From Dehalococcoidia bacterium (GTDB lineage Bacteria > Chloroflexota > Dehalococcoidia > Lucifugimonadales > CATOSD01), in assembly GCA_965262385.1 (NCBI GenBank), contig CBDHFB010000016.1, positions 3,510,032-3,574,031 on the forward strand: 64,000 nucleotides of DNA. Direction: 5' to 3'. A program made the translations under genes and the position numbers. The notes below the pieces were generated by a model. That model was given only the letters and a program-made list of their open reading frames with translations. It was not told where the DNA came from and did no database searches. Positions within the stretch are counted from its first letter, which is position 1, and each line of letters starts with the position of its first letter. Shown here piece by piece: positions 1 to 64,000 of this stretch.

Positions 1-9030: not shown

Positions 9031-9174
9031 CTAGACCTCCTGTTGGGACAGCTCCGCGTCTTCATTCCCGCATGCAACCAGGAGAAGGGCGATCAGCACG
9101 GCCAGCGCCGCGACACAGGCGGGAGGGGACGCGCGAACGTAGCGAACGCGGTGGAGGCCCACCACCCCCAACAT
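9031..9174 (-). CDS. Possible small lipoprotein (47 aa), ends at TAG 9031-9033
   Basis: Signal-peptide-like AALAVLIALLLVAC with a lipobox Cys. The frame stays open for 38 more codons after the TAG, to TAA 8914-8916. Confidence 0.3.
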   Translation of the reverse strand: MLGVVGLHRVRYVRASPPACVAALAVLIALLLVACGNEDAELSQQEV

Positions 9175-9208
9175 ACACCCGACACGCCGACACACCGCTC
9201 GCGTCCGA

Positions 9209-9772
9209 CTAAAGCCACTGCTTCTGGCCGGTAACGTAGATACTCTGGAAGTCTTCATCCGACTTGGTCAGGTAGATAATGCCTTCCACCAACCCGAGTA
9301 CGCCAGCCGCCATCAGAAAAGCATAGCCAACCACGTACATCAATAACCCAATGACGGCGCCAATGCCGAACATCCCCAAAGCTATGAATGCACTGCCCAC
9401 AATCAGAGCCAGCACTATGCCGCCGCCGCCAACTGCCAGCTGTATTATTGCGGGCTTCTTGAAGCTCAGGTAGAACTTGTGGACGCCGGCCCAGCCAAGG
9501 AATATCCCCAGCAGCCCGGCAACCACCTTGGTCTTCTCGGAGCCCATCACGCCCTCGAGAGCGCCGCCAATCCCGCCGGCGCCGGGGGCCGGCGTAGCAC
9601 GATAAATGGCTACAGCATCGCTGCCCTGCGCCTCGAAATCCACCCGCATTCCCCGGTTGGGAATGGCCTGGTCTTTCCATTCGGTCCCGACAAAGTTATA
9701 TCGGTTGCCGTCATCCCCTGTGATCAGTCCCGAGTTGGTTTGAGCGGAGTAATCTAATACTCGTCCATTCAT
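9209..9772 (-). CDS. TM2 domain-containing membrane protein (187 aa from ATG 9772)
   Basis: GLLGIFLGWAGVHKFYL is the TM2-domain signature, followed by further helices. Soluble beta-rich N-terminal domain. Purine-rich ggagaacaggga precedes the ATG. Confidence 0.75.
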   Translation of the reverse strand: MNGRVLDYSAQTNSGLITGDDGNRYNFVGTEWKDQAIPNRGMRVDFEAQGSDAVAIYRATPAPGAGGIGGALEGVMGSEKTKVVAGLLGIFLGWAGVHKFYLSFKKPAIIQLAVGGGGIVLALIVGSAFIALGMFGIGAVIGLLMYVVGYAFLMAAGVLGLVEGIIYLTKSDEDFQSIYVTGQKQWL

Positions 9773-9928
9773 TCCCTGTTCTCCTCTCCCTGCTGCGCTG
9801 CTGGGATCTGACAAGTTGTCTCGGCTGATTACGGCTTTATATCGCCTTCTCCCAATCGATGGTGGACGCTCCGCCTCCGTCTGAGCTTCCCGGGGCGCGA
9901 ATCCGCTTACGCCCCGTCGCGCCAGTAT

Positions 9929-10327
9929 ATCCGGTATTTTCCATATTGGGAGTCTTCAGACTCAAAGGGCAATCCAAACGAGATGGTAGCATCATAGTCA
10001 GGTCCTGCAAGGCCAGTCAATCTCCGGTCTATCCAATATGGGATGCGATTCTTGCCGTGAACCATGTTTCTTGTCCATCTTTGTCGTCTTCGGGCCCCCG
10101 CCAGTGGGGTGAAACCGCATTGAAGACAAGCCGACTCCCTGGAGCGCTCTCCCTCTTGGCAAGATCGTGGTTGTACCCTCCCTCAGCTTGGCGCCGGCGA
10201 TAACCGGCCGATACGATCCAACACTCCCTGGAACAACCTTCGAGGAACCGACACCTCGGACAACTGAAAGATCAATAGCCGCGCGTGCCGCACCAGACGG
10301 CCTCCCATCTTGATCAGCTTGACCTGC
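9929..10327 (-). mobile_element. Remnant of a second IS1380-family copy (terminal ~0.4 kb only)
   Basis: Collinear with 5354-5757 with scattered mismatches. Covers the transposase C-terminus (QVKLIKMGG...) and the element end. Homology stops at gacctgc (10327). Confidence 0.8.
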
Positions 10328-10805
10328 CAGGTGCTCACGGGGGATCATCGGGTGGTCGGTGATGAGTTCCAGCGTCCGCTTCTCCGAAGGGCTGACGCCG
10401 AAGGCCGGCGCAGCCCGCGCCATGCGCTCGGGACGGGGCAGCGATGCCCGCTTCCGCTCCGGTGATGCGATGGAACGCCTTCCGCCGGGGCTGCCGTGGG
10501 CGCTCACGTCCTCCAGCGTGCGGTACGTGCTGCCGACCCACGAGTGTTTGTGCCAGAGGCGAAGGTCCCGTCTTTCCAGCGCGTTCCTCGACTCCACGGC
10601 AACATAGCAGTCGTCAAGGTTCAGGTTTATGCAGAACCTCGTCGTCAACCTCTCCTCCCAGACGCTGGGGGTGAGGATCAGGGTGGCGTCGGGGCGGCGC
10701 GTGTAGTCGTACCCCGCGATGGCCCTCAGCCGGTCATAGAGAGACCGGCGCCGTAGGGCCAGGCCCTGGCGCACCACGCCGAACGTCCGGCCGTCGTGGC
10801 GGTAT
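10328..10805 (-). pseudogene. Coding-looking fragment(s), possibly replication-relaxation-family related, cut at both ends
   Basis: Strong G/C third-position bias in this frame throughout. The last ~32 codons (MARAAPAFGVSPSEKRTLELITDHPMIPREHLA) resemble the N-terminus of the protein at 61960 (RPAEKRALDLISNWPWIGLGELA). Truncated by the IS1380 remnant. Confidence 0.3.
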
Positions 10806-11348
10806 CTCCCCGCTCAACTCGTTGTAGATGAGGCTCAGCGATTCCAGGTTGGAGAGACTGCCCAGCTCCGGCGGCAGCTCCCCGCTCAAGCCGTTGCCGT
10901 AGAATTCCAGCGCTGTAACGCGCCCGTCGTCGTTGGTGATGACGCCGTACCATTCGCCGAGGGGCGCGTCGCTCAGCCAGTTGTCGCTTTCATCCCAGTT
11001 CTCACCGTTCGTTGCGTTGTAGAGGGCAACCAGGGCTTCCCGGTCCGTTTTGGCGGAGCCGGAGGCCGCGGGCGGCGCAGTCGCAGGCGCATCGGTGGCG
11101 GTGGTCGCGGCCCCTGACCCTGTCGTGGTAGGCGTCCGTACGGGGGAGGCCGGCGTCTCCGTTGGGGTGGACGTGGTCCGATCGGGGCCGGTCCCGGCGT
11201 CCGGCTCATCAGAGCCGCAGGCCGCGAGCGCCGCCGTAAGGGCCAGCGCAAGGACAACGCTCAACAGGGTCGCGTATCTTGTCGCGCGTGTACGGGTCGT
11301 TTTCTTTCCCTCCCGGTCTTGACCGGCACCATGTATCCGCAGATTCAT
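10734..11348 (-). CDS. Lipoprotein with leucine-rich repeats, apparently 3'-truncated after two LRRs
   Basis: Lipobox LTAALAAC followed by a Thr/Pro/Ala linker. REALVALYNATNGENWDESDNWLSDAPLGEWYGV is an LRR N-cap, followed by LSGELPPELGSLSNLESLSLIYNELSGEIP. The sequence turns non-LRR at about 10805. Confidence 0.6.
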   Translation of the reverse strand: MNLRIHGAGQDREGKKTTRTRATRYATLLSVVLALALTAALAACGSDEPDAGTGPDRTTSTPTETPASPVRTPTTTGSGAATTATDAPATAPPAASGSAKTDREALVALYNATNGENWDESDNWLSDAPLGEWYGVITNDDGRVTALEFYGNGLSGELPPELGSLSNLESLSLIYNELSGEIPPRRPDVRRGAPGPGPTAPVSL

Positions 11349-11584
11349 ACAGATAATATAGCGGAGTTACTCTGGGTGTCAATGCTGAGACACCCGTTTC
11401 GCCACTCCCAAATATGTGTTGGTATGTCGGCTTCCGCAGGGTTGAGCGGGCGAGCACGGACCGGGCTTGTCTTCGCCGGGTCGCAGCCCCGATAATGAGT
11501 ACCTGGGCTGTTCCCACGCCCTGGCAAAGGGTGGCGCGGCGCAATCACAGGCGTCGCGTCAGAGCAAGCTCTCGACGGGAATAG

Positions 11585-11617
11585 ATGAGCCTCCAACCCT
11601 GCGGGCCGGAGGCTCAT
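11585..11617 (-). terminator. Hairpin downstream of the native recombinase stop
   Basis: Perfect 10-bp stem atgagcctcc / ggaggctcat with a 13-nt loop, followed on the minus strand by ctattccc. Confidence 0.35.
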
Positions 11618-11648
11618 GGGGCCTATTCGGGGTAGCCTGAGCGAGTCC

Positions 11649-11679
11649 TTATATTAGGACCTCCCACCGAAAAGTTCGC
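11649..11679 (-). pseudogene. Native last 10 codons plus stop of the serine recombinase at 13368-14964, displaced by IS1182 copy 2
   Basis: The minus strand reads g cga act ttt cgg tgg gag gtc cta ata taa, giving (L)RTFRWEVLI*. Confidence 0.55.
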
Positions 11680-11683
11680 AATT

Positions 11684-13363
11684 GAGCCTGTCTCACAAGT
11701 CTGGGTTGGCATTGAGTGTGGGTCAGGTGTACGTTTGAAGCGACATCAAGGTGGGAGATATTGAGATGCCGCTTCGAGAGATGGGCCGAGAGCAGATTTG
11801 GATGTTGCCGCCGACGCTTGACGAGTTGTTGCCGCTGGATCATCCGGCGCGGTTCGTGGCCGAGTTCGTTGACGCTTTGGACCGGGAGGACTGGGGGGAG
11901 CTTGGGGTGAAGATAGACGGGGAGGTGCTGGGAGCGCCAGCCTACCATCCACGTGCGCTGTTGAGCGTGTGGCTGTACGGCTTCATGACCGGGGTGCGCT
12001 CGTGCCGGAAGCTGGAGGCGGCCTGCCGGGACCAGATACCGTACCTATGGCTGTCCGGGTGGCAGCATCCTGACCACAACACCCTGTGGCGGTTCTACAG
12101 AGGGCATCGGCAGGCCATGAGGAAGCTGTTCGAGCGTACCGTGCGTACGGCGGTGGCCATGAAGTTGGTGGATCTGGCGGTTCAGGCGGTGGATGGTACG
12201 AAGGTGGTCGCCAACGCGTCAGTGAACAGGAGCTACGATGCCGAGGGGCTGAGAGGGCTATTGGATCGGTTGGAGCGGGCGATAACCGACCTTGAGGCTC
12301 AGAACGAAGCGGGAGAAGAGGCCGCCGTTGCCCGTCTGCCTCAGAAGTTGGCTGACAAGGAGGTCTTGAGAGAGCAGGTGAGGCAGGCGATGGACGATCT
12401 CACGAGTCAGAAGCGCCACAAGCGCATCAACCTGACCGACCCAGACGCCAGGCTGATGAAGGGTAGGCAAGGCATCGTGGCTGGCTACAACGCTCAGGCT
12501 ATGGTCTCACCCACAGAGCCGGATGGGGGAGCGACCGGCATGTTGGTCACCGCCGTGGACGTGGTGGATGCGGCCAATGACAATGCCCTGCTGGTTCCGA
12601 TGGTCGAGCAGGCCGAAGAGACGACCGGGACAAGAGCACAGATGACGTTGGCCGACGCCGGATATTTCGCCGCAAGTCACCTGGCAGAGTGCACCCGTCG
12701 AGGTCAGCAGGTGGTGGTGTCCGAGTCACGGCAACGGTTCCTCAAAGACCCATATCACAAGGACCAATTCACCTACAACGAGCCGAGCGACAGCTTTACG
12801 TGTCCGCAGGGACAGACGCTTGCGTTCGTTCGCATACAGCATGCGAACGGAGTCCCGTTGCGACTGTACCGGGCTGCAGGTGCTGTCTGTCAGGCATGCC
12901 CGGCCTTCAGAGCCTGTACCAGAGCCAAAGAGATTGGGCGAAGCCTGGCCATAGGGCCGCACGATGAAGTGCTACGTCGCCATCGCTCCTGGATGTCCAC
13001 CTCAGTAGCTCAAGAGGCTTACAGGCTGAGAAAGCAGCTGGTCGAGCCTGTCTTCGGGATAATCAAGGAGCAACAGGGGGCACGGAGGTTCCTGCTGCGC
13101 GGCCTCGTCAACGTGGCGGCCGAGTGGACCATGTTGGCCACAGCCTTCAACCTGCGCACTCTCTGTCGGGTGTGGAGCTCCAGCCCCTTCATCGGTCTAT
13201 TTAATGGCCCGGAGCCTCGTCCCGTCTCCTGACCTGCAGTGATGACAGCAGCTGACCCATCGCTCCGTCGCCTGTACTACCCGCTCAGGCCAGGGCCTTT
13301 CAGCGAACCCTCCGACCTCTATCCGATCCCCCTATCCGCAATGCCCACTTCTGGGACAGGCTC
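11684..13363 (+). mobile_element. IS1182-family insertion sequence, copy 2 (1680 bp, no IS110 inside)
   Basis: Terminal repeats gagcctgtctcacaagtctggg (11684-) and the rc of cttctgggacaggctc (-13363). Flanked by aatt (11680-11683) and aact (13364-13367). The body matches copy 1 except for the last ~180 bp, which is a diverged homologue. Confidence 0.8.
11751..13232 (+). CDS. IS1182 family transposase (493 aa; alternative ATG at 11766)
   Basis: Identical to 1529-3010 except for the last 13 residues (IGLFNGPEPRPVS vs SHPFHGPKPCAVS). Confidence 0.9.
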   Translation: MGDIEMPLREMGREQIWMLPPTLDELLPLDHPARFVAEFVDALDREDWGELGVKIDGEVLGAPAYHPRALLSVWLYGFMTGVRSCRKLEAACRDQIPYLWLSGWQHPDHNTLWRFYRGHRQAMRKLFERTVRTAVAMKLVDLAVQAVDGTKVVANASVNRSYDAEGLRGLLDRLERAITDLEAQNEAGEEAAVARLPQKLADKEVLREQVRQAMDDLTSQKRHKRINLTDPDARLMKGRQGIVAGYNAQAMVSPTEPDGGATGMLVTAVDVVDAANDNALLVPMVEQAEETTGTRAQMTLADAGYFAASHLAECTRRGQQVVVSESRQRFLKDPYHKDQFTYNEPSDSFTCPQGQTLAFVRIQHANGVPLRLYRAAGAVCQACPAFRACTRAKEIGRSLAIGPHDEVLRRHRSWMSTSVAQEAYRLRKQLVEPVFGIIKEQQGARRFLLRGLVNVAAEWTMLATAFNLRTLCRVWSSSPFIGLFNGPEPRPVS

Positions 13364-14964
13364 AACTCGGTACGTGCAGGCCCACCATAACGTACCGAAT
13401 TCATAACTCGCCCGTTCAGGGCGATCTCTGCGGCGTCCGCTCCCCCCATTGGGCTATCGTCCGGCGTGGGTATGGAGTAGACGATGGCGGCCCTGCCGGG
13501 CTTGACCACGACCTCCTTCACGAAGGAACCGACGAAGGCTTTGGTCTCGGTCAGCTCGCTGGTCTTGAGGAACTCGCTCATCTCGGCGGCGAAGGTGGCG
13601 ATGGTGTCGGCGCTGTCGAGGAACTGCCGCCTCTCTTTCAGCAGCGCCCTCGCCTCCTCTGCGGCGATCTCCAGTTTCTCCTTGCGCTCCCGGTGCTCCC
13701 TGATGCGGTCTGAGGCGTCGGCCATCTCGGTGTCGGTCGTCTCGATGTGGTTCCAGATGCGCCCCAGCCGCTTCTTCACGTCCTCAAGCTCCTCCTCGAT
13801 GGTCTCCAGCCGCTGACGCTGGTCGCGGGCCACCCCGTCCATCTCCTCGTCCAGCAGCTTCACCAGGTCTCGGATGTTGGACTCGGTGAGGACGTTCTCC
13901 CTGATCTCGTTGACGATGAGCTTCTCGAAGCTCTTGGCGTTGAGCCTGGGGGTCTTGCAGGTTCCCTTGCCCCGCTTGAGCAGGGAGTGGCAGATGTAGT
14001 AGGTGTACTTGCCGCTCTTGGCCTCGGCTGCGGTCATGGCCTTGCCGCAGGTCTCGCACTTGGCGATGCCGCTGAGCAGGTAGGGGCTGGAGGCCCGGCG
14101 GGGGTTCACCTTCTTGGGGGCGCGGGATCCGAGCAACCTCCTGGCCTTCTGGAAGTCCCGCTTGGAGACGATGGCGGGGTGTGCGTCCTCGACGCGCACG
14201 GGCGGCGCGCCGTCCTTGGCTTTGGCTCCCCAGACCAAAGTGCCGGTGTAGGCTTCGTGGGAGAGCATGGTGTGGATGGTGGTCTTGAGCCACTTCTTGC
14301 CGTTGGTGGTTGGGATGCCCTCGGCGTTGAGGGTCTTGGTCACGTCGAGGATGCTCTTGCCCTGTAGCACCATGTCGAAGACCCGTCTGACCACGGCGTC
14401 GGCGGGCGGGTTCAGCTCAAGCTTGGGGCGCTTCGCGGCCCCATCCTGGACGTGGACCCGCTTGTAGCCGTAGGGTGCGTAGGTGGTCATCCAGAAGCCT
14501 CTCGACGCGGCCTCCCACATCCCCCGAACAACCTCCTGGGCGAGATTTTCGCTGTAAAACTCGTCCACGCTCTCGATGATGGCCTCAAGGAGCTTGCCCG
14601 TGGGGGTGTCGTCGGCCTGCTCGGTGATGGAGACCACTCGGACGCCTCTGCGTCTCAGCATGGACTTGAAGGCGACGGCGTGCTCGCGCTTGCGGGTGAA
14701 TCGGGAGAATTTCCAGACGAGAATCTCCTTGAAGGGAGCCTCGGGCTTGTTGGCCTCGTTCAGCATCTTCTGGAACTGGGGCCTGTCGGCGATGCGGCCG
14801 CTCTCGGCCTCGTCCACGTACTCGCGGGCGACCAGGTAGTCGTTCTTCTCGGCGTAGTCCCTGAGCGCCCTTAGCTGGGCGGCGATGGACAGGTCCACGT
14901 CCTGGCGGTCGCTGGACACCCTGGCGTAGAGGGCCGCTGGCGTGAGATCAAATCGCTCGTTCAT
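13300..14964 (-). CDS. Large serine recombinase (554 aa from ATG 14964); the last ~21 codons are read from IS1182 sequence
   Basis: Resolvase catalytic block YARVSSDRQ...SIAAQ. Recombinase domain, Zn-ribbon (CETCGKAMT...YYICHS...CKT) and a long coiled coil. aaggagg SD upstream of ATG 14964. Confidence 0.9.
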   Translation of the reverse strand: MNERFDLTPAALYARVSSDRQDVDLSIAAQLRALRDYAEKNDYLVAREYVDEAESGRIADRPQFQKMLNEANKPEAPFKEILVWKFSRFTRKREHAVAFKSMLRRRGVRVVSITEQADDTPTGKLLEAIIESVDEFYSENLAQEVVRGMWEAASRGFWMTTYAPYGYKRVHVQDGAAKRPKLELNPPADAVVRRVFDMVLQGKSILDVTKTLNAEGIPTTNGKKWLKTTIHTMLSHEAYTGTLVWGAKAKDGAPPVRVEDAHPAIVSKRDFQKARRLLGSRAPKKVNPRRASSPYLLSGIAKCETCGKAMTAAEAKSGKYTYYICHSLLKRGKGTCKTPRLNAKSFEKLIVNEIRENVLTESNIRDLVKLLDEEMDGVARDQRQRLETIEEELEDVKKRLGRIWNHIETTDTEMADASDRIREHRERKEKLEIAAEEARALLKERRQFLDSADTIATFAAEMSEFLKTSELTETKAFVGSFVKEVVVKPGRAAIVYSIPTPDDSPMGGADAAEIALNGRVMNSVRYGGPARTELSLSQKWALRIGGSDRGRRVR

Positions 14965-15191
14965 CGGTCTGTCCTCCTTGTCTCTTCCTGCTCTGTAGTC
15001 CGGCGGGAGCGCAGCCGTTCCAGCCGCTCCCGTCTGCGCCACTCCCGCTCCTCCATGAAGATGCGGATGGCCTCGCGAAGCAGCTCGCTCACGGTGCGGT
15101 CCTCCTCCTTCACCACCTGCCGCAGCTGCTGGGCCATCTCCGGCGGTAGGGAGAAGGTGATGGTGTCCGTGTTCCTGGGCTTGGTGGGCAT
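14961..15191 (-). CDS. Ribbon-helix-helix (CopG/Arc-type) protein, 76 aa
   Basis: DTITFSLPPEMAQQLRQVVKEEDRTVSELLREAIRIFM is an RHH pattern. Its stop overlaps the recombinase start (ATGA at 14961-14964). Confidence 0.75.
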   Translation of the reverse strand: MPTKPRNTDTITFSLPPEMAQQLRQVVKEEDRTVSELLREAIRIFMEEREWRRRERLERLRSRRTTEQEETRRTDR

Positions 15192-15398
15192 GGCGTGCTT
15201 CTCTCGCCTGTTATTATAGCACAGCGTCTTACTCTTATCATCTTCCACCCGTAGCTCTGCCGTCAAGGGAGCGCGGGCGAGAATCGGGCCGGAAGCCGGT
15301 CCTGGGCCTGCGACATTGAAGCTGCATGGGAGCACGCAATTTCAGGCCAGGACTACGGGAGGAGCGAGGTCCCTCGCAAAAGAGCCGGTTCCGGCGAG

Positions 15399-15723
15399 AG
15401 TTCCTGAAAGGGAAGTCGGGAAGCGGATGGCCGCAGCTAAGTTGCAGCCACATTCCAGCTACGTGAAGGCAAGTGTCATCCGGGGGCCGTCCGGGGCTGT
15501 GCAGGTCGTCCAAGGGCCGTCTGAAGCCGTCAAATGCCGCTCCGGGAGCCGGATGTGCTGTCATACCCGTGTACAGGGATTTGCGTCAGTTCCCAAGAGG
15601 GAAGTCGGGGGTCGTTTTGAACGTGAAACAGGCGGGGAAAAAGGGAAGTGGAGCCAATCCTGCGAGCACTTTGGCGAAAGGGTTGGTTCCGGAAAAGTGG
15701 CAGCAGTTCCCAAAAGGGAAGTC
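15399..15723. promoter_or_regulatory. Three copies of a 19-nt near-palindrome AGTTCC(Y)(R)A(R)AGGGAAGTC
   Basis: agttcctgaaagggaagtc at 15399-15417, agttcccaagagggaagtc at 15588-15606, and agttcccaaaagggaagtc at 15705-15723. The core is TTCCC-N4-GGGAA. They lie upstream of the RHH-recombinase operon in ORF-poor DNA. Confidence 0.5.
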
Positions 15724-16367
15724 ACACGGAGAACGGGGTGATCAGGGCCGGTGGCGGTCGCAGCGCAGCCGCATCGGAGCAAGCAGTTCGGAGGCCCGTT
15801 CAGGCCGCGTGAGGCAGGCTGAATCCCCCCTACAGGATGGTGGGGTGCGTGACGGCGCGAGTGGCGTGGGCGGACCCCTGGGCGTTGGCAACCGGCGTCG
15901 TGCGAGAAGGCTGAGTCGGGGCCGGTGCAGTCAGTTCCAGGTCGGGCGCCGACCAGGGCGGTTCGACTGCACGACGGAGCCCGGGTCGAGCCGCTGTGCG
16001 GGATCACGTTGGCTCTGAAGGACCTGAGGCTCGACTCAGGCATAGTGTGTGAGGAGGGCCTGTCATACGTGCCCGGGCTCGCGCAGAGTCCCCCCTTGCA
16101 GGGCCTGATACATGGCGGCCCGGTTGTGGTGTGATACCCGTGTACAGGGATTTGAGTCCGGTGGACGGGTTGTAATCGAGGTCGTGGGCAAGCTGATACA
16201 GGTTTGGAACGCCCCCCTACAGGAGGTAGCCTGCGAGCACTTTGTCTCCGGGGTCCTTCCACGGGGTTTGGACAACGCCCCCTGTGAAAGTTGCGGAAGT
16301 GCAATCGGGAAAAGCGGGTGCGAGGGGACAGCTCCCCCTACGAAAGTTGTAGAAGTGCAATCGGGAA
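15563..16367. repeat. Dispersed short direct repeats in non-coding DNA
   Basis: Four repeat pairs. atacccgtgtacagggatttg occurs at 15563-15583 and 16134-16154 (21/21). cctgcgagcactttg occurs at 15659-15673 and 16230-16244. cccccctacagga occurs at 15825-15837 and 16212-16224. gaaagttg(c/t)(g/a)gaagtgcaatcgggaa occurs at 16286-16311 and 16342-16367. Confidence 0.7.
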
Positions 16368-16434
16368 GGCCGAAGGCGTGACTGAACAGGATTTCTACCC
16401 CGAATCGAGCCGGAGTCTGGACAGCCTGCGGCAT

Positions 16435-17204
16435 ATGCGGCTCATGGCGCTGCTGCGGGACATGATCGAAGCTGAGGGCAAGGTGCAGACGGCGGCGGCG
16501 CTGGGCGTCAACTACCGAACCCTGGTGTGTCACGAGGAGACGGGCCGGTTGACCGACCGGATAGCCAACGCTTTGGAGCGGCACCTGCTGCTGGGGGGCG
16601 GCTCGGCTGCCGCCCAGCAGCAGGATCGGGTCGATGCGTTGGTAGAGCGGGTGTCCGCTTTGGAGCGGGAGCTGCGTGGCGGCTCGGAGCCGTCGTGGGA
16701 GAGGTCAAGGCGTTCAGGGAGGAGCACGCAAGGTCGATGCGGCACGTGGAGCGGCGGCTGGTACGGCTGGAGGCGGGAAGGAACGGGTCTGAGACGCCCT
16801 CTCCGACCGGAGCAGAGACTGAGCCGACGAAGCGAAGGTACGTGCGCCCAAGGACGTATCCCCAGCTGGTGACCCCGGAGGCCGAACCCGACGAGGACCT
16901 GGTGTACGGCGATGCGGCGCCGGTGATCGTCGAGTGGCGGAGGGTGCGGGCCGAGTTCCTCAAGACCGGCGCCACGCTGGACAGGACGGAGGTCCAGGAG
17001 CCAATGTTGGAGATGGAGATCGCCCTCGTCGGGGAGCACGAGCTGACGCTGCCCCCGGCCTCGTTCCCCTGGGACGAGTTCGACCGGCGGGATAAGGTCT
17101 GGGAGTTGACGCAGGACCTCAAGCGGGTGCGGGCGGAGCGCAACCGGACGCTGCTGCGGCGGTGGCTGCGCCGCGTCCTCACCTTCGGACTGTGGAGGAA
17201 GTAG
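16435..17204 (+). pseudogene. Hypothetical HTH/coiled-coil protein whose frame switches near 16685-16700
   Basis: The sensible sequence MRLMALLRDMIEAEGKVQTAAALGVNYRTLV...VSALERELRG lies in one frame. It continues as AVVGEVKAFREEHARSMRHVERRLVRLE...FGLWRK in the frame of ORF 16527-17204. The tail of the first frame is Arg/Gly/Ser-rich junk. Confidence 0.4.
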
Positions 17205-17400
17205 GCGCGGTCCGGTGTCTGCCACATGGGAGCTAAGTCGGAGCGAGCAATTTGGGCGTAGGGGGCCGAATTGCCCGTCCGGGGCCTTCCATTCGGTCGG
17301 ATGTTCGGGCGATAATTGACTCAGTTTCCGGCTTTTTCCAGCGTTTCGTGCCTAGAAACCTGGAGGATTCCCGTCCCCCGAATCCGGGACCGGCTGCATA

Positions 17401-17484
17401 GGATTGAGCCTTGCTCTCCGAACAGCCGCCCAGGGGTCAGACCGGAAGGATTGAGCCTCGCTCTCCCGATGGCCGCCCCGGAGG
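17401..17484. repeat. Two tandem ~47-bp units
   Basis: ggattgagccttgctctccgaacagccgccc... at 17401 and ggattgagcctcgctctcccgatggccgccc... at 17448. Confidence 0.6.
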
Positions 17485-17763
17485 ACACATTCGCAGCGGT
17501 TGGAGCGTCTCTCGCTTCGGCCCCTCGGACACCCTCGTCGGAGTGCGCCCCGCACACTGGCCGGTTCCTCACGTCTGCGGCATGGTTCCTGTGGAACTGG
17601 CCGCAGCTTCACCACGCGCCGGTCTGCCATTGCGTTGTAGACTGGCCGCTTCCCTCGCGCAGCATCCCAGGACGTTACCGACGTAGCTCCCGGGTCTCGC
17701 TGCGTCTCTCACCGGGCCGTCCTGTGGTTGATCTGCAGGCCGGTCGGTTCTCCCCCACTTCAT

Positions 17764-17900
17764 AGCAGCTCCCCCTGAGTCCGTTCCTCTGAGTTGACTC
17801 TGGGCCGGGCTGCGTCTTCTTCACCCCCCTAGTAGCAGCAGCTCTCCTGAGTCGATTCCCGTGAGTTGACCCTGGGCCGAGCTGCGTCTTTCTCACCACG
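17764..17900. repeat. Two tandem ~70-bp units; the motif gctgcgtct(n)tctcacc occurs three times (17699, 17808, 17881)
   Basis: agcagctccccctgagtccgttcctctgagttgactctgggccgggctgcgtcttcttcacc compared with agcagcagctctcctgagtcgattcccgtgagttgaccctgggccgagctgcgtctttctcacc. Located directly upstream of the gene at 17998. Confidence 0.6.
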
Positions 17901-17997
17901 GCGTCTCCCTGCGTTCGTCTCGTGGTCGGACTGCGTATGGCGGCGGAACGGCAACACGGATTCATGGAGTCAACAGCAACAAGGAGGTAACGACGAT

Positions 17998-18516
17998 ATG
18001 GCTACTGAACGGACGGACGGCAACGGCGAAGGAGGAGCGCACATGACGGAACGGTACACGGGACCGAGCGCGAAGCGGATCGCAGACCTGCTTCGGCACC
18101 GGGTGAGCTTCGAGCGGGGCTGGTTCTGGACGACGTCGGCCATCTGTCACGGCGGCAAGTCGGACGGGCTGGCGTTCAGGCAGCGACCGGACGGCAACGG
18201 CATCGACGTGCACTGCCACACCGGGGGCTGCTCGGCCGGCGTGGTGATAACCGAACTTGAGGCGCTCATCGGGCTGCCCATCTGGACGGCCTACGAACCG
18301 GTGCGCGACGCGGCAGCCAAGGCCCCCGAGAAGCGGCCTTGGTGGAAGCGACAGCGGGTCTGGGCGCTGACGGTGGTCGCCCTGGTCGTAGCGGCGCCGC
18401 TTATCACCGGCGACGTGGAGCTCTTCGTCCTGAACCTCGTCGGGCTGGGCACTGGGGCGCTGCTGCTCCGGCGGTTCATGCCTCGGCGTCCGGTAGGGAG
18501 GGTCCGTCGCCGCTGA
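17998..18516 (+). CDS. Hypothetical protein with a Cys/His cluster and a C-terminal membrane segment (172 aa)
   Basis: aaggagg lies 8 nt upstream of ATG 17998. AICHGGKSDGLAF...DVHCHTGGC looks like a metal-binding cluster. Hydrophobic stretch VWALTVVALVVAAPLI...LVGLGTGALLL. Confidence 0.65.
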   Translation: MATERTDGNGEGGAHMTERYTGPSAKRIADLLRHRVSFERGWFWTTSAICHGGKSDGLAFRQRPDGNGIDVHCHTGGCSAGVVITELEALIGLPIWTAYEPVRDAAAKAPEKRPWWKRQRVWALTVVALVVAAPLITGDVELFVLNLVGLGTGALLLRRFMPRRPVGRVRRR

Positions 18517-18643
18517 CGACAGGTCCTCCGGCTCCCTCATACCCATCCCAACACGCAAGGGTCGTCTCCATCCGGGGACGGCCCTTCTTCTTTGCCCGCA
18601 AGCGGGCGCAATCCAAAGGCAACACAACATGAAGGAGGTCGTG

Positions 18644-19132
18644 ATGACGACGGCAACATTTGCAACTGGCAATCGGACGATGACGGAAGCTCGGCCTAGG
18701 CGCAGCCTCGAAGAGCTGGTCGACCGGCTCATTGCGGCGCTGTTCAAGGAGCAGGAGCCGGAGACGGCATCGGCGACGGAGACAGCGAGCGTGGCCAAGA
18801 GCGTCCACGAGGCGCGGCGGCTCAGGCAGGCGGGAGATGTGGACGGTGCGCTGGCGGTCCTCGCCGGCACCGCCACAACGAAGGCTGGGCCGCACCAGGC
18901 TAGGTGGGCCTACGCCGAGTGGACTGACCTGGTGAAGCGGCGGTTCGGGGACCGGGACGTCCTCGTCTACAGCCAGGGCGCGGGACAGGCCGCCGCCCTG
19001 ATGCCCACCGGAAACGGCGGGACGCTGGAGGTCGCGGCGGTCCTGGGGATGCGGTGGCCGCCCGGCAAGGTCGTCTCGGGGCGCAGCCTCCGGGGGCTCC
19101 GGCCCCTGGCGAAGGCTTGCCCTCGGCCCTGA
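18644..19132 (+). CDS. Hypothetical protein (162 aa from ATG 18644)
   Basis: aaggagg lies 5 nt upstream of ATG 18644. No recognisable motifs. Confidence 0.55.
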   Translation: MTTATFATGNRTMTEARPRRSLEELVDRLIAALFKEQEPETASATETASVAKSVHEARRLRQAGDVDGALAVLAGTATTKAGPHQARWAYAEWTDLVKRRFGDRDVLVYSQGAGQAAALMPTGNGGTLEVAAVLGMRWPPGKVVSGRSLRGLRPLAKACPRP

Positions 19133-19503
19133 CCGGAGACTGGCCCGGCGCTGGCGTAGCGCAAGCAACGGTTGACGACTCGTGAGGCAAACGGGGCGCT
19201 CCAGTGCCCTGCTTGGACCCTGGGGCGCCTCCTTCTTGCGGCTGCTTGCGCCCGCACGGGGGTCGCTGCCTCCTCCGCCCGCTCCCCTGCGGGCTTCCAT
19301 CCCTCTTCCCCCAACCCCACACGCATCGCACAGGTCTTCTCCCCGACTCCGGCCGGGGGTGTGACCTGTGCCCGATGCACGACGGAGCCTGCCCCGGACT
19401 TGATTCCGGGGGCTTGCCCCGCACACGGCCTTGCACAGAGGCCGCCCCGGACTTGAGTCCGGGATGCCGCCCGGCCATTCGCCACGGCAACAACGCCACC
19501 CAA

Positions 19504-19551
19504 GGAGACAGTCCCAACCATCGGGACACGGATTCGAGCGGGACTGTCTCC
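19504..19551. promoter_or_regulatory. Perfect 12-bp inverted repeat upstream of the 4xHTH gene
   Basis: ggagacagtccc (19504-19515) and gggactgtctcc (19540-19551), separated by a 24-nt spacer, ending 44 nt before ATG 19595. Confidence 0.5.
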
Positions 19552-19594
19552 GACAAGGGGGCGGTCCCGCTTCTTCATTACAGGAGGAAGCGAC

Positions 19595-20686
19595 ATGACG
19601 ACTACGAGCATTGACAGAACCGAGAGCGAGATCAGGGCTGCGGCGAGGCGGCGCGGGATCACCATGAAGGAGCTTGCGGCGCTGATGGACGTGTCCGTTG
19701 GCTACCTTTCGCAGATTGCGAACGGGAAGAGACCGTGGACTCCGAAGATGCGCGAGAAGGCCATGGCGGTCTTGGGAGAGGTCCCCGGGCAGGGGACCGT
19801 CTACCGCCAGGGCGGCGTGGTGACCGGCGAGAGCAGCTTCATCAGGGAGCGCGCACGCACCCTGGGCATGACCATGCATGACCTGGCCGACCGCGTTGGC
19901 GTGTCCTACAGCTACATGACCCAGGTTGCCCGTGGCCGCCAGAGCATGGGCGTCAAGGTCCAGGCCAGGGTCGAGTCGACGTTGCAGGCCCCGGCGAAGG
20001 TCGCGCCCGCCAAGTGCGCCAACCGCCAGGGCGTCGTCGTGGCCGGGGAGAGCAGCTACATCCGGGAGCGGGCCAGGGAGTTGGGCATGAACCTGCGGGA
20101 CCTGGCTGACCGCGTGGGCGTCTCCTACGGCTACATGTCAATGGTGGCGCGGGGTCATAGCAACATGGGCGTGAAGGTCCAGGCGCGGGTCGCGTCGGCG
20201 CTGGAGGCCCCGGTGAAGGTCGCGCCCGCGCAGCCCGCCTGCATCGACCGGGAGGCCGTGTGGGACCGGATGAACGCCCACGGCTTCAGCCAGAACGAGG
20301 TCGCCCGGCGAGCGGGCATCAGCTCGGCCCATCTCTCCCAGATCATGAACGGCAAGTCCTCCCCGTCGGCGGGCGTGCTGAAGGGGCTGCATGGCGTCCT
20401 GTTCCAGCCGACGAGTGCGGAGCGGGTCATGCCCGCCGAGGTGAAGGTGCTGGGCTGGCGGAAGGGTGAGCGGAGCGGGATGGTCGTTCGCGGCGCCGGT
20501 GGCCCCGGGCGCGGCGCCAAGTCCGGCGGCGGGACCGTCCGGGTCGGAGGCCGTGTCCCCTGGGGCGCGATGGCGGAGTTCGCCTACCGCGCCGGGTACG
20601 ACGGCATGGGCAGGGTCTCGGTCACGCACGTCGTCGAGCGGGGCTACTCCGCCATGCTGAAGCAGCCGGAGACGGCGGCTGCTTAG
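19595..20686 (+). CDS. Protein with four XRE-type helix-turn-helix domains (363 aa)
   Basis: aggagga SD. Four HTH units: ITMKELAALMDVSVGYLSQIANGKR, MTMHDLADRVGVSYSYMTQVARGRQ, MNLRDLADRVGVSYGYMSMVARGHS and FSQNEVARRAGISSAHLSQIMNGKS. Units 2 and 3 belong to a ~71-aa tandem duplication. Confidence 0.8.
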   Translation: MTTTSIDRTESEIRAAARRRGITMKELAALMDVSVGYLSQIANGKRPWTPKMREKAMAVLGEVPGQGTVYRQGGVVTGESSFIRERARTLGMTMHDLADRVGVSYSYMTQVARGRQSMGVKVQARVESTLQAPAKVAPAKCANRQGVVVAGESSYIRERARELGMNLRDLADRVGVSYGYMSMVARGHSNMGVKVQARVASALEAPVKVAPAQPACIDREAVWDRMNAHGFSQNEVARRAGISSAHLSQIMNGKSSPSAGVLKGLHGVLFQPTSAERVMPAEVKVLGWRKGERSGMVVRGAGGPGRGAKSGGGTVRVGGRVPWGAMAEFAYRAGYDGMGRVSVTHVVERGYSAMLKQPETAAA

Positions 20687-20952
20687 GGCTCCGTGACGCA
20701 CCGCAATGATGGGCGGCTGCCTTGGAGCAGCCTGGGACGGCCCGCACCGGGCCGCATACGCGAGTCCCGCCGTGGGCGGGCCTTCGCACGTTCAAGCATT
20801 CGCCTGGGGGCGTTGCCGGAACCCGACCGCCCCCGCTGGGGCGGCGCAGTCCGTCTCCCGTCGCTCTCCGCCTTGCGGCGGCGACTGATGGAGACGTGCG
20901 TCCGGGTTCCGGCGTCGTCCTCTAACTACCACGAAAAGGAGGACGACACGAC

Positions 20953-23295
20953 ATGAACCTCGGAGGTTTCATCGACAAGTTCAAGGACGCCATAGCGCGA
21001 AGGGTGGTGGAGTCCTACCCGCCGCTCTACCGGCCCTCGGAGAACGGCGGCACGATCCCCAGGCTGCTCCGCAAGCCCCTGGGGGCGCAGGCCGACGCCA
21101 TCAGGGGAGCGGCCCTCTCCCTGAAGGCCCACCGGGGCACCACGGTCGTCGGCGAAATGGGCACCGGCAAGACCTTTATCGGCGCGGCGGCGGCATACAT
21201 GGCGGGCTTCGAGCGGATTCTCGTCATCTGCCCGCCCCACCTGGTCCCCAAGTGGAAGCGGGAGATCGAGCAGACGGTGCCCGGCGTCCGCGCCGCCATC
21301 GTCGAGTCCATCACCGACCTGGAGCGGCTCCGCCTCTCCGTCGGCTCCGGCCCCCTCTTCGCGGTGATGAGCCGGGAGAAGGCCAAGCTGTCCTACCGCT
21401 GGATGCCCGCCGTCATACAGCGGTGGGCCGTCTCCAAGGGAAGGCTCCTGCGGGAGGAGGAGACTGGGGAGCCGTTCCGGGTTCCCTGCTGCCCCGACTG
21501 CACGGCGCAGATCGTGGACAAGGACGGCGTGCCCCTGACCGACGCCGACCTGAACCGCAGAAAGCACACCTGCGCCGGCTGCGGCTCTCCCCTCTGGCAG
21601 GCGGACAGGTCCGGCCCGGCCCGCTACCCGCTGGCCGACTACATCAAGCACAGGATGAAGGGCTTCTTCGACCTGCTGATCGGCGACGAGGTACATGAGT
21701 TCAAGGGGCGTGGCTCGGCCCAGGGCATCGCCGCCGGCATCCTCGCCGACGTGTGCGGCAAGTCCCTCAGCCTGACCGGCACGCTGCTCGGCGGGTACTC
21801 CTCGACCATCTTCCACCTGCTCTATCGGTTCTCCCCGGAGATTCGCACGGAGTTCGGGCGCTCCGACGAGCACCGCTGGATACAACGGTACGGCTTCGAG
21901 GAGATCACCGTCGGCAAGCCCGACGACGACGCGGTGGAGGACGGGCGCAACAGCAGGCGGCGCAAGTACCGCAAGGTGGTCAGGGAGAGGCCGGGCCTCG
22001 TTCCCAGCGCCCTCTTCCACATCATAGGCAACACGGTCTTCCTCAGACTGGCGGACGTTGCCTCCGGCCTGCCGGACTACGAGGAGAAGATCCTCGTGTC
22101 CTCGATGGACTCGGAGGAGGACGCGACCGGCTACTCCCAGCGTACGGCCTACAACACCGTATTCGAGGAGCTGCGGAAGGAGCTGGCGGCCGCCCTCAAG
22201 AGCGGCTCCAAGCGGCTGCTGGCGACCTACCTCCAGACCCTCCTCGCCTACCCGGATGGCTGCACCAGGGGGGAGACGGTCTTCGACCCCCGGAGCGGGG
22301 ACGTCATCGTGCAGGTGCCGCCCCTGTCCGAGGAGAAGCTCTACCCGAAGGAGAAGGCGCTCATCGACCTGGTGGCCGCCGAGCGGTTGGAGGGAAGGCG
22401 GGTGCTGGTCTACGTCACCCATACGGGGACCAGGGACATCACGGGGCGGATGGACGACATCCTCACCCGGCACGGGTTCAGGGTGGCGGTGATGAAGGCC
22501 GACGCGGTGGCCCCGAACCGCCGTGAGGCGTGGGTGGCCGACAGGGTGCAGGAGGGCATCGACGTCCTCATCTGCCACCCCCGCCTGGTGCAGACCGGCC
22601 TCGACCTCATCGACTTCCCGACTATCGTTTGGGACGAAACGGATTATAGCGTCTACGTCGTCCGGCAGGCGTCGCGGCGGTCGTGGCGCATCGGGCAGAC
22701 CCGCCCGGTGAAGGTGGTGTTCATGTCCTACCGGAACACGCTCCAGGCCGACGCGCTGAAGCTGGTGGCGAAGAAGATGCAGAGCTCCCTGGCGGTGGAG
22801 GGCGAGCTGCCGGAGGACGGGCTGGCCGCCTACGGCGACGACGGCGACGACATAATGATGGCGTTGGCGAGGAAGATCGTCAGCGGCGACGAGGAGGAGA
22901 ACGAGACGGAGACGGTGGAGTCCGTCTTCGCCCAGGCCAGGGACGCCGAGGCCACCGCCGAGGAGTACCTGGTGGACGACGACTGGAAGGTCGTCGAGGT
23001 GGAGCCGGAGGCCGTCGCGGTCAACGGCAACGGCCACCACGCAGGCGGCATCGGGCCGACGGTCGAGCTGGTCCTGGACACCGGGCACCACGCCAACGGG
23101 AACGGGAACGGCCACAGTGACGAGGCCCCGGAGCCGCAGCAGTCGCTGTTCTCCTGGGCGGAGTTCATGGCCGAGGAGCCGGTGAAGCCCAAGGGCCGGA
23201 GCCGCAAGCCTCAGCCCGCAGCCATGTCCCTGTTCGAGTGGGCGCTGGAAATGGAGCAGGAAAGAGAGGAGGAGCCGGTCGGCGCGGGACGCTAG
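20953..23295 (+). CDS. SNF2/DEAD-like superfamily-2 helicase with an inserted Zn-ribbon (780 aa)
   Basis: aaggagga SD. Walker A GEMGTGKT, DExH-type LIGDEVHEF, and helicase C-terminal motifs (LICHPRLVQTGLDL, QASRRSWRIGQ). CCPDC...CAGCG insert between motifs I and II. Acidic, low-complexity C-terminus. Confidence 0.85.
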   Translation: MNLGGFIDKFKDAIARRVVESYPPLYRPSENGGTIPRLLRKPLGAQADAIRGAALSLKAHRGTTVVGEMGTGKTFIGAAAAYMAGFERILVICPPHLVPKWKREIEQTVPGVRAAIVESITDLERLRLSVGSGPLFAVMSREKAKLSYRWMPAVIQRWAVSKGRLLREEETGEPFRVPCCPDCTAQIVDKDGVPLTDADLNRRKHTCAGCGSPLWQADRSGPARYPLADYIKHRMKGFFDLLIGDEVHEFKGRGSAQGIAAGILADVCGKSLSLTGTLLGGYSSTIFHLLYRFSPEIRTEFGRSDEHRWIQRYGFEEITVGKPDDDAVEDGRNSRRRKYRKVVRERPGLVPSALFHIIGNTVFLRLADVASGLPDYEEKILVSSMDSEEDATGYSQRTAYNTVFEELRKELAAALKSGSKRLLATYLQTLLAYPDGCTRGETVFDPRSGDVIVQVPPLSEEKLYPKEKALIDLVAAERLEGRRVLVYVTHTGTRDITGRMDDILTRHGFRVAVMKADAVAPNRREAWVADRVQEGIDVLICHPRLVQTGLDLIDFPTIVWDETDYSVYVVRQASRRSWRIGQTRPVKVVFMSYRNTLQADALKLVAKKMQSSLAVEGELPEDGLAAYGDDGDDIMMALARKIVSGDEEENETETVESVFAQARDAEATAEEYLVDDDWKVVEVEPEAVAVNGNGHHAGGIGPTVELVLDTGHHANGNGNGHSDEAPEPQQSLFSWAEFMAEEPVKPKGRSRKPQPAAMSLFEWALEMEQEREEEPVGAGR

Positions 23296-23307
23296 ACCGC
23301 TAAGACA

Positions 23308-23345
23308 CAGGGGAGGCCATCGTTTGAATACGATAGCCTCCCCTG
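23308..23345 (+). terminator. Strong hairpin 13 nt after the helicase stop
   Basis: caggggaggc / gcctcccctg form a 10-bp stem, with an inner atcgt/acgat stem. A T-run (cctttttt) follows only ~20 nt later, so this is not a textbook intrinsic terminator. Confidence 0.45.
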
Positions 23346-23458
23346 CTCGTCCATGTATGCGGGCCTTTTTTGTTGCCCTTTTTCGACCGCGTATTGAATT
23401 CTTTCCGTGTTTACCATAGTCTAAGAAGTGAAAAAACCATCCTGAGGAGGGATTGACA

Positions 23459-23600
23459 ATGGAGGTCAAGAAGGAGAGACTCACGCTGGACCTGGCCCCC
23501 ACCTTTTAACGTCGGCTGAAGATCATCGCCGCGCTCAAAAGCGTGAGCATGCGCCGTACTGCCGGACCGCCAGCGACCGCGCCCTGAAGAGGGTCAGGCA
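23459..23600 (+). pseudogene. Decayed RHH (ParG/antitoxin-like) gene
   Basis: gaggagg SD followed by ATG 23459. MEVKKERLTLDLAPTF-stop-RRLKIIAALKSVSMRR, then a frame change before ...DRALKRV. Confidence 0.4.
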
Positions 23601-23623
23601 CATATCGGACACCAGCACGAGAG

Positions 23624-24085
23624 ATGAGTGGACGGTATGCTGGAGTCCATATGAGCAGCTATGGGGCCATCATGCCGAGAGTGGCGGCGTTGGCACGGCT
23701 CCCGGCGGAGCCCAGTGCAGAAGCCAAACGCCGCGAGAAGGCCGTCTTGTGGTACGTCGACAATGGGCGGAGGGTGCGGTTGACGGCGCGGCACTTCGGG
23801 TTCAGTCCCGACAGCATCAGCCGCTGGGCGCGGGCCTACGACGCCTTCGGTCTGGCGGGATTGGAGCCTGGGAGTCGGCGACCCAAGCGAATGCGCCAGC
23901 CCCAGATACCGCTGTACGTGGTGCAGCGCATCCAGGCGGTGCGAGAGGAGTATCCCCGATTGGGGCGGAAGAAGCTGCGGGCGCTGCTGGCCCAGGAGGG
24001 GGTGTCCCTCTCTGCCAAGAGCATTGACCGGGTGATCCGCCGCCTCAAGGCCCGGGGTGTGCGGAACGCTTGCTCACCGCAGTAA
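23624..24085 (+). pseudogene. IS481-type transposase, N-terminal HTH part only (no integrase core)
   Basis: ARHFGFSPDSISRWARAYDAFGLAGLEPGSRRPKR...REEYPRLGRKKLRALLAQEGVSLSAKSIDRVIRRLKARGV follows the IS481 N-terminal pattern. No rve/DDE domain follows. Confidence 0.55.
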
Positions 24086-24409
24086 ACTGATGGAGAGAGT
24101 GGGACCGCCGATGATAATACAGCCGCCTTACAGTCTGGAGCTCCTGTTGAGCATGTGTTCGAGGAAGGTGCGCCGGTGGGTGGAGGGCAGGCTGTACCGG
24201 TGAAGAGTAGGCAAGGTGGAGACGGTCAGCCTTCCGCATACTGGAACGGCAAAGCTCCCTGGCTCATGACGGTTGCACCTCCTGTGAAACTGGCTACAGT
24301 TAGGCATTCTCTTATTTATCAGGTGGTGGATTTGGGGTCAACGCGTCCTGGACAACTGAAATCTTAGATTGGAGACGATGATTCCAGTCTTCCCGCACGC
24401 ATAAACGAT

Positions 24410-27400
24410 ATGATGTTCGCTAAACTGCACCGCCGGCAGCGAATCCTGTCGGCGATATGCGCCTTACTTTTGGCCTTCCTCACCTTGAGCAGCGCTACTG
24501 CGCAAGCGGCCAACAGCCAACCGGCGTTCCCGTCCAGCGAGGACGGCGCCCGATCGGTGGCCGAGAACACCACCGCCGGCGCAAACATCGGCGCGCCGGT
24601 TGGGGCCACGGACGCGGACAACGATGCGTTGACCTACACCCTGGGCGGCGACGATGCCGCGTCCTTCACTATTGTCCCCTCCACCGGCCAGTTGCAGACG
24701 CTGGCCGCCCTCAATTTTGAGGGCAAGAACTCCTACAGCGTAACGGTGTCGGCCAGCGACCGGAAGGATGCCACTGGCAACGCCGACACGGCCATCGACG
24801 CCACTATTGACGTGACCATCAGCGTAACCAACGTGGACGAGCCCGGAACGGTCATCCTGTCTCCCGCCCAGCCACGGGTCGGCGAGGTGCTCCGGGCCAG
24901 GGTGAGCGATCCGGACGGAGTTGTGGTTGGCTCAGGTATCTGGGGCTGGCTGAAGTCCAGGGACGGGACACCAGACTGGTCGACCGTTCAAAATAGTGCG
25001 CCTTACCCTAGCTCCTACGAAGTTCAAGCCGCCGACCTGAATTTCTACTTGCAGGCCACCGTGAGTTATGTGGACGGGCACGGACTCGGCAAGAGCGCGG
25101 TAGGTGTCTCCCAGCGTGTGGCTGCCAAAGCGGCGGCGCCGCAGATTCATGTGGAACAGCTGGTCTCCGGCCTGAGCATCCCCTGGGGAATCGCCTTTGC
25201 GCCCGACGGGACGATGCTGTTCACCGAACGCGCCCGCAAGCTGAGCGTCCGCCTCGCCGACGGAACGGTGCGGAATGTCACCGCTGACCTCAGTGATGTG
25301 ATGGTCGCATCAGAAATCGGGTTTATGGCGATAGTCGTCGATCCGGGCTTCGCCACCAACCGGCGGTTCTATACGTGCCAGGGCCATACCGGGGACAAGG
25401 TGCAGGTAATTGCCTGGACCATGAACGCCGGATATACGGAGGCCACCCGGGTCGCCGACCCCTTGGTCGATGGGATACCTGGCAGCAGTAGAAACCATTC
25501 CGGCAAGCATTCCGGCTGCCGGCTGCGCTTCGGGCCGGACGGCTATCTTTGGATTGCTACCGGGGATGCGACAACCGGATCGGCGCCCCAGAGCCTGACC
25601 AACCTTGGCGGCAAGGTGCTGCGGGTAGTTGCATCGACTGGCGCCGGGGCGCCGGGCAACCCATTCTCTGCCCCCAATTCGCCGCTGATTTACACCTACG
25701 GCCACCGCAACCCCCAGGGCCTGGCCCTGCGCCCCGGCAGCAGCGGCCAGATGTGGTCGGTGGAGCACGGCCCGGCCTTTGACGACGAGATCAATCTGTT
25801 GACCGCCGGCGGCAATTACGGCTGGGACCCGGCGCCCGGGTACAACGAGTCAACACCCATGACCGACCTGGAGAAATTCCCCAGCGCCATCGAGGCCAAG
25901 TGGGCCTCGGGGAACAAATCCCTGGCCGCCAGCGGCGGCATCTTCCTGGAGGGCGCCTGGTGGGGCCCGTGGGACGGCCGGCTGGCGGTGGCGTCCCTCA
26001 AGGACAAGACATTGCGCGTCCTTGAGTTCAGTCCGTCCGGCGACCTGTTGAGCGAGATCAGCGTCAGCAAACTCAAAAACGTCTATGGCCGACTCCGCAC
26101 CCCGATGATGGGGCCGGATGGCGCCCTGTATGTCTCCACCTCCGAGGACAACGGCGAGGACAAGATCCTGCTGGTCACTCCCCAGGTGGCTCCCCGGTTC
26201 CCAGTCAATACCGACACCACCTGGGATACGCCGGAGAACGCCGATATCACCACCATCGTCGCCACTGTTGCGGCCGAAGAGCCGAACGGCGAGGCGATCA
26301 CCTACTCCCTGGGCGGGACCGACGCCGCCTCCTTCAACATAAAAGATACTGCCGTCGGGGAATTGCGGGCCAACGCGCCCCTGGACTACGAGACCAAATC
26401 CTCGTACCAGGTCGATGTTATCGCCACCGACCCCAATAGCTTGAGCAGCAAAGTAACACTGACCATCACAGTAACCAACGAGGACGATGCGGGCGCGATA
26501 ACCCTGTCGTCCCAAGCACCCGTCGTTGGCATAGACCTGACGGCCAGTATCACCGACCCCGACGGGGGTGTTTCCAGCATAGGTTGGACCTGGAGTAAAT
26601 CCTCGGACCAAACTACGTGGACCGCTATTGCCGGCGCAACGTCGTCCACGTACCGACCGGTTGCCGCCGACGTTGGCAGCTACCTGCGAGCCACGGCGGC
26701 TTACACCGACAGCCAAGGATCGGGCAAGAATGCGCAACAGAAAACGGACGCCCCGGTTGCGGCGGCTCAGATCGGGGTGAGCGTGTCCGAGACCGCGCTG
26801 ACAGTCGCCGAGGGCGCCAGCGCCACCTACACCGTGGTCCTGGACGGCCAGCCCGCCTCCGATGTGGTAATCGAGGTGACCAGCAACAATTCCGACGTGA
26901 CGCTGGACACCGACGCGGCGGCGTCCGGCAACCAGACCACGCTGACCTTCACCCGGGCCAACTGGAGCACGGCGCAGACGGTGACGGTGGCCGCGGCCGA
27001 CGACGCCGACGCGGTGAACGACACGGCCTCCATCGCCCACGCGGTGGTGGCCGCCGAAAGCGCCGACGAGTACGACGCGGCGACCATCGCCGGGGTGGTG
27101 GTGACCGTGACCGACGACGACACCGCCGGGGTGACCGTGTCCGAAAGCACGCTGACGTTGGACGAGGGCGCCAGCGCCACCTACACGGTGGTCCTGGACG
27201 CTCAGCCCGCCGCCGCCGTGCTGATTCGCATTGACAACAACAACCAGGACGTGAAGGTGGACGCCAACGCGACGATACCAGGCCTCCAGCCCGGCATGTT
27301 CTTCACCCCGAGCAACTGGAACACGCCGCAGACGGTGATGGTGTCCGCCGCCCAGGACGCCGACGCGGTGGACGACAAAGCCCAGCTGAGCCACGCTGTA

Positions 27401-30400
27401 GACTATCGCGACAGGTCCGGCGGCCCGTACAGCCGCGTGGTCGCCGTCGGGGTGGCCGTGACCGTCACCGACGACGACACCGCCGGGGTGACGGTGTCCG
27501 AAACCACGCTGACGGTGACCGAGGGCGGCAGCGCCACCTACACGGTGGTCCTGGATGCCCAGCCCGCCGCCGACGTGCTGATTCGCATTGACCTCAACAA
27601 CCTGGACGTGGGGGTGGACGCCGATGCGGGTAGGGCAGGCGCCCAGGTCTTCATGCTCTTCACCCCGGGCAACTGGAACACGCCGCAGACGGTGAAGGTG
27701 TCCGCCGCCCAGGACGCCGACGCCGCGGACGACCAAGCCCAGCTGGGCCACGCGGTAAGCTATACGACCGACAGGTCCGGCCCGTACAACAGCGTGCTCG
27801 CCGCCGGGGTGGCCGTGACCGTCACCGACGACGAGACCGCCGGGGTGACGGTGTCCGAAACCACGCTGACAGTGGTCGAGGGCGCCAGCAACACCTACAC
27901 GGTGAAACTGGACCCCCAGCCCTCCTCCGACGTGGTGATCAGCGTCACCGCCAGCGGCAATACGGACGTGACCGTGTCTCCGGCGCGGCTGACCTTCACC
28001 TCGAGCAACTGGAGCACGGCGCAGACGGTGACGGTGTCCGCCGCCCACGACGCCGACGCGGTGAACGACACGGCCTCCATCGCCCACGCGGTGGTGGCCG
28101 CCGAAAGCGCCGACGAGTACGACACCGCGACCATCGCCGGGGTGGCGGTGACCGTCGCCGATGACGACGCGGGCGTGACAAACTCCGAATCCACGCTGGT
28201 GGTGGCCGAGGGCGGCAGCGCCACCTACACCGTGGCGCTGAGCACCCGGCCCTCCGCCGACGTGGCGATTATCATCGCCGACGACAACCCGGACGTGACG
28301 GCGGACACCGACGCCGCGACGTCCGGCAACCAGGACAGGCTGACCTTCACCCCGGCCAACTGGAGCACACCGCAGACGGTGACGGTGGCCGCCGCACACG
28401 ACGCCGACGCGGTGAACGACAAAGCCCAGCTGCGCTACACTGTGTCGTCCGGCAACGCGTCCGGCCCGTACAGCGGCTTGGCCGCCGACGGGGTGGCCGT
28501 GACCGTCACCGACGACGACGACGCCGGCGTGACGGTGTCCGAAACCACGCTGACCGTGGCCGAGGGCGGCAGCGCCACCTACACGGTGGTCCTGGACGCC
28601 CAGCCCACCTCCGACGTGGTGATCAACGTAACCAAGAGCGGCAGCTCCGACGTAACGGTGTCGCCGGCCACCCTGACCTTCACCGGGGACAACTGGGACA
28701 CGGCGCAGACGGTGACAGTGGCCGCCGCCCACGACGCCGACGCGGCGGACGACGCGGCGTCCATCACCCACGCGGTGGCGCCCGCCGAAAGCGCCGACGA
28801 GTACGACACCGCGACCATCGCCGGGGTGGCGGTGACCGTCGACGACGACGAGACCGCCGGGGTGACGGTGTCCAGGCCCAGGATGAGGATGGACGAGGGC
28901 GGCAGCAACACCTACACCGTGGCGCTGAACGCCCAGCCCGCCTCCGACGTGGTGATCGCGGTGACCAGCAACAATTCCGACGTGACGGTGGACACCGACG
29001 CGGCGACGTCCGGCAGCCAGAACACGCTGACCTTCACCCCGAGCAACTGGAGCACGGCGCAGACGGTGACGGTGGCCGCGGACCAGGACGCCGACGCGGC
29101 GAACGACAAGGCCGCCATCACCCACGCGGTGGTGGCCGCCCAAAGCGCCGACGAGTACGACAGCGTGACCATCGCCCGGGTGAGGGTGACCGTCGTCGAC
29201 GACGAAATCGGCACCGCCGGGGTGAGAAGCTCCGTGTCCAGGCTGTCGGTGGCCGAGGGCGGCAGCGCAACCTACACCGTGGTCCTGGACGCGCAGCCCG
29301 AGGCGAGGGTGAGGGTCTGGATTTTTCTCATCTCCGACGGGAACGTGTCACGGACGCCGAGTCGGCTGGAATTCACGCCGTCCAACTGGAGCACGGCGCA
29401 GACGGTGACGTTGTCCGCCGCCCAGGACGCCGACACGAGGATCAGCGCGGCCCAGATCTCCTACTTTATATCGTGCGCCAGCAGATGCAGACCGTACAAC
29501 AACAACACGACATACAGCAACGTGGTGGAGGTGATCGTCGTCGACGACGAAGTTGTAGGGGTAACGCTGCCCGAAACCACGCTGACGGTGCTCGAGGGTG
29601 GCAACCGCACCTACACCGTGGTGCTGAACAGGCAGCCCACCTCCGACGTGGTGATCAACGTCACCAAAAGCGGCAGTGACGACCTGACGGCGACTCCGGC
29701 CAGCCTGACCTTCACCACGAGCAACTGGAGCACGCCGCAGACGGTGACGGTGCGGGCCGCCCAGGACGCCGACGCAGCGAACGACACGGCGTCCATCACC
29801 CACGCGGTGGTGGCCTCCCGGAGCGCCGACGAGTACGACGCCGTGAGCATCGCCGGGGTGGCCGTGACCGTCACCGACGACGAGACCGCCGGGGTGACGG
29901 TGTCCGAAACCACGCTGACGGTGGCCGAGGGCGGCAGCGGCGCCTACACCGTGGTCTTGGACGTGCAGCCCACCTCCGACGTGGTAATCAACGTAACCAA
30001 AAGCGGCAGTGACGACGTAACGGTGTCTCCGGCCACCCTGACCTTCACGACGGCCAACTGGAGCACGGCGCAGACGGTGACGGTGGCTGCCGCCCAGGAC
30101 GCCGACGCGGTGAACGACGCGGCCTCCATCGCCCACGCCGTCGACGCCTCCCGGAGCGCCAACGAGTACGACAACATGACCATCGCCGGGGTGGCCGTGA
30201 CCGTCACCGACGACGACACCGCCGGGGTGAGCGTGTCCGAGACCACGCTGACGGTGGACGAGGGCGGCCGCGGCTCCTACACGGTGAGGCTGAACACGCA
30301 GCCCACCTCCAACGTGGTGATCAGCGTCACCAAGACCGGTAGTACCGACGTGACGGTGTCGCCGGCCACCCTGACCTTCACGACGAGCAACTGGAGCACG

Positions 30401-33400
30401 GCGCAGACGGTGACGGTGGCTGCCGCCCAGGACGCCGACGCGGTGAACGACGCGGCCTCCATCACCCACGCGGTGGTGGCCTCCCGGAGCGCCGACGAGT
30501 TCGACGCCGTGAACATCGCCGGGGTGGCCGTGACCGTCACCGACGACGAGACCGCCGGGGTGACGGTGTCCAAATCGACGCTGACGGTGGCCGAGGGGGG
30601 CAGCGGCGCCTACACGGTGGTCCTGGACGCCCTGCCCACCTCCGACGTGGTGATCAGCGTCACCAGGACCGGCAGCAGCGACGTGACGCTGGACACCGAC
30701 ACGGGGACGTCCGGCAACCAGACCACGCTGACCTTCACCCCGGCCAACTGGGACACGGCGCAGACGGTGACGGTGGCTGCCGCCCAGGACGCCGACGCGG
30801 TGAACGACGCGGCCTCCATCACCCACGCGGTGGTGGCCTCCCGGAGCGCCGACGAGTTCGACGCCGTGACCATCGCCGGGGTGGCCGTGACCGTCACCGA
30901 CGACGAGACCGCCGGGGTGACGGTGTCCAAATCGACGCTGACGGTGGACGAGGGCGGCAGCGGCTCCTACACGGTGAGGCTGAACCTTCAGCCCGCCTCC
31001 GACGTGGTGATCAGCGTAACCAGGACCGGCAGCCCCGACGTGACGGTGTCTCCGGCCACCCTGACCTTCACCCGGGCCAACTGGAGCACGGCGCAGACGG
31101 TAAGGGTGTCCGCCGCCCAGGACGCCGACGCGGTGAACGACGCGGCCTCCATCGCCCACGCGGTGGTGGCCGCCAGCAGCGCCAACGAGTACGACGCCGT
31201 GACCATCGGCTCGGTGGCGGTGACCGTCACCGACAACGACGCCGGGGCGACGGTGTCCGAGACCACGCTGACGATTACGGAGGGCAACAGTTCCACCTAC
31301 ACGGTGGTCCTGGACGCCCAGCCCGCCTCCGACGTGGTGATCACGGTGAGCAGCGACAATTCGGACGTGACGGTGTCGCCGGCCACCCTGACCTTCACGC
31401 CGTCCAACTGGAGCACGGCGAAGACGGTGACGGTGGCCGCGGCCCAGGACGCCGACGCGGTGAACGACACGGCCGCCATCGCCCACGCCGTCGACGCCGC
31501 CCGCAGCGCCAACGAGTTCGACGCCGTGACCATCGCCGGGGTGGCCGTGGCCGTGACCGTCACCGACGACGACACCGCCGGGGTGACCGTGTCCGTCATT
31601 TCGGTGACGGCGCCGGAGGGCGACAGCGGCGCCTACACGGTGGTCCTGGACGTGCAACCCAGCTCCGACGTAGTGATAAGCGTAACCAAAAGCGGCAGTC
31701 CCGACGTAACGGTGTCTCCGGCCACGCTGACCTTCACGCCGTCCAACTGGGACACGGCGCAGACGGTGACGGTGCGGGCCGCCCAGGACGCCGACGCGGT
31801 GGACGACGCGGCGTCCATCAGCCACGCGGTGGTGGCCGCCCGCAGCGCCAACGAGTTCGACCTAGTCACCGTGGCCGGGGTGACGGTGACCGTCGACGAC
31901 GACGACACCGCCGGGGTGACGGTCTACCCCACGAGTTACAATACGTTTGAGGACACCGCGAACGCCTACACCGTGAAGCTGGACGCCCAACCCAGCTCCG
32001 ACGTGGTGATCCGGGTCACCTCCACCGGCAGTTCCGACGTGACGGTGGACACCGACCGAAGGACGCCCGGCAACCAGGACACGCTCACCTTCACCCCGAG
32101 CAACTGGAGCACGGCGCAGCGAGTGTGGGTGGTGAGCGCAGCGGACGACGACGCGGTGAACGACGTGGCCTCCATCAGCCACGCGGTGGTGGCCGCCGAA
32201 AGCGCCGACGAGTACGACAGCGTGATGATCGTCTCGTTTGCGGTGACCGTCACCGACGACGAGACCGCCGGGGTGACGGTGTCCGAAACCACGCTGACGG
32301 TTGCCGAGGGCGGCAGCGCAACCTACACGGTGGTCCTGGACGCCCAGCCCGCCTCCGACGTGGTGATCGGCGTCACCAAGACCGGCAGCTCCGACGTGAC
32401 GCTGGACACCGACACGGGGACGTCCGGCAACCAGACCACGCTGACCTTCACCCCGTCCAACTGGGACACGGCGCAGACGGTGACGGTAGCTGCCGCCCAG
32501 GACGCCGACGCGGTGGACGGCGCGGCCTCCATCGCCCACGCCGTCGACGCCGCCCGCAGCGCCAACGAGTACGACAACGTGACCATCGCCGGGGTGGCGG
32601 TGACCGTCACCGACGACGACACCGCCGGGGTGACGGTGTCCGCGTCGTCGGTGACGGTTGCCGAGGGCGGCAGCGCAACCTACACGGTGGTGCTGAACCT
32701 TCAACCCACCTCCGACGTGGTGATCAACGTGACCAAACGCGGCAGCCCCGACGTGACGGTGTCGCCGGCGCGGCTGACCTTCACGACGGCCAACTGGAGC
32801 ACGGCGCAGACGGTGACGGTGGCCGCGGCCCAGGACGCCGACGCGGTGGACGACGCGGCCGCCATCGCCCACGCCGTCGACGCCGCCCGCAGCGCCAACG
32901 AGTACGACAACGTGACCATCGCCGGGGTGGCCGTGACCGTCACCGACGACGACACCGCCGGGGTGAGCGTGTCCGAGACCACGCTGACGGTGGACGAGGG
33001 CGGCCGCGGCTCCTACACGGTGAGGCTGAACACGCAGCCCACCTCCGACGTGGTGATCGGCGTAACCAGGAGCGGCAGCCCCGACGTGACAGTGTCTCCG
33101 GCCACCCTGACCTTCTCCTCGTCCAACTGGGCCACGGCGCAGACGGTGACGGTGGCTGCCGCCCAGGACGCCGACGCGGTGAACGACACGGCCGCCATCA
33201 CCCACGCGGTCGACGCCTCCCGGAGCGCCAACGAGTTCGACGCCGTGACCATCGCCGGGGTGACGGTGACCGTCGACGACGACGAGACCGCCGGGGTGAC
33301 GGTGTCCGAAACCACGCTGACGGTGGCCGAGGGCGGCAGCGGCGCCTACACCGTGGTCCTGGACGTGCAGCCCACCTCCGACGTGGTGATCAACGTCACC

Positions 33401-36400
33401 AAAAGCGGCAGCAGCGACGTGACGGTGTCTCCGGCCACCCTGACCTTCACGACGGCCAACTGGAGCACGGCGAAGACGGTGACGGTGGCTGCCGCCCAGG
33501 ACGCCGACGCGGTGAACGACGCGGCCTCCATCGCCCACGCCGTCGACGCCGCCCGCAGCGCCAACGAGTACGACAACATGACCATCGCCGGGGTGGCCGT
33601 GACCGTCACCGACGACGACACCGCCGGGGTGAGCGTGTCCGAGACCACGCTGACGGTGGACGAGGGCGGCCGCGGCTCCTACACGGTGAGGCTGAACACG
33701 CAGCCCACCTCCAACGTGGTGATCAGCGTCACCAAGACCGGCAGTACCGACGTGACGGTGTCGCCGGCCACCCTGACCTTCACCACGAGCAACTGGAGCA
33801 CGGCGAAGACGGTGACGGTGGCTGCCGCCCAGGACGCCGACGCGGTGAACGACGCGGCCTCCATCTCCCACGCCGTCGACGCCTCCCGCAGCGCCGACGA
33901 GTTCGACGCCGTGAACATCGCCGGGGTGGCGGTGGCCGTGACCGACGACGAGACCGCCGGGGTGAGCGTGTCCGAGACCACGCTGACGGTGGACGAGGGC
34001 GGCCGCGGCTCCTACACGGTGAGGCTGAACACGCAGCCCACCTCCAACGTGGTGATCAGCGTCACCAAGACCGGCAGTACCGACGTGACGGTGTCGCCGG
34101 CCACCCTGACCTTCACCACGAGCAACTGGAGCACGGCGAAGACGGTGACGGTGGCTGCCGCCCAGGACGCCGACGCGGTGAACGACGCGGCCTCCATCAC
34201 CCACGCGGTGGTGGCCGCCAGCAGCGCCAACGAGTTCGACCTAGTCACCGTGGCCGGGGTGGCCGTGACCGTCACCGACGACGAGACCGCCGGGGTGACG
34301 GTGTCCGAAACCACGCTGACGGTTGCCGAGGGCGGCAGCGCAACCTACACGGTGGTCCTGGACGCCCAGCCCACCTCCGACGTGGTGATCAACGTCACCA
34401 AAAGCGGCAGCAGCGACGTGACGGTGTCTCCGGCGCGGCTGACCTTCACGACGGCCAACTGGAGCACGGCGAAGACGGTGACGGTGGCTGCCGCCCAGGA
34501 CGCCGACGCGGTGGACGACGCGGCCGCCATCTCCCACGCCGTCGACGCCTCCCGCAGCGCCAACGAGTTCGACGCCGTGAACATCGCCGGGGTGGCGGTG
34601 GCCGTGACCGACGACGACACCGCCGGGGTGAGCGTGTCCGAAACCGCGCTGGAGGTGGCCGAGGGCGGTAGCGGCTCCTACACGGTGAGGCTGAACACGC
34701 AGCCCACCTCCGACGTGGTGATCGGCGTAACCAGGAGCGGCAGCCCCGACGTGACAGTGTCTCCGGCCACCCTGACCTTCTCCTCGTCCAACTGGGCCAC
34801 GGCGCAGACGGTGACGGTGGCTGCCGCCCAGGACGCCGACGCGGTGAACGACGCGGCCGCCATCTCCCACGCCGTCGACGCCTCCCGCAGCGCCGACGAG
34901 TTCGACGCCGTGAACATCGCCGGGGTGGCGGTGGCCGTGACCGACGACGAGACCGCCGGGGTGACGGTGTCCGAAACCGCGCTGGAGGTGGCCGAGGGCG
35001 GTAGCGGCTCCTACACGGTGAGGCTGAACACGCAGCCCACCTCCAACGTGGTGATCAGCGTCACCAAGACCGGCAGTACCGACGTGACGCTGGACACCGA
35101 CACGGGGACGTCCGGCAACCAGACCACGCTGACCTTCACCCCGGCCAACTGGGACACGGCGCAGACGGTGACGGTGGCTGCCGCCCAGGACGCCGACGCG
35201 GTGGACGACGCGGCCGCCATCTCCCACGCCGTCGACGCCTCCCGCAGCGCCAACGAGTTCGACGCCGTGAACATCGCCGGGGTGGCGGTGGCCGTGACCG
35301 ACGACGAGACCGCCGGGGTGAGCGTGTCCGAAACCGCGCTGGAGGTGGCCGAGGGCGGTAGCGGCTCCTACACGGTGAGGCTGAACACGCAGCCCACCTC
35401 CAACGTGGTGATCAGCGTCACCAAGACCGGCAGTACCGACGTGACGCTGGACACCGACACGGGGACGTCCGGCAACCAGACCACGCTGACCTTCACGACG
35501 GCCAACTGGAGCACGGCGCAGACGGTGACGGTGGCTGCCGCCCAGGACGCCGACGCGGTGAACGACGCGGCCTCCATCGCCCACGCCGTCGACGCCGCCC
35601 GCAGCGCCAACGAGTACGACAACGTGATGATCGCCTCGTTTGCCGTGACCGTCACCGACGACGATACCGCCGGGGTGACGGTGTCCGAAACCACGCTGAC
35701 GGTGGACGAGGGCGGCAGCGGCTCCTACACGGTGAGGCTGAACACGCAGCCCGCCTCCGACGTGGTGATCAACGTCACCCGCAGCGGCAGCGCCGACGTG
35801 ACGGCGTCTCCGGCCACCCTGACCTTCACTCCGGGCAACTGGAACACGGCGCAGACGGTAAGGGTGGCCGCGGCGCAGGACGACGACGCGGTGAACGACA
35901 CGGCCTCCATCGCCCACGCCGTCGACGCCTCCCGCAGCGCCAACGAGTACGACGCCGTGAGCATCGCCGGGGTGGCCGTGACCGTCACCGACGACGATAC
36001 CGCCGGGGTGAGCGTGTCCGAAACCGCGCTGACGGTTGCCGAGGGCGGCAGCGCAACCTACACCGTGGTCCTGGACGCCCAGCCCACCTCCGACGTGGTG
36101 ATCGGCGTCACCAAGACCGGCAGTACCGACGTGACAGTGTCTCCGGCCACCCTGACCTTCACCACGAGCAACTGGAGCACGGCGCAGACGGTGACGGTGG
36201 CTGCCGCCCAGGACGCCGACGCGGTGGACGACGCGGCGTCCATCACCCACGCGGTGGTGGCCTCCCGGAGCGCCGACGAGTTCGACGCCGTGAACATCGC
36301 CGGGGTGGCGGTGGCCGTCACCGACGACGAGACCGCCGGGGTGAGCGTGTCCGAAACCGCGCTGACGGTTGCCGAGGGCGGTAGCGGCTCCTACACGGTG

Positions 36401-39400
36401 AGGCTGAACACGCAGCCCACCTCCAACGTGGTGATCAGCGTCACCAGGACCGGCAGTACCGACGTGACGCTGGACACCGACACGGGGACGTCCGGCAACC
36501 AGACCACGCTGACCTTCACGACGGCCAACTGGAGCACGGCGCAGACGGTGACGGTGGCTGCCGCCCAGGACGCCGACGCGGTGAACGACGCGGCCTCCAT
36601 CGCCCACGCCGTCGACGCCGCCCGCAGCGCCAACGAGTACGACAACGTGATGATCGCCTCGTTTGCCGTGACCGTCACCGACGACGATACCGCCGGGGTG
36701 ACGGTGTCCGAAACCACGCTGACGGTGGACGAGGGCGGCAGCGGCTCCTACACGGTGAGGCTGAACACGCAGCCCGCCTCCGACGTGGTGATCAACGTCA
36801 CCCGCAGCGGCAGCGCCGACGTGACGGCGTCTCCGGCCACCCTGACCTTCACTCCGGGCAACTGGAACACGGCGCAGACGGTAAGGGTGGCCGCGGCGCA
36901 GGACGACGACGCGGTGAACGACACGGCCTCCATCGCCCACGCCGTCGACGCCTCCCGCAGCGCCAACGAGTACGACGCCGTGAGCATCGCCGGGGTGGCC
37001 GTGACCGTCACCGACGACGATACCGCCGGGGTGAGCGTGTCCGAAACCGCGCTGACGGTTGCCGAGGGCGGCAGCGCAACCTACACCGTGGTCCTGGACG
37101 CCCAGCCCACCTCCGACGTGGTGATCGGCGTCACCAAGACCGGCAGTACCGACGTGACAGTGTCTCCGGCCACCCTGACCTTCACCACGAGCAACTGGAG
37201 CACGGCGCAGACGGTGACGGTGGCTGCCGCCCAGGACGCCGACGCGGTGGACGACGCGGCCGCCATCTCCCACGCCGTCGACGCCTCCCGCAGCGCCAAC
37301 GAGTACGACGCCGTGACCATCGCCGGGGTGGCGGTGACCGTCACCGACGACGACACCGCCGGGGTGACGGTGTCCGCGTCGTCGCTGACGGTGGCTGAGG
37401 GCGGCAGCGCAACCTACACGGTGGTGCTGAACCTTCAACCCACCTCCGACGTGGTGATCAACGTAACCAAAAGCGGCAGCAGCGACCTGACGGCGACTCC
37501 GGCCAGCCTGACCTTCACCACGAGCAACTGGAGCACGCCGCAGACGGTGACGGTGCGGGCCGCCCAGGACGCCGACGCGGTGGACGACGCGGCGTCCATC
37601 ACCCACGCGGTGGTGGCCTCCCGGAGCGCCAACGAGTACGACGCCGTGAGCATCGCCGGGGTGGCCGTGACCGTCACCGACGACGAGACCGCCGGGGTGA
37701 CGGTGTCCGAAACCACGCTGACGGTGGCCGAGGGCGGCAGCGGCGCCTACACCGTGGTCCTGGACGCCCAGCCCACCTCCGACGTGGTAATCAACGTCAC
37801 CCGCAGCGGCAGTACCGACGTAACGGTGTCTCCGGCCACCCTGACCTTCACCACGAGCAACTGGAGCACGGCGCAGACGGTGACGGTGGCTGCCGCCCAG
37901 GACGCCGACGCGGTGGACGACGCGGCCTCCATCTCCCACGCCGTCGACGCCTCCCGCAGCGCCAACGAGTACGACAACGTGAGCATCGCCGGGGTGGCCG
38001 TGACCGTCACCGACGACGAGACCGCCGGGGTGACGGTGTCCGAAACCACGCTGACGGTTGCCGAGGGCGGCAGCGCAACCTACACGGTGGTCCTGGACGC
38101 CCAGCCCACCTCCGACGTGGTAATCAACGTCACCCGCAGCGGCAGTACCGACGTGACGGTGTCTCCGGCCACCCTGACCTTCACCACGAGCAACTGGAGC
38201 ACGGCGCAGACGGTGACGGTGGCTGCCGCCCAGGACGCCGACGCGGTGGACGACGCGGCGTCCATCACCCACGCGGTGGTGGCCTCCCGGAGCGCCGACG
38301 AGTTCGACGCCGTGAACATCGCCGGGGTGGCGGTGACCGTCACCGACGACGAGACCGCCGGGGTGAGCGTGTCCGAAACCGCGCTGACGGTTGCCGAGGG
38401 CGGTAGCGGCTCCTACACGGTGAGGCTGAACACGCAGCCCACCTCCAACGTGGTGATCAGCGTCACCAGGACCGGCAGTACCGACGTGACGCTGGACACC
38501 GACACGGGGACGTCCGGCAACCAGACCACGCTGACCTTCACGACGGCCAACTGGAGCACGGCGCAGACGGTGACGGTGGCTGCCGCCCAGGACGCCGACG
38601 CGGTGAACGACGCGGCCTCCATCGCCCACGCCGTCGACGCCGCCCGCAGCGCCAACGAGTACGACAACGTGATGATCGCCTCGTTTGCCGTGACCGTCAC
38701 CGACGACGATACCGCCGGGGTGACGGTGTCCGAAACCACGCTGACGGTGGACGAGGGCGGCAGCGGCTCCTACACGGTGAGGCTGAACACGCAGCCCGCC
38801 TCCGACGTGGTGATCAACGTCACCCGCAGCGGCAGCGCCGACGTGACGGCGTCTCCGGCCACCCTGACCTTCACTCCGGGCAACTGGAACACGGCGCAGA
38901 CGGTAAGGGTGGCCGCGGCGCAGGACGACGACGCGGTGAACGACACGGCCTCCATCGCCCACGCCGTCGACGCCTCCCGCAGCGCCAACGAGTACGACGC
39001 CGTGAGCATCGCCGGGGTGGCCGTGACCGTCACCGACGACGATACCGCCGGGGTGAGCGTGTCCGAAACCGCGCTGACGGTTGCCGAGGGCGGCAGCGCA
39101 ACCTACACCGTGGTCCTGGACGCCCAGCCCACCTCCGACGTGGTGATCGGCGTCACCAAGACCGGCAGTACCGACGTGACAGTGTCTCCGGCCACCCTGA
39201 CCTTCACCACGAGCAACTGGAGCACGGCGCAGACGGTGACGGTGGCTGCCGCCCAGGACGCCGACGCGGTGGACGACGCGGCCGCCATCTCCCACGCCGT
39301 CGACGCCTCCCGCAGCGCCAACGAGTACGACGCCGTGACCATCGCCGGGGTGGCGGTGACCGTCACCGACGACGACACCGCCGGGGTGACGGTGTCCGCG

Positions 39401-42400
39401 TCGTCGCTGACGGTGGCTGAGGGCGGCAGCGCAACCTACACGGTGGTGCTGAACCTTCAACCCACCTCCGACGTGGTGATCAACGTAACCAAAAGCGGCA
39501 GCAGCGACCTGACGGCGACTCCGGCCAGCCTGACCTTCACCACGAGCAACTGGAGCACGCCGCAGACGGTGACGGTGCGGGCCGCCCAGGACGCCGACGC
39601 GGTGGACGACGCGGCGTCCATCACCCACGCGGTGGTGGCCTCCCGGAGCGCCAACGAGTACGACGCCGTGAGCATCGCCGGGGTGGCCGTGACCGTCACC
39701 GACGACGAGACCGCCGGGGTGACGGTGTCCGAAACCACGCTGACGGTGGCCGAGGGCGGCAGCGGCGCCTACACCGTGGTCCTGGACGCCCAGCCCACCT
39801 CCGACGTGGTAATCAACGTCACCCGCAGCGGCAGTACCGACGTAACGGTGTCTCCGGCCACCCTGACCTTCACCACGAGCAACTGGAGCACGGCGCAGAC
39901 GGTGACGGTGGCTGCCGCCCAGGACGCCGACGCGGTGGACGACGCGGCCTCCATCTCCCACGCCGTCGACGCCTCCCGCAGCGCCAACGAGTTCGACGCC
40001 GTGAGCATCGCCGGGGTGGCCGTGACCGTCACCGACGACGAGACCGCCGGGGTGACGGTGTCCGAAACCGCGCTGACGGTTGCCGAGGGCGGTAGCGGCT
40101 CCTACACGGTGAGGCTGAACACGCAGCCCACCTCCAACGTGGTGATCAGCGTCACCAGGACCGGCAGTACCGACGTGACGCTGGACACCGACACGGGGAC
40201 GTCCGGCAACCAGACCACGCTGACCTTCACGACGGCCAACTGGAGCACGGCGCAGACGGTGACGGTGGCTGCCGCCCAGGACGCCGACGCGGTGGACGAC
40301 GCGGCGTCCATCGCCCACGCCGTCGACGCCGCCCGCAGCGCCAACGAGTACGACAACGTGATGATCGCCTCGTTTGCGGTGACCGTCACCGACGACGAGA
40401 CCGCCGGGGTGACGGTGTCCGAAACCACGCTGACGGTTGCCGAGGGCGGCAGCGCAACCTACACGGTGGTGCTGAACCTTCAACCCACCTCCGACGTGGT
40501 GATCAACGTAACCAAAAGCGGCAGCAGCGACCTGACGGCGACTCCGGCCAGCCTGACCTTCACCACGAGCAACTGGAGCACGCCGCAGACGGTGACGGTG
40601 CGGGCCGCCCAGGACGCCGACGCGGTGGACGACGCGGCGTCCATCACCCACGCGGTGGTGGCCTCCCGGAGCGCCAACGAGTACGACGCCGTGAGCATCG
40701 CCGGGGTGGCGGTGACCGTCACCGACGACGAGACCGCCGGGGTGACGGTGTCCGAAACCACGCTGACGGTGGCCGAGGGCGGCAGCGGCGCCTACACCGT
40801 GGTCCTGGACGTGCAGCCCACCTCCGACGTGGTGATCAACGTAACCAAAAGCGGCAGTACCGACGTAACGGTGTCTCCGGCCACCCTGACCTTCACCACG
40901 AGCAACTGGAGCACGGCGCAGACGGTGACGGTGGCTGCCGCCCAGGACGCCGACGCGGTGGACGACGCGGCCTCCATCTCCCACGCCGTCGACGCCTCCC
41001 GCAGCGCCAACGAGTACGACAACGTGAGCATCGCCGGGGTGGCCGTGACCGTCACCGACGACGAGACCGCCGGGGTGACGGTGTCCGAAACCACGCTGAC
41101 GGTTGCCGAGGGCGGCAGCGCAACCTACACGGTGAAGCTGAACCTTCAGCCCACCTCCGACGTGGTGATCAACGTCACCCGCAGCGGCAGCGCCGACGTG
41201 ACGGCGTCTCCGGCCACCCTGACCTTCACTCCGGGCAACTGGAGCACGGCGCAGACGGTAAGGGTGGCCGCGGCGCAGGACGACGACGCGGTGAACGACA
41301 CGGCCTCCATCGCCCACGCGGTGGTGGCCGCCCAGAGCGCCAACGAGTATGACGGCGTTACCGTCGCCGGCGTGACGGTAACCGTCACTGACGACGACAC
41401 GCCGCCGCCCACCGGAGGCGGGAGTCCGCCCACTGGAGGTGGGGGTCCGCCCGACCGGAGTCCGACGTTCGCCTCGCGGACGGTAGACGACCAGGTCTAC
41501 ACAGTAGGCGAAGACGTAGGGACGGTGAGCCTGCCCCCCGCTCTTGGGGGCGACGGCAGGCTGCAATACAGCTTGTCGCCAGACCTGCCCGAGGGGCTGC
41601 GCTTCAACTCGGACCGCACCATCACCGGCACGCCCGGGGCGACGTTCACCAGGACGCGGTTCACCTATACCGCGACCGATTCCGACGGTGACCGTGTTCA
41701 CCTGCGCTTCTATATCACCGTGAGCGAGAGGCCGGGGGTGAGCGTGTCAGCCCCCACGGTGACGGTGACCGAGGGCGGCAGCGGAACCTACACGGTGAAG
41801 CTGAACCTTCAGCCCACCTCCGACGTGGTGATCAACGTCACCCGCAGCGGCAGCGCCGACGTGACGGCGTCTCCGGCCACCCTGACCTTCACTCCGGGCA
41901 ACTGGAGCACGGCGCAGACGGTAAGGGTGGCCGCGGCGCAGGACGACGACGCGGTGAACGACACGGCCTCCATCGCCCACGCGGTGGTGGCCGCCCAGAG
42001 CGCCAACGAGTATGACGGCGTTACCGTCGCCGGCGTGACGGTAACCGTCACTGACGACGACACGCCGCCGCCCACCGGAGGCGGGAGTCCGCCCACTGGA
42101 GGTGGGGGTCCGCCCGACCGGAGTCCGACGTTCGCCTCGCGGACGGTAGACGACCAGGTCTACACAGTAGGCGAAGACGTAGGGACGGTGAGCCTGCCCC
42201 CCGCTCTTGGGGGCGACGGCAGGCTGCAATACAGCTTGTCGCCAGACCTGCCCGAGGGGCTGCGCTTCAACTCGGACCGCACCATCACCGGCACGCCCGG
42301 GGCGACGTTCACCAGGACGCGGTTCACCTATACCGCGACCGATTCCGACGGTGACCGTGTTCACCTGCGCTTCTATATCACCGTGAGCGAGAGGCCGGGG

Positions 42401-44197
42401 GTGAGCGTGTCAGCCCCCACGGTGACGGTGACCGAGGGCGGCAGCGGAACCTACACGGTGAAGCTGAACCTTCAGCCCACCTCCGACGTGGTGATCAACG
42501 TCACCAAAAGCGGCAGCAGCGACGTGACGGTGTCTCCGGCGCGGCTGACCTTCACGACGGCCAACTGGAGCACGGCGCAGACGGTGACGGTGGCTGCCGC
42601 CCAGGACGCCGACGCGGTGGACGACGCGGCGTCCATCACCCACGCGGTGGTGGCCTCCCGGAGCGCCGACGAGTTCGACGCCGTGAACATCGCCGGGGTG
42701 GCGGTGGCCGTGACCGACGACGAGACCGCCGGGGTGAGCGTGTCCGAAACCGCGCTGACGGTGGCCGAGGGCGGCAGCGCAACCTACACCGTGGTGCTGA
42801 ACCTTCAGCCCACCTCCGACGTGGTAATCAACGTCACCAAAAGCGGCAGCAGCGACGTGACGGTGTCTCCGGCGCGGCTGACCTTCACGACGGCCAACTG
42901 GAGCACGGCGCAGACGGTGACGGTGGCTGCCGCCCAGGACGCCGACGCGGTGAACGACGCGGCCTCCATCGCCCACGCCGTCGACGCCGCCCGCAGCGCC
43001 AACGAGTACGACAACGTGAGCATCGCCGGGGTGGCCGTGACCGTCACCGACGACGAGACCGCCGGGGTGACGGTGTCCGCGGCCACGCTGACGGTTGCCG
43101 AGGGCGGCAGCGCAACCTACACGGTGGTGCTGAACCTTCAACCCACCTCCGACGTGGTGATCAACGTCACCCGCAGCGGCAGCTCCGACGTGACGGCGTC
43201 TCCGGCCACCCTGACCTTCACTCCGGGCAACTGGAACACGGCGCAGACGGTAAGGGTGCGGGCGGCCCAGGACGCCGACGCGGCGAACGACGCGGCCGCC
43301 ATCGCCCACGCGGTGGTGGCCGCCCAGAGCGCCAACGAGTATGACGGCGTTACCGTCGCCGGCGTGACGGTAACCGTCACTGACGACGACACGCCGCCGC
43401 CCACCGGAGGCGGGAGTCCGCCCACTGGAGGTGGGGGTCCGCCCGACCGGAGTCCGACGTTCGCCTCGCGGACGGTAGACGACCAGGTCTACACAGTAGG
43501 CGAAGACGTAGGGACGGTGAGCCTGCCCCCCGCTCTTGGGGGCGACGGCAGGCTGCAATACAGCTTGTCGCCAGACCTGCCCGAGGGGCTGCGCTTCAAC
43601 TCGGACCGCACCATCACCGGCACGCCCGGGGCGACGTTCACCAGGACGCGGTTCACCTATACCGCGACCGATTCCGACGGTGACCGTGTTCACCTGCGCT
43701 TCTATATCACCGTGAGCGAGAGGCCGGGGGTGAGCGTGTCAGCCCCCACGGTGACGGTGACCGAGGGCGGCAGCGGAACCTACACGGTGAAGCTGAACCT
43801 TCAGCCCACCTCCGACGTGGTGATCAACGTCACCCGCAGCGGCAGCGCCGACGTGACGGCGTCTCCGGCCACCCTGACCTTCACTCCGGGCAACTGGAGC
43901 ACGGCGCAGACGGTAAGGGTGGCCGCGGCGCAGGACGACGACGCGGTGAACGACACGGCCTCCATCGCCCACGCGGTGGTGGCCGCCCAGAGCGCCAACG
44001 AGTATGACGGCGTTACCGTCGCCGGCGTGACGGTAACCGTCACTGACGACGAAACCGCCGGGGTGACGGTGTCCCCCACAAACGTGACGGCGGACGAGGG
44101 CGGCAACATTCCCAGCGCATGGGTCTTGGCGCTGATAGGCGTGCTGCTCAACCTCGTGGCCATAGGCGTCGCCATAGGCATCCGGCGGCGGCACTAG
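24410..44197 (+). CDS. Giant secreted, C-terminally membrane-anchored repeat protein (6595 aa): cadherin-like domains + PQQ-sugar-dehydrogenase-type propeller + 48 tandem repeats + He_PIG-like modules
   Basis: Single uninterrupted 19,788-nt ORF. Signal-peptide-like MMFAKLHRRQRILSAICALLLAFLTLSSATAQA. Cadherin-like blocks (DADNDALTYTL...VTNVDEPG; EEPNGEAITYSL...VTNEDDAG). Propeller motifs (RLRFGPDGYLWIATGD, YGHRNPQGLA, GGNYGWDP). Repeat array. C-terminal hydrophobic helix plus RRRH. Confidence 0.9.
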   Translation: MMFAKLHRRQRILSAICALLLAFLTLSSATAQAANSQPAFPSSEDGARSVAENTTAGANIGAPVGATDADNDALTYTLGGDDAASFTIVPSTGQLQTLAALNFEGKNSYSVTVSASDRKDATGNADTAIDATIDVTISVTNVDEPGTVILSPAQPRVGEVLRARVSDPDGVVVGSGIWGWLKSRDGTPDWSTVQNSAPYPSSYEVQAADLNFYLQATVSYVDGHGLGKSAVGVSQRVAAKAAAPQIHVEQLVSGLSIPWGIAFAPDGTMLFTERARKLSVRLADGTVRNVTADLSDVMVASEIGFMAIVVDPGFATNRRFYTCQGHTGDKVQVIAWTMNAGYTEATRVADPLVDGIPGSSRNHSGKHSGCRLRFGPDGYLWIATGDATTGSAPQSLTNLGGKVLRVVASTGAGAPGNPFSAPNSPLIYTYGHRNPQGLALRPGSSGQMWSVEHGPAFDDEINLLTAGGNYGWDPAPGYNESTPMTDLEKFPSAIEAKWASGNKSLAASGGIFLEGAWWGPWDGRLAVASLKDKTLRVLEFSPSGDLLSEISVSKLKNVYGRLRTPMMGPDGALYVSTSEDNGEDKILLVTPQVAPRFPVNTDTTWDTPENADITTIVATVAAEEPNGEAITYSLGGTDAASFNIKDTAVGELRANAPLDYETKSSYQVDVIATDPNSLSSKVTLTITVTNEDDAGAITLSSQAPVVGIDLTASITDPDGGVSSIGWTWSKSSDQTTWTAIAGATSSTYRPVAADVGSYLRATAAYTDSQGSGKNAQQKTDAPVAAAQIGVSVSETALTVAEGASATYTVVLDGQPASDVVIEVTSNNSDVTLDTDAAASGNQTTLTFTRANWSTAQTVTVAAADDADAVNDTASIAHAVVAAESADEYDAATIAGVVVTVTDDDTAGVTVSESTLTLDEGASATYTVVLDAQPAAAVLIRIDNNNQDVKVDANATIPGLQPGMFFTPSNWNTPQTVMVSAAQDADAVDDKAQLSHAVDYRDRSGGPYSRVVAVGVAVTVTDDDTAGVTVSETTLTVTEGGSATYTVVLDAQPAADVLIRIDLNNLDVGVDADAGRAGAQVFMLFTPGNWNTPQTVKVSAAQDADAADDQAQLGHAVSYTTDRSGPYNSVLAAGVAVTVTDDETAGVTVSETTLTVVEGASNTYTVKLDPQPSSDVVISVTASGNTDVTVSPARLTFTSSNWSTAQTVTVSAAHDADAVNDTASIAHAVVAAESADEYDTATIAGVAVTVADDDAGVTNSESTLVVAEGGSATYTVALSTRPSADVAIIIADDNPDVTADTDAATSGNQDRLTFTPANWSTPQTVTVAAAHDADAVNDKAQLRYTVSSGNASGPYSGLAADGVAVTVTDDDDAGVTVSETTLTVAEGGSATYTVVLDAQPTSDVVINVTKSGSSDVTVSPATLTFTGDNWDTAQTVTVAAAHDADAADDAASITHAVAPAESADEYDTATIAGVAVTVDDDETAGVTVSRPRMRMDEGGSNTYTVALNAQPASDVVIAVTSNNSDVTVDTDAATSGSQNTLTFTPSNWSTAQTVTVAADQDADAANDKAAITHAVVAAQSADEYDSVTIARVRVTVVDDEIGTAGVRSSVSRLSVAEGGSATYTVVLDAQPEARVRVWIFLISDGNVSRTPSRLEFTPSNWSTAQTVTLSAAQDADTRISAAQISYFISCASRCRPYNNNTTYSNVVEVIVVDDEVVGVTLPETTLTVLEGGNRTYTVVLNRQPTSDVVINVTKSGSDDLTATPASLTFTTSNWSTPQTVTVRAAQDADAANDTASITHAVVASRSADEYDAVSIAGVAVTVTDDETAGVTVSETTLTVAEGGSGAYTVVLDVQPTSDVVINVTKSGSDDVTVSPATLTFTTANWSTAQTVTVAAAQDADAVNDAASIAHAVDASRSANEYDNMTIAGVAVTVTDDDTAGVSVSETTLTVDEGGRGSYTVRLNTQPTSNVVISVTKTGSTDVTVSPATLTFTTSNWSTAQTVTVAAAQDADAVNDAASITHAVVASRSADEFDAVNIAGVAVTVTDDETAGVTVSKSTLTVAEGGSGAYTVVLDALPTSDVVISVTRTGSSDVTLDTDTGTSGNQTTLTFTPANWDTAQTVTVAAAQDADAVNDAASITHAVVASRSADEFDAVTIAGVAVTVTDDETAGVTVSKSTLTVDEGGSGSYTVRLNLQPASDVVISVTRTGSPDVTVSPATLTFTRANWSTAQTVRVSAAQDADAVNDAASIAHAVVAASSANEYDAVTIGSVAVTVTDNDAGATVSETTLTITEGNSSTYTVVLDAQPASDVVITVSSDNSDVTVSPATLTFTPSNWSTAKTVTVAAAQDADAVNDTAAIAHAVDAARSANEFDAVTIAGVAVAVTVTDDDTAGVTVSVISVTAPEGDSGAYTVVLDVQPSSDVVISVTKSGSPDVTVSPATLTFTPSNWDTAQTVTVRAAQDADAVDDAASISHAVVAARSANEFDLVTVAGVTVTVDDDDTAGVTVYPTSYNTFEDTANAYTVKLDAQPSSDVVIRVTSTGSSDVTVDTDRRTPGNQDTLTFTPSNWSTAQRVWVVSAADDDAVNDVASISHAVVAAESADEYDSVMIVSFAVTVTDDETAGVTVSETTLTVAEGGSATYTVVLDAQPASDVVIGVTKTGSSDVTLDTDTGTSGNQTTLTFTPSNWDTAQTVTVAAAQDADAVDGAASIAHAVDAARSANEYDNVTIAGVAVTVTDDDTAGVTVSASSVTVAEGGSATYTVVLNLQPTSDVVINVTKRGSPDVTVSPARLTFTTANWSTAQTVTVAAAQDADAVDDAAAIAHAVDAARSANEYDNVTIAGVAVTVTDDDTAGVSVSETTLTVDEGGRGSYTVRLNTQPTSDVVIGVTRSGSPDVTVSPATLTFSSSNWATAQTVTVAAAQDADAVNDTAAITHAVDASRSANEFDAVTIAGVTVTVDDDETAGVTVSETTLTVAEGGSGAYTVVLDVQPTSDVVINVTKSGSSDVTVSPATLTFTTANWSTAKTVTVAAAQDADAVNDAASIAHAVDAARSANEYDNMTIAGVAVTVTDDDTAGVSVSETTLTVDEGGRGSYTVRLNTQPTSNVVISVTKTGSTDVTVSPATLTFTTSNWSTAKTVTVAAAQDADAVNDAASISHAVDASRSADEFDAVNIAGVAVAVTDDETAGVSVSETTLTVDEGGRGSYTVRLNTQPTSNVVISVTKTGSTDVTVSPATLTFTTSNWSTAKTVTVAAAQDADAVNDAASITHAVVAASSANEFDLVTVAGVAVTVTDDETAGVTVSETTLTVAEGGSATYTVVLDAQPTSDVVINVTKSGSSDVTVSPARLTFTTANWSTAKTVTVAAAQDADAVDDAAAISHAVDASRSANEFDAVNIAGVAVAVTDDDTAGVSVSETALEVAEGGSGSYTVRLNTQPTSDVVIGVTRSGSPDVTVSPATLTFSSSNWATAQTVTVAAAQDADAVNDAAAISHAVDASRSADEFDAVNIAGVAVAVTDDETAGVTVSETALEVAEGGSGSYTVRLNTQPTSNVVISVTKTGSTDVTLDTDTGTSGNQTTLTFTPANWDTAQTVTVAAAQDADAVDDAAAISHAVDASRSANEFDAVNIAGVAVAVTDDETAGVSVSETALEVAEGGSGSYTVRLNTQPTSNVVISVTKTGSTDVTLDTDTGTSGNQTTLTFTTANWSTAQTVTVAAAQDADAVNDAASIAHAVDAARSANEYDNVMIASFAVTVTDDDTAGVTVSETTLTVDEGGSGSYTVRLNTQPASDVVINVTRSGSADVTASPATLTFTPGNWNTAQTVRVAAAQDDDAVNDTASIAHAVDASRSANEYDAVSIAGVAVTVTDDDTAGVSVSETALTVAEGGSATYTVVLDAQPTSDVVIGVTKTGSTDVTVSPATLTFTTSNWSTAQTVTVAAAQDADAVDDAASITHAVVASRSADEFDAVNIAGVAVAVTDDETAGVSVSETALTVAEGGSGSYTVRLNTQPTSNVVISVTRTGSTDVTLDTDTGTSGNQTTLTFTTANWSTAQTVTVAAAQDADAVNDAASIAHAVDAARSANEYDNVMIASFAVTVTDDDTAGVTVSETTLTVDEGGSGSYTVRLNTQPASDVVINVTRSGSADVTASPATLTFTPGNWNTAQTVRVAAAQDDDAVNDTASIAHAVDASRSANEYDAVSIAGVAVTVTDDDTAGVSVSETALTVAEGGSATYTVVLDAQPTSDVVIGVTKTGSTDVTVSPATLTFTTSNWSTAQTVTVAAAQDADAVDDAAAISHAVDASRSANEYDAVTIAGVAVTVTDDDTAGVTVSASSLTVAEGGSATYTVVLNLQPTSDVVINVTKSGSSDLTATPASLTFTTSNWSTPQTVTVRAAQDADAVDDAASITHAVVASRSANEYDAVSIAGVAVTVTDDETAGVTVSETTLTVAEGGSGAYTVVLDAQPTSDVVINVTRSGSTDVTVSPATLTFTTSNWSTAQTVTVAAAQDADAVDDAASISHAVDASRSANEYDNVSIAGVAVTVTDDETAGVTVSETTLTVAEGGSATYTVVLDAQPTSDVVINVTRSGSTDVTVSPATLTFTTSNWSTAQTVTVAAAQDADAVDDAASITHAVVASRSADEFDAVNIAGVAVTVTDDETAGVSVSETALTVAEGGSGSYTVRLNTQPTSNVVISVTRTGSTDVTLDTDTGTSGNQTTLTFTTANWSTAQTVTVAAAQDADAVNDAASIAHAVDAARSANEYDNVMIASFAVTVTDDDTAGVTVSETTLTVDEGGSGSYTVRLNTQPASDVVINVTRSGSADVTASPATLTFTPGNWNTAQTVRVAAAQDDDAVNDTASIAHAVDASRSANEYDAVSIAGVAVTVTDDDTAGVSVSETALTVAEGGSATYTVVLDAQPTSDVVIGVTKTGSTDVTVSPATLTFTTSNWSTAQTVTVAAAQDADAVDDAAAISHAVDASRSANEYDAVTIAGVAVTVTDDDTAGVTVSASSLTVAEGGSATYTVVLNLQPTSDVVINVTKSGSSDLTATPASLTFTTSNWSTPQTVTVRAAQDADAVDDAASITHAVVASRSANEYDAVSIAGVAVTVTDDETAGVTVSETTLTVAEGGSGAYTVVLDAQPTSDVVINVTRSGSTDVTVSPATLTFTTSNWSTAQTVTVAAAQDADAVDDAASISHAVDASRSANEFDAVSIAGVAVTVTDDETAGVTVSETALTVAEGGSGSYTVRLNTQPTSNVVISVTRTGSTDVTLDTDTGTSGNQTTLTFTTANWSTAQTVTVAAAQDADAVDDAASIAHAVDAARSANEYDNVMIASFAVTVTDDETAGVTVSETTLTVAEGGSATYTVVLNLQPTSDVVINVTKSGSSDLTATPASLTFTTSNWSTPQTVTVRAAQDADAVDDAASITHAVVASRSANEYDAVSIAGVAVTVTDDETAGVTVSETTLTVAEGGSGAYTVVLDVQPTSDVVINVTKSGSTDVTVSPATLTFTTSNWSTAQTVTVAAAQDADAVDDAASISHAVDASRSANEYDNVSIAGVAVTVTDDETAGVTVSETTLTVAEGGSATYTVKLNLQPTSDVVINVTRSGSADVTASPATLTFTPGNWSTAQTVRVAAAQDDDAVNDTASIAHAVVAAQSANEYDGVTVAGVTVTVTDDDTPPPTGGGSPPTGGGGPPDRSPTFASRTVDDQVYTVGEDVGTVSLPPALGGDGRLQYSLSPDLPEGLRFNSDRTITGTPGATFTRTRFTYTATDSDGDRVHLRFYITVSERPGVSVSAPTVTVTEGGSGTYTVKLNLQPTSDVVINVTRSGSADVTASPATLTFTPGNWSTAQTVRVAAAQDDDAVNDTASIAHAVVAAQSANEYDGVTVAGVTVTVTDDDTPPPTGGGSPPTGGGGPPDRSPTFASRTVDDQVYTVGEDVGTVSLPPALGGDGRLQYSLSPDLPEGLRFNSDRTITGTPGATFTRTRFTYTATDSDGDRVHLRFYITVSERPGVSVSAPTVTVTEGGSGTYTVKLNLQPTSDVVINVTKSGSSDVTVSPARLTFTTANWSTAQTVTVAAAQDADAVDDAASITHAVVASRSADEFDAVNIAGVAVAVTDDETAGVSVSETALTVAEGGSATYTVVLNLQPTSDVVINVTKSGSSDVTVSPARLTFTTANWSTAQTVTVAAAQDADAVNDAASIAHAVDAARSANEYDNVSIAGVAVTVTDDETAGVTVSAATLTVAEGGSATYTVVLNLQPTSDVVINVTRSGSSDVTASPATLTFTPGNWNTAQTVRVRAAQDADAANDAAAIAHAVVAAQSANEYDGVTVAGVTVTVTDDDTPPPTGGGSPPTGGGGPPDRSPTFASRTVDDQVYTVGEDVGTVSLPPALGGDGRLQYSLSPDLPEGLRFNSDRTITGTPGATFTRTRFTYTATDSDGDRVHLRFYITVSERPGVSVSAPTVTVTEGGSGTYTVKLNLQPTSDVVINVTRSGSADVTASPATLTFTPGNWSTAQTVRVAAAQDDDAVNDTASIAHAVVAAQSANEYDGVTVAGVTVTVTDDETAGVTVSPTNVTADEGGNIPSAWVLALIGVLLNLVAIGVAIGIRRRH
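25138..26185 (+). other. PQQ-dependent sugar (glucose/sorbosone) dehydrogenase-type beta-propeller domain inside the giant ORF
   Basis: LVSGLSIPWGIAFAPDG, HSGCRLRFGPDGYLWIATGD, LIYTYGHRNPQGLALRP, MWSVEHGPAFDDEINLLTAGGNYGWDP. Confidence 0.7.
41402..41734 (+). other. Pro/Gly linker + He_PIG (putative Ig / dystroglycan-type cadherin-like) module 1
   Basis: PPPTGGGSPPTGGGGPPDRSPTF followed by ...YTVGEDVGTVSLPPALGGDGRLQYSLSPDLPEGLRFNSDRTITGTPGATFTRTRFTYTATDSDGDRVHLRFYITV. Confidence 0.6.
42065..42397 (+). other. He_PIG-like module 2
   Basis: Same peptide as module 1, offset by 663 bp. Confidence 0.6.
43394..43726 (+). other. He_PIG-like module 3
   Basis: Same peptide as module 1, offset by 1329 bp from module 2. 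Confidence 0.6.
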
Positions 44198-44534
44198 CGC
44201 TTAACGGCATGAGATTCTGCCTGGGTTCGTCATGGGGCGGAACCAGCGATTGAACTGGTCTCGGTCTGGAGGAGTTCCACGAGCCCATGACATACGCTCT
44301 CCGTGACAGCGATTGGTGTCTCCCTATTAGGAATTGGTCCACTGCCCACGAGCACCACCACCTTCCGTTGCTATTAGGTCGCATCCTTGAGCAGCGGATA
44401 TGGACAAGTCTGTGGACTCAAGGCAGACGGCCAGTGGTATGCCGGAAGAGACGACTTCAACCAAGCTTTCCCGCCAGAATGGGGCTCATTACCTGAGACC
44501 GCCTCCCAACGTTGCACAATATGCAATGCGGTGC

Positions 44535-44615
44535 CTATAGCGAAACCTCCCACCGGAAAGTTCGCAGTACGGTACACTCCGGCCCACCAACGAAGACTCG
44601 AACCAAGCCGTCACA
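44535..44615 (-). pseudogene. Isolated C-terminal remnant of a large serine recombinase gene
   Basis: The minus strand reads ...DGLVRVFVGGPECTVLRTFRWEVSL*. This aligns with ...NGRVMNSVRYGGPARTELRTFRWEVLI* of the recombinase at 13368-14964 plus 11649-11679. Confidence 0.5.
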
Positions 44616-44828
44616 TCTGTGGTAATCATTGTGGGAATAATACACTTATTGCTTCGTTACTGTAGCTGTATCAGAGTCCCCCCAGCGTCCACCACCGGCC
44701 ATTCCACATATGGCCCCAGATGTCTCAGACATCTCCCATTTCGTAGCTGAGGAGCCCAATTGTGCCCCGCAATTCCCCCACTATCCCACGTCAAGTGTGG
44801 TAACACTTCTTGACGCGGGAGGACCGAT

Positions 44829-45395
44829 GTGGCGCTATCGGCAACGCGGGTGAAGGCTCTCAGAGACCCAGGGCGATACTCCGACGGCGGTGGCCTGCAT
44901 CTCTTCATAAGCAAAGCAGGAACCAAATCCTGGGTTCAGCGCATCACAATCGACGGGCGCAGGCGGGATATCGGCCTGGGCGGATCTCCTACGGTGAGCC
45001 TTGCCCAGGCCCGCAGCAAGGCTGCCGACAATCGGACCGCCGTTGCCGAGGGCCGAGACCCTTTCGACGAAAAGCACGCCCCGGCGATGCCGACCTTCAG
45101 GGAAGCTGCCCACCATGTCCACGAGGCGAACAGGCCCCGTTGGCGCAGCGGTAAGCACGTCGCGAACTGGATGCAGACCCTGGAGCGCCACGCCATGCCG
45201 ACCCTGGGCAGCATGCCCCTGGACAGGATGGACAGGTCCGCCATGCTGCGAGTTCTGACCCCGATCTGGACCAACCGTTTCGAGCGTCGCCGTGCACTGA
45301 TGCAGCTGTGGGCGGACTACGTCACCGGCCTGCCTGTGGGTGTGCCGGAGCAGGAGAACCTCATCGAAGGCTCAGTTCAGCCGGTCGGCGTTTAG
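44829..45395 (+). pseudogene. P4-type tyrosine integrase with the catalytic domain deleted
   Basis: N-terminal DUF4102/arm-binding pattern LSATRVKALRDPGRYSDGGGLHLFISKAGTKSWVQRITIDGRRRDIGLG, then ...VLTPIWTN joined directly to ERRRALMQLWADYV. That last segment looks like the extreme C-terminus of this integrase family. Confidence 0.65.
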
Positions 45396-45592
45396 GCATC
45401 GCTGTTCGGCCCGGGTTCGCTGCTCGTCACCGGCCTGGAATCCATCCAAGCCTTGATGTCACTCGCTCTTTATCTGACGGCGCCGCGGCTGATTTTCACG
45501 GACCTTGGAAAGTTTCCGCTCTCCATCATCCTGTAGATCGACGAGCGGCCCAGTCCCACGATCATTTCGACCTCCCGTCGTCTCAATAGCAT
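45392..45592 (-). pseudogene. AlpA-family excisionase/regulator with an in-frame TAA
   Basis: MLLRRREVEMIVGLGRSSIYRMMESGNFPRSVKISRGAVR-TAA(45470-45472)-RASDIKAWMDSRP... The stop sits where the family has its conserved Trp. Confidence 0.55.
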
Positions 45593-45873
45593 GTCGGTCA
45601 TCGTCAACATCTCCTCATGTCCTGGGACGTAACGAAGTCCCTGCTAGAGAAAGGGTAGATGGGCGTGCAGGCAGAAAGTGGGTCATTAAGTACCGAGTTT
45701 TTCGAGTCCCAGCACCGGCAGTCGCCACGGACTGGAGACAGCCGACTCTGTCCAGGGGTCACGTTGGCTTCTTCAAGCCATGACGAGGGGGAGTCACACC
45801 GGTGAAATGGGGATGTATGAGACGTCTTCTCCTCTGGAGAGGAGGACGGGAAGGACCGTAGTCTTATGCCAGC

Positions 45874-46791
45874 TCAGGCCTCATTGGTGTAGACCAGCCC
45901 AGTGCGGTCGGAGACGGCGCCCAGATGCTTACGCAACATGGGCTCATAGGACTTTGCCGAGCCGCGCTCCTTCCAGATGCGCTCCACATGGTCCTCGGAA
46001 AGCCCCAGCACCTCCGCCACGACGCGACAGCCGGAGAGGTGGGTGCCCCTCGGCAACACTCCGACCTTGCGCAGGACCTCGATGGTGAACTCGATCTGAA
46101 CGTCACACGGGAGATTCAGTGGATTGACGGAGCGATTGGGAGGGAGGGGCTTCACGTCGGGACGCCGCCGGCGCCCGAATACAACATCCTCCAGCCATAA
46201 GAAGAGCGGTCTGGGTACGTCCACACCCCGGTCAAAGAGTTTCTCCACGATGATCCTAAGTGCGTCGTAGTACGCCCGACTGGATCCGGAGCGCTCAATG
46301 TAGTCCTGCAACTCGCAAGGGGAGCAACCCGGATTGGGAGCCAGCCACGAGGATGCAAGGAACTCCGAGACGACGGTGTACTCATACTCGAGGTCCAGCG
46401 AGCCTGTGTCCCCGACCTCGGCCAGCAGCGCCCTGGCCACGCGGAGACCCTCCGAATATAGGGGTTTGCGTGTGCTATCGACATTGTCACGCGCCGCCCC
46501 CCGCAGGGCGGAACGCCTAAACAGGTCGGTGAGAAGCCGACGCTCGGGAAAGTCCGGCCACCATTCCATCATCCCGGCCCTGATGGTGTTCACGATGGCC
46601 TCGTACTCGGCCTCCCTGTCCCCGACCACCAGGGCCCGGCGACAGCGTTCGTTCGCCTCGACGATGTCAGGTACGACAATCTCGGAGACATCGGGGCTGC
46701 GGGCGAGTTCCTCAATGACCTGCAAGCGCTTTTGTATGAGCCACCCGACGTTTTCAACGTGTTCTGCGAAATCTACAGGTACCGTTCTCAT
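45874..46791 (-). CDS. Hypothetical protein (305 aa)
   Basis: ggaaggagg SD upstream of ATG 46791. Balanced composition and no recognisable motifs. The C-terminus is HTH-like (SGCRVVAEVLGLSEDHVERIWKER). Confidence 0.65.
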   Translation of the reverse strand: MRTVPVDFAEHVENVGWLIQKRLQVIEELARSPDVSEIVVPDIVEANERCRRALVVGDREAEYEAIVNTIRAGMMEWWPDFPERRLLTDLFRRSALRGAARDNVDSTRKPLYSEGLRVARALLAEVGDTGSLDLEYEYTVVSEFLASSWLAPNPGCSPCELQDYIERSGSSRAYYDALRIIVEKLFDRGVDVPRPLFLWLEDVVFGRRRRPDVKPLPPNRSVNPLNLPCDVQIEFTIEVLRKVGVLPRGTHLSGCRVVAEVLGLSEDHVERIWKERGSAKSYEPMLRKHLGAVSDRTGLVYTNEA

Positions 46792-47340
46792 CAGCCCGTC
46801 CTCCTTCCGGCAAAACCCTCATGATTTCCCTTGGGCGACGCACGAGGTTTGGAAGATCACTCTTCGCACACACGCCACGTCGCCGGCTTGCGCCAGAGCG
46901 ACAGGAGAACCGCGCCGAAGAGGCGAATGGCGGGGCGGCCGTGGGCTGCTGAGCGTAGCTCTTTCCGTCGCCAGGCTATCACCCGCAGTCTGAGACCGCG
47001 CGGTACACCGGCGCTGTCGTGAGGCTTCTCGAGCCGCCCGGTCCATTTCCCAGCCTCGCACCGGCTCCCTTCCAGCATAGCACACCATAATTTGAGGAAC
47101 CTCTACAACGGCATGTCGTGCGCCGGCCAGACAGCCGGCTGACCACCGTAGGGAGCTCCGCCGGAACGGCGACAGCTGCGCCTGCCGGTGCGTTGGCGTC
47201 AAAGACACACCGGCAACTGACGACCTGGGTGCCCCGGCTGCCGGTGCCACGGAACTCCAACCCAAAGCCGCATGATCTTCACGACGGCGCAGCCGTCCAA
47301 AGTGCGCTATTAGCTAAACCGAGGCGCAAATCACCCGCCC

Positions 47341-48658
47341 CTAGCAGCCCGTCTGAGAATTGACTGACGGGCCTTTGGTACAGGCGAGGTCAGACGGCGA
47401 CAATTGTTGCAGCGTGCGACCACTGACGGACCAATAGTTTCGTACGCCTCACTGTGCCGACCACCTCGACGATGTTCGGGACACTTGCGGCAAACCTGTT
47501 GGTCGGTGTTTCGCGAGGCTGAGCCGCCCCAAAGCGGAACAGCTTGAGCAGGTTGCGACCGGTGCAGATCAGCGACCACTCGCCACTGACCTTCTCCAGG
47601 CCCCGTAGCAGGAACTGGCGGAAGCACCGGCCCTGCTTGATCTGGCCGAATACCGGCTCAACCGTTTGCGTCCGCAGAGCGTAGCGTTGCCGGCCCCGTT
47701 TGGTCTGCAGCTTCCGGCGCATCCGGTCCCTGGGCGACAGATTGCTGGGTATGCGACCCCGGGGCGCTGGCGGCACAACCCGACCGTGGCGGGTCTGCTC
47801 CGGCGCGACGAACGGGTCCACGCACAGAGCATAAAGCTCGTCGTCTGCCTTTGCCGAGTAATAGCCAGCATCGGCGGATACCTCTTTGGGCACTGCGCCG
47901 ACGTTGCCGATGGCCTTCTCCACCATCGCCACCGCCTCCCGTATCTTCTCCAACCGCCCCTCCCGAAAGGACAACTCCTGCGGCAGTTCATCCCCGCGCT
48001 TGCTCTGTCCGTACCGCCGGTCCTCTTCGTCATCAACCTCCTGGGCCTGTCGCAGCAACTCCTCGACCTCCCCCGCCAACTGCGCTTCCTTCTCTTTCAT
48101 CCGACCGTAACTCATCGCCTTGTGCCTGGATGCGTTGGCCCTCACCTTAGCCCCGTCCAGCGCCACGTGACCCAGCTTCACCAGTCCCGCCCGCCGGCAC
48201 AACGCCAATACCTGCAGGAACAGGCCCGACAGCGCTTCCAGATTGTCCTTGCGGAAGTCCGAGATGGTGCGGAAATCCGGCGTGTTGTTCGCCGACAGTA
48301 CCCGGAAGGCTATGTCCTCGTGCAGCCGCTGGGCGATTCGTCGGGAGGACGCCACTCCCACGCAGTAGCCGTACAGCAGCACCTTGACCATCATCCGTGG
48401 ATGATACGGTGGCCCGCCTCTGCTCTCCCGCTCGTAGCGGGCAGTGATCTCAAACAGCTCCAACTGGTCGACGACGTCGGAGATGAAGTAAGCCAGATGG
48501 TCGTCCGGCAGCCAGTCCCGCAATGCCGCTGGCAACAGCAACTGCCGGTCTGGATCATAGGGAAGGTAGGTCTTGCTCACCGCCGACTCAACGCTACTGA
48601 ACTGCGCCCGTTATACCCCCGACCACTCGCCTACCGTGTTTCTCGGACGGGCTGCTAG
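47341..48658 (-). mobile_element. Second, unrelated IS1182/IS5-superfamily element (1318 bp) inserted into istB
   Basis: Inverted repeats ctagcagcccgtctgagaa (47341-47359) and ttctcggacgggctgctag (48640-48658), matching 18/19. Confidence 0.75.
47390..48580 (-). CDS. IS1182/IS5-superfamily transposase (396 aa)
   Basis: DUF772-type N-terminus (LLLPAALRDWLPDDHLAYFI...GGPPYHPRMMVKVLLYGY), ALDGAKVRANAS, SADAGYYS, and EPVFGQIKQGRCFRQFLLRGLEKV. Confidence 0.85.
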   Translation of the reverse strand: MSKTYLPYDPDRQLLLPAALRDWLPDDHLAYFISDVVDQLELFEITARYERESRGGPPYHPRMMVKVLLYGYCVGVASSRRIAQRLHEDIAFRVLSANNTPDFRTISDFRKDNLEALSGLFLQVLALCRRAGLVKLGHVALDGAKVRANASRHKAMSYGRMKEKEAQLAGEVEELLRQAQEVDDEEDRRYGQSKRGDELPQELSFREGRLEKIREAVAMVEKAIGNVGAVPKEVSADAGYYSAKADDELYALCVDPFVAPEQTRHGRVVPPAPRGRIPSNLSPRDRMRRKLQTKRGRQRYALRTQTVEPVFGQIKQGRCFRQFLLRGLEKVSGEWSLICTGRNLLKLFRFGAAQPRETPTNRFAASVPNIVEVVGTVRRTKLLVRQWSHAATIVAV

Positions 48659-48849
48659 ACCCCACCGACCTCGCTCCCACTAAGGGCTCCTGCTGACACC
48701 CGCCGCTGGGTGACATTCATGCTGAACACCGACGCCCAGGTGGTACACTGTTGCTCCGCCCCGTGGCCTAACATCCCTCCGCCCTTGACAGTCGGCAGCT
48801 TCAGCTCCTTCAGGTGGTGCTCCAGCAGCACCGTAGACCTGTCGCTCAC
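48659..48849 (-). pseudogene. istB: istB, N-terminal ~60 codons only
   Basis: VSDRSTVLLEHHLKELKLPT... is a typical IstB start. Cut by the IS at 47341-48658. Confidence 0.55.
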
Positions 48850-50344
48850 CGCCCGCTCACCGACGTGAGCGCCATGTAGTCGCCGGCCGAGGTCTTCTGC
48901 ACGCTGACCCTGGGCAGGTAGGGGTACAGCTGCAGGTCGAGTCTCTGGGGACGACCCTCTATCCTGCACAACACCAGGTGCTTGACGGCGTCGAAGCTTA
49001 TGGCCCCGAGCCTGAGGGCATCGCGCACGCCCTCGTACACCTCCTCATTGCGAAAGTTCTCCATCAGCCGCAGCACCTGTACGAACTCCCGCTTGCCGCG
49101 CCTGCCCATCCTCGACTCCAAAAGACGCCGCAGCACGCCGAACTCCTGGGGCAACTCCCACCCGGCCAGCGGAGCGGCCTGATCCAGTGCTCCGGTCTTG
49201 CGCTCCAGCAACGCCAGGTAGTGGATGGGGTCGAAGACGAAGTCGTCGCGTTCGTATGAGCGCCGATGCCAGGCTATCACCTCTGCCCCGCAGCTGATCA
49301 CCACCTCTCCTACATAGCCCCTCACCACAACCTCCATGTGACGTAGGCCACGGGCACCGAGTAGTCGTTGGTGCGGTACCGCACCAGGGACAGGGAGCTG
49401 ACACGGCTGACGTGCTTGTCGCTGGCGTCGTATGGTACGGCGGGAAGCGGCAGCGGGGTCTCCAGGTCACGCTCCATCCGCTGGCCTATCGTCTCGGTGT
49501 GTCCACGCAGCTGTCTTCCCATACGTTCCAGGCACCGCTCCTCGAGGTAGGCGTTGAGCGCGTCGAAGCTCGCAAACGACGGTATTGGCACAAGGAAGTT
49601 CCGGCGCGCATATCCCACCAGTCCCTTCACCTTGCCCTTGTCGTTACCCTTCCCTGGACGACCGAACCGGTCCTCGAACAGGTAGTGGGATACCAGCTCA
49701 GAGAACACACGAGTACGCTGGCGCCGGCCGTCTCCCAGGATCCTGGCCACCGCCAGTCTCGTGTTGTCGTACAGGATGCTCCGCGGCACGCCGCCCAGGA
49801 ACGACAACGCAGACACGTGGCCGTCGCAGAACGCCTCCGTGGTCTCTGCGGGGTAGGCCTTGACGAAGCACGCATCGCTGTGGGGAAGGTCCAGCACGAA
49901 GTAGTGGACGGTCTGCTCCACACCTGCGATGACCGCTCTGGCCTGGCCGAAGTCGCACTGGGCGTGACCGGGAGGATGAGACAGCGGAACGTACATCTCA
50001 CGCGTCCGGCGACGCCGCTCACGCACGTAGTCCTTGACTATGGTGTAGCCGCCGGGGAAGCCGTGCTCAGCTCTCAGACGCTCGTAGATCCGCTTCGCCG
50101 TGTGCCGCTGCTTCTTCGGAAGACTGCGGTCATCCTCCAGGATACGGTCGATCACCCCGCGGTACGGGTCCAGCTTGGGGCGGCGCAGCGGTGACTGTCG
50201 ACGGTATCCGGGAGGCACCGAGTACTGAAGCATCTGGCGCACCGTATCCCGGTGCAGGCCGAACACCCGGGCAGCCTCCCGTGTGCTCATCTCCTCCACC
50301 ATGCAGGCCCGGCGCACTCGAACGTACAGTTCCACTTTGTACAT
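48846..50344 (-). pseudogene. istA: istA (IS21 transposase) with a frameshift near 49325-49340
   Basis: A 340-aa ORF (HTH plus DDE core, ...NDYSVPVAY) and a 163-aa ORF (MEVVVRGYVGEVVISCG...) are consecutive parts of one IstA in different frames. Confidence 0.75.
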
Positions 50345-51200
50345 CCTTCACACCTTCCATCGAGTTGCCTCCAACTCTATAGAAGGCGGCGGGTGGTACA
50401 GTTTTCAAGCGCTACTCCTCAGCGCTCGACCCCGCCTCTCCGGTCCATTATTACTCCGCCCTTTACAGATACCGGCTCGACATCCACCAGCTTCCAGCCG
50501 TCGGCGACCAGCAGGTCGTAAGCATCCCAGGCTTGGGCGAACACTGCCATGCGCCGGTCACGATACTCCCAGGCAGCAGCAACCTAGCCACATAGATTCT
50601 TCCGCAGCCCCAGAATGAGGACCCGCAGCAGCAAAGCTAAGTTCCGCTCCATCGGCGACTGATCCCGCCGTCTAACTCGCCTCAGGGAGAGGTCCCTAGC
50701 TCGAGCCGAGCATCGCCCGTCCCACGAGGCTCGAACCGGCCATCAGGGTCGTGATGCTGAAAGGGGAGACGACGAGTGCTCCTCAGGGACGTTAGCACCG
50801 CGCAAGAATGGTGTCGTTCGACTACGTGCTGGCTTGAATTCCACCGCCCACGAGTACCTGAGTATTTCGTATCCTTTGTGAACTGCGAATGTTGGCTCAC
50901 AGTCCGTCGAGCCACATCTCGAAGACGGTTCTGGCTACCGTACACGTTGGTGGAGACGGCCGGACAGGAAACATTTTGCGGAAGAAATGATCAACACCTT
51001 GGAGCAGCGGAAGTGGTCATGGCTGCAGGAAGACAGGCGGCCGATGTTGCTCGGTGTGTCGTGGTGTTGGAGCAGGTTTTCCTGAGCAAGCGCGTTTGGT
51101 ACGGCGGTGTCCTCCCCAGCGTGGCCCGGTTTCCGGCCCTACCTCTCACCCAGAACCAGTGTCTGAAGAGATCGAACCCGCCACAGACTCACCTTGATGG

Positions 51201-54200
51201 TCACTTCCGTAGGAATTTGGTCACGTAGTCAACGTCGACTACGGGCATTCCCATACCGAGTTCCGACAATGCTTCGGAGAACCGGGTGATGTCGTAGACA
51301 CTGGTATCGGATAGGTACGGCTCGACTGACTCCAGGGACCGGACCAGAACTTTCAACTCCATGTCCTCGTCCCGGTCGGCCATTGTTCCCAATCTTGATT
51401 TCCAGTCCCCTAATTGAGCGCGGTCCGCCACGTATCCGTGGTGCTCCATATAAGAAAAAACTTGATCGGCGGGTACGGGGGCCTGTTGGACCACGTTGTA
51501 TACCCTGCCCAGGTGCCTGGGATCGTCGGAAAGTTTCGTTATCGCCTTGACCAGAAAATCGACCGGCGTCATCTCGAAGAACCAATCCGGCGCCAAGGGG
51601 GCACATCCGAGGCGGGCGCAAGCCTTGATAGTCAACGAGAGAAAGTCATTCGGGTTGACCGTGCCCGTACCGCTGTGGTGGCCAATGTTGCCGGGACGGA
51701 AGATGCATACTGGCAGTCCTCGTGACTCAGCCTGCCAGAAGAGCCGTTCCGCAACCCATTTGGCTTGATTGTAGCCCCCCTCCATCCTGTCAACGAAGCT
51801 GTCTATGTCGCTGTTTTCAAGGTAGGGGTTGTCGTCTCCTCCCGGGAAGACGCCGTTGGATGAAATGTACTGGACCGGCTTGGTTACGTCGGTGCAGGCG
51901 AACTTGAGCACCTCCAAAGTCCCGCCGACAGTGTGGGGCTTGGCTGCGGAATAAGGGTAAGCGTAATTGACGGAGGCGGCGCAATGGAAAATCAGGTCGA
52001 TCTCTTTTGCCAGCCGCCGGTACTCCTCATCGTCCAGACCCATCCGGGGCCGGGTGAGGTCTCCATAAACCGGAGCGATCCGTTGTTCGGGTGACTGGTC
52101 GGCCAGCCCGTAAAATCTCAGAGTGTCTAGGACGCGGTTGGTGGACCTGTCTTGTCCTGAATCCCGGTCCCTTACCAGGCAGTAGAACCGGGTATCGGTT
52201 CCCGCAGCGCGCAGCAGCTCGTCCAGCAGAAAGGCTCCCAGGAATCCGGTAGTTCCCGTCACGAGGACTGAGGACGCCTCGCTGAGACGCGTAATTCTCG
52301 GGGCGCCTCCTGGTGAAATATCCGGGTCCAGGATCGAGTCCTCGGCCAGCGGAATTCTGGATTCCATATTCGGCCCTCTTTCTTCCAAGTACGCTCCCAA
52401 CTCACTTATGGTGGGGTACTCGTAGATCTCTGTGCCCCGCAGCTCGATCCCGAAAAGCCGTTCGATGCCCAGGGTGAGTCCCAGGCCCGCCAGGGAATGG
52501 CCGCCGAGGTCAAAGAAGTTCCAGTCATCTTCCAGTGATTCAGTGTCGACATCCAGCGCTTCGCTCCATAGCTCCCGCAAGACCCTGTGACGCTCGGCTG
52601 CGGTTGCGTGCTTGGAAAGCCTACCGCGCCGCTTGACGGCGGGGCTCGTGTTCCGCAGTGCGGGCAACGCTTTGCGCTCCAGTTTGCCCGTCTGTTGATT
52701 TAATGGGAGCGTCTCCAGTTCCATGAAGTGGCTGGGCACCATGTAAAGCGGCAGATGCCGTTCCAGCAGGGCACGCAGGTCTCTGCTCGTCCGGCTCTTC
52801 GCATCGACCTTCCACGCCGCCTGCGGCCCCCGGACGACGTAAGCGACGAGTCGCTTGTTAGCTTCGTCCTCGTTCTCGGCCAACACCGCCGCATCCGCCG
52901 CGTCACAGTGCTGGCGGATGGTCTCCTCGATGGCGCTCAGGTAAACGGTGTAGCCCCTGATCTTGACCATCGAATCGTTACGGCCGATGATCGTTGTCAG
53001 ACCCCGCGCATCAACCTCGGCCAAGTCTCCGGTGGCATAATACCTCTCGCCGTTCCATCTGACAAACCTCTCGGAATCCAGGCCGGGCCTGTTCAGATAG
53101 CCCCGGGCCAGCCCGCGACCGCCAATGAAGAGCTCCCCGACTCCGCTGGAAGCCAGGTCCGACTGCCCTTCCGGGAGCACCCGGAGTGTCACGCCGTCCA
53201 TAGCGTAACCGACCGGGCACGCATCCCTGGTGTCGAGGCACAAGTCCGTCAGTTCAATGGTGCAAACGTCGTGGGTCTCACTGATGCTGTAGGTGTTGAA
53301 CACGCGCGTAGACCGGGGTAGAACGTCCAGGGCCATCTTCAGCAGGCTGGTTGGTACCACCTCGCCGTTGAGCCAGACCACTCGCAGTGAGGACAGGCGG
53401 GCGCGCAATCGTTCTGGGCTTGCCGAGCTCAAAATCCCCTGTAGCAACGACGGAGTGAATAGGACCTCGGTTATCCGGTGCTCTGCTATAAACTTGGTTA
53501 GGGCGCGCGGTGCGAACACCACATCATCAGGAATCACGTAAACGGTTCCTCCCTTCAAAAGCGGCCGGAGGAACTCCCAGGGAAAGAAGACATTGCAGGC
53601 GACCCTGTCCCCGACACCGTAGGAGCTGAACTTGTACCTGGCCAAGTAGGATGAGATCAGGGAGCCGCTGGTCTGCATCACTCCCTTGGGCTGTCCTGTT
53701 GTGCCGGAGGTGTATGGGAGGAACGCCAGGTCGCCGGTGTCAACACAGACTTCACCGTTCTCGGAAGGGACCGCCCTCCAGGACTGGTCGGAGTCAACGG
53801 CCAATAGACGAGGCCCAGCGAATTTACTCAGTCTCGGTAAGTGCCGCGCCTTGGTGATCACCACCTTGGGTTGGGACTCGGACACCAGCGTACCAAGCAG
53901 AGAATCGGGGAGATCCAGGGGCACGGGCATGAAGGCCGCACCGGCCTTCAATGTTCCAATGCTCGCGGTGATGTACTCCGGGCAGGTCTCCATGCATATG
54001 CCTACCGGATCATCGGTTGACACGCCGCAACGTCGAAGGTAGGCCCCCAAGGCATCCGTCGCCTGGTCCAGTTGTGCATAGGATGTCTGCTCGGCGCCGA
54101 AGACTATCGCCGGAGTGTCTGGAGTCTCCGTCGCTTGAGCCTTGAAAAGCTGATGCAAACCACTCTCAGAGGGATTCAATTCGCCATCACAAGCATCCCC

Positions 54201-54212
54201 AAACGTATTCAA
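51201..54212 (-). CDS. NRPS-like adenylation - thiolation - thioester reductase (A-T-R) enzyme, 1003 aa, TTG start
   Basis: A-domain motifs: LPYTSGTTGQPKGV, NTYSISETHD, GELFIGGRGLARGYLNRP, YATGD, GRNDSMVKIRGY, TGKLERKAL. T domain FFDLGGHSLAG. R domain VLVTGTTGFLGAFLLDELL plus YNQAKW. No ATG lies near the 5' end. A stop lies 6 codons upstream of the TTG. Confidence 0.85.
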   Translation of the reverse strand: MNTFGDACDGELNPSESGLHQLFKAQATETPDTPAIVFGAEQTSYAQLDQATDALGAYLRRCGVSTDDPVGICMETCPEYITASIGTLKAGAAFMPVPLDLPDSLLGTLVSESQPKVVITKARHLPRLSKFAGPRLLAVDSDQSWRAVPSENGEVCVDTGDLAFLPYTSGTTGQPKGVMQTSGSLISSYLARYKFSSYGVGDRVACNVFFPWEFLRPLLKGGTVYVIPDDVVFAPRALTKFIAEHRITEVLFTPSLLQGILSSASPERLRARLSSLRVVWLNGEVVPTSLLKMALDVLPRSTRVFNTYSISETHDVCTIELTDLCLDTRDACPVGYAMDGVTLRVLPEGQSDLASSGVGELFIGGRGLARGYLNRPGLDSERFVRWNGERYYATGDLAEVDARGLTTIIGRNDSMVKIRGYTVYLSAIEETIRQHCDAADAAVLAENEDEANKRLVAYVVRGPQAAWKVDAKSRTSRDLRALLERHLPLYMVPSHFMELETLPLNQQTGKLERKALPALRNTSPAVKRRGRLSKHATAAERHRVLRELWSEALDVDTESLEDDWNFFDLGGHSLAGLGLTLGIERLFGIELRGTEIYEYPTISELGAYLEERGPNMESRIPLAEDSILDPDISPGGAPRITRLSEASSVLVTGTTGFLGAFLLDELLRAAGTDTRFYCLVRDRDSGQDRSTNRVLDTLRFYGLADQSPEQRIAPVYGDLTRPRMGLDDEEYRRLAKEIDLIFHCAASVNYAYPYSAAKPHTVGGTLEVLKFACTDVTKPVQYISSNGVFPGGDDNPYLENSDIDSFVDRMEGGYNQAKWVAERLFWQAESRGLPVCIFRPGNIGHHSGTGTVNPNDFLSLTIKACARLGCAPLAPDWFFEMTPVDFLVKAITKLSDDPRHLGRVYNVVQQAPVPADQVFSYMEHHGYVADRAQLGDWKSRLGTMADRDEDMELKVLVRSLESVEPYLSDTSVYDITRFSEALSELGMGMPVVDVDYVTKFLRK

Positions 54213-54278
54213 GCAAAACGGGCGTCTGTTCTAGATTACTAAAGGATAATTACCCAGTTTACAAAATATAGAACCTAA

Positions 54279-55504
54279 GGCAACTCTGAACAAGTCCTTG
54301 GCGGGCTTGCGATTAAGTTAGTGGCATAATGGTGGTGACCAAGCCAATTGTAGGGGGATGATGCCATGGCCGACCAGCCCACCTTCGCCGACCTCGATTA
54401 CGAGCACAAGCGCCACAAGACCCGCAGGGAGAGGTTTCTCGAGCAGTTTGACTCGCTTGTGCCGTGGGAGAGGCTGCAAGAGCGCATCAGGCCACACTAC
54501 CCCAAGGCCGGCAGAGGCCGCAGGCCGTATCCCCTGTCGGTGATGCTGCGGGTTCACGTGGTGCAGGTGACCCACAACTTGAGCGACCCGGCGATGGAAG
54601 ACCTTTTGTACGAGGCGGAATCGGTACGGCGGTTCGTGGGTCTGAAGCTGTCGGAAGCCATACCTGACGAGAGCACCATACTGCACTTTCGCCACTTGCT
54701 GGAGAGGCACGAGTTGGGACAGGGGCTGTTCGAGGAGATCAAAGGCTACCTGGCGGACCAAGGCGTGATGTTGAAGCGCGGAAGCATCGTAGACGCCACC
54801 ATCATAAGTGCGCCGTCGTCAACCAGGAACAAGGCTAAACAGCGCGACCCCGAGATGCACCAGGTGAAGAAAGGGCAGCAGTACTACTTCGGCATGAAGC
54901 TGCACATAGGAGTGGACGCGGAGAGCGGGCTTGTGCACAGCATGGCGACGACATCTGCGAACGTGCACGACGTGACCCAGGCTCACAGGTTGCTACACGG
55001 GGAGGAGCGGGCGGTATGGGGGGATTCCGGGTACACAGGGGTGCACAAGCGGGAGGATATCCGGGGTTCGTCGGCTGGGTGGTACGTGGCGATGAAGGCG
55101 GGGCAGCGGCGGAAGTTGGAGCATGGCAGTGCTGGGGCGATAGCTGAGAAGGTGAAGTCATCGATAAGGGCTAAGGTGGAGCACCCGTTCTGGGGCGCCA
55201 AAGGCGCCTTCGGCTACGCCAAAGTGAGGTATCGGGGCTTGGCTAAGAACACCGAACGGCTTGCGGTGCTCATGGGGTTGTACAATCTGAAGCGAGCACA
55301 GGGGTTGGTGGCCGGCTGAGCCGGGCGCCTAGGGCGAAGTGCGCCCATAATCAGTCTCGGCCCCGAGTTCATGGGCCGCAGGTGGCGAAACAGCCCCAAA
55401 ATCACCTCGAGCAGGCCCCCAATGACGGAAAAACCGTCTGGAACGCCCTCCCAGGACCCCACACAACAACAGTCGCTCACAACAGAGGCTTGTTCAGACT
55501 TGCC
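54279..55504 (+). mobile_element. IS5-group insertion sequence (1226 bp) with a CTAA target duplication
   Basis: IRs ggcaactctgaacaag (54279-) and cttgttcagacttgcc (-55504). CTAA at 54275-54278 and 55505-55508. Confidence 0.85.
54366..55319 (+). CDS. IS5 family transposase (317 aa)
   Basis: PYPLSVMLRVHVVQVTHNLSDPAMEDLLYE, GSIVDATIISAPSS, YFGMKLHIGVD, WGDSGYTG, and KVEHPF...VRYRGLAKN. Confidence 0.9.
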   Translation: MADQPTFADLDYEHKRHKTRRERFLEQFDSLVPWERLQERIRPHYPKAGRGRRPYPLSVMLRVHVVQVTHNLSDPAMEDLLYEAESVRRFVGLKLSEAIPDESTILHFRHLLERHELGQGLFEEIKGYLADQGVMLKRGSIVDATIISAPSSTRNKAKQRDPEMHQVKKGQQYYFGMKLHIGVDAESGLVHSMATTSANVHDVTQAHRLLHGEERAVWGDSGYTGVHKREDIRGSSAGWYVAMKAGQRRKLEHGSAGAIAEKVKSSIRAKVEHPFWGAKGAFGYAKVRYRGLAKNTERLAVLMGLYNLKRAQGLVAG

Positions 55505-55579
55505 CTAAAGTAAATTATGACTCAATATCGATAGTGACTTTCCGTCGCAACGCAATCCGGCGTCTTCAAGGGTGTCCAC

Positions 55580-56269
55580 ATGCGAATCGACTCACTGGAC
55601 TTTTACCGGGAACACGCCCGGAGATATTCCCAGCTATCCCACGAGTTCACCCACTCGGTGTATACCGGTTCCTCTCACCCGGCGCTGAGAGGGGACCTAG
55701 ACCTGCTCAATCGAGTTGTCGAGCTGGCGCGGGGGAGTCGCGGGCTGGACGCAGGGTGCGGGGCGGGAGCCCGGGACGTTCATCTGTTGTATACGTGGGG
55801 GTACGACATCTACGGAATTGACGCGGTGGACGAAAACATCAGCTTGGGCAGAGAGTTGCACCCGGAAATAGCGGACAAGCTCAACGTCGCCGATCTGCGA
55901 GAGCCCCTGCCGTTTGAGTCAGGCTGCTTCGATTTCATCCTATGCAACGCCGTCATACAGCATCTGGCGCCCCAGGTCGCTGAAACCACGACGATCCCGG
56001 AGTTGGCGAGAGTCCTGGCCCCCGGAGGTGTCCTGCAGCTCATGTTCAAGACCGGTTCAGGGGTAGCCACCGTAAGTGACCGGGCCTATGGAGCGGACGG
56101 CCTGGCCAGGTCGTTTCAACTTTACGACGAGCACCGTTTGCTGAGCATCCTCGAGGACTGCGGGTGCTTTCTGGTGAGACCGGAGGGGAGCAAGGACTTG
56201 GGCGGAGTGCTGTATTTCAGCGACCCGAAGCCGATGCGCTACTGCGCCTTCTGGGTGAGGAAGGCTTAG
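55580..56269 (+). CDS. Class I SAM-dependent methyltransferase (229 aa)
   Basis: Motif I LDAGCGAGARD, acidic loop YGIDAV, FDFILCNAVIQHL, and LAPGGVLQLMF. Confidence 0.8.
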   Translation: MRIDSLDFYREHARRYSQLSHEFTHSVYTGSSHPALRGDLDLLNRVVELARGSRGLDAGCGAGARDVHLLYTWGYDIYGIDAVDENISLGRELHPEIADKLNVADLREPLPFESGCFDFILCNAVIQHLAPQVAETTTIPELARVLAPGGVLQLMFKTGSGVATVSDRAYGADGLARSFQLYDEHRLLSILEDCGCFLVRPEGSKDLGGVLYFSDPKPMRYCAFWVRKA

Positions 56270-56279
56270 CCCTACCCGT

Positions 56280-56598
56280 TCACAAGGACAACGGGCGAAC
56301 ATCCAGGGTAGCCGCCGTCTCTTGGATCGCGGCTGCGGACAAGCCCGCGATACCGGCTACTTCGCACTTGAGCCCGGCGTAGCCCGTGGCGAACCGTGCG
56401 CTGCTTTCCAGCGGCCATCATGCCCGGAAACCGTAGATGATTCCGGCCGAAAAGGCGGCGCCGGCCCCGTAGCAGTCAACCACCTTTACCCGCGGCGCCT
56501 TGATGCAATAGGCCTGCCGCCCTTGGGCCATCAGGCAACCCTCTCCGCCGAGGGCCACCAGCACAGTTTCCGTTCCGAGATTGTGTTGTTGTTCAGCA
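56280..56598 (-). pseudogene. PfkB-family carbohydrate kinase, C-terminal fragment with a frameshift
   Basis: ...VLVALGGEGCLMAQGRQAYCIKAPRVKVVDCYGAGAAFSAGIIYGF, then (in another frame) ...LESSARFATGYAGLKCEVAGIAGL. No N-terminal half is present. Confidence 0.5.
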
Positions 56599-56669
56599 TA
56601 AGCGTCACAGGTAACTGTTCAGCAAGAATGTCACATCATCCATAACGTAACGTTGAACCAAAAGGAACA

Positions 56670-56881
56670 GGCAAGGCTTCAGCCAGCGATACGTGAGGGG
56701 CTCTGTGCTTGCGACCACCAACCTGCCGTTCGACGAGTGGACCGAGGTGTTCGGGTCCGAGAGGCTCACCGGGGCCTTGCTGGACAGGCTGACACACCAC
56801 GTGCACATTCTCGAGATGAACGGTGAGAGCTACAGACTGAAGCAGAGCAGACAGACCGCCACTACGCTGTCCTCTGACTGA
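56670..56881 (+). pseudogene. istB: istB C-terminal fragment; IS21 end sequence continues to ~56992
   Basis: ...QRYVRGSVLATTNLPFDEWTEVFGSERLTGALLDRLTHHVHILEMNGESYRLKQS. Terminus-like ggcgccgcccttgaca ends at 56992. Orientation is opposite to istA at 48846-50344. Confidence 0.7.
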
Positions 56882-57037
56882 CCTCCGACCTCAATCCCAC
56901 ACCAGTCAGGGCCGACATTTTCCCTGACTAATTGGACGCAGGTGGCACACTTTGGCACCGCCCCGGAGGTCCAAAATGGCGCCGCCCTTGACATAGGTGG
57001 ATGCCAGGGGTCCAGGCCACGCTTTCGATGTCTACTA

Positions 57038-57850
57038 GGGCCTGTTCACACTAGGGGGTCTGGACATGTTATCATACATGTATGGAACTTACACAAGCTC
57101 ATTACCAACTCATCGAACCGTACCTACCCGTGCAGCGTGGCAATGTGACCATTCCAAACATACGGGTGCTCAACGCTATTCTGTACGTCGCAGAACACGG
57201 TTGCAAGTGGCGAGGGTTGCCGAGTCGTTTTGGCAACTGGCATACCGTCTACATGCGCATGAACCGTTGGGCCAAGAGCGGAGTGCTCGACCGAGTGTTC
57301 GAACAGCTTCAGCGAAAGGGCATTGTGAAGGTCACAATCGAGGTAGCTTCACTGGACAGCACCTCCGTCAAGGTGCATCCCGACGGCACGGGCGCGGCCA
57401 AAAAAACGGACCACAGTCCATCGGCAAGTCCCGAGGCGGATGGACGACCAAGCTTCATATGGTTGCCGCGGATGATCGGACACCCTTAGCGTTCTCGCTC
57501 TCTCCGGGCCAGGCCCACGATGGACCGGAGGGGCGCAAACTGCTCAACCGGCTGGGGCCACAACGAGGGAATCCGCCTCTGGTGATGGATCGCGCATATT
57601 CGGGCGACCAAACACGCCGATTGGCGTTCGATATGGGGTTCACGCCTGTTGTTCCACCCCTGAAAAGTCGCGTGAACCCTTGGGAGTATGACAAAGAACT
57701 GTACAAGAGGCGGAATGAAGTGGAGCGCCTGTTCCGTCGATTGAAGGGGTATCGAAGAGTATTCACGCGCTATGACAAGCTCGATGCGCTCTATGCCGGC
57801 TTTGTCTTGTTCGCAATCATCTTCGACGCTCTACGTAGTGTGAACAGCCC
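57038..57850 (+). mobile_element. IS5-family, IS427-group-like element (813 bp) with a CTA target duplication
   Basis: IRs gggcctgttcacacta (57038-57053) and tagtgtgaacagccc (57836-57850). CTA at 57035-57037 and 57851-57853. Confidence 0.75.
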
Positions 57851-57935
57851 CTATCTGCGACCCATATACAGGGTACCCACCCCCATCCAAAGCAAGGGGA
57901 TACTCGCTTGGCGCTCGACAGGCCCCTACGTATGA
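57082..57935 (+). CDS. IS5-family transposase OrfA-OrfB, joined by a -1 frameshift on A7 (57400-57406)
   Basis: OrfA is MELTQAHYQLIEPYLP...NAILYVAEHGCKWRGLP...GTGAAKK. OrfB is ...NGPQSIGKSRGGWTTKLHMV...MDRAYSGD...YKRRNEVERLFRRLKGYRRVFTRYDK. The OrfB frame has no stop inside the element and runs on to 57935. Confidence 0.75.
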
Positions 57936-58086
57936 TAAGAGATAGCGGGCGGAACTCGGCGCTGATCAGCTCGGTTTGGCGTGCTGGTGTTCTCGCCATT
58001 GACGCCGTTCCAGCAGTTCGGCGTGGTGACAGCGATCACGATCGCGGGCGCGCTGATTGCAGCCGTGCTGGTAGTTCCGCGGCGAT
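57915..58086 (+). pseudogene. C-terminal remnant of a second MMPL-type transporter gene
   Basis: ...IRDSGRNSALISS, then a frame change to RFGVLVFSPLTPFQQFGVVTAITIAGALIAAVLVVP. This aligns with IRTLATTGSALLGS...LGFAVLTLSPLQSFEQFGITAAITIAYALIVSILVVP of the intact gene. Confidence 0.5.
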
Positions 58087-58202
58087 GATCTTGTGTGTGG
58101 GCGTATCAGAACCTGCGACTGGGCGCCGCCGTGGAGCGAGCGTGAACCGAGCTCGGGGAGCAGCCATAGCCGGTCCCTCTCTGGCAGCGCTTGCCACCCC
58201 CC

Positions 58203-60725
58203 ATGGGCGAAGTGGAGAGGTGCGCCATAAATAGAGTACTCGACTGGCTGAGCCGGCTGGTAACGGTGCGCCCGTGGGCCACGCTTGTCGTCATCGCGAT
58301 CGTGACACTGGTGTTGGCCGCCGGGATTTCACAGCGCGCGCCGGTGGCGGACAACGAGGTCTTCCTCCCCGGGGACAGCGGCGTCGCCAGGGCGTTGGAG
58401 GAGATCGAGACCCTCTTCAGGGACTCCGATGTCGTCGTCGTAACGCTCGTCTTCCGTGGTGAAGTGCTCACGCCCGATGGACTCGCCCAGATGGACGGCT
58501 TGCTCGGCCGCATCGTTAGCGACCCTGGCGTTGGGGAACTCCTGCCGCCCGTCGACGCAGTCACCGCCCCTACGTTGCTGATGAAACCCCTGCTCCAGGT
58601 GAGCGACTTCGACTCGGTCACGCAGGCGCAGATCGATACGGCGCTTGACCATGCCCGGGCCACCCCGGAGCTCCAACCGGCGCGAACGGCACTCGACGTG
58701 ACGACCGGAACGGACACGGATGGCACGCGGATCACGGTCGCCACCGTCCGGCTGCGCGACACCAGCGACGAGGCCGTTGACGACGCGCAGCTGACGATCA
58801 ACGACCTGGCGGAGGCGGACGAGGGCCCGCTGAGCGTGCGCAGCGTGTCGCTCGCGGTGATTGAGGAGGAGTATCAGGAGGCCACGAGCACCGGCGTGCT
58901 GCCGCTGGTGGGGCTGGCGCTGCTCGTGATCGCGTTGCTGACGCTGCTCTTCATGCGCACGCTCTCCGACCCGTTGCTCACGCTGACGGGGCTCGTACTC
59001 GCGTTGATCTGGACCGTCGGGGCGGAGAGCTGGCTCGGTCCGGGCGCCTTGGATCTGATCGGCCCACCGAACGCGCTCACGGCAACGGTGCCGATCATCC
59101 TGATAGGCCTCGCGGTAGACTACTCGATCCAGGCGGTGTCGCACTACCGGGAGCAACGGATAGCCGGCGAGCCGGTGGGGGTAGCGGTGCTTGCGGGGCT
59201 GCGGAACGTCATCATCCCGCTGGCGCTGGCCGCCGCCACCACGATCGTGAGCTTCCTGGCGAACCTGCTCTCGCCGATCTCGGGGATCGGGGACTTCGGC
59301 GTGGTAGCGGGGCTGGGCATCGGGTTGAGTCTGATCGTGATGCTGACGGTGGTCCCAGCCGCGCGAACGATCATCGACCAGCGTCGCGAGGCCCGCGGAC
59401 CGCTTCCCCCGCCCCGTCCGATCGCAAATGCAATCCCCGGCGTCGACCGGCTAGCGGAAAGACTGGGGACATCCATCACGCGGAGGCCAGCGCCCTACCT
59501 CGTTCTCGTGGTTGCGATGACGGTCGGGCTCGGGTTCGCGGCCTCGGGGATCACCACGGACTTCACTATCCGCGACGTCCTGCCCAGGGACGGGAACTTG
59601 ATCGAGGACCTGAATTCGCTCGATGCCACCTTCGGAGGCTCAACGGAGGTTGTCAGCGTCCTGGTCAAAGCAGAGGTGACGGAGACGCACACGCTCCAGA
59701 ACCTGTTCTCCATGACGGAGGCGTTTGAGGACGACCTAAGCCGGCCACGGGCCGCGGATGGCGCAATGGAGGCTTCGCTCCCTCTGCTCGTGCTCGACTG
59801 GACCACGGACGACGGCACGCCAGGTGACAGGTACGACCCCGGGCTCGAGCGGCTGTTCGCGGAGGCGACAACGGGGCTGCATCTCGATCCGGCGCTGATT
59901 CAGAAGTTCCTTGATGCTCTCGCCGCCACCGATCCCGAAGCCGTGGCGCGGGTTCTGGTCGAGGACCCGGAGGGCATCGACACCACCCTGCTCCAGTTCC
60001 GGGCCTTCTCGGGCGATCCTGAGCGAACCGAGGGGATGATAGAGGACATTGACGGGCTGTGGATCGGCGACGACGACGCTATCGCGATGACATCGCAGGA
60101 CATCATCGTGCTCACCTCCTCGGACGAGATAAGGGATCGCCAGACAGAGGCGATCATCACGACGATCGCGGCAGCTCTCGGCATCCTCACGATCTTCTTC
60201 TGGATAACGCTGCGCCAGCCCGCACTGGGCTTCATCGCGGTAGGACCGATAGTGCTCGTCCTCATCTGGGTGCTGGGCACCATGGCGCTGCTGGGGATTC
60301 CCTACACGATCGTCACCTCGATCACCACGGCGCTCTCGATCGGGATCGGCGTGGACTACACGATCCACGTGATCCATCGCTACCGGGAAGAGTTCACCAA
60401 GCGGCGCAACCCGGAGGCGGCGGCGATCCGGACGCTCGCCACCACCGGCTCGGCTCTGCTGGGCTCGGCGCTGACGACAGCGCTCGGGTTCGCGGTGCTG
60501 ACGCTGTCGCCGCTGCAGTCATTCGAGCAGTTCGGCATCACGGCGGCGATCACGATCGCGTACGCGCTGATCGTCTCCATCCTGGTGGTGCCGGCCGCCA
60601 TGACGGTCTGGGGCGCCTACCAGAACATGCGGATGCGCTCGATGGTAGAGCGCCTGTGGAACGAGCTTGACGTCTTCATCGAGGACACGCACCGGCGCCA
60701 CGAGAAGGACCAAGGCTCGTCGTAG
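58203..60725 (+). CDS. MMPL/RND-superfamily membrane transporter (840 aa from ATG 58203)
   Basis: Two homologous halves. Each has a large soluble loop followed by a helix bundle, with the matching motifs GLAVDYSIQAVSHYRE and GIGVDYTIHVIHRYREE. Confidence 0.8.
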   Translation: MGEVERCAINRVLDWLSRLVTVRPWATLVVIAIVTLVLAAGISQRAPVADNEVFLPGDSGVARALEEIETLFRDSDVVVVTLVFRGEVLTPDGLAQMDGLLGRIVSDPGVGELLPPVDAVTAPTLLMKPLLQVSDFDSVTQAQIDTALDHARATPELQPARTALDVTTGTDTDGTRITVATVRLRDTSDEAVDDAQLTINDLAEADEGPLSVRSVSLAVIEEEYQEATSTGVLPLVGLALLVIALLTLLFMRTLSDPLLTLTGLVLALIWTVGAESWLGPGALDLIGPPNALTATVPIILIGLAVDYSIQAVSHYREQRIAGEPVGVAVLAGLRNVIIPLALAAATTIVSFLANLLSPISGIGDFGVVAGLGIGLSLIVMLTVVPAARTIIDQRREARGPLPPPRPIANAIPGVDRLAERLGTSITRRPAPYLVLVVAMTVGLGFAASGITTDFTIRDVLPRDGNLIEDLNSLDATFGGSTEVVSVLVKAEVTETHTLQNLFSMTEAFEDDLSRPRAADGAMEASLPLLVLDWTTDDGTPGDRYDPGLERLFAEATTGLHLDPALIQKFLDALAATDPEAVARVLVEDPEGIDTTLLQFRAFSGDPERTEGMIEDIDGLWIGDDDAIAMTSQDIIVLTSSDEIRDRQTEAIITTIAAALGILTIFFWITLRQPALGFIAVGPIVLVLIWVLGTMALLGIPYTIVTSITTALSIGIGVDYTIHVIHRYREEFTKRRNPEAAAIRTLATTGSALLGSALTTALGFAVLTLSPLQSFEQFGITAAITIAYALIVSILVVPAAMTVWGAYQNMRMRSMVERLWNELDVFIEDTHRRHEKDQGSS

Positions 60726-60824
60726 GACGGTTCCGAAGAGTTCGCGGTACGGTACGCTTAGGCCCACCAGCATCGCTATCGGAGGATCACCGCCCTTCTG
60801 AAGCATCGTGGTTGGGATGTTAAT

Positions 60825-61955
60825 GTGGTTGCCGACATTGAGCAGTGTGTGGCTCAATTACTCGCTCGACCGGACGGATCCTCAAAGATGACTGACCAGC
60901 AAGTACAGCTCCTTGCCAACCTTCTGGAACGCGCAATCGGCAGCGTGGTAGTGACTCACGACCGTTCAAAACAGCGGATCGACATACCAACGTACCAGCA
61001 AAAGCTGCTGTCGCACTGGAACCGCCACTGGCCGGACTTAGACCTGAACCATCCGCGTCACTTCACGCCCACGGTCACGAGCGACGAACTTCACGAGCAA
61101 CTGCTCGCTACAGTGAGTCGAGAACTGGAACAGCACGTGCGCGACGGCAGAGTTCAAACGGCTGCCATTGTGACTGTCGGGGGTACGGGCCGGGTTTCAC
61201 CTTGGTTGACTTGGTTAGGCGGTTGGTCGAAGTTGCCATCGGAAGAGGCCATTGGCATGCGGCGAGTGCTCTTTATCAGGGTGCTCAAGGCGCCGACGCC
61301 ACCTACCGTTACATAGTGTTGCTTACCGGAGTTCGGTTAGACCACGAATTGATTATCCGACCGGGTATTCGCATGGTTCCGATGCCCAACTCCACCGCTG
61401 AACTTCCCTCCTACTTCCCACATATGTCGTTTGTGGTAGACCAGACAGTTCGGCCGATATTCGCGGATCCCAAACCGCTGAGTCTCCCTGAAGACATGTT
61501 CCAGCGTCAACAAAGTTGCTCCGAACTACCAAACTTGGATGCAGACCAGTTCAGTGATGCACTGTCCTTGGCTAACAAAGGACCAATCGAGCGAGTAGCC
61601 GAATGGACCCATGTGGACCCAGACGCGATTTTCATCCCCCAGTGGCCTTACACGGGAGCAGTACGTTACTACCCCTTTACACTACGTCGGCGCGATTCTG
61701 TTCTGGCTACCGTGGATAGCGTGCAGGAGGCGGTCTCTCTTTACGAAACTCGAATGAGCCTCAGCTCAGGATTGGCTCAGATGCTTGAAGTGCCGATCAA
61801 GCGGTGGATAGAGTCTCAAACTGACCAATCACTGGTTGACGCGTTCATTGATCTGGGCATAGTTTTGGAATCCTTGTGCTTAGACGCAGGCCAGGAGTCC
61901 GAACTAGGCTTCACGTTGCGGCTTCGCTCGGGCTGGTTTCTTGGAAACAGCATTG
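60825..61955 (+). pseudogene. Hypothetical gene, frame broken near 61200 and 3'-truncated near 61955
   Basis: ORFs 60825-61316 and 61202-62038 overlap in different frames and read as one protein (...IVTVGGTGRVSP / LVDLVRRLVEVAIGRGH...). The sensible sequence ends at ...LRLRSGWFLGNSIDE. GC is visibly lower (31/60 in the line I counted, 61321-61380). Confidence 0.4.
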
Positions 61956-61959
61956 ACGA

Positions 61960-62830
61960 GTGTCAAGGGCGGAGGACATCTCCGACCACATGCTGCCCCT
62001 CTTCGTCAGACCCGCAGAGAAGCGCGCCCTCGACCTGATCTCCAACTGGCCCTGGATCGGCCTCGGCGAGCTCGCCGCACTCATGGGCGTCTCGCCCCAG
62101 AGGGCCTCCCAGGCCCTCATCCCGCTGGAGGGGTTCAGGGGTTCGGCCTCGCGGCGCGCATCCGGCACGGTGGCCGGCGACTGGCCCTCACCGATCGGGG
62201 CCTCTCCCTCCTCGCCCGCAGGGACCGCACCTCGGTCGGCGTGGCGAAACGGCGGTGGATCATCGCCCTCGAAGACCGGGATGGCCCCTTCGAGTGGCGC
62301 AACGTCACCGGCAGAAGGGACCGCCAACTGCTCAGGAACATCGAGCACACCGCCGCCGTCCACGGCTTCCTGGCCGCGCTCGCCGCGCAGGCCCCCCTGC
62401 TGGGCTGGGAGATCGTCCAGCTCGATCCGCTCCGGAGGGCCTCCCGCCACTTCCGGCACGACGACCGGATGCGCGCCGTCAACCCCGACGCCTTCGGCGT
62501 CCTGCGCAAGGGCGGGACCCAATGGGCCTTCTTCCTGGAGTGGGAGCGCCGCGCCGTGCGGCCCTCCACCATGTCGGACCGCCTCGCGCCCTATCTGCGC
62601 TACTACTCGTCTCACCGGCCCATCGACGACCACGGAACAAGGCCCGCCGTCCTGGTCGTCTTCGACGACGAGATCGCCCAGACCCACTTCCTGCGCGTGG
62701 CGCGGGAGGAGATGCGGGCCGAGCGGGTCACGGTCCCCCTGTGGGTCTCCCACAAGGGGGCAATAGACGCCCTGGGTCCCCGGGAAGCGCCTGGCGCACC
62801 CCCGGAGAGTGGGAGTCGACCCAGCCCCTC
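61960..62830 (+). pseudogene. Replication-relaxation family protein, frameshifted near 62130 (3' end approximate)
   Basis: An N-terminal wHTH (MLPLFVRPAEKRALDLISNWPWIGLGELAALMGVSPQRASQALIPLEG) lies in one frame. A second frame holds GLAARIRHGGRRLALTDRG...IEHTAAVHGFLAAL...NPDAFGVLRKGGTQWAFFLEWERRAV...LAPYLRYYSS. Confidence 0.6.
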
Positions 62831-63615
62831 CCGCCTTCATCCGCTCTGACGGTATCCGCCACACCCGGTCCTCCACGTCGATCTCGTCCCAGGTGGCGCC
62901 CCTTGCCTCACCGGAGCGCGCCGCCGTCAGGACCAGGAATCGACAGCACAGTTTGGCAGTCATGGAAGCCTGGGACGAATCTACGATCCGGAGACCCGCC
63001 CCGACTCCTGGTAGGGTAGGGCCCTGAGGCGTGCCTTCACCTTGGGCATGGGTGGTAGAGCGCCGTCTATGGCCTCCCCCGCGGGGTTGGTATCCATGAA
63101 GCCATGTGCCATCGCCCATCGGAAGACCGTCCTCATCCGCTGGCGCACCCGTCGGGCCGTCTCAGAACGGGTGGTCCAAATCGGGGTTAGAACTCGCAGC
63201 ACGGCGGACCTGTCTATCCTGTCCAGGGGCATGCTGCCCAGGGCCGGCATGGCGTGGCGAACCAGGGTCTGCATCCAACTTGCTATGTGCCTGGCGTTGC
63301 GCCAGCGGGGCCTGTTCGCCTCGTGTACGGTGGAGGCGGCTTCCCGAAGGTCGGCATCGCGGGGGCCCGCTCTTCGGCCAGGGGATCGCGGCCCTCGGCT
63401 ACCGCGGCCCGGTGATTTGCCGCCTCCTCACGAGCCTGGGCCAGGCTCACGGACGGATATCCGCCTAGGCCGAAATCGCGCCTTCGACTGTCGATTGTGA
63501 TGCTCAGGACCCAGGACTTGCGACGCGATTTGCTGATGAAGAGATGCAGGCCCCCGTCGTCCGAGTATCTACCCGGCCGCTTGAGAGCCCTGACCCGCGT
63601 TGCCGACAGTTCCAT
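62830..63615 (-). pseudogene. Second P4-type tyrosine integrase copy, frameshifted (~63350) and truncated inside the catalytic domain
   Basis: MELSATRVRALKRPGRYSDDGGLHLFISKSRRKSWVLSITIDSRRRDFGLG...PAMPTF, then a 1-nt deletion relative to copy 1 (accttc-gggaagc vs accttcagggaagc). It continues ...VLTPIWTTRSETARRVRQRM... and ...LVLTAARSGEARGATWDEIDVEDRVWRIPSERMKAG, then homology ends. Confidence 0.65.
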
Positions 63616-63737
63616 GGTGGCACCTTACGTCAAAGGTGATTGCCACAAGTATTACCACACTTGAGGAGGGATAGTAGAGGAACCTTAGGGCGTAACTGGG
63701 TACCGCTTCGCGGCCGTTCAGCTACAATATCGGGTGC

Positions 63738-64000
63738 CTATGGGACTTCTGGGGACAGTGCCGGATTACTCTGTGGTGGACTACCGTTTACGGAAGATAC
63801 CACCGAGCCGTTCAGAGGTATCTCCTGGACTTTTTTTCCTGGAATCAAGCTGTCGTCGGGCATTGGAACCGTGTAGCGGACGACGGCGTTGTCGGGCAGG
63901 AGCTCGATCTCTTTCACGAAGGTCTCGATGAAGGCCCTGCGTTCCGTGAGCTCGCTCTTTTGCAGGAACCTGCTCATGTCCTTGGCGTAGGCCGTGATCG
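63738..64000 (-). CDS. Large serine recombinase, C-terminal part (gene continues beyond the window)
   Basis: ...TITAYAKDMSRFLQKSELTERRAFIETFVKEIELLPDNAVVRYTVPMPDD...LNGSVVSSV aligns with the C-terminal region of the recombinase at 13300-14964. Confidence 0.75.
   Translation of the reverse strand, partial: ITAYAKDMSRFLQKSELTERRAFIETFVKEIELLPDNAVVRYTVPMPDDSLIPGKKVQEIPLNGSVVSSVNGSPPQSNPALSPEVP

Follow-up and report, generated by a model that had tools for sequence, protein, structure and literature searches.

An IS1182-family element with a preferred palindromic target at the 3' end of a large serine recombinase gene in a Dehalococcoidia bacterium

The stretch of DNA analysed here, 64,000 nucleotides from a Dehalococcoidia bacterium and hereafter called the window, carries a gene for a large serine recombinase whose 3' end is interrupted by an IS1182-family insertion sequence (copy 2). 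A second IS1182 copy (copy 1), with an IS110-family element in each of its terminal repeats, and unoccupied copies of the target motif were also found (Table 1).

Table 1. Coordinates of the features recognised in the window
Feature	Position	Strand	Details
Upstream half of copy 1 target	1..129	+	degenerate recombinase 3'-end remnants, no open frame; target-site duplication AATT at 126-129
IS1182 copy 1	130..4379	-	1,646 bp in three pieces (130-136, 1439-3070, 4373-4379); IS110-family element in both terminal repeats
IS110-family element in right terminal repeat of copy 1	137..1438	-	1,302 bp; transposase ORF 152-1225
Second, identical IS110-family element, in left terminal repeat of copy 1	3071..4372	+	ORF 3284-4357
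Target-site duplication AATT and downstream half of copy 1 target motif	4380..4414	+	GCGAACTTTTCGCTGGGAGGTCCTGATATGA; repeat I3
Displaced 3' end of recombinase frame (LRTFRWEVLI and stop) with downstream half of target motif	11649..11683	-	
Target-site duplication, tail side, copy 2	11680..11683	.	AATT
IS1182-family insertion sequence, copy 2	11684..13363	+	1,680 bp; terminal inverted repeats 11684-11705 and 13342-13363
Transposase gene of copy 2	11751..13232	+	493 aa; Pfam DUF772 and DDE_Tnp_1_6
IS-derived 21 codons and stop closing the called recombinase ORF	13300..13363	-	C-terminus of P0001, ...TELSLSQKWALRIGGSDRGRRVR
Target-site duplication, body side, copy 2	13364..13367	.	AACT (AGTT in gene orientation), one mismatch to AATT
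Large serine recombinase gene, body	13364..14964	-	codons 1-533 and first two bases of codon 534
Unoccupied stand-alone motif copy	44546..44600	-	GGTGGGCCGGAGTGTACCGTACTGCGAACTTTCCGGTGGGAGG; ORF ending there only ~35 codons
Partial unoccupied motif copy	60740..60768	-	upstream half plus GCGAACTCTTCGG

Copy 2 is a complete, intact element of the IS1182 family inserted with a 4-bp target duplication, and its extent and both flanks are those given in the initial annotation. Its terminal repeats read GAGCCTGTCTCACAAGT... and GAGCCTGTCCCAGAAGT... (the latter as reverse complement), and its ends match those of 76 related elements. IS1182 family elements are about 1.3-2 kb in total (ISfinder), a range that includes copy 2 with its single transposase ORF between the inverted repeats. 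The transposases of both copies score 370 bits against the NCBIfam IS1182 equivalog NF033551 (cutoff 270), and positions 1525-3071, within copy 1, are a 99% inverted match of copy 2. The duplication around copy 2 is imperfect (AGTT/AATT), which was counted against the best explanation given below. Since the orthologs L081, L082 and L085 have AATT at the position of the body-side duplication, the mismatch stems either from a synonymous change (GAA to GAG) after the insertion or from the exchange of a flank. Flanks swapped between L026 and L027 show that recombination between IS copies reshuffles flanking sequence, so the body and tail now around copy 2 may not have belonged together originally.

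The interrupted gene encodes a large serine recombinase (N-terminus ALYARVSSDRQ), in which an N-terminal resolvase catalytic domain (PF00239 Resolvase, 1.6e-32), a recombinase domain (PF07508 Recombinase, 1.8e-22) and a zinc ribbon (PF13408 Zn_ribbon_recom, 9.1e-13) are all present. With 129 bits against the CcrB equivalog (cutoff 900) and 107 bits against that of XisF (cutoff 375), it is a member of neither group; 120 homologs were found at an identity of at least 90%. When the IS and one flank copy are removed in silico, the junction reads cgt acc gag ttg cga act ttt cgg tgg gag gtc cta ata taa, which restores a protein of 543 aa ending in RTELRTFRWEVLI and a stop, as had been proposed from the letters of the window. 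The called ORF (13300-14964, P0001; 554 aa) ends instead in ...GGPARTEL/SLSQKWALRIGGSDRGRRVR and a stop, and its last 21 codons are indeed derived from the IS; these take the place of the 10 final codons that the insertion removes.

The orthologs that share at least 90% identity do not vary as far as CATGGTGGGCCT, after which their tails are unrelated, with antisense tRNA genes in some of them. One such case is L083, where a tRNA-Ile(GAT) gene lies antisense across the recombinase 3' end and TGGTGGGCC is the complement of the tRNA 3' end ...GGCCCACCA. Since the sequence that follows GGP can be interchanged in nature, the recombinase fused to the IS in the window probably keeps its catalytic competence, judging by these comparisons of sequence. 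Recombinase ORFs in the Dehalococcoidia genomes considered here routinely close on foreign codons, be they from an IS, a tRNA gene in antisense or another recombinase read backwards, and their length variants (531-707 aa) should not be taken for different proteins.

Copy 1 lies at the homologous position (126-129 AATT / 130...4379 / 4380-4383 AATT), and the tail beside it reads ELRTFRWEVLI and a stop. It had been described as sitting within a paralogous recombinase, a description that was not borne out by positions 1-129 of the window, where stops occur in all three frames and no open frame was found. The frame yielding CKTELRTFRWEVLI and a stop reads ...W*L*IQSR*AE*CGLCKTEL (asterisks, stops), the VMNSV motif falls in another frame, and the segment resembles remnants of the L011/L042 type. 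Judged on these 129 positions, closed in all three frames, the host of copy 1 is a stand-alone, non-coding motif remnant.

The elements nested in copy 1 belong to the IS110 family, given a transposase above the cutoff of the NCBIfam IS110 RNA-guided transposase model NF033542 (180 bits, cutoff 140), the lack of terminal inverted repeats and a fixed target position. Their junctions (GAGCCTG/ATGCTCC and ATCGCAG/TCTCA) are identical in the window, where they occur twice, and in L009 and L085, and the arms with the two elements are 100% identical over 1,322 nt. A bridge-RNA mechanism has been described for IS110/IS621, and the guide-like matches to target and donor at the left end of the element, which is 213 nt long, are consistent with it.

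A survey of Dehalococcoidia genomes found 473 relatives; 80 loci were fetched, and 76 related IS copies had both ends identified (1,642-1,689 bp). ORF lengths at these loci were taken from the nine with the order body-IS-tail. A 4-bp duplication is the rule, the two members of the pair being identical in 50 of these copies. A conserved motif of about 45 bp, GGTGGGCC-N5-GTACYG-[NNNN]-GCGAACTTTTCGSTGGGAGG, surrounds 24 of the 76 copies at exactly the same position, 15 in one orientation and nine in the other, and one motif half is found beside about 17 more. The matched duplications at motif sites vary (AATT, TACT, AGTA, AGTT, ATTT and AACT), which calls for many separate insertion events. In the window, the motif makes up the last 17 codons of the recombinase gene. 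Among other occurrences, L025 has 236 bp (97.9%) of the tail-side flank of the window in common and carries the IS in the opposite orientation; ortholog L081 has an empty site and is also empty at the L001 target; L082 carries a miniature derivative of about 180 bp at the same AATT; and L085 carries the IS together with an IS110 element. The surveyed loci were chosen for the presence of the IS, so the occupancy of the motif is not estimable from them, and a JGI metagenome scan for the tail half-motif, in which 16 of 16 stretches were unoccupied, is too small a sample for such an estimate.

Of the 76 copies, 37 lie outside the motif, in the unrelated contexts that the initial annotation had named as evidence against a target preference, yet they share a common consensus. 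Twenty-nine clean insertions of this kind (58 half-sites) give a palindrome of approximately AAAAGTTCNC-ANNT-GNGAACTTTT, with A in 41 of 58 at duplication position 1 and then G33, G41, A36, A27, C26 and T26-35 at positions 1, 3, 4, 5, 6 and 7-10. With its downstream half, AATT/GCGAACTTTTCG, the motif offers an almost perfect half-site of this consensus, which explains why it has been struck repeatedly, independently and in either orientation. This IS1182 lineage therefore prefers a palindromic target, an ordinary target preference rather than strict site specificity; its specificity is loose, about half of the copies being off the motif. The proposal that both copies of the window interrupt a GA(A/G) TTG codon pair 10 codons before the stop holds as regards the homologous position, but the target is the DNA half-palindrome ANNT/GNGAACTTTT and not a Glu-Leu codon pair.

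The symmetry of the consensus raises the question of whether the transposase might recognise a folded structure (hairpin or cruciform), a model put forward for IS1272, the motif being chosen because it can fold. Precedent within the family comes from IS1272 and TnSha1, whose insertions into hairpins recur and face either way (PMC4923244, PMC5678879). In its idealised form the consensus is perfectly palindromic (-10.3 kcal/mol, z -5.2), and small stems (ACCGAA/TTCGGT or GCGAA/TTCGC) are present in the motif. Natural variants of the motif, however, fold no better than shuffled sequences (z -1.4, -1.4 and -0.4), and the hairpin explanation was rejected on this ground. Specific bases, and not just symmetry, are moreover common to the non-motif sites, and a clean 4-bp duplication is seen here as opposed to the target deletion reported for IS1272. 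Recognition of structure is thus unlikely as the basis of target choice.

Another account would have the IS enter the motif on one or a few occasions and be spread thereafter by site-specific exchanges of the recombinase, which would carry IS-bearing arms with them. The variable tails do suggest that the motif is exchanged by site-specific recombination, and several motif-located copies have mismatched duplications (e.g., L007, L010, L011, L018, L047 and L049). Against such spread stand the two orientations of the IS, at least six different matched duplications that fit the local core variants, the different IS subtypes at the site (1,650-, 1,680- and 1,689-bp classes) and the occurrence of the same consensus at non-motif sites. 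As the main cause it is quite unlikely; it may contribute to the pattern, but target preference is needed all the same.

The two copies of the window fit repeated insertion into this target. Their IS bodies match at 1,507 of 1,508 positions, and from IS position 1509 onwards they diverge (64 of 91 aligned positions and 38 gap columns, about 70% identity), with total lengths of 1,646 bp for copy 1 and 1,680 bp for copy 2. Both are mosaics, and the two right-end modules are natural variants found separately in other genomes. The transposases differ at seven residues, all within the last 13 (positions 481-491 of 493); the translations are thus identical up to that point, as initially annotated, but the bodies are not simply identical at the DNA level. 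When the flanks were aligned, they proved far more diverged than the IS, as had been estimated by eye: the tail flanks match at 28 of 31 nt up to the stop codon and are unrelated beyond it, the body flanks are about 64% identical where aligned, with gaps, and the similarity is restricted to some 75 nt of dispersed motif.

Segmental duplication was rejected because flank identity is below IS identity and nothing is shared beyond the motif. A form of it, in which one ancestral insertion was followed by duplication of the recombinase 3' end with its IS, with gene conversion maintaining identical IS bodies as the flanks diverged, would accommodate the agreement of the two copies in position and in orientation relative to the motif. 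Conversion or recombination between IS copies does take place, as is evident from the abrupt switch at position 1509 of the IS. This form of segmental duplication is nevertheless very improbable, given flank similarity that is gone past the stop codon, right ends of two different natural types and the many demonstrably independent insertions at the same site in other genomes. Low flank identity and the surveyed copies at the same position thus uphold the view that two independent insertions into a preferred target took place, copy 1 being an event separate from copy 2. A composite transposon bounded by the two inverted copies (130-13363) was also considered and rejected, as the outer flanks do not form one target. 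Both outer flanks are upstream motif halves and both inner flanks are downstream halves, so each copy has its own complete target.

The motif starts directly after GGTGGGCCT, the point at which the orthologous recombinases switch to unrelated tails, and is probably an arm of the recombinase's own attachment site. Its position adjoining the putative crossover site would account for its being both conserved and multi-copy. Crossover is predicted to occur within TGGTGGGCCTG, and copies of the motif would then mark the boundaries of recombinase-borne genomic islands. The recombinase (11.65 kb) and the intact motif copy (44.55 kb), in direct orientation, enclose 33 kb of sequence, and the latter is a candidate far boundary of what is probably an island of about 33 kb (11.65-44.6 kb), judging by sequence patterns. 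Neither an excised circle nor an empty attB was seen. The same type of arm stands at both candidate boundaries, which calls for the extra assumption of tandem accretion into an existing boundary. A tRNA or tmRNA identity of the motif was considered on account of T-loop-like sequences (GGTTCGAGTC...) before GGTGGGCC and was rejected: these read V-R-V-F-V-G-G-P in frame and are homologous to recombinase C-termini. ARAGORN found no gene adjoining the IS in 26 loci and none anywhere in the window, and an Rfam search for the identity of the motif returned nothing. Taken as a whole, the best explanation, which we hold with considerable confidence, combines a target preference of the IS1182 element, repeated independent insertions into the motif and a probable role of the motif as recombinase attachment arm. 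The IS would then part the outer portion of one attachment-site arm from its core and could impair excision of the island, and IS occupancy could influence island mobility if the motif is indeed the islands' attachment arm.

A three-layer hierarchy in Dehalococcoidia may be put forward tentatively, although we think it rather doubtful: islands would exchange at tRNA CCA ends, the IS1182 element would have evolved to treat the conserved attachment arm, some 20 bp away from the crossover, as a place of safe insertion, and the RNA-guided IS110 element would be programmed against the IS1182 terminal repeat. If this were true, the IS1182 element would travel along with the islands and might fix them in position, and IS110 elements in both its ends may disable their IS1182 host or hitch onto it. 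If the motif is an attachment arm, the nested IS110 would be a naturally occurring case of an RNA-guided element directed against another transposon.

Elements that settle in the repeats or recombination sites of other mobile elements, at a fixed position and orientation, are known from the IS110/IS1111 type, namely IS4321/IS5075 in the terminal repeats of Tn21-type transposons and the IS1111-attC group. The IS110 element of the window behaves likewise in both repeats of copy 1 and differs in that its host is an IS1182-family IS. IS1397 and ISKpn1 target repeated palindromic (REP) sequences, and the IS1182 lineage is like them in using a short, conserved, multi-copy and non-essential genomic repeat as landing pad; here, unlike there, the repeat is linked to recombinase-borne islands and lies partly within a coding frame, and the family and duplication size differ.

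The islands at ssrA in Dehalococcoides, with the serine recombinase DsiB, are bounded by direct repeats of the RNA-gene end, with conserved sequence around the repeat (McMurdie et al. 2011, PMC3146451). They come from the same bacterial class, and, as in the candidate island of the window, a recombinase of some 540 aa lies at the edge, its 3' end directed towards the boundary repeat (PMC3146451). DsiB islands target the tmRNA T-loop, whereas the switch point here is a tRNA CCA end (tRNA-Ile, L083) or the motif itself; the recombinase of the window is far below the cutoff of the CcrB model (129 vs 900 bits), and no IS has been reported to target the boundaries of the DsiB islands (PMC3146451).

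The closest comparison for the IS itself is with IS1272/TnSha1 of staphylococci, IS1182-family elements with non-random symmetric targets that are used repeatedly and in both orientations (PMC4923244, PMC5678879). The transposase family, the symmetry of the targets and their repeat use in either orientation are the same in the lineage studied here. IS1272 has been reported to have no primary-sequence consensus and to delete part of the target hairpin, with no duplication (PMC4923244, PMC5678879), unlike the present lineage with its base-specific consensus and regular 4-bp duplication. How IS1182-family elements choose their targets is poorly defined; in the literature found, only hairpin targeting with no sequence consensus is described. 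The Dehalococcoidia lineage offers a consensus that is clean and can be tested, a 4-bp duplication made regularly and a natural hot spot that has been struck independently dozens of times.

Copy 2, an IS1182-family element, carries imperfect inverted repeats at its ends (GAGCCTGTCTCACAAGTCTGGG on the left; GAGCCTGTCCCAGAAGTGGG on the right, reading inward). Its transposase scored 370 bits against the NCBIfam IS1182 equivalog model (cutoff 270) and contains the Pfam domains DUF772 and DDE_Tnp_1_6. Joining position 13364 to 11679 regained a 543-aa recombinase frame with the C-terminus ...GGPARTELRTFRWEVLI*. The called ORF 13300-14964 is identical to database protein P0001 (C-terminus ...GGPARTEL-SLSQKWALRIGGSDRGRRVR*) and its final 21 codons are IS sequence; the element boundaries, restored frame and IS-derived ORF end described in the initial annotation were thus right.

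Features of the window (nucleotide positions)
Feature	Position	Strand	Remarks
IS1182 copy 2	11684-13363		1,680 bp; complete
Copy 2 transposase	11751-13232		493 aa; sole ORF of element
Copy 2 4-bp flanks	11680-11683; 13364-13367		AATT; AACT
Large serine recombinase	14964-13364	minus	Resolvase, Recombinase, Zn_ribbon_recom domains
IS1182 copy 1	130-4379	opposite to copy 2	IS110-family element in both terminal repeats
IS110-family element	137-1438	minus	1,302 bp; in copy 1 terminal repeat
IS110-family element	3071-4372	plus	1,302 bp; in other copy 1 terminal repeat
IS1380-family transposase gene	5610-6791	minus	344 bits (cutoff 180)
~400-nt direct repeat	5351-5754; 9926-10327		88-92% identity
6,595-aa ORF	24410-44197	plus	single ORF
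Target motif, intact, unoccupied	44546-44600		not at end of long ORF
Target motif, partial	60740-60768		not at end of long ORF
IS1182-like transposase remnant	47516-48538	minus	distant; 27% aa identity to copy 2 transposase
Large serine recombinase, 3' end	63768-64000	minus	cut by right window edge

A transposase search of one genome per species returned 473 relatives. The best 80 of these 473 loci all came from Dehalococcoidia metagenome-assembled genomes (84-96% amino-acid identity), and the survey counts rest on the 76 in which both IS ends were identified. Element length ranged from 1,642 to 1,689 bp, and the 4-bp flanks were identical in 50 of the 76 pairs, making duplication of 4 bp of target the normal outcome. 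The exact window position is shared by 24 copies, which lie in a conserved motif of about 45 bp, GGTGGGCC-N5-GTACYG-[4 bp]-GCGAACTTTTCGSTGGGAGG, inserted at the 4 bp between its upstream and downstream halves; 15 point one way and nine the other. About 17 more carry one motif half, and 37 are found at other places. The matched duplications within the motif vary by site (AATT, TACT, AGTA, AGTT, ATTT, AACT), which requires many separate insertion events. The main inference drawn earlier, that of independent insertions into a preferred target, was therefore borne out.

Target preference was computed from 29 non-motif insertions with clean duplications (58 half-sites). The half-site consensus is A-R-Y-T followed by G-N-G-A-A-C-T-T-T-T, with A at duplication position 1 in 41 of 58; beyond the duplication, positions 1, 3, 4, 5 and 6 gave G 33, G 41, A 36, A 27 and C 26, and positions 7-10 gave T 26-35. 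Judged by this consensus, the full target is roughly a palindrome, AAAAGTTCNC-ANNT-GNGAACTTTT. Since the downstream motif half (AATT followed by GCGAACTTTTCG) agrees at all informative positions, recurrent insertion in the motif follows from a base-specific DNA preference, and the Glu-Leu codon pair named in the initial annotation need not be invoked. Folding was rejected as the cause: three natural motif variants fold like shuffled controls (z -1.4, -1.4 and -0.4), unlike the idealised palindrome, which folds strongly.

Other site states were also observed. In L081, a recombinase ortholog with 95% identity, the site is empty (ACCGAATTGCGAACTTTTCGC), and an ortholog from another metagenome (L082:1763-1943) bears at the identical site a miniature element of ~180 bp with IS1182-type terminal repeats (GAGCCTGTCTCAGAAGTC...ACTTCTGAGACAAGCTC) and AATT duplications on both sides. 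Locus L025 has 236 bp (97.9%) of the window tail-side flank in common, with the IS in opposite orientation. A scan of JGI metagenomes found the downstream half-motif occupied by the IS in none of 16 stretches; the presence of the motif thus does not depend on the IS. Two IS copies on contig CBDCTY010000002.1 have swapped partners: the left flank of L026 is the upstream motif half with AATT and its right flank is AGAG; in L027, AGAG flanks the left end, and AATT plus the downstream half the right end. The swap indicates rearrangement through IS-IS recombination, which also reshuffles flanks.

With both IS110-family insertions taken out, copy 1 measures 1,646 bp. It and copy 2 have a single base difference in IS positions 1-1508 (position 13, left repeat); from position 1509 divergence is sharp (64 of 91 aligned positions equal, 38 gap columns), and the seven transposase residue differences consequently all fall among the last 13. 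As other genomes carry each right-end module by itself as a natural variant, the window copies are mosaics from recombination or conversion between IS variants, and not plain copies of each other. The AGTT/AATT mismatch at copy 2 (minus-strand reading) may be due to flanks reshuffled by IS-IS recombination or, alternatively, to a post-insertion synonymous GAA-to-GAG change, since orthologs carry AATT there.

AATT borders copy 1 on either side. Its downstream flank (4384-4414, GCGAACTTTTCGCTGGGAGGTCCTGATATGA) has 28 of 31 nucleotides in common with the copy 2 tail, a similarity that goes no further than the stop codon. Upstream, the two flanks reach only ~64% in a gapped alignment. Copy 1 had been placed inside a paralogous recombinase, a claim that fails for want of an intact gene: stop codons close all three frames of window 1-129, the frame giving CKTELRTFRWEVLI* reads ...W*L*IQSR*AE* immediately upstream, and VMNSV, the C-terminal signature of the recombinase, lies in another frame. 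The host of copy 1 is therefore a degenerate, stand-alone motif remnant. The outer flanks of the two copies are upstream motif halves and the inner flanks downstream halves; every IS thus lies in a complete target of its own, ruling out a composite transposon. Within the 7.3-kb segment between them, the first copy of the ~400-nt repeat overlaps the 3' end of the IS1380-family gene, and the second probably represents a piece of another copy.

The two IS110-family copies in copy 1 are 100% identical and occupy the same position, GAGCCTG^TCTCAGAAG, producing a perfect 1,322-nt inverted repeat (126-1447 / 3062-4383). The same junctions were found in two other assemblies (L009:3637-4936; L085 from about 7610, where TEL comes after the recombinase, next the 7-bp IS tip GAGCCTG and last the IS110 element). 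The 357-aa ORF scored 180 bits against the NCBIfam IS110 RNA-guided transposase model (cutoff 140). The non-coding left end (213 nt) holds four guide-like matches: TTCTGAGAC (target left half), GAGCCTG (reverse complement of the target right half), TATAGGAGC (donor right end) and CATCGCAG (reverse complement of the donor left end). Such an arrangement is what one would expect of a bridge RNA, which would be programmed against the IS1182 repeat.

A recombinase homolog was near the IS in only five of the 80 loci, and in the nine with a valid frame calculation the ORF ending in the motif has 20-97 codons. The 120 closest homologs of the restored recombinase (at least 90% identity; 531-707 aa) are identical as far as ...EIALNGRVMNSVRHGG(P), and unrelated tails begin directly after ...VRHGG(P). 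The tail classes comprise TVDRTIFEMWLGAL*; apparent antisense readings of tRNA genes (GWTRTNDLGLIRTAL*, GGTRTPYLFNAIEALSQ..., CGDRTHDTRIKSP..., CRTRTCGLLRVKQAL*); an antisense reading through the 3' end of another recombinase; the TELRTFR type of the window; and IS-derived tails, as in the window and L049. At the DNA level, orthologs are invariant through CATGGTGGGCCT and divergent directly beyond. In L083 (4078-4154) ARAGORN confirmed a tRNA-Ile(GAT) on the opposite strand, across the 58 nt with which the recombinase gene ends, TGGTGGGCC being the complement of its ...GGCCCACCA end; tRNA-Ala-like and other cases are suggested by the peptides. Gene callers consequently give many spurious recombinase length variants. 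Because near-identical orthologs have wholly different tails beyond GGP, the protein can probably do without its 10 final native residues, and the IS-fused recombinase is probably still active.

The recombinase's own crossover would, judging from sequence, lie at or beside the conserved core, with the sequence beyond it serving as an exchangeable attachment-site arm; the IS target would be part of one arm type, 19-23 nt past the GGTGGGCC core. Consistent with such an arm, the intact motif at 44.55 kb has the direct orientation relative to the recombinase, and the two bracket 33 kb that include an RHH gene, HTH regulators and a 6,595-aa surface-protein gene. The latter occupies most of the candidate island up to the motif and has glucose/sorbosone dehydrogenase-type, cadherin and many fn3_6 repeat domains. 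Copy 2 parts the outer portion of one arm from the core, which may affect island excision. The recombinase at the right window edge shows 46% identity to residues 455-532, and its tail (...NGSPPQSNP) carries CCACCA in the sense direction.

IS1182-family members are already known to pick symmetric targets; IS1272/TnSha1 repeatedly target hairpins in both orientations, reportedly without sequence consensus and with partial target deletion rather than duplication (PMC4923244, PMC5678879). The present element, in contrast, acts as an ordinary DDE transposon: it prefers a palindrome defined by specific bases and duplicates 4 bp. The finding holds up and adds to known target-choosing IS behaviour, with no new mechanism; of greater interest as by-products are the IS110 insertions nested in IS1182 repeats, which appear to be RNA-guided, and the connection with attachment arms of the recombinase. 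The window recombinase scored 129 bits against the CcrB model (cutoff 900). The proposed arrangement is similar to that of the Dehalococcoides ssrA islands, in which a ~540-aa serine recombinase adjoins the boundary repeat (PMC3146451), although the target RNA and the recombinase differ.

Follow-up and report, generated by a model that had tools for sequence, protein, structure and literature searches.

A giant adhesin-like, predicted surface protein of a sponge-associated Dehalococcoidia bacterium carries a sugar dehydrogenase-type propeller on a Calx-beta-like repeat stalk

The RTX giant adhesins, which are rigidified by Ca2+ and exported by type I secretion systems (T1SS), include LapA from Pseudomonas, MpIBP from Marinomonas primoryensis and SiiE; they reach from hundreds of kDa to the MDa range and are built from tens of tandem beta-sandwich extenders of ~100 aa with acidic, Ca2+-type joints, with ligand-binding modules at the far end. 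A giant surface protein of a monoderm can also be Sec-dependent, as is Ebh from Staphylococcus aureus, which has an N-terminal signal peptide, a very long tandem array that makes a rod-like ectodomain and, at the C-terminus, a segment that spans the membrane and ends in positive charges, without an LPXTG motif. GhpA, the grappling-hook protein of Aureispira (PDB 9FLY, 9FLP), is an Ig-like surface fibre of more than 5000 aa with a specialised distal end, whereas the soluble PQQ-dependent aldose sugar dehydrogenases are free periplasmic or secreted enzymes of ~350 aa. Within sponges, the host Aggregation Factor is rich in Calx-beta domains (PMC11670116), bacterial Calx-beta "eukaryotic-like proteins" are enriched in the symbionts, and the symbiotic Actinobacteriota are enriched in cadherin, Calx-beta and fn3 proteins (PMC11706023).

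The window analysed here is a stretch of 64 kb from a metagenome-assembled genome (MAG) of a sponge-associated Dehalococcoidia, and all features given below lie on its (+) strand. It contains a giant gene (24410..44197) with an ATG start, 6595 codons and a stop codon at 44195-44197, whose deduced product of 667 kDa has a pI of about 4. The protein resembles the RTX adhesins in its size, its tens of tandem beta-sandwich units with acidic, Ca2+-type joints, the candidate ligand-binding modules at its far end and a weak similarity of its units to the Pfam LapA domain. It differs from them in that a Sec-type signal peptide takes the place of the T1SS signal at the C-terminus, and in its opposite polarity, with the head at the N-terminus and a C-terminal transmembrane (TM) helix as putative anchor. 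We found no RTX nonapeptides (GGxGxDxUx) in the protein and no HemolysinCabind match in its tail, which places it outside the RTX/T1SS class, and there was no T1SS component (ABC transporter, MFP or TolC) among the ORFs annotated in the flanks (from about 13.3 to 24 kb and from 44.8 to 46.8 kb, together with several ORFs farther away); additionally, the host is presumed to be monoderm. The description in the first-pass annotation, of a protein formally like the T1SS giant adhesins but exported by another route, is therefore supported.

With Ebh the protein shares the signal peptide, the very long array in a presumably rod-like ectodomain, and a C-terminal membrane-spanning segment followed by positive charges without an LPXTG motif. 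However, the repeats of Ebh are helical FIVAR/GA modules, while those described here are Calx-beta-like sandwiches, Ebh lacks both an enzyme-like head and cadherin domains, and no sequence relationship between the two is detectable. Likewise, GhpA is comparable as a very long Ig-like fibre with a specialised distal end, but it comes from another organism, uses another export system and serves in prey capture; Foldseek recovered it with our head model only through generic Ig/cadherin-like segments (TM 0.13-0.15).

The stalk comprises 48 full repeat units (units 1-43, aa 788-5664, 26771..41401; unit 44, 41732..42064; units 45-47, 42395..43393; unit 48, 43724..44056), of which 31 are 111 aa long, 10 are 119 aa long and the others have 110-120 aa, plus a truncated 49th unit, in agreement with the 48 tandem repeats of ~111 aa first reported. 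Units 1-21 are more divergent and their order is conserved between genomes, whereas the units after 21 are homogenised and include multi-unit duplications. Among 27 units compared, residues E14, D71, D73 and D108 are invariant and D77 and D109 are conserved in at least 90%, which bears out the acidic DD(D/E) boundaries described for these repeats.

The repeat had been considered to fall outside the named families, with Calx-beta/Ig-like features offered as a guess, and our searches agree with both parts of this view. Single units did not pass any Pfam threshold, with sub-threshold matches to fn3_6 in 17 of the 27 units and to LapA in 14, and PF03160 (Calx-beta) was not matched in any of the 27 at E<=1, and thus not at its gathering score. 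A stretch of three units retrieved nothing relevant from NCBIfam, and a PDB sequence search with a stalk unit gave no match better than E 0.16 and hence no relative of solved structure. AlphaFold2 (AF2) modelled two consecutive units as all-beta sandwiches with high confidence (pLDDT 97.2), for which Foldseek returned only generic Ig/ASH/scFv sandwiches of about 10% identity (TM <0.5). At the profile level, comparison with hhalign of the unit profile to one made from six bona fide Calx-beta units, all from related proteins, gave a 96.2% probability (E 2e-9) over 101 columns, that is, across the whole unit, with the acidic loop cluster QDADAxxD aligned to DSVDDD, the terminal DDD to DDD and the conserved Glu in the matching place. 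Moreover, a unit of this type from one relative scores just over the Calx-beta cut-off (27.7 vs 27 bits), and in relatives units of this type alternate with Calx-beta units inside one protein. The units lack the DY...G-x-L-x-F signature of the Calx-beta arrays from the same habitat and contain LTFT-x-x-NW-x-TAQTVTV instead. From these profile comparisons, the stalk repeat is very probably a divergent relative of Calx-beta, with its acidic clusters at Calx-beta positions; we take its Glu, its E-F-loop cluster and its terminal DD(D/E) to be equivalent to the Ca2+-binding positions of canonical Calx-beta in the structure of NCX1 CBD1.

Three He_PIG modules (PF05345; 65.8 bits in three stretches, gathering score 24), each with a linker (a Pro/Gly one at the first module), complete the stalk (41402..41731, 42065..42394 and 43394..43723). 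Their number agrees with the first-pass annotation, but their placement after all 48 repeats does not, because they are interleaved with the last five: the order is 43 repeats, He_PIG, one repeat, He_PIG, three repeats, He_PIG, one repeat, the partial unit and the TM helix. At the second He_PIG module, a super-unit of 221 aa is marked by an exact repeat of 721 nt whose copies are offset by 663 nt.

The head consists of a propeller set between two cadherin and Ig-like pairs, as had been proposed. Cadherin domain 1 (about aa 40-143, 24527..24838) is supported by Pfam, by the AF2 head model (pLDDT 89) and by PDB sequence matches to CELSR1 and cadherin-23 spanning aa 33-127, and cadherin domain 2 (aa 607-689, 26228..26476) contains the best PF00028 stretch and matches protocadherin and cadherin-23 structures; the two PF00028 stretches total 78.9 bits, well over the gathering score of 28.8. 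Ig-like unit 1 (about aa 144-240, 24839..25129), with the motif DPDG...W.W...Y, is all-beta in the model, and its close relatives bear a precomputed match to PF28399 (Ig_CLSTN) marked as "faint"; Ig-like unit 2 (about aa 695-787, 26492..26770) is modelled as a beta-sandwich and shows a weak SCAB-Ig match (aa 722-787). Between the pairs, aa 255-583 (25172..26158) form a six-bladed beta-propeller of the GSDH/PQQ-dependent sugar dehydrogenase type, which matches PF07995 almost from end to end (profile 1-329 of 332, E 6.3e-68, 229.9 bits vs a cut-off of 25). PDB sequence searches retrieved 2ISM (2e-44), 3A9G, 2G8S and the sGDH 1C9U (4e-19), and the head model superposes on the enzymes from Escherichia coli (YliI/Asd, 2G8S), Thermus thermophilus (TTHA0570, 2ISM), Pyrobaculum aerophilum (3A9G) and Streptomyces coelicolor (3DAS) with TMt 0.83-0.88 and rmsd 2.4-3.8 A, at 27-32% identity to the closest of the solved PQQ sugar dehydrogenases. 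The likeness to these soluble enzymes extends over a full-length GSDH domain with its cofactor-site motifs; unlike them, this domain sits near the tip of what would be a fibre of 6 kaa.

The propeller contains the motifs HSGCR, GHRNPQG, DDEINL, GGNYGW and GRLR, and presumably H144, R228, N229, R406 and R408 of sGDH (the catalytic His and the PQQ/Ca2+ sites) map to H367, R433/N434 and R561/R563. In 43 relatives, R433, N434, R561 and R563 are invariant, and H367 (in HSGCR) is kept in 34 and lost in nine. By these alignments the window propeller appears to retain the catalytic-type His as well as the mappable PQQ/Ca2+-binding residues. Since nine relatives have lost the His, some members of the family may use the propeller for binding, and it could likewise be a catalytically silent binding module here, as in eukaryotic HHIP, which would leave the protein as a whole with an adhesin or receptor function alone. 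Foldseek indeed also recovers HHIP structures (TMt about 0.6), and the cadherin domains on both sides of the propeller are of an adhesion type. Nevertheless, the complete set of mapped residues in this protein, the invariance of the Arg and Asn positions and a greater proximity to the PQQ sugar dehydrogenases than to HHIP (15-17% identity) make a silent propeller possible but, on balance, doubtful. Our searches of open-access text did not retrieve any paper on a cadherin-GSDH fusion or on this giant family.

The rarity implied by the first-pass annotation does not hold: the repeat profile matches 27,286 representative proteins, of which many measure 4-8 kaa, and the cadherin-GSDH head module occurs in >1,700 proteins. 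The loci nearest to the giant gene are from Dehalococcoidia MAGs; further relatives are from Candidatus Poriferisodalis and Aldehydirespirator, which we take to be sponge symbionts, and one of the protein-search matches carries the name Candidatus Poribacteria. Upstream of the giant gene lie a regulator with multiple HTH domains (19595-20686) and an SF2 DNA helicase of phage type (20953-23295), both identified by Pfam, PHROG and NCBIfam matches, and this HTH-helicase block also adjoins the giant gene in loci L004-L010, L036 and L038, with 85-97% nucleotide identity. Five other species-level genomes share the head at 99.6-99.9% nucleotide identity, and Acidimicrobiia, which belong to a different phylum, share it at about 90% (90-92%), whereas the adjoining helicase gene reaches only 87-89% identity in L004 and L008. 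This jump in identity indicates that the head has been exchanged horizontally. Likewise, the cadherin-GSDH-cadherin module is found within proteins of ~4 kaa with a different build.

In a wider reading, the locus would be one copy of a horizontally circulating "symbiosis fibre" cassette common to unrelated symbionts of sponges (Chloroflexota and Actinomycetota), with the conserved HTH-helicase block as part of the moving vehicle. The stalk would then mimic, or dock in a Ca2+-dependent manner onto, the Calx-beta-rich Aggregation Factor and extracellular matrix of the host, and host glycans at ~0.2 um from the cell would be the substrate of its tethered PQQ dehydrogenase, so that the product would be a stalked enzyme for host recognition or evasion of phagocytosis rather than a generic adhesin. 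We consider this reading unlikely as a whole.

The Sec-type signal peptide recognised in the first-pass annotation (aa 1-33, 24410..24508) has a basic n-region, a hydrophobic core at aa 11-31 and an AQA/AN cleavage-type site, and the TAT-signal model did not match the N-terminus at E<=1. A Kyte-Doolittle scan found only one other hydrophobic segment in the protein, the C-terminal TM helix (aa 6567-6592, 44108-44185), also anticipated, which runs on directly from the truncated 49th unit. This unit keeps its first strand, up to ...DEGG, and the tail it forms with the helix and the final residues RRRH (44057..44194), defined by the hydropathy scan and by homologous tails, recurs in the related proteins P0241, P0322 and P0257. 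Because there are only two hydrophobic segments and the TM tail recurs in relatives, the simplest reading would be that the ectodomain is exported through Sec and held by a C-terminal anchor, which supports the membrane-anchored stalk inferred previously.

The C-terminal helix might instead belong to a sorting signal that is cleaved off, of the GPS-CTERM, GlyGly-CTERM or sortase-like kind, and not itself hold the protein, which would be transferred to an anchor in the cell wall or S-layer or to a lipid anchor, or set free. The tail is tripartite in look, with a short motif, the TM helix and a basic cluster, and the sequence GG...S(A/V)WV before the helix is common to the homologous tails. A regular-expression search, however, found no LPXTG-type motif before the helix, so the protein is not of the LPXTG/sortase-anchored class, and the match to the NCBIfam model GPS-CTERM (NF040681), for which no paper was found in open-access text, is weak, at 16.8-18.8 bits against a cut-off of 28. 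We rejected this candidate: the match vanishes in the tails of P0322 (NIS for IPS) and P0257 (GVS), and its signature residues are therefore not conserved, while the GG is part of the conserved AEGG motif of the repeat itself. Additionally, there were no sortase, exosortase or rhombosortase genes among the flanking ORFs scanned, and a search through ~900 kb of related loci brought up no other protein ending in a tail of this kind. A cleavable signal is thus quite unlikely, and a retained TM anchor is the reading followed below.

The genomic surroundings are rich in mobile elements and gene remains, and their description as a region full of broken genes was fair: the window contains two inverted IS pairs (99-99.8% identity), a truncated integrase and, judging from ORF translations, a split transposase of the IS21 type as well as an HTH-only transposase fragment, the latter also recognised by Pfam. 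In the annotated flanks we found matches to a recombinase, a regulator, a helicase, an integrase, an NRPS-like protein, a methyltransferase and an RND transporter, while further ORFs were interpreted as transposases. Visual inspection upstream of the giant gene showed no Shine-Dalgarno sequence and a scan found no terminator downstream, both of which we take as uninformative for this phylum; scanning the window for tRNAs and against Rfam gave no match.

Within this setting, the giant ORF is open over 19.8 kb without internal stops, has a GC3 of 0.916 vs a GC2 of 0.542, and contains all the domain matches in its single frame; together with the strong Pfam domains and the high-confidence AF2 models, this confirms the unbroken ORF reported initially, and each element of that first description withstood the tests run, except for the C-terminal order. 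Antisense ORFs of up to 2486 aa opposite the gene are by-products of its GC-rich repeats. The longest exact DNA repeat in the gene, of 1656 nt, is resolvable by long but not by short reads. In two independent assemblies (L003 and L005) the first ~9.3 kb are collinear with the window gene at 98-100% identity, and beyond this point they differ from it as a mosaic of units; the exact count of 48 units and the distal half of the array consequently rest on the window assembly, with the first ~9.3 kb supported by the independent ones. Six of ~20 related loci have out-of-frame ends, which read as frameshifts and indicate that genes of this family decay easily, and the codon differences between units show a mild synonymous bias only (34% synonymous), so selection on individual distal units may be weak. 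Decay or mis-assembly of the array, which would then make no functional product and have stayed open by chance in a GC-rich, junk-rich island, would fit the density of IS elements and gene fragments, the frameshifted relatives, the long exact repeats, the dissimilar distal arrays of close relatives and the ease with which GC-rich repeats stay open on the antisense strand, but is very improbable given 19.8 kb open in precisely the domain-bearing frame, the high GC3, an intact signal peptide and TM tail at either end, the near-identical first 9.3 kb in independent assemblies and units that fold at pLDDT 97.

We therefore favour, with reasonable though not strong confidence, a giant cell-surface fibre with a Ca2+-dependent role in attachment or processing. 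The protein would be exported N-terminus first through Sec, lose its signal peptide by cleavage and remain attached through its single TM helix at the C-terminus, with RRRH facing the cytoplasm. We assume for this lineage the monoderm envelope attributed to Chloroflexota, so that an outer-membrane step would not be needed. The stalk would be composed of 48 Calx-beta-like beta-sandwich domains and three He_PIG Ig-like domains, each repeat unit contributing the invariant Glu of its A-B region, the E-F-loop cluster QDADAxxD and the C-terminal DD(D/E). By homology with Calx-beta domains, seawater Ca2+ would bind at these acidic positions and stiffen the interdomain joints into a rod of roughly 0.2 um (~55 domains of about 4 nm). 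At its distal end the rod would present the two cadherin and Ig-like pairs around a PQQ-type propeller with apparently intact cofactor and catalytic-type residues, which may use PQQ. In the sponge mesohyl, the fibre likely serves to attach in a Ca2+-dependent manner to glycan-rich host matrix or neighbour cells, or to process them, which would make it an adhesin of the "eukaryotic-like" kind whose tip is an enzyme or a lectin. In evolution the gene itself is mobile, its head module being swapped between species and phyla, and its distal repeats grow and shrink through unequal recombination.

The window protein is thus a genuine giant adhesin-like surface protein, not a unique one but a member of a very large, uncharacterised family. 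Current views are not overturned by it, since giant Ca2+-dependent repeat adhesins are an established concept, as are the "eukaryotic-like" cadherin and Calx-beta proteins of sponge symbionts. Neither the copy of Pfam that we searched nor the more recent Pfam annotations on the database matches showed a dedicated family for the stalk unit; if one were defined, thousands of giant genes would be better annotated. With its near-identity between species and an identity of about 90% between phyla, the head illustrates cleanly how adhesion modules are exchanged horizontally within a host-associated community. If made, the protein would be among the largest bacterial surface proteins and a candidate for the attachment or recognition of uncultured Dehalococcoidia and Acidimicrobiia symbionts in sponge tissue.

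An ORF scan of the window identified the giant gene as one ORF (24410..44197, + strand) with an ATG start and no internal stops, encoding a product of 6595 aa. Since antisense ORFs of up to 2486 aa occur across the repeat array, ORF length alone is no evidence in GC-rich repeat DNA of this kind. The frame is truly coding, as seen from the GC content at codon positions 1/2/3 (0.61/0.54/0.92), from the Pfam domain matches, all of which fall in this frame, and from two confident AlphaFold models derived from the protein. The product (667 kDa, pI 4.05) consists to 64% of Thr, Ala, Val, Ser or Asp and contains only two hydrophobic segments: one at aa 11–31, within a signal peptide whose n-region is basic and whose cleavage-type site reads AQA↓AN, and one at aa 6567–6592, followed by RRRH and the stop codon.

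The first-pass annotation had proposed a surface protein with an enzyme-like propeller at the tip of a 48-repeat stalk, and the whole of the analysis shows this finding to be real and well described. Pfam recognized a GSDH domain (aa 255–583, E 6.3e-68), two cadherin domains and, in the tail region, three Ig-like He_PIG modules; behind each cadherin comes a beta-sandwich that shows a DPDG...W.W...Y pattern, and close relatives carry a "faint" Ig_CLSTN annotation. The stalk array comprises exactly 48 complete units, 43 of them distinct in sequence; most are of 111 aa (31 of 48) or of 119 aa (10 of 48, the extra length coming from a LDTDTGTSGNQTT-type insertion), and the rest span 110–120 aa. 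A 49th unit breaks off after ...DEGG, leading straight into the transmembrane helix. The He_PIG modules, each preceded by a PPPTGGGSPPTGGGGPP linker, had been correctly recognized but placed after the array, whereas they are interleaved among the last repeats, in the order 43 repeats, He_PIG, one repeat, He_PIG, three repeats, He_PIG, one repeat. At the DNA level, the 111-aa units are 79–100% identical to each other, and the longest exact repeats are of 1656 (offset 2022 nt, six units), 813, 754 and 721 nt; multi-unit blocks of the array have been duplicated recently. Separately, repeat unit 8 (29216–29554, aa 1603–1715) is strongly degenerate, with 47% identity to the consensus unit; it contains two of the five cysteines of the protein (CASRC), lacks the usual acidic loop and may act as a hinge or have decayed.

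Searches with the stalk unit itself returned little. Among 27 single units compared to Pfam, all matches were below cut-offs (fn3_6 in 17, best E 1.6e-5; LapA in 14) and none was to Calx-beta; an NCBIfam search of a three-unit stretch gave nothing relevant, and the 27-unit profile matched no solved structure with an E better than 0.16. A two-unit AF2 model (pLDDT 97.2, pTM 0.81) is all-beta, and Foldseek matched it only to generic Ig-like, ASH and PapD-like sandwiches, including Hydin and the CEP192 SPD-2 domain, with ~10% identity and TM <0.5. The decisive clue comes from relatives: units of the stalk type alternate with bona fide Calx-beta domains in P0222 and P0228 (62–98 bits) and in P0226 (28.8 bits), and one such unit in P0133 scores just over the Calx-beta cut-off (27.7 vs 27 bits, full profile). 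A profile-profile comparison of the 27 window units with six true Calx-beta units from related proteins gave a 96.2% probability (E 2e-9) over 101 of 111 columns, aligning the Glu of AEGG, the acidic QDADAxxD loop (to DSVDDD) and the terminal DDD. Residues E14, D71, D73 and D108 are invariant in the window units, with D77 and D109 conserved in at least 90% of them; we take these six to be Ca2+-ligand positions, by reference to the structure of NCX1 CBD1. The unit is thus a divergent Calx-beta-like domain without the DY...G-x-L-x-F motif, which bears out the earlier guess of Calx-beta affinity; by HMM, the unit falls outside PF03160.

As a domain, the propeller is typical of the soluble aldose and sugar dehydrogenases that depend on PQQ. 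Its matches among PDB sequences were 2ISM (2e-44), 3A9G, 7CDY, 2G8S (E. coli YliI/Asd), 3DAS and the sGDH of A. calcoaceticus (4e-19), and Foldseek superposed the AF2 model of the head (pLDDT 89) on PQQ sugar dehydrogenase structures with a TMt of 0.83–0.88, HHIP being more distant (~0.6). The propeller contains the motifs HSGCR, GHRNPQG, EHGP..DDEINL..GGNYGW and GRLR; across 43 aligned relatives, R433, N434, R561 and R563 never vary, and 34 of the 43 retain the catalytic-type His367. We assume that these residues correspond to H144, R228, N229, R406 and R408 of sGDH. The propeller looks catalytically competent in the giant protein, but in part of the family it may do no more than bind.

A cleavable sorting signal at the C-terminus is hinted at by a weak NCBIfam match to GPS-CTERM (16.8–18.8 bits); however, this lies below the cut-off of 28 bits, the IPS tripeptide is not conserved among relatives, whose tails gave no GPS-CTERM match in NCBIfam, and both LPXTG and RTX motifs are absent from the giant protein. 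We therefore rejected the GPS-CTERM identity and give cleavage low weight. The homologous tails of P0241 (...EGGSNISVWVLTLIGVLLNLVALGVAIGIWRRR), P0322 (...EGGSNISVWVLTLIGVLLNLVAIGVAIGIRRRH) and P0257 (...GGGVSAWVWALLSVLLILVALVAAVVLLRRLHLRRR...) do retain the helix and the basic cluster, and the best reading of the tail is a putative plain stop-transfer anchor.

A scan of GTDB species representatives retrieved 38 related loci (L001–L038). The 10 kb upstream in the window are 98.5–99.9% identical to a Dehalococcoidia MAG contig (L003, CBDHDR010000001.1), so that the window comes from a close relative of that genome. Other loci are from further Dehalococcoidia, Tepidiformaceae, and Candidatus Aldehydirespirator and Candidatus Poriferisodalis, two genera of sponge symbionts from the Acidimicrobiia (phylum Actinomycetota); one protein match bears the name Candidatus Poribacteria. 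The head (24410–27109) is 99.6–99.9% identical in nucleotide sequence in representatives of five different Dehalococcoidia species (L002–L005 and L008) and 90–92% identical in the Acidimicrobiia loci L011, L012 and L014, whereas the helicase gene directly upstream is merely 87–89% identical in L004 and L008, and the window and L002 share no upstream similarity at all. This sharp jump in identity at the gene boundary indicates that the head has recently been exchanged horizontally or converted, across phyla too. Genomes contain 2–3 paralogues; L036–L038 are propeller-less variants, and in L015 and L016 the cadherin-GSDH-cadherin cassette sits in the middle of differently built proteins of ~4 kaa. 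These last proteins, from Tepidiformaceae and Dehalococcoidia MAGs, also contain subtilase plus P-domain, spondin_N, fn3 and bacterial cadherin-like domains, and share a C-terminal sequence (...GEWVSYILGAP...); they have no transmembrane helix.

Both modules extend well beyond these loci. The protein database contains at least 1,721 relatives of the head at E ≤1e-10, and the unit profile, used for an exhaustive HMM search, retrieved 27,286 representative proteins at E ≤1e-3 (6,993 at E ≤1e-30). The best 150 of these 27,286 are of 1.2–7.9 kaa with 11–67 units each, and in 39 of the 150 a beta-barrel-like C-terminal region closes with F or W. We read this region as a candidate outer-membrane anchor in diderms; one such C-terminus matched no NCBIfam family. 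Many proteins of 4–8 kaa (P0245, P0247, P0249, P0253, P0265 and others) are composed of 111-aa units and finish in a ~300-aa region of alternating beta-strand-like sequence; the F/W-ending region of ~300 aa may be an uncurated anchor domain. The stalk module is thus in wide use for building giant surface proteins, paired each time with an anchor that matches the cell envelope.

At least 13 related ORFs exceed 4400 aa and continue past the locus ends. Six other related giant genes (L001, L005, L006, L011, L035 and L036) end, at differing positions, in out-of-frame, Arg-rich sequence; we read these ends as frameshifts, due either to true pseudogenisation or to errors in the consensus of repeat DNA. 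The copy in the window is among the intact ones. Over their first ~9.3 kb, comprising the head and about 21 more divergent units, L003 and L005 match the window gene at 98–100% identity, indel-free or with only a 6-nt shift. Beyond, unit order is a mosaic between the three, which fits real variation in copy number and arrangement in a homogenised distal half, and the count of 48 units is thus that of a single assembly.

The giant gene lies within an island of mobile DNA. Two inverted pairs of 99–99.8% identical copies read as IS (126–1447/3062–4383 and 1525–3071/11690–13236), encode ORFs of 357 and 493 aa, and are arranged with the first pair nested beside one copy of the second; an RHH protein and a large serine recombinase are also encoded in the island. 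The giant gene is preceded by a multi-HTH (XRE-type) regulator (19595–20686), a phage-type SF2 helicase (20953–23295; phrog_62, 2.8e-34) and, closest to it, an HTH-only transposase fragment. The HTH-helicase block (18411–23412) accompanies the giant gene or propeller-less paralogues, with 85–97% nucleotide identity, in at least nine other loci (L004–L010, L036 and L038), and in L015 and L016 a helicase with 77–79% identity is encoded downstream, in opposite orientation. The block may belong to the mobile unit or have a functional link to the giant gene. Directly downstream is a truncated tyrosine integrase (44829–45395, + strand) with arm-binding and central domains only; at the DNA level it shares 81% identity with a stretch (63166–63606) adjoining an integrase-like ORF of 402 aa (61911–63119, − strand) 17 kb away, and this may mark where an integrative element once ended and has since decayed. 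No T1SS, sortase or pqq gene was found among the annotated window ORFs. The window also contains a stand-alone NRPS-like adenylation/carrier/thioester-reductase protein of 1003 aa (51201–54212, − strand), with MxcG-like and carboxylic-acid-reductase-like model matches below cut-offs, whose gene is flanked by IS-like ORFs; a methyltransferase gene (55580–56269); and, in a GC-richer segment near the right end, a gene for an RND/MMPL-type (HAE3-like) transporter (58191–60725, + strand).

From its sequence, the protein would be exported via Sec with cleavage of the signal peptide, and the C-terminal helix would stay embedded in the membrane, RRRH facing inwards. With some 55 beta-sandwich domains of ~4 nm each, an acidic, Ca2+-stiffened rod of roughly 0.2 µm would result, displaying at its tip the cadherin/Ig-flanked PQQ dehydrogenase. 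Functionally, this resembles the Ca2+-stiffened giant adhesins LapA, MpIBP and SiiE, but what defines those adhesins is missing: the protein has neither RTX repeats nor a T1SS signal, and no T1SS genes occur among the annotated ORFs. Its topology is nearer to that of giant Sec-dependent, C-terminally TM-anchored monoderm proteins of the Ebh type, although they have no sequence in common. In the Ca2+- and glycan-rich sponge mesohyl, its likely role would be attachment to, or modification of, the host matrix or neighbouring cells. "Eukaryotic-like proteins" with cadherin, Calx-beta and fn3 domains are significantly enriched in sponge-symbiotic Actinobacteriota (PMC11706023), and the sponge Aggregation Factor is itself reported to be Calx-beta rich (PMC11670116). 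The class is already known, as giant repeat adhesin and as eukaryotic-like protein of sponge symbionts, and head and stalk unit both come from families that are large, though nameless and little explored. Three aspects deserve attention: the movement of the head between phyla, the Calx-beta-like stalk family that still lacks a name, and the notion of a stalk-tethered enzyme.

Follow-up and report, generated by a model that had tools for sequence, protein, structure and literature searches.

The giant open reading frame described here lies in a 64,000-nucleotide stretch of DNA from an uncultured, sponge-type Dehalococcoidia bacterium (the window, i.e., the whole stretch that was analysed) and contains duplicated blocks of Ig-like units that keep a whole-unit register, show graded divergence and fall in a region whose length and arrangement are polymorphic among alleles. 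We consider it quite probable that this region corresponds to the rapidly evolving central part of the stalk in a giant, C-terminally anchored surface protein, in which RecA-type unequal recombination and gene conversion alter the length of the stalk.

The frame stays open across 19.8 kb of the forward strand and all the duplications listed in Table 1 are inside it. From the N- to the C-terminus, the translation comprises a Sec-type signal peptide, a head (residues 1 to ~786) made of cadherin, GSDH beta-propeller and cadherin domains, 48 Ig-like units of 111 or 119 residues each (a unit-map count that depends on the assembly), three modules of linker plus He_PIG, a C-terminal hydrophobic helix and a final RRRH, the signal peptide and the transmembrane (TM) helix being read from the sequence by inspection. 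Pfam scores reached 229.9 bits for GSDH, 78.9 bits for Cadherin and 65 bits for He_PIG. The first of these matches, to the soluble glucose/sorbosone dehydrogenase fold PF07995, extends over profile positions 1-329 of 332, and the NCBIfam subfamily TIGR03606, with a cut-off of 434 bits, scored only 104, which places the propeller within the GSDH fold and outside the equivalog. One unit was modelled with AF2 as a beta-sandwich (pLDDT 94.6), and according to the unit map the units adjoin without linkers across most of the array, the geometry having been modelled for the single unit only; Pro/Gly linkers appear three times, once before each He_PIG module. With the propeller and the cadherins at the N-terminus and the anchor-like helix at the extreme C-terminus, the head is distal to the anchor. 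The predicted protein would be exported by Sec and displayed on the cell surface, with its C-terminal helix keeping it in the cytoplasmic membrane. Since an Ig-like domain measures ~4 nm, the stalk would form a rod of ~0.2 micrometre with the head at its far end. There is no LPXTG motif, and none of the sorting-signal models PEP-CTERM, PGF-CTERM and GPS-CTERM scored above its cut-off; only GPS-CTERM matched (16.4 bits versus a cut-off of 28, E=0.0074), at the motif NIPSAW.

Table 1. Features of the stalk gene and its repeat array (coordinates of the window).
Feature	Coordinates	Strand	Description
Giant stalk gene	24410..44197	+	single ORF, 6,595 aa (ORF list and translation)
Head-proximal array, units 1 to ~21	26768..33757	+	collinear and orthologous among alleles
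Hypervariable array middle	33758..42876	+	contains all recent Ig-unit block duplications; bounded by the 5' anchor (to 33757) and the 3' anchor (from 42877)
Antisense open frame	34241..41701	-	2,486 codons (ORF list); not regarded as a gene
Older 3-unit duplication, copy 1	35253..36237	+	units 26-28 = A B C'
Youngest duplication, copy 1	36118..38070	+	units 29-33, flanked by the end of unit 28 and the start of unit 34
Longest exact repeat in the gene	36315..37970 = 38337-39992	+	1656 bp (exact-run scan)
Youngest duplication, copy 2	38140..40092	+	units 35-39, flanked by the end of unit 34 and the start of unit 40
Older partial copy	40046..41068	+	units 40-42 = A' D' E' (unit identity matrix and diagonal scan)
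Super-modules (Ig unit + Pro/Gly linker + He_PIG)	41106..44052	+	duplicated at offsets of 663, 1329 and 1992 bp

The youngest duplication has an offset of 2022 bp, and in the diagonal scan its two copies match over 1953 bp with 6 mismatches, all of them within 200 bp of either end. At the DNA level, units 29, 30, 31 and 32 are 100% identical to units 35, 36, 37 and 38, respectively, and units 33 and 39 share 99.1%. An earlier, sequence-only reading had described this duplication as a six-unit block at 36338-38359 recurring at 38360-40381; the period stands, but those intervals agree at only 1881 of 2022 positions (93.0%), being identical just to 37970 and diverging thereafter because unit 34 (111 aa) and unit 40 (119 aa) belong to different types; the block's sixth unit was not copied. 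The 1023-bp period proposed between 35315-36337 and 36338-37360 is likewise real (1006 of 1023 positions, 98.3%), with boundaries that were only approximate: mismatches appear at both ends, and the best register pairs 35253-36237 with 36276-37260 (985 bp, 5 mismatches). The former segment also matches 38298-39282, at an offset of 3045 bp (985 bp, 6 mismatches). The partial copies that had been noticed from 40102 onwards correspond to units 40-42, which are 97-98% identical to units 29/35, 32/38 and 33/39, respectively, as reflected in the matches of 40442-41134 to 37397-38089 (8 mismatches in 693 bp) and of 40442-41115 to 39419-40092 (12 in 674 bp). The unit numbering used in that reading agrees to within 3 bp with the HMM-based unit map.

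Units 26 to 42 can accordingly be written as ABC', ABCDEF, ABCDE and A'D'E', and the offsets are sums of whole units (1023 = 357+333+333; 2022 = 357+5x333). Divergence is zero in the 1656-bp core, ~0.5% in the three-unit copy and 1.2-1.8% in the A'D'E' copies, a gradation that points to several events at different times. Against a background in which the median DNA identity between units is 85% (87% within units 9-48), in which just 12 of the 1128 unit pairs are at least 98% identical and in which exact runs outside the recent blocks do not exceed 285 bp, both periodicities are far beyond chance. Mismatches are clustered (e.g., 37971/37976/37977 and 35342/35343/35347) and short variant patches, such as 'G.AGGTG', are common to units 28, 32, 34, 38 and 41, both of which are expected from conversion or mosaic recombination. 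The sequence-only reading had also offered four pairs of identical antisense ORFs in support of the duplications. These pairs are indeed identical, necessarily so since all of them fall within the exact core, and the antisense ORFs are evidence of nothing, being open frames of a GC-rich repeat. The long antisense frame of Table 1 is likewise taken as a by-product of a GC-rich repeat without stop codons in that frame, rather than as a gene; all Pfam matches and all homologues are on the sense frame.

Block duplication was also found outside the coordinates to which attention had been drawn, in the He_PIG-bearing C-terminal part of the gene. There, 41307-42060 and 43299-44052 are exact copies (754 bp), 41106-41842 and 41769-42505 differ by 1 mismatch in 737 bp, and 41970-42505 is identical to 43299-43834.

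How could such an array arise? At the DNA level, adjacent units are 85-95% identical and have many exact runs of at least 120 bp in common, so that whole units could be added or removed in register by replication slippage or by homologous recombination between misaligned sister chromosomes, and gene conversion would move short patches between them; recA is present in the genome. Earlier events would have given rise to the A'D'E' copy and to the copies of the He_PIG super-modules, followed by two block duplications, the first of the three-unit block A B C (1023 bp) and the later one of a block whose period is about six units (2022 bp). Each new exact block of 1-2 kb would offer a better substrate for the next event, which would make the middle of the array turn over fast while both ends remain orthologous. 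The net effect would be a heritable variation in stalk length, i.e., in the distance to which the head projects, among closely related cells. Both this recombination mechanism and any selective benefit derived from it are what we infer from the patterns described.

The comparison among strains that had been suggested for the claim of ongoing expansion and contraction of the stalk speaks in its favour. The gene of the window and eight orthologous loci from sister Dehalococcoidia MAGs, all of them metagenome assemblies, form a set of nine alleles of 16,893-21,791 bp, with 40-55 Ig-like units, 0-7 He_PIG modules and heads that are 90-100% identical. Every allele has its own set of near-exact, in-register duplications, which measure 0.8-2.4 kb, are offset by whole units and are private to it. 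The nearest one (L013), whose head shows only 2 SNPs in 2,358 bp, is 99.66% identical to the window over its first 9,348 bp (ungapped to 33757) and 99.62% identical over the last 1,321 bp, with a rearranged middle, which, together with the graded divergence of the blocks, adds to the case for ongoing change. When 11 related proteins were mapped unit by unit, their first 15-20 units, roughly, proved collinear, with an older three-unit insertion in four of the proteins and a less regular map in P0020 and P0023, whose heads diverge most. Over the hypervariable middle, no sister allele was found to be collinear with the window, and the best matches (93-100%) of 300-bp pieces of the window among all alleles form a mosaic drawn from different ones. 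The examined portion of L015/P0014 contains the C-D segment (window ~36860-37760) once, at 100% identity, and the window contains it twice, plus a third, diverged copy; L015/P0014 may thus represent the state prior to the duplication.

The caution voiced in the sequence-only reading about the assembled copy number still applies, and the array might have been expanded, collapsed or stitched from the alleles of two co-existing strains, in which case the 2022-bp duplication would be on no single chromosome. We regard this as unlikely, even though the source is a metagenome-type MAG of 16 contigs with 5.5% contamination, and a sister metagenome assembly (ERZ26694896) harbours at least three co-existing alleles, at coverages of 53x, 34x and 6.6x, which makes a strain-chimeric consensus conceivable. 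Furthermore, in four of the eight sister alleles the array is interrupted by frameshifts or scars, including one scar of 131 nt, a sign of either real decay or assemblers struggling, and the duplication junctions of the window (u28/u29, u33-u35 and u39-u41) find no match, and thus no independent witness, in any other allele or database protein. Nonetheless, the contig measures 3.6 Mb, which implies long reads, and exact repeats reach 1.66 kb at most, with unit-specific variants spaced a few tens of bases apart around the longest of them, so that reads of a few kb could be placed uniquely. The copies differ at 6 edge positions and the second one continues into a different unit type, which argues against an assembler looping twice. 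The reading frame is also intact over 19.8 kb, no alternative haplotig of the gene appears in the other 15 contigs, and the same kind of block duplication, affecting different blocks, is present in every independent allele.

Less likely still is a block gene conversion at constant copy number, by which a tract of ~2 kb from units 29-33 would have overwritten five pre-existing, diverged units at positions 35-39: the short motifs patchily common to non-adjacent units indicate that conversion-like exchange occurs in the array, mismatches gather at the block edges as at tract ends, and identical blocks within a single sequence are expected equally without a change in copy number, but a 2-kb tract is long, the spread in unit number among alleles shows that copy-number-changing events do occur, and sequential tandem duplication accounts more simply for the offsets and for the nested arrangement (unit 34 repeats the hybrid tail of unit 28). 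Duplication and conversion are not mutually exclusive, and both yield concerted evolution.

What would such a gene mean for its bearers? More tentatively, it might be a population-level generator of diversity for host interaction and also a shared and mobile 'symbiosis adhesin' whose length variation is built in. If so, near-clonal symbionts in one host would display stalks with anything from 40 to 55 Ig units and 0 to 7 He_PIG hinges, because the array would restructure faster than point mutations accumulate. The mobility suggested relies on orthologues in chromosome-scale contigs of Acidimicrobiia MAGs (heads with 84-87% amino acid identity, ~80-83% DNA identity over more than 10 kb), from which the gene appears to move between phyla. 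The locus also provides a concrete, checkable case for how symbiont populations diversify their surface within one host, and the length of this gene is not to be trusted in assemblies without spanning reads.

Regarding known systems, studies of sponge symbionts have reportedly found an enrichment in eukaryote-like proteins with cadherin, fn3 and Ig repeats, although to our knowledge the repeat dynamics at the allele level have apparently not been resolved in them. The stalk protein resembles these in the cadherin domains of its head, and the MAGs that carry the gene were submitted in the same batches as genera typical of sponge symbionts (Poriferisodalis and Aldehydirespirator).

The evolution of higher-order repeats by unequal crossing-over is familiar from alpha-satellite DNA and VNTRs. 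As in those arrays, multi-unit periods are superimposed on the basic one, nested events show graded divergence, and a homogenised interior is enclosed by edges that are conserved and diverged. Unlike them, the stalk array is protein-coding, so that every event must keep both the frame and the domain register, and each higher-order block has only 2-3 copies, with no long higher-order arrays.

Giant adhesins of the RTX/LapA type, such as the ice-binding adhesin of Marinomonas primoryensis with its ~120 near-identical 104-aa BIg repeats, share with the stalk protein a long extender of ~100-aa beta-sandwich repeats, a repeat number that is hard to assemble and ligand-binding domains (putative ones in the stalk protein) at the far end. 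The LapA-type domain PF20579 reached a summed 37.9 bits (cut-off 27) in the C-terminal segment, with no single stretch passing alone, and 17.1 bits in a 650-aa mid segment. However, the polarity is reversed, with the head at the N-terminus and the predicted anchor at the C-terminus, and export is predicted to rely on an N-terminal Sec signal; Pfam gave no match to RTX nonapeptide repeats (HemolysinCabind) in the C-terminal 1098 aa, and no type I secretion signal was detected in the Pfam scans, the C-terminus being a TM helix. Calx-beta (PF03160) had no match at E<=0.01 in the three segments scanned; that name or domain is associated only with distant homologues (35-40% identity).

The closest likeness is to the Periscope Proteins (SasG/Aap, Rib, Sgo_0707, CdrA and Esp), in which an N-terminal functional head is mounted on a stalk of tandem, highly similar and mostly Ig-like domains, with a high DNA identity between repeats and a repeat number that differs sharply between close strains, ascribed to intragenic recombination (Whelan et al. 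2021, PMC8201768). The stalk protein looks like an ordinary but well-documented variable-length surface protein of this type: it has 48 similar folded units (median DNA identity 85%, pairs up to 100%), a unit number that varies from 40 to 55 among nine alleles from metagenome assemblies, the nearest being 99.66% identical over the 5' 9.3 kb, and a non-repeat propeller/cadherin head, with a putative ligand-binding role, distal to the predicted anchor. It departs from them in the organism that bears it, an uncultured symbiont-type bacterium of the Chloroflexota (Dehalococcoidia) instead of cultured pathogens, in its predicted anchor, a plain C-terminal TM helix plus RRRH in place of LPXTG or an outer-membrane system, and in its repeat unit, which at the single-domain level is outside the curated Pfam families. 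Its repeats are also heterogeneous, only the newest blocks being identical, and change takes place in multi-unit blocks (3 units, ~6 units, or a unit plus He_PIG) and is confined to the middle of the array. Should the alleles be real, the variable-length strategy of cultured pathogens would also operate among uncultured symbionts of the Chloroflexota, at a far larger scale (~20 kb, 40-55 domains) and with a structural turnover that outpaces point substitution.

The 333/357-bp array detected by Tandem Repeats Finder at ~26.8-43.4 kb lies within one 6,595-aa ORF (24410-44197, + strand), in which a profile made from the units themselves counts 48 units. The numbering of units in the sequence-only reading agrees with the profile boundaries to within 3 bp (by the unit profile, unit 26 spans 35312-35668 and unit 29 spans 36335-36691), and the duplications it proposed are real and lie far beyond chance, albeit with corrected coordinates, since the identity of the blocks is far above the unit-pair background: the median identity between units is 85%, 98% or more is reached in only 12 of 1128 pairs, and exact runs outside the recent blocks do not exceed 285 bp. 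The recurrence of units 26-28 as units 29-31 with a 1023-bp period holds, with 98.3% identity between 35315-36337 and 36338-37360, the best register being the offset-1023 pair in the table. The 2022-bp period also corresponds to a real repeat, but the boundaries proposed for it (36338-38359 recurring at 38360-40381) give only 93.0% identity, the blocks being identical as far as 37970 and divergent beyond it, and what was described as a six-unit block spans five complete units and portions of two more, the sixth unit having no copy (unit 34 has 111 aa, versus 119 aa in unit 40). In letters standing for unit types, units 26-42 follow the order ABC', ABCDEF, ABCDE, A'D'E'.

Duplicated blocks in the window, sister alleles of the gene (G041-G047 and L013), their private duplications, and alleles of one metagenome assembly
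Feature	Coordinates or contig	Length	Mismatches, offset or coverage	Ig-like units	He_PIG	Remark
Offset-2022 pair	36118-38070 = 38140-40092	1953 bp	6 mismatches			all-diagonal scan
Longest exact repeat	36315-37970 = 38337-39992	1656 bp	exact			
Offset-1023 pair	35253-36237 = 36276-37260	985 bp	5 mismatches			all-diagonal scan
Further match of 35253-36237	38298-39282		6 mismatches			all-diagonal scan
Further pair	37397-38089 = 40442-41134		8 mismatches			all-diagonal scan
C-terminal pair	41307-42060 = 43299-44052	754 bp	exact			all-diagonal scan
C-terminal pair	41106-41842 = 41769-42505		1 mismatch			all-diagonal scan
Window gene		19,788 bp		48	3	intact
G041		16,893 bp		40	2	
G042		17,778 bp		41	2	frame breaks
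G043		21,791 bp		51	2	frame breaks
G044		17,187 bp		40	3	
G045		19,101 bp		45	4	
G046		19,744 bp		49	0	frame break
L013		19,339 bp		42	7	131-nt scar
G047		21,521 bp		55	1	
G044 duplication		1550 bp	offset 690			
G042 duplication		1372 bp	offset 2379			
G046 duplication		1760 bp	offset 1998			
L013 duplication		2358 bp	exact, offset 1992			
ERZ26694896 allele	ctg117996		53x			= L013
ERZ26694896 allele	ctg117957		34x			= L062/G042
ERZ26694896 allele	ctg109830		6.6x			= L063

The ongoing expansion and contraction of the stalk that had been read from these blocks is supported by the comparison among strains proposed along with it, in which the complete gene of each of eight sister loci was set beside that of the window: the number of units ranges from 40 to 55, and near-exact duplications at whole-unit offsets are private to each allele, those of the window being found in none of the eight. 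The loci with heads 90-100% identical belong to MAGs titled 'Dehalococcoidia bacterium', and the same accession batches hold Candidatus Poriferisodalis, Aldehydirespirator and Binatia MAGs, that is, a sponge-type community. The 840-aa head, used as a database query, retrieved proteins whose heads are 85-100% identical but which measure 3,741-6,084 aa in all, several having been shortened by frame breaks. In most of the 11 related proteins whose units were mapped, collinearity covers roughly units 1 to 15-20; an older 3-unit insertion is present in four, regularity is lower in the two whose heads diverge most, and the distal arrangement differs in every one. The nearest allele, L013, is 99.66% identical to the window, with no gaps, over the first 9,348 bp and 99.62% identical over the final 1,321 bp, and no collinearity with it is left at 33757-42877. 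The middle of the window gene is a mosaic when its 300-bp segments are compared with every allele: the C-D segment is 100% identical in L015/P0014 (a related locus and protein), being single-copy there in the portion examined, and the remaining pieces have best matches of 93-98%. A dating of the youngest duplication after the split from L013 was considered and dropped, because the two heads differ by only 2 SNPs in 2,358 bp (the other SNPs being clustered inside the repeats) and zero differences in 1656 bp are thus not improbable. At least three alleles, on contigs of unequal coverage, occur in one metagenome assembly (ERZ26694896), and therefore closely related strains with different stalks co-exist in one sample.

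The array is interrupted in four of the eight sister alleles (L013, G042, G043 and G046), which could reflect real pseudogenisation or an assembly problem; the position of the break was pinned down for L013 only, where gene coordinates 10944-10981 hold a scrambled scar of ~131 nt, with part of a unit lost and the frame shifted, which is not a homopolymer slip. For the window itself, a material assembly error in the array is unlikely: the contig measures 3.6 Mb within a 4.54-Mb genome of 16 contigs, the reading frame is unbroken across the gene, the longest exact repeat is just 1.66 kb, with unit-specific variants frequent in its surroundings, and the remaining contigs contain neither another copy nor a haplotig of the gene. 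A loop traversed twice is excluded, given the six differences between the copies and the unlike units that come after them. Nevertheless, strain mixtures exist in at least the sister sample, the frame breaks of the four sister alleles fall inside the array, and the junctions between units 28 and 29, in units 33-35 and in units 39-41 have no independent witness: they are absent from all the fetched alleles, and fragment-sized proteins searched with units 32-40 gave no match above 82% identity. The caution that the sequence-only reading expressed about the copy number stands.

Several properties of the array bear on how it may have arisen. Each duplication offset amounts to an integral number of in-frame units; the blocks nest within one another, with a graded divergence that goes from 0% through ~0.5% to 1.2-1.8% (the background identity being 85-95%); the mismatches cluster at block edges; and short variant patches are common to non-adjacent units. 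These features are consistent with recurrent events of unequal homologous recombination, or of replication slippage, plus gene conversion, and recA is present in the genome. By such events, the interior of the array would turn over with both edges staying orthologous, the newest 1.6-kb exact blocks would become hot substrates for the next gain or loss of units, and the outcome would be a heritable variation in stalk length. A simple single-crossover model with hybrid junction units fits only partially, the units being mosaics of common patches. At ~4 nm per Ig-like domain, stalks of 40-55 units would extend over ~0.16-0.22 micrometre.

The antisense ORFs that had been cited for the identity of the copies are contained in one 2,486-codon open frame on the - strand (34241-41701), and further long antisense frames are found at 25850-29143, 29348-31825 and 31862-34204. 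The GC content of the repeat is ~70%, and this base composition is the most likely source of these frames.

As for the encoded protein, its features point to a likely topology in which a C-terminal anchor carries a rod of 48 Ig-like domains, with the head at its outer end. By inspection, the N terminus is laid out as a Sec signal peptide (basic n-region, hydrophobic core and AQA motif) and the C terminus has ~23 hydrophobic residues followed by RRRH, the tail (44060-44197) consisting of NIPSAW, the hydrophobic helix and RRRH; allele G041 has a variant tail ending in RRRR. No curated C-terminal sorting model scored above threshold (GPS-CTERM, 16.4 bits versus a cut-off of 28). Pfam detects a full-length propeller of the glucose/sorbosone-dehydrogenase type (229.9 bits) with cadherin domains on either side, and three He_PIG domains close to the C terminus, with the repeat unit giving no more than weak signals for fn3_6, ASH and LapA. 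A single unit is predicted as a confident beta-sandwich (AlphaFold2 with an alignment of 40 units, pLDDT 94.6), for which Foldseek against the PDB returns generic sandwiches of PapD-like, MSP, ASH and fn3_6 type (E ~1e-4), and a PDB sequence search with the unit gave no match below E=0.1. A Calx-beta identity of the units was considered and rejected, with no PF03160 match at E<=0.01 in the three segments scanned; an RTX/LapA-type adhesin was considered as well, the C-terminal 1098 aa giving no RTX hit. The repeat family is very common in metagenomes: with window 37358-40402 as query, 1,421 fragment-sized candidate proteins reached E<=1e-100, and a source name, Calx-beta, is carried by the distant members only.

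Relatives of the gene may extend to another phylum. MAGs labelled Acidimicrobiia (Actinomycetota) carry full-length head orthologues with 84-87% amino-acid identity on chromosome-scale contigs (4.1-4.6 Mb), at loci L023, L024 and L026, from Ca. Aldehydirespirator, Aldehydirespiratoraceae and Ca. Poriferisodalis by label; their DNA is ~80-83% identical to the gene across more than 10 kb (window 24410-36000), and their upstream flanks show no similarity. Such a pattern suggests either that the gene has moved horizontally from one phylum to another inside a single host community, or that the bins are mislabelled. The gene neighbourhood is variable and rich in mobile elements, given that L013 has a DDE transposase (8076-9401) ~600 bp upstream of the gene which is not in the window (compared at 23412-23435), and that the similarity of all sister genomes to the window stops ~400 bp past the stop codon (window 44603 onward). 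Also in the window, a 219-bp tandem repeat (19803-20229, 1.9 copies, 80% identity) lies within a 363-aa ORF (19595-20686), whose counterpart in a sister locus is annotated with several HTH domains. Sister genomes have one or two extra giant paralogues: in L022 (G041) the head is full-length and 86.7% identical to that of the window, L043 and L044 reach 86% over part of the head only, and L047 (G046) and L049 (G042) reach 73-76% in their best segments. The window genome has distant paralogues only (<=45% identity). One of the related proteins is 7,299 aa long.

The diversity of alleles in a single sample and the apparent gene transfer between phyla somewhat raise the interest of this system, whose closest described class is that of the Periscope Proteins. 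In these, the stalk is made of highly similar tandem domains, whose number sets the projection of the N-terminal domain and varies between strains by intragenic recombination (PMC8201768). The window protein shares with them an array of similar folded tandem domains, a copy number that varies among close strains (here, among metagenome assemblies), a distal non-repeat head and, putatively, the attachment to the surface. Unlike them, it belongs to a host of different phylum and lifestyle and has a plain TM tail as anchor, its repeats are heterogeneous, with identity confined to the newest blocks, its duplications comprise multi-unit and mixed (Ig plus He_PIG) blocks, and its turnover is confined to the middle of the array.

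Follow-up and report, generated by a model that had tools for sequence, protein, structure and literature searches.

To our knowledge, no enzyme other than eukaryotic ATRR reduces glycine betaine to choline. This reductase of glycine betaine, NRPS-like and described from Aspergillus nidulans (AN5318), binds its substrate in a cage formed by F201, W204 and W270 and completed by the anion E304 (Hai, Huang and Tang 2019, bioRxiv 10.1101/559534). Homologues occur in nematodes and diatoms (PMC11050029, PMC13194791), and work on how betaines are cycled in the sea described such a reduction in marine microbes as unexplored, the transcripts being mostly eukaryotic (PMC9321204).

The locus addressed here belongs to a sponge-type Dehalococcoidia bacterium. 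It lies in a window of 64,000 nt, i.e. the whole stretch of DNA that was analysed (GCA_965262385.1, CBDHFB010000016.1:3510032-3574031), and all coordinates are positions in this window. It carries a gene encoding a stand-alone A-T-R enzyme, whose features are listed below (residues in 992-aa numbering).

51201-54179, minus strand: A-T-R gene, 992 aa from TTG 54179, stop codon 51201-51203; predicted single-reductase relative of ATRR-type betaine reductases
54180-54212, minus strand: upstream in-frame extension to TTG 54212; TGA in relatives, now TGT in this lineage
52650-54179, minus strand: adenylation (A) domain, limits approximate; Pfam AMP-binding and AMP-binding_C
52386-52583, minus strand: thiolation (T, carrier) domain, phosphopantetheine serine S562 in GGHS
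51231-52268, minus strand: thioester reductase (R) domain, nucleotide motif GTTGFLG, catalytic pair Y-N-Q-A-K; TIGR01746
53574-53594, minus strand: A4 replacement motif N196-V-F198-F199-P-W201-E202, equivalent to N-x-F201-F202-x-W204-E of fungal ATRR
53373-53375, minus strand: W269 codon, code position 299, equivalent to W270 of ATRR
53265-53297, minus strand: A5 motif N295-T-Y-S-I-S-E-T-H-D304-V305, D304 being equivalent to the cage anion E304 of ATRR

A single-reductase enzyme and its clade

The frame extending from 51201 to 54212 on the minus strand encodes, over 1003 aa, AMP-binding, AMP-binding_C, PP-binding and NAD_binding_4/thioester-reductase domains. The intact 1003-aa enzyme of the preliminary description thus stands as an open frame but not as regards its start, TTG 54212: the start homologous to that of relatives is TTG 54179, a position occupied by ATG in 47 relatives, and in most relatives the frame is closed by a TGA four codons upstream of it. 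The extension is probably not translated. The reductase domain scores 269.6 bits against TIGR01746 (curated cut-off 213.35) and its GTTGFLG (GxxGxxG) and YNQAK (YxxxK) motifs are kept among relatives, which identifies it as a thioester reductase domain. The protein stops after this domain and displays no adh_short or KR match, i.e. no second reductase R2, whereas its fungal relatives carry PF00106/PF13561/PF08659.

A whole-library HMMER search for the nearest families with the full A-T-R was uninformative, its top 150 matches being giant NRPSs ranked by their summed scores; modules of the giant multi-module NRPSs from such a search served as canonical A-domain controls. When residues 150-330 are considered and the enzyme's own family is excluded by length, the closest relatives are mostly fungal A-T-R1-R2 proteins of about 1280 aa (46-54% identity). 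The alignment with them is gap-free in the A4 region, where A-T-R reads GDRVACNVFFPWEFLRPLLKGG and the fungal proteins GDRVACNVFFIWEILRPLLRGA. All 127 A domains carrying N-x-F-F-x-W-E are 35-94% identical to that of A-T-R, versus 26-36% for 161 canonical A domains, whose A5 motif is NxYGPTE. In a FastTree phylogeny of 83 A domains, all the N-x-F-F-x-W-E sequences, those of ATRR proteins and of A-T-R included, group in one clade that is borne by a long branch and separated from the canonical domains. On these sequence grounds, the odd A4 and A5 motifs are those that characterise the ATRR clade, whose fungal, nematode and diatom members are NRPS-like glycine betaine reductases, and A-T-R is a member of this A-domain clade that is bacterial and has a single reductase.

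The comparison with glycine-betaine-reductase-type enzymes that had been suggested beforehand therefore places A-T-R inside that group, and it also bears on the reading of A-T-R as a generic carboxylic acid reductase of the CAR or Lys2 type, acting on fatty, aryl or alpha-aminoadipic acids. The A-T-R architecture is the same and both profiles match weakly, but the scores, 174.4 bits for NF041592 (carboxylic acid reductase; cut-off 1300) and 315 bits for TIGR03443 (Lys2 / L-aminoadipate-semialdehyde dehydrogenase; cut-off 1030.1), and the position of the A domain within the ATRR clade make this reading extremely improbable.

A bacterial A-T-R-R found in Mangrovihabitans adjoins a glycine-betaine-type BCCT transporter (NF047988, 594 bits); the methyltransferase encoded beside it is unrelated to the one described below.

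The adenylation pocket and the proposed activity

Between the conserved DR and WE, the A4 region of A-T-R is five residues shorter than in canonical A domains, so that the FDxS stretch of the latter has no counterpart and its Asp235 is missing. Placement of A4 by pairwise HMMER alignment to LgrA and by-eye alignment to GrsA was abandoned, as the position of the five-residue gap is then ambiguous: anchoring on the N-terminal side equates W201 with F234 and E202 with D235, anchoring on the C-terminal side W201 with W239. The alignment to ATRR proteins, being ungapped, resolves this ambiguity and restores no Asp235; the absence of the A4 Asp and the NTYSISE form of A5, both pointed out in the preliminary description, are thus upheld.

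The fungal orthologues, including ATEG_02403 of A. terreus, carry F201, F202, W204, W270 and E304, numbered exactly as in the published A. nidulans ATRR, and these align with F198, F199, W201, W269 and D304 of A-T-R. The combination typical of ATRR, i.e. no Asp235 but an aromatic cage and an anion, is therefore found here, with F198, W201 and W269 identical and D304 as a conservative replacement of E304. The 10-residue code of A-T-R, (I/V)FWSWNTDVK, differs from the fungal VFWTWN(C/V)E(I/V)K at four positions, the anion (D for E) and positions 278, 322 and 331; N271 and the three aromatics of the cage are shared with the glycine betaine enzymes, and the pocket residues do not vary across A-T-R's own family. 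As the AlphaFold2 model of full-length A-T-R (33 close homologues) is poor (mean pLDDT 61.6) and was used neither for pocket geometry nor for fold search, this geometry is that given by alignment to the published residues rather than by a structure.

A-T-R can be proposed, with moderate confidence, to reduce a small betaine, probably glycine betaine, at the expense of ATP and NAD(P)H and to release it as the aldehyde. By homology with ATRR, the A domain would bind a small carboxylate, most likely glycine betaine, whose head group bears a permanent positive charge and is held in the aromatic cage F198, W201 and W269 and closed in by D304 in place of the pairing with Asp235. It would then adenylate this substrate with ATP and transfer it to the phosphopantetheine arm that S562 carries in the T domain, from which the R domain, homologous to R1 of ATRR, would generate the free aldehyde (betaine aldehyde) using NAD(P)H. 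Since A-T-R has no R2, any further reduction to the alcohol would need another enzyme, and no conserved aldehyde reductase was found near A-T-R. The three OpuAC betaine-type binding proteins encoded in the genome speak for this proposal; the single phosphopantetheinyl transferase found there, of the AcpS type, and the lack of a BCCT, of a Pfam choline kinase and of LicD speak rather against it. A substrate other than a standard alpha-amino acid had already been suspected, and this reading is supported: the missing Asp235 and the NTYSISE motif, both hallmarks of the ATRR clade, set the pocket apart from one for an alpha-amino acid.

Stand-alone bacterial A-T-R amino-acid reductases are known, and A-T-R might be one of them, converting for instance an aromatic amino acid to an amino aldehyde or alcohol used as a signal or a pyrazine-type building block. 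The ATRR clade is indeed varied in substrate, which tempers the assignment of glycine betaine: its diatom member PtNRPS1, which has the same F-F-x-W motif, is reported to reduce Trp to tryptophanol (PMC13194791). However, position 299 is Phe in PtNRPS1 but Trp in A-T-R and the glycine betaine enzymes, and A-T-R displays a complete cage and no equivalent of Asp235, so that an amino-acid substrate appears quite improbable.

Alternatively, the enzyme type and mechanism could be the same but the natural substrate another cationic acid abundant in sponges and seawater, such as DMSP, beta-alanine betaine, gamma-butyrobetaine or carnitine, proline betaine, homarine or trigonelline, or dimethylglycine. 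The four differences in the code, including Asp instead of Glu as the anion, could reflect a longer or different onium acid, as the shorter Asp side chain could make room for a longer substrate, and fungal ATRR takes a sulfonium analogue at a lower rate (10.1101/559534). Because the three cage aromatics and N271 are those of the glycine betaine enzymes and no neighbour gene of A-T-R indicates any specific alternative, this substrate shift seems unlikely.

The divergent cassette and its IS5 insertion

The A-T-R gene is separated from a divergent methyltransferase gene, MT1, by an insertion sequence.

54256-54262: half-site AGTTTAC of a conserved intergenic inverted repeat, A-T-R side of the IS5
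54275-54278: target-site duplication CTAA, left copy
54279-55504, plus strand: 1226-bp element of the IS5 family, with its transposase at 54366-55319; present in three identical copies genome-wide
55505-55508: target-site duplication CTAA, right copy
55510-55516: half-site GTAAATT of the conserved inverted repeat, MT1 side of the IS5; holds the -10-like TAAATT
55580-56269, plus strand: MT1, 229-aa class I SAM-dependent small-molecule methyltransferase; conserved divergent partner of A-T-R
56283-56582, minus strand: PfkB-family kinase remnant, last 100 of about 326 codons, ended by IS debris
57066-57935, plus strand: DDE transposase ORF of a second IS, outside the cassette, context only

The assignment of 54279-55504 to an IS5 with a clean CTAA duplication is borne out by its terminal inverted repeats, by its DDE transposase (331.7 bits against NF033581, cut-off 140) and by an empty site in L095, a 99%-identical relative. 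Window positions 48791-54278 match L095 13428-7935 and positions 55504-57038 match L095 7939-6405, the two matches overlapping by the duplicated bases. The existence of this empty site indicates that the insertion is recent, and the three identical copies that the element is active in this genome. Without the IS5, 137 bp remain between TTG 54212 and MT1, close to the 140 bp estimated earlier, or 170 bp (42% G+C) from the homologous start. The IS5 lies inside the 17-bp spacer of a conserved palindromic promoter-like element located between A-T-R and MT1 (TTTACA-17-TAAATT); a promoter scan of the window itself found none, because the IS5 splits this site, which is visible in uninterrupted relatives.

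Among 78 related loci, full-length MT1 occupies the same divergent position, without any IS, in about 36, and PfkB-MT1-A-T-R is intact in 30 (A-T-R identities 66-92%). The search for the pair in other genomes thus supports the divergent arrangement proposed in the preliminary description but not its restriction to two genes, the PfkB kinase being the third; the MMPL transporter gene noticed past the IS debris is present (58191-60725, with transposase debris) but is not a conserved neighbour. About 14 loci harbour instead MT2, a paralogue of MT1, and an EcKL-fold kinase, often beside MT1/PfkB remnants. As about 21 loci lack any methyltransferase gene within 8 kb, and neither MT1 nor MT2 occurs anywhere in 11 of these 21 genomes, the pairing of A-T-R and MT1 is frequent but not obligatory. 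The spread of A-T-R among sponge-associated Dehalococcoidia is patchy and shows tree incongruence, and both A-T-R and MT1 are under purifying selection (dN/dS 0.12-0.32).

A-T-R travels as a cassette with divergent MT1 and a kinase, either of the PfkB type or, with MT2, of the EcKL/APH fold, and the methyltransferase and kinase probably act on the same small molecule as A-T-R, before or after its reduction. The PfkB kinase is similar to sugar kinases. The AlphaFold model of MT1 is good (pLDDT 91.2), and Foldseek and PDB sequence searches retrieve only generic class I methyltransferases; phosphoethanolamine/phosphobase and glycine/sarcosine N-methyltransferases, candidate identities of MT1, occur only among many such generic matches (E about 1e-5 in the PDB search; ranks 15 and 45 with Foldseek; NF041675 E 6e-4).

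In the window, the cassette lies in a degraded, integrase-bracketed island and is damaged. It may no longer be functional in this genome, being a decaying passenger whose ORFs have not yet been hit; this is possible, if doubtful. The IS5 lies within the promoter-like palindrome, PfkB is truncated (as it also is in L095), the A-T-R start has changed from ATG to TTG, the flanking DNA is rich in transposase and integrase fragments, and MT1 and PfkB are pseudogenes at several related loci. On the other hand, the A-T-R and MT1 frames remain uninterrupted along 2976 and 687 bp, dN/dS versus the closest relative is 0.30-0.32 (with few changes), and IS ends are able to provide outward promoters. As it concerns expression and not the encoded product, such a loss is compatible with A-T-R being a betaine reductase.

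More speculatively, and on balance rather unlikely, sponge and marine Dehalococcoidia may exchange horizontally a pathway, undescribed in bacteria, built around this single-R relative of ATRR. A betaine imported from the host would be reduced to the aldehyde or alcohol. One or the other of two unrelated kinases would phosphorylate the product, and MT1 or MT2 would N-methylate it or modify it in another way, with the participation, in some genomes, of a T-M-P-T-R phosphoesterase that has a sulfatase fold and a Thr nucleophile; the pathway would end in a phosphobase of the phosphocholine type, serving membrane or surface chemistry in the symbiosis. Phosphocholine decoration is kept just as a low-probability reading, as the genome has no Pfam choline kinase, LicD or BCCT, and none of the 78 A-T-R loci carries a BCCT.

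Significance and comparison with known systems

A conserved bacterial one-reductase relative of ATRR would add an unrecognised betaine sink in sponge holobionts, where betaines abound, and would link an A-T-R enzyme to a methyltransferase and interchangeable kinases with a patchy distribution in sponge-associated Dehalococcoidia. With its compact size, 992 aa, it would allow biochemists to test the way in which a quaternary ammonium is recognised by an NRPS-type A domain. The window's own value is a dated and clean case in which an active IS5 has split a divergent promoter or operator that is conserved, with an empty site available for comparison. The IS5 resembles other members of its family (NF033581 group) in its DDE transposase with a DUF772 N-terminus, its size of about 1.2 kb, its short terminal inverted repeats and its 4-bp duplication of a CTAA target, and nothing is unusual in this copy.

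Like the CAR enzymes of Nocardia and Mycobacterium and like Lys2, A-T-R has the A-T-R order and would share ATP and NADPH chemistry, aldehyde release and the need for phosphopantetheinylation. It differs from them by an A domain of another lineage, by scores far under the curated cut-offs and by a pocket that seems fit for a cation.

The differences from ATRR are the lack of the SDR-type R2, a cage anion that is Asp rather than Glu, S/T/V in place of T/C/I at three further code positions, and a bacterial, patchy distribution in a mobile cassette that also includes a methyltransferase and a kinase. A-T-R shares with ATRR an A-T-R1 core that is 36-39% identical over its length and 46-54% across A4-A5, the five-residue shortening of A4 with the loss of Asp235, the motifs N-x-F-F-x-W-E and N-x-Y-S-x-S-E-x-H-(D/E), the cage of F, W, W and an acidic residue at the published positions, and a common clade in the A-domain tree.

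The reductase gene and its adenylation-domain clade

The adenylation-thiolation-reductase (A-T-R) gene is intact, as the preliminary description held. Domain residues below follow the 1003-aa reading frame; subtracting 11 gives the 992-aa numbering used elsewhere.

A-T-R reading frame and domain profile matches
51201-54212, minus strand: open reading frame, 1003 codons
Residues 23-373: AMP-binding
Residues 428-506: AMP-binding_C
Residues 544-609: PP-binding
Residues 649-994: NAD_binding_4/thioester reductase (TIGR01746, 269.6 bits, cut-off 213)

The adenylation core motifs (TSGTTGQPKG, YATGDLAE, GRNDSMVKIRG and the A10 lysine in GKLERKAL) are undamaged, as are the carrier domain's GGHS motif and the reductase motifs GTTGFLG and YNQAK. 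The start first proposed, TTG 54212, has to be moved. Homologues are 992 aa long with the N-terminus MNSAESGLHQLF, and 47 related loci carry an ATG at the codon aligned with TTG 54179, most of them with an in-frame TGA four codons 5' of it; the start is therefore placed at 54179, giving 992 aa. A TTG occupies this position in the window and in the related loci L095 and L027, and the upstream TGA is TGT in the window and L095; the extension up to 54212 is apparently an accident. Both A-T-R (dN/dS 0.14-0.30) and the divergent SAM methyltransferase gene, MT1 (0.12-0.32), are under purifying selection.

Two oddities had been described in the adenylation domain, an A4 region devoid of Asp235 and an atypical A5 motif. 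Between the conserved Asp-Arg and Trp-Glu, A4 has 8 residues vs 13 in GrsA and LgrA, so that Asp235 cannot be placed by pairwise alignment. An out-of-family search was therefore scored over residues 150-330, with the query set to twice its length to make 992-aa proteins fail the length filter. Most matches are fungal proteins of about 1280 aa (46-54% identical over these residues) with AMP-binding, PP-binding, NAD_binding_4 and adh_short domains, i.e. the A-T-R1-R2 architecture of ATRR, the NRPS-like glycine betaine reductase of Aspergillus nidulans. Others come from corals, green algae, the actinobacterium Mangrovihabitans (A-T-R-R) and a spirochaete (A-T-R), and a further group consists of polyketide synthase hybrids of about 2400 aa from Gammaproteobacteria and Arcobacter. 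A4 aligns without gap between the window protein (GDRVACNVFFPWEFLRPLLKGG) and Aspergillus terreus (GDRVACNVFFIWEILRPLLRGA), and the two share LWLNGEVV and the A5 motif N-x-Y-S-x-S-E-x-H-(D/E). Of 288 A domains compared, 127 carry N-x-F-F-x-W-E and share 35-94% identity with the window protein; the other 161 are canonical (NxYGPTE), at 26-36%. A tree keeps the two sets cleanly apart, and within the ATRR-type set the Dehalococcoidia proteins have a branch to themselves, beside the spirochaete protein.

The missing Asp235 was pointed out for ATRR by Hai, Huang and Tang, who described an aromatic cage (F201, W204, W270) and a nearby anion (E304) binding the trimethylammonium group (10.1101/559534); F202 was added to the pocket later (PMC13194791). 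F201/F202/W204/W270/E304 is also, residue for residue, the commonest coordinate set among the fungal matches, including A. terreus ATEG_02403, and the same columns of the window protein hold F198/F199/W201/W269/D304 (992-aa numbering), invariant in its family. The 10-residue codes are (I/V)FWSWNTDVK for this family vs VFWTWN(C/V)E(I/V)K in fungi. Clade alignment, tree and cage columns thus make both odd motifs, shared with ATRR-type relatives, the signature of the ATRR clade.

Other members of this clade were also observed. In the hybrids (P0278, P0279, P0282, P0292, P0297, P0315, P0347 and others, found in MAGs of Gammaproteobacteria and Arcobacter), KS-AT-KR-carrier domains and thioesterase-type hydrolase domains are combined with an A domain of the ATRR type whose code is VFW S W/Y N D D V/I K; purely speculatively, these proteins might extend a betaine starter by one ketoreduced C2 unit into a carnitine-like acid. 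The reef coral A-T-R1-R2 proteins P0393 (Acropora palmata) and P0378 (Oculina patagonica), with Asp as cage anion (code VFWSWCLDVK), group with these hybrids, not with fungi, in the A-domain tree. The full A-T-R1-R2 protein of Mangrovihabitans endophyticus (BMMX01000001.1, L118:8713-15516) groups with the fungal enzymes and has an unrelated class I methyltransferase as one of its neighbours. Among the Dehalococcoidia homologues, the most distant (L025:1249-5803, genome G074; 40% identity, many masked residues) retains CNIFFMWEFLRPL and NTYSICECHDV; its divergent neighbour, from its translation read by eye, presumably resembles a family III (CaiB-like) CoA-transferase.

The cassette, its IS5 insertion and its probable mobility

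Features between and beyond the divergent genes
54256-54262: half-site of an inverted repeat, A-T-R side
54279-55504: IS5-family element, 1226 bp, bounded by terminal inverted repeats and flanked on each side by CTAA
54366-55319: IS5 transposase (NF033581, 331.7 bits, cut-off 140)
55510-55516: half-site of the inverted repeat, MT1 side
55580-56269, plus strand: MT1, a 229-aa class I SAM methyltransferase
56283-56582, minus strand: PfkB-family kinase remnant (last 100 codons), past MT1

The IS5 insertion with its CTAA duplication stands as described. In L095 (OZ245405.1), a relative at 99% protein identity, window positions 48791-54278 and 55504-57038 form one unbroken stretch overlapping by the duplicated bases, which makes L095 an empty site. 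The window's genome carries three identical copies, so the element is active. Without it, the intergenic region measures 170 bp (42% G+C, from start 54179). Alignment of this spacer from 12 loci, the window's two flanks being joined, reveals that an inverted repeat, A(G/A)TTTAC-N17-GTAAA(C/T)T, is conserved, and IS5 lies within its 17-bp spacer. In uninterrupted relatives, a consensus promoter scan finds TTTACA-17-TAAATT facing MT1 exactly across the repeat; the mirror-image TTTACT-17-TAAACT facing A-T-R fell one match below the scan threshold. The element may be a pair of overlapping divergent promoters or an operator; in either case it is split by IS5.

The PfkB remnant, which shares 89% identity with the intact L028 gene, adjoins transposase debris, and its truncation is common to the window and L095. 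In place of its 5' two thirds stand what we take, by eye, to be the C-terminal remnant of an IS21 helper protein resembling IstB (56690-56881, ...LTGALLDRLTHHVHILEMNGESYRL...) and a second DDE transposase ORF (57066-57935, with an A7 run at 57400-57406).

The flanks were scored in 78 related loci. These come from species-representative genomes, several of them sponge bins, and every one carries a Dehalococcoidia or Chloroflexota MAG label.

Arrangements around A-T-R in 78 loci
30/78: PfkB, MT1 convergent with it and A-T-R divergent from MT1, all intact
6/78: MT1 full-length; PfkB truncated, missing or swapped for an EcKL kinase
About 14/78: MT2 (57%-identical paralogue of MT1) with an EcKL/APH-fold kinase immediately after it, no more than 6 kb away on either side
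21/78: no methyltransferase of the MT1/MT2 family within 8 kb

The reductase-methyltransferase pair thus occurs elsewhere without IS5, and the divergence previously proposed is kept; the unit is not limited to two genes, since the kinase belongs to it too. The 30 intact trios span A-T-R identities of 66-92% and include the deepest branches of the A-T-R tree. The MT2-EcKL module often lies beside MT1/PfkB fragments. Among the 21 genomes without a nearby methyltransferase, 10 carry an MT2-type gene elsewhere and 11 have no MT1/MT2-type gene anywhere. These arrangements indicate that the association is real and old; it is not obligatory, and the cassette has been rebuilt with a non-orthologous kinase. 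A soluble sulfatase-fold protein adjoins either module type in about 14 of the 78 loci, with T-M-P-T-R where sulfatases have C/S-x-P-x-R (formylglycine motif); a nucleophilic Thr would fit a phosphoesterase or phosphotransferase better than a sulfatase. An example is L002:4294-5703 (P0394); the window has no such gene.

A-T-R occurs in 12 of 151 sampled genomes of the order. Copies are 71% identical in same-genus genomes vs 83-87% in other families, and the window copy is surrounded by integrase fragments and numerous transposase remnants. Rarity, identity pattern and surroundings together point to probable horizontal exchange among co-resident symbionts. The window copy is closer to other-family than to same-genus copies. 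The integrase fragments lie on either side of the cassette, at 44829-45395 and 61911-63119 (Arm-DNA-bind_3 and Phage_int_M on one side, a weak Phage_integrase match on the other), as would fit a degraded integrative island with A-T-R as cargo. The window's genome contains no second A-T-R copy or other NRPS-type gene.

Predicted function and comparison with ATRR

Domain order, intact catalytic motifs, clade membership and the conserved cage are shown by the analysis. By analogy with the characterised homologue, the A domain would adenylate a cationic carboxylate, most likely glycine betaine, which would be loaded on the carrier domain and then reduced to the aldehyde at the expense of NAD(P)H. 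The substrate other than a standard amino acid proposed earlier is supported and may be narrowed to a cationic carboxylate. Of the aldehyde and the alcohol proposed earlier, the aldehyde is the expected product: in ATRR, R2 turns betaine aldehyde into choline, whereas the window protein has no R2 and by itself should therefore go no further than the aldehyde, unless both reductions are carried out by its R domain. As supporting context for a bacterial betaine link, a BCCT transporter (594 bits against the model for glycine betaine uptake) adjoins the Mangrovihabitans A-T-R-R, and three binding proteins of OpuAC type are encoded in the window's genome. A diatom member of the clade, however, is reported to use tryptophan (PMC13194791), which counts against betaine. 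Another onium acid is a serious alternative, the cage anion being Asp and three further code positions differing from the fungal enzymes.

A phosphocholine-type pathway seems unlikely, given the tryptophan user, the Asp anion and several genomic points. The sole PF01648 match in the 95%-complete genome (G000:C16:3011247-3011579, L105) lies in a 154-aa frame of AcpS size, and no Sfp-type phosphopantetheinyl transferase was seen there despite the NRPS-type carrier domain. The PfkB kinase resembles sugar kinases, the MT1 fold is generic, and the genome has no BCCT, Pfam choline kinase or LicD.

The preliminary observation is thus confirmed with corrections, and its interpretation supported and sharpened. 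The interest lies in the gene family, of which the window holds a damaged copy. Literature searches found no bacterial description; a study of betaines in the sea described the reduction of glycine betaine to choline as unexplored among marine microbes, its transcripts being mainly eukaryotic (PMC9321204). The window protein may well work like ATRR, but one defining feature, the R2 domain, is absent, and it is therefore classed as a single-reductase bacterial variant, not as an ATRR.
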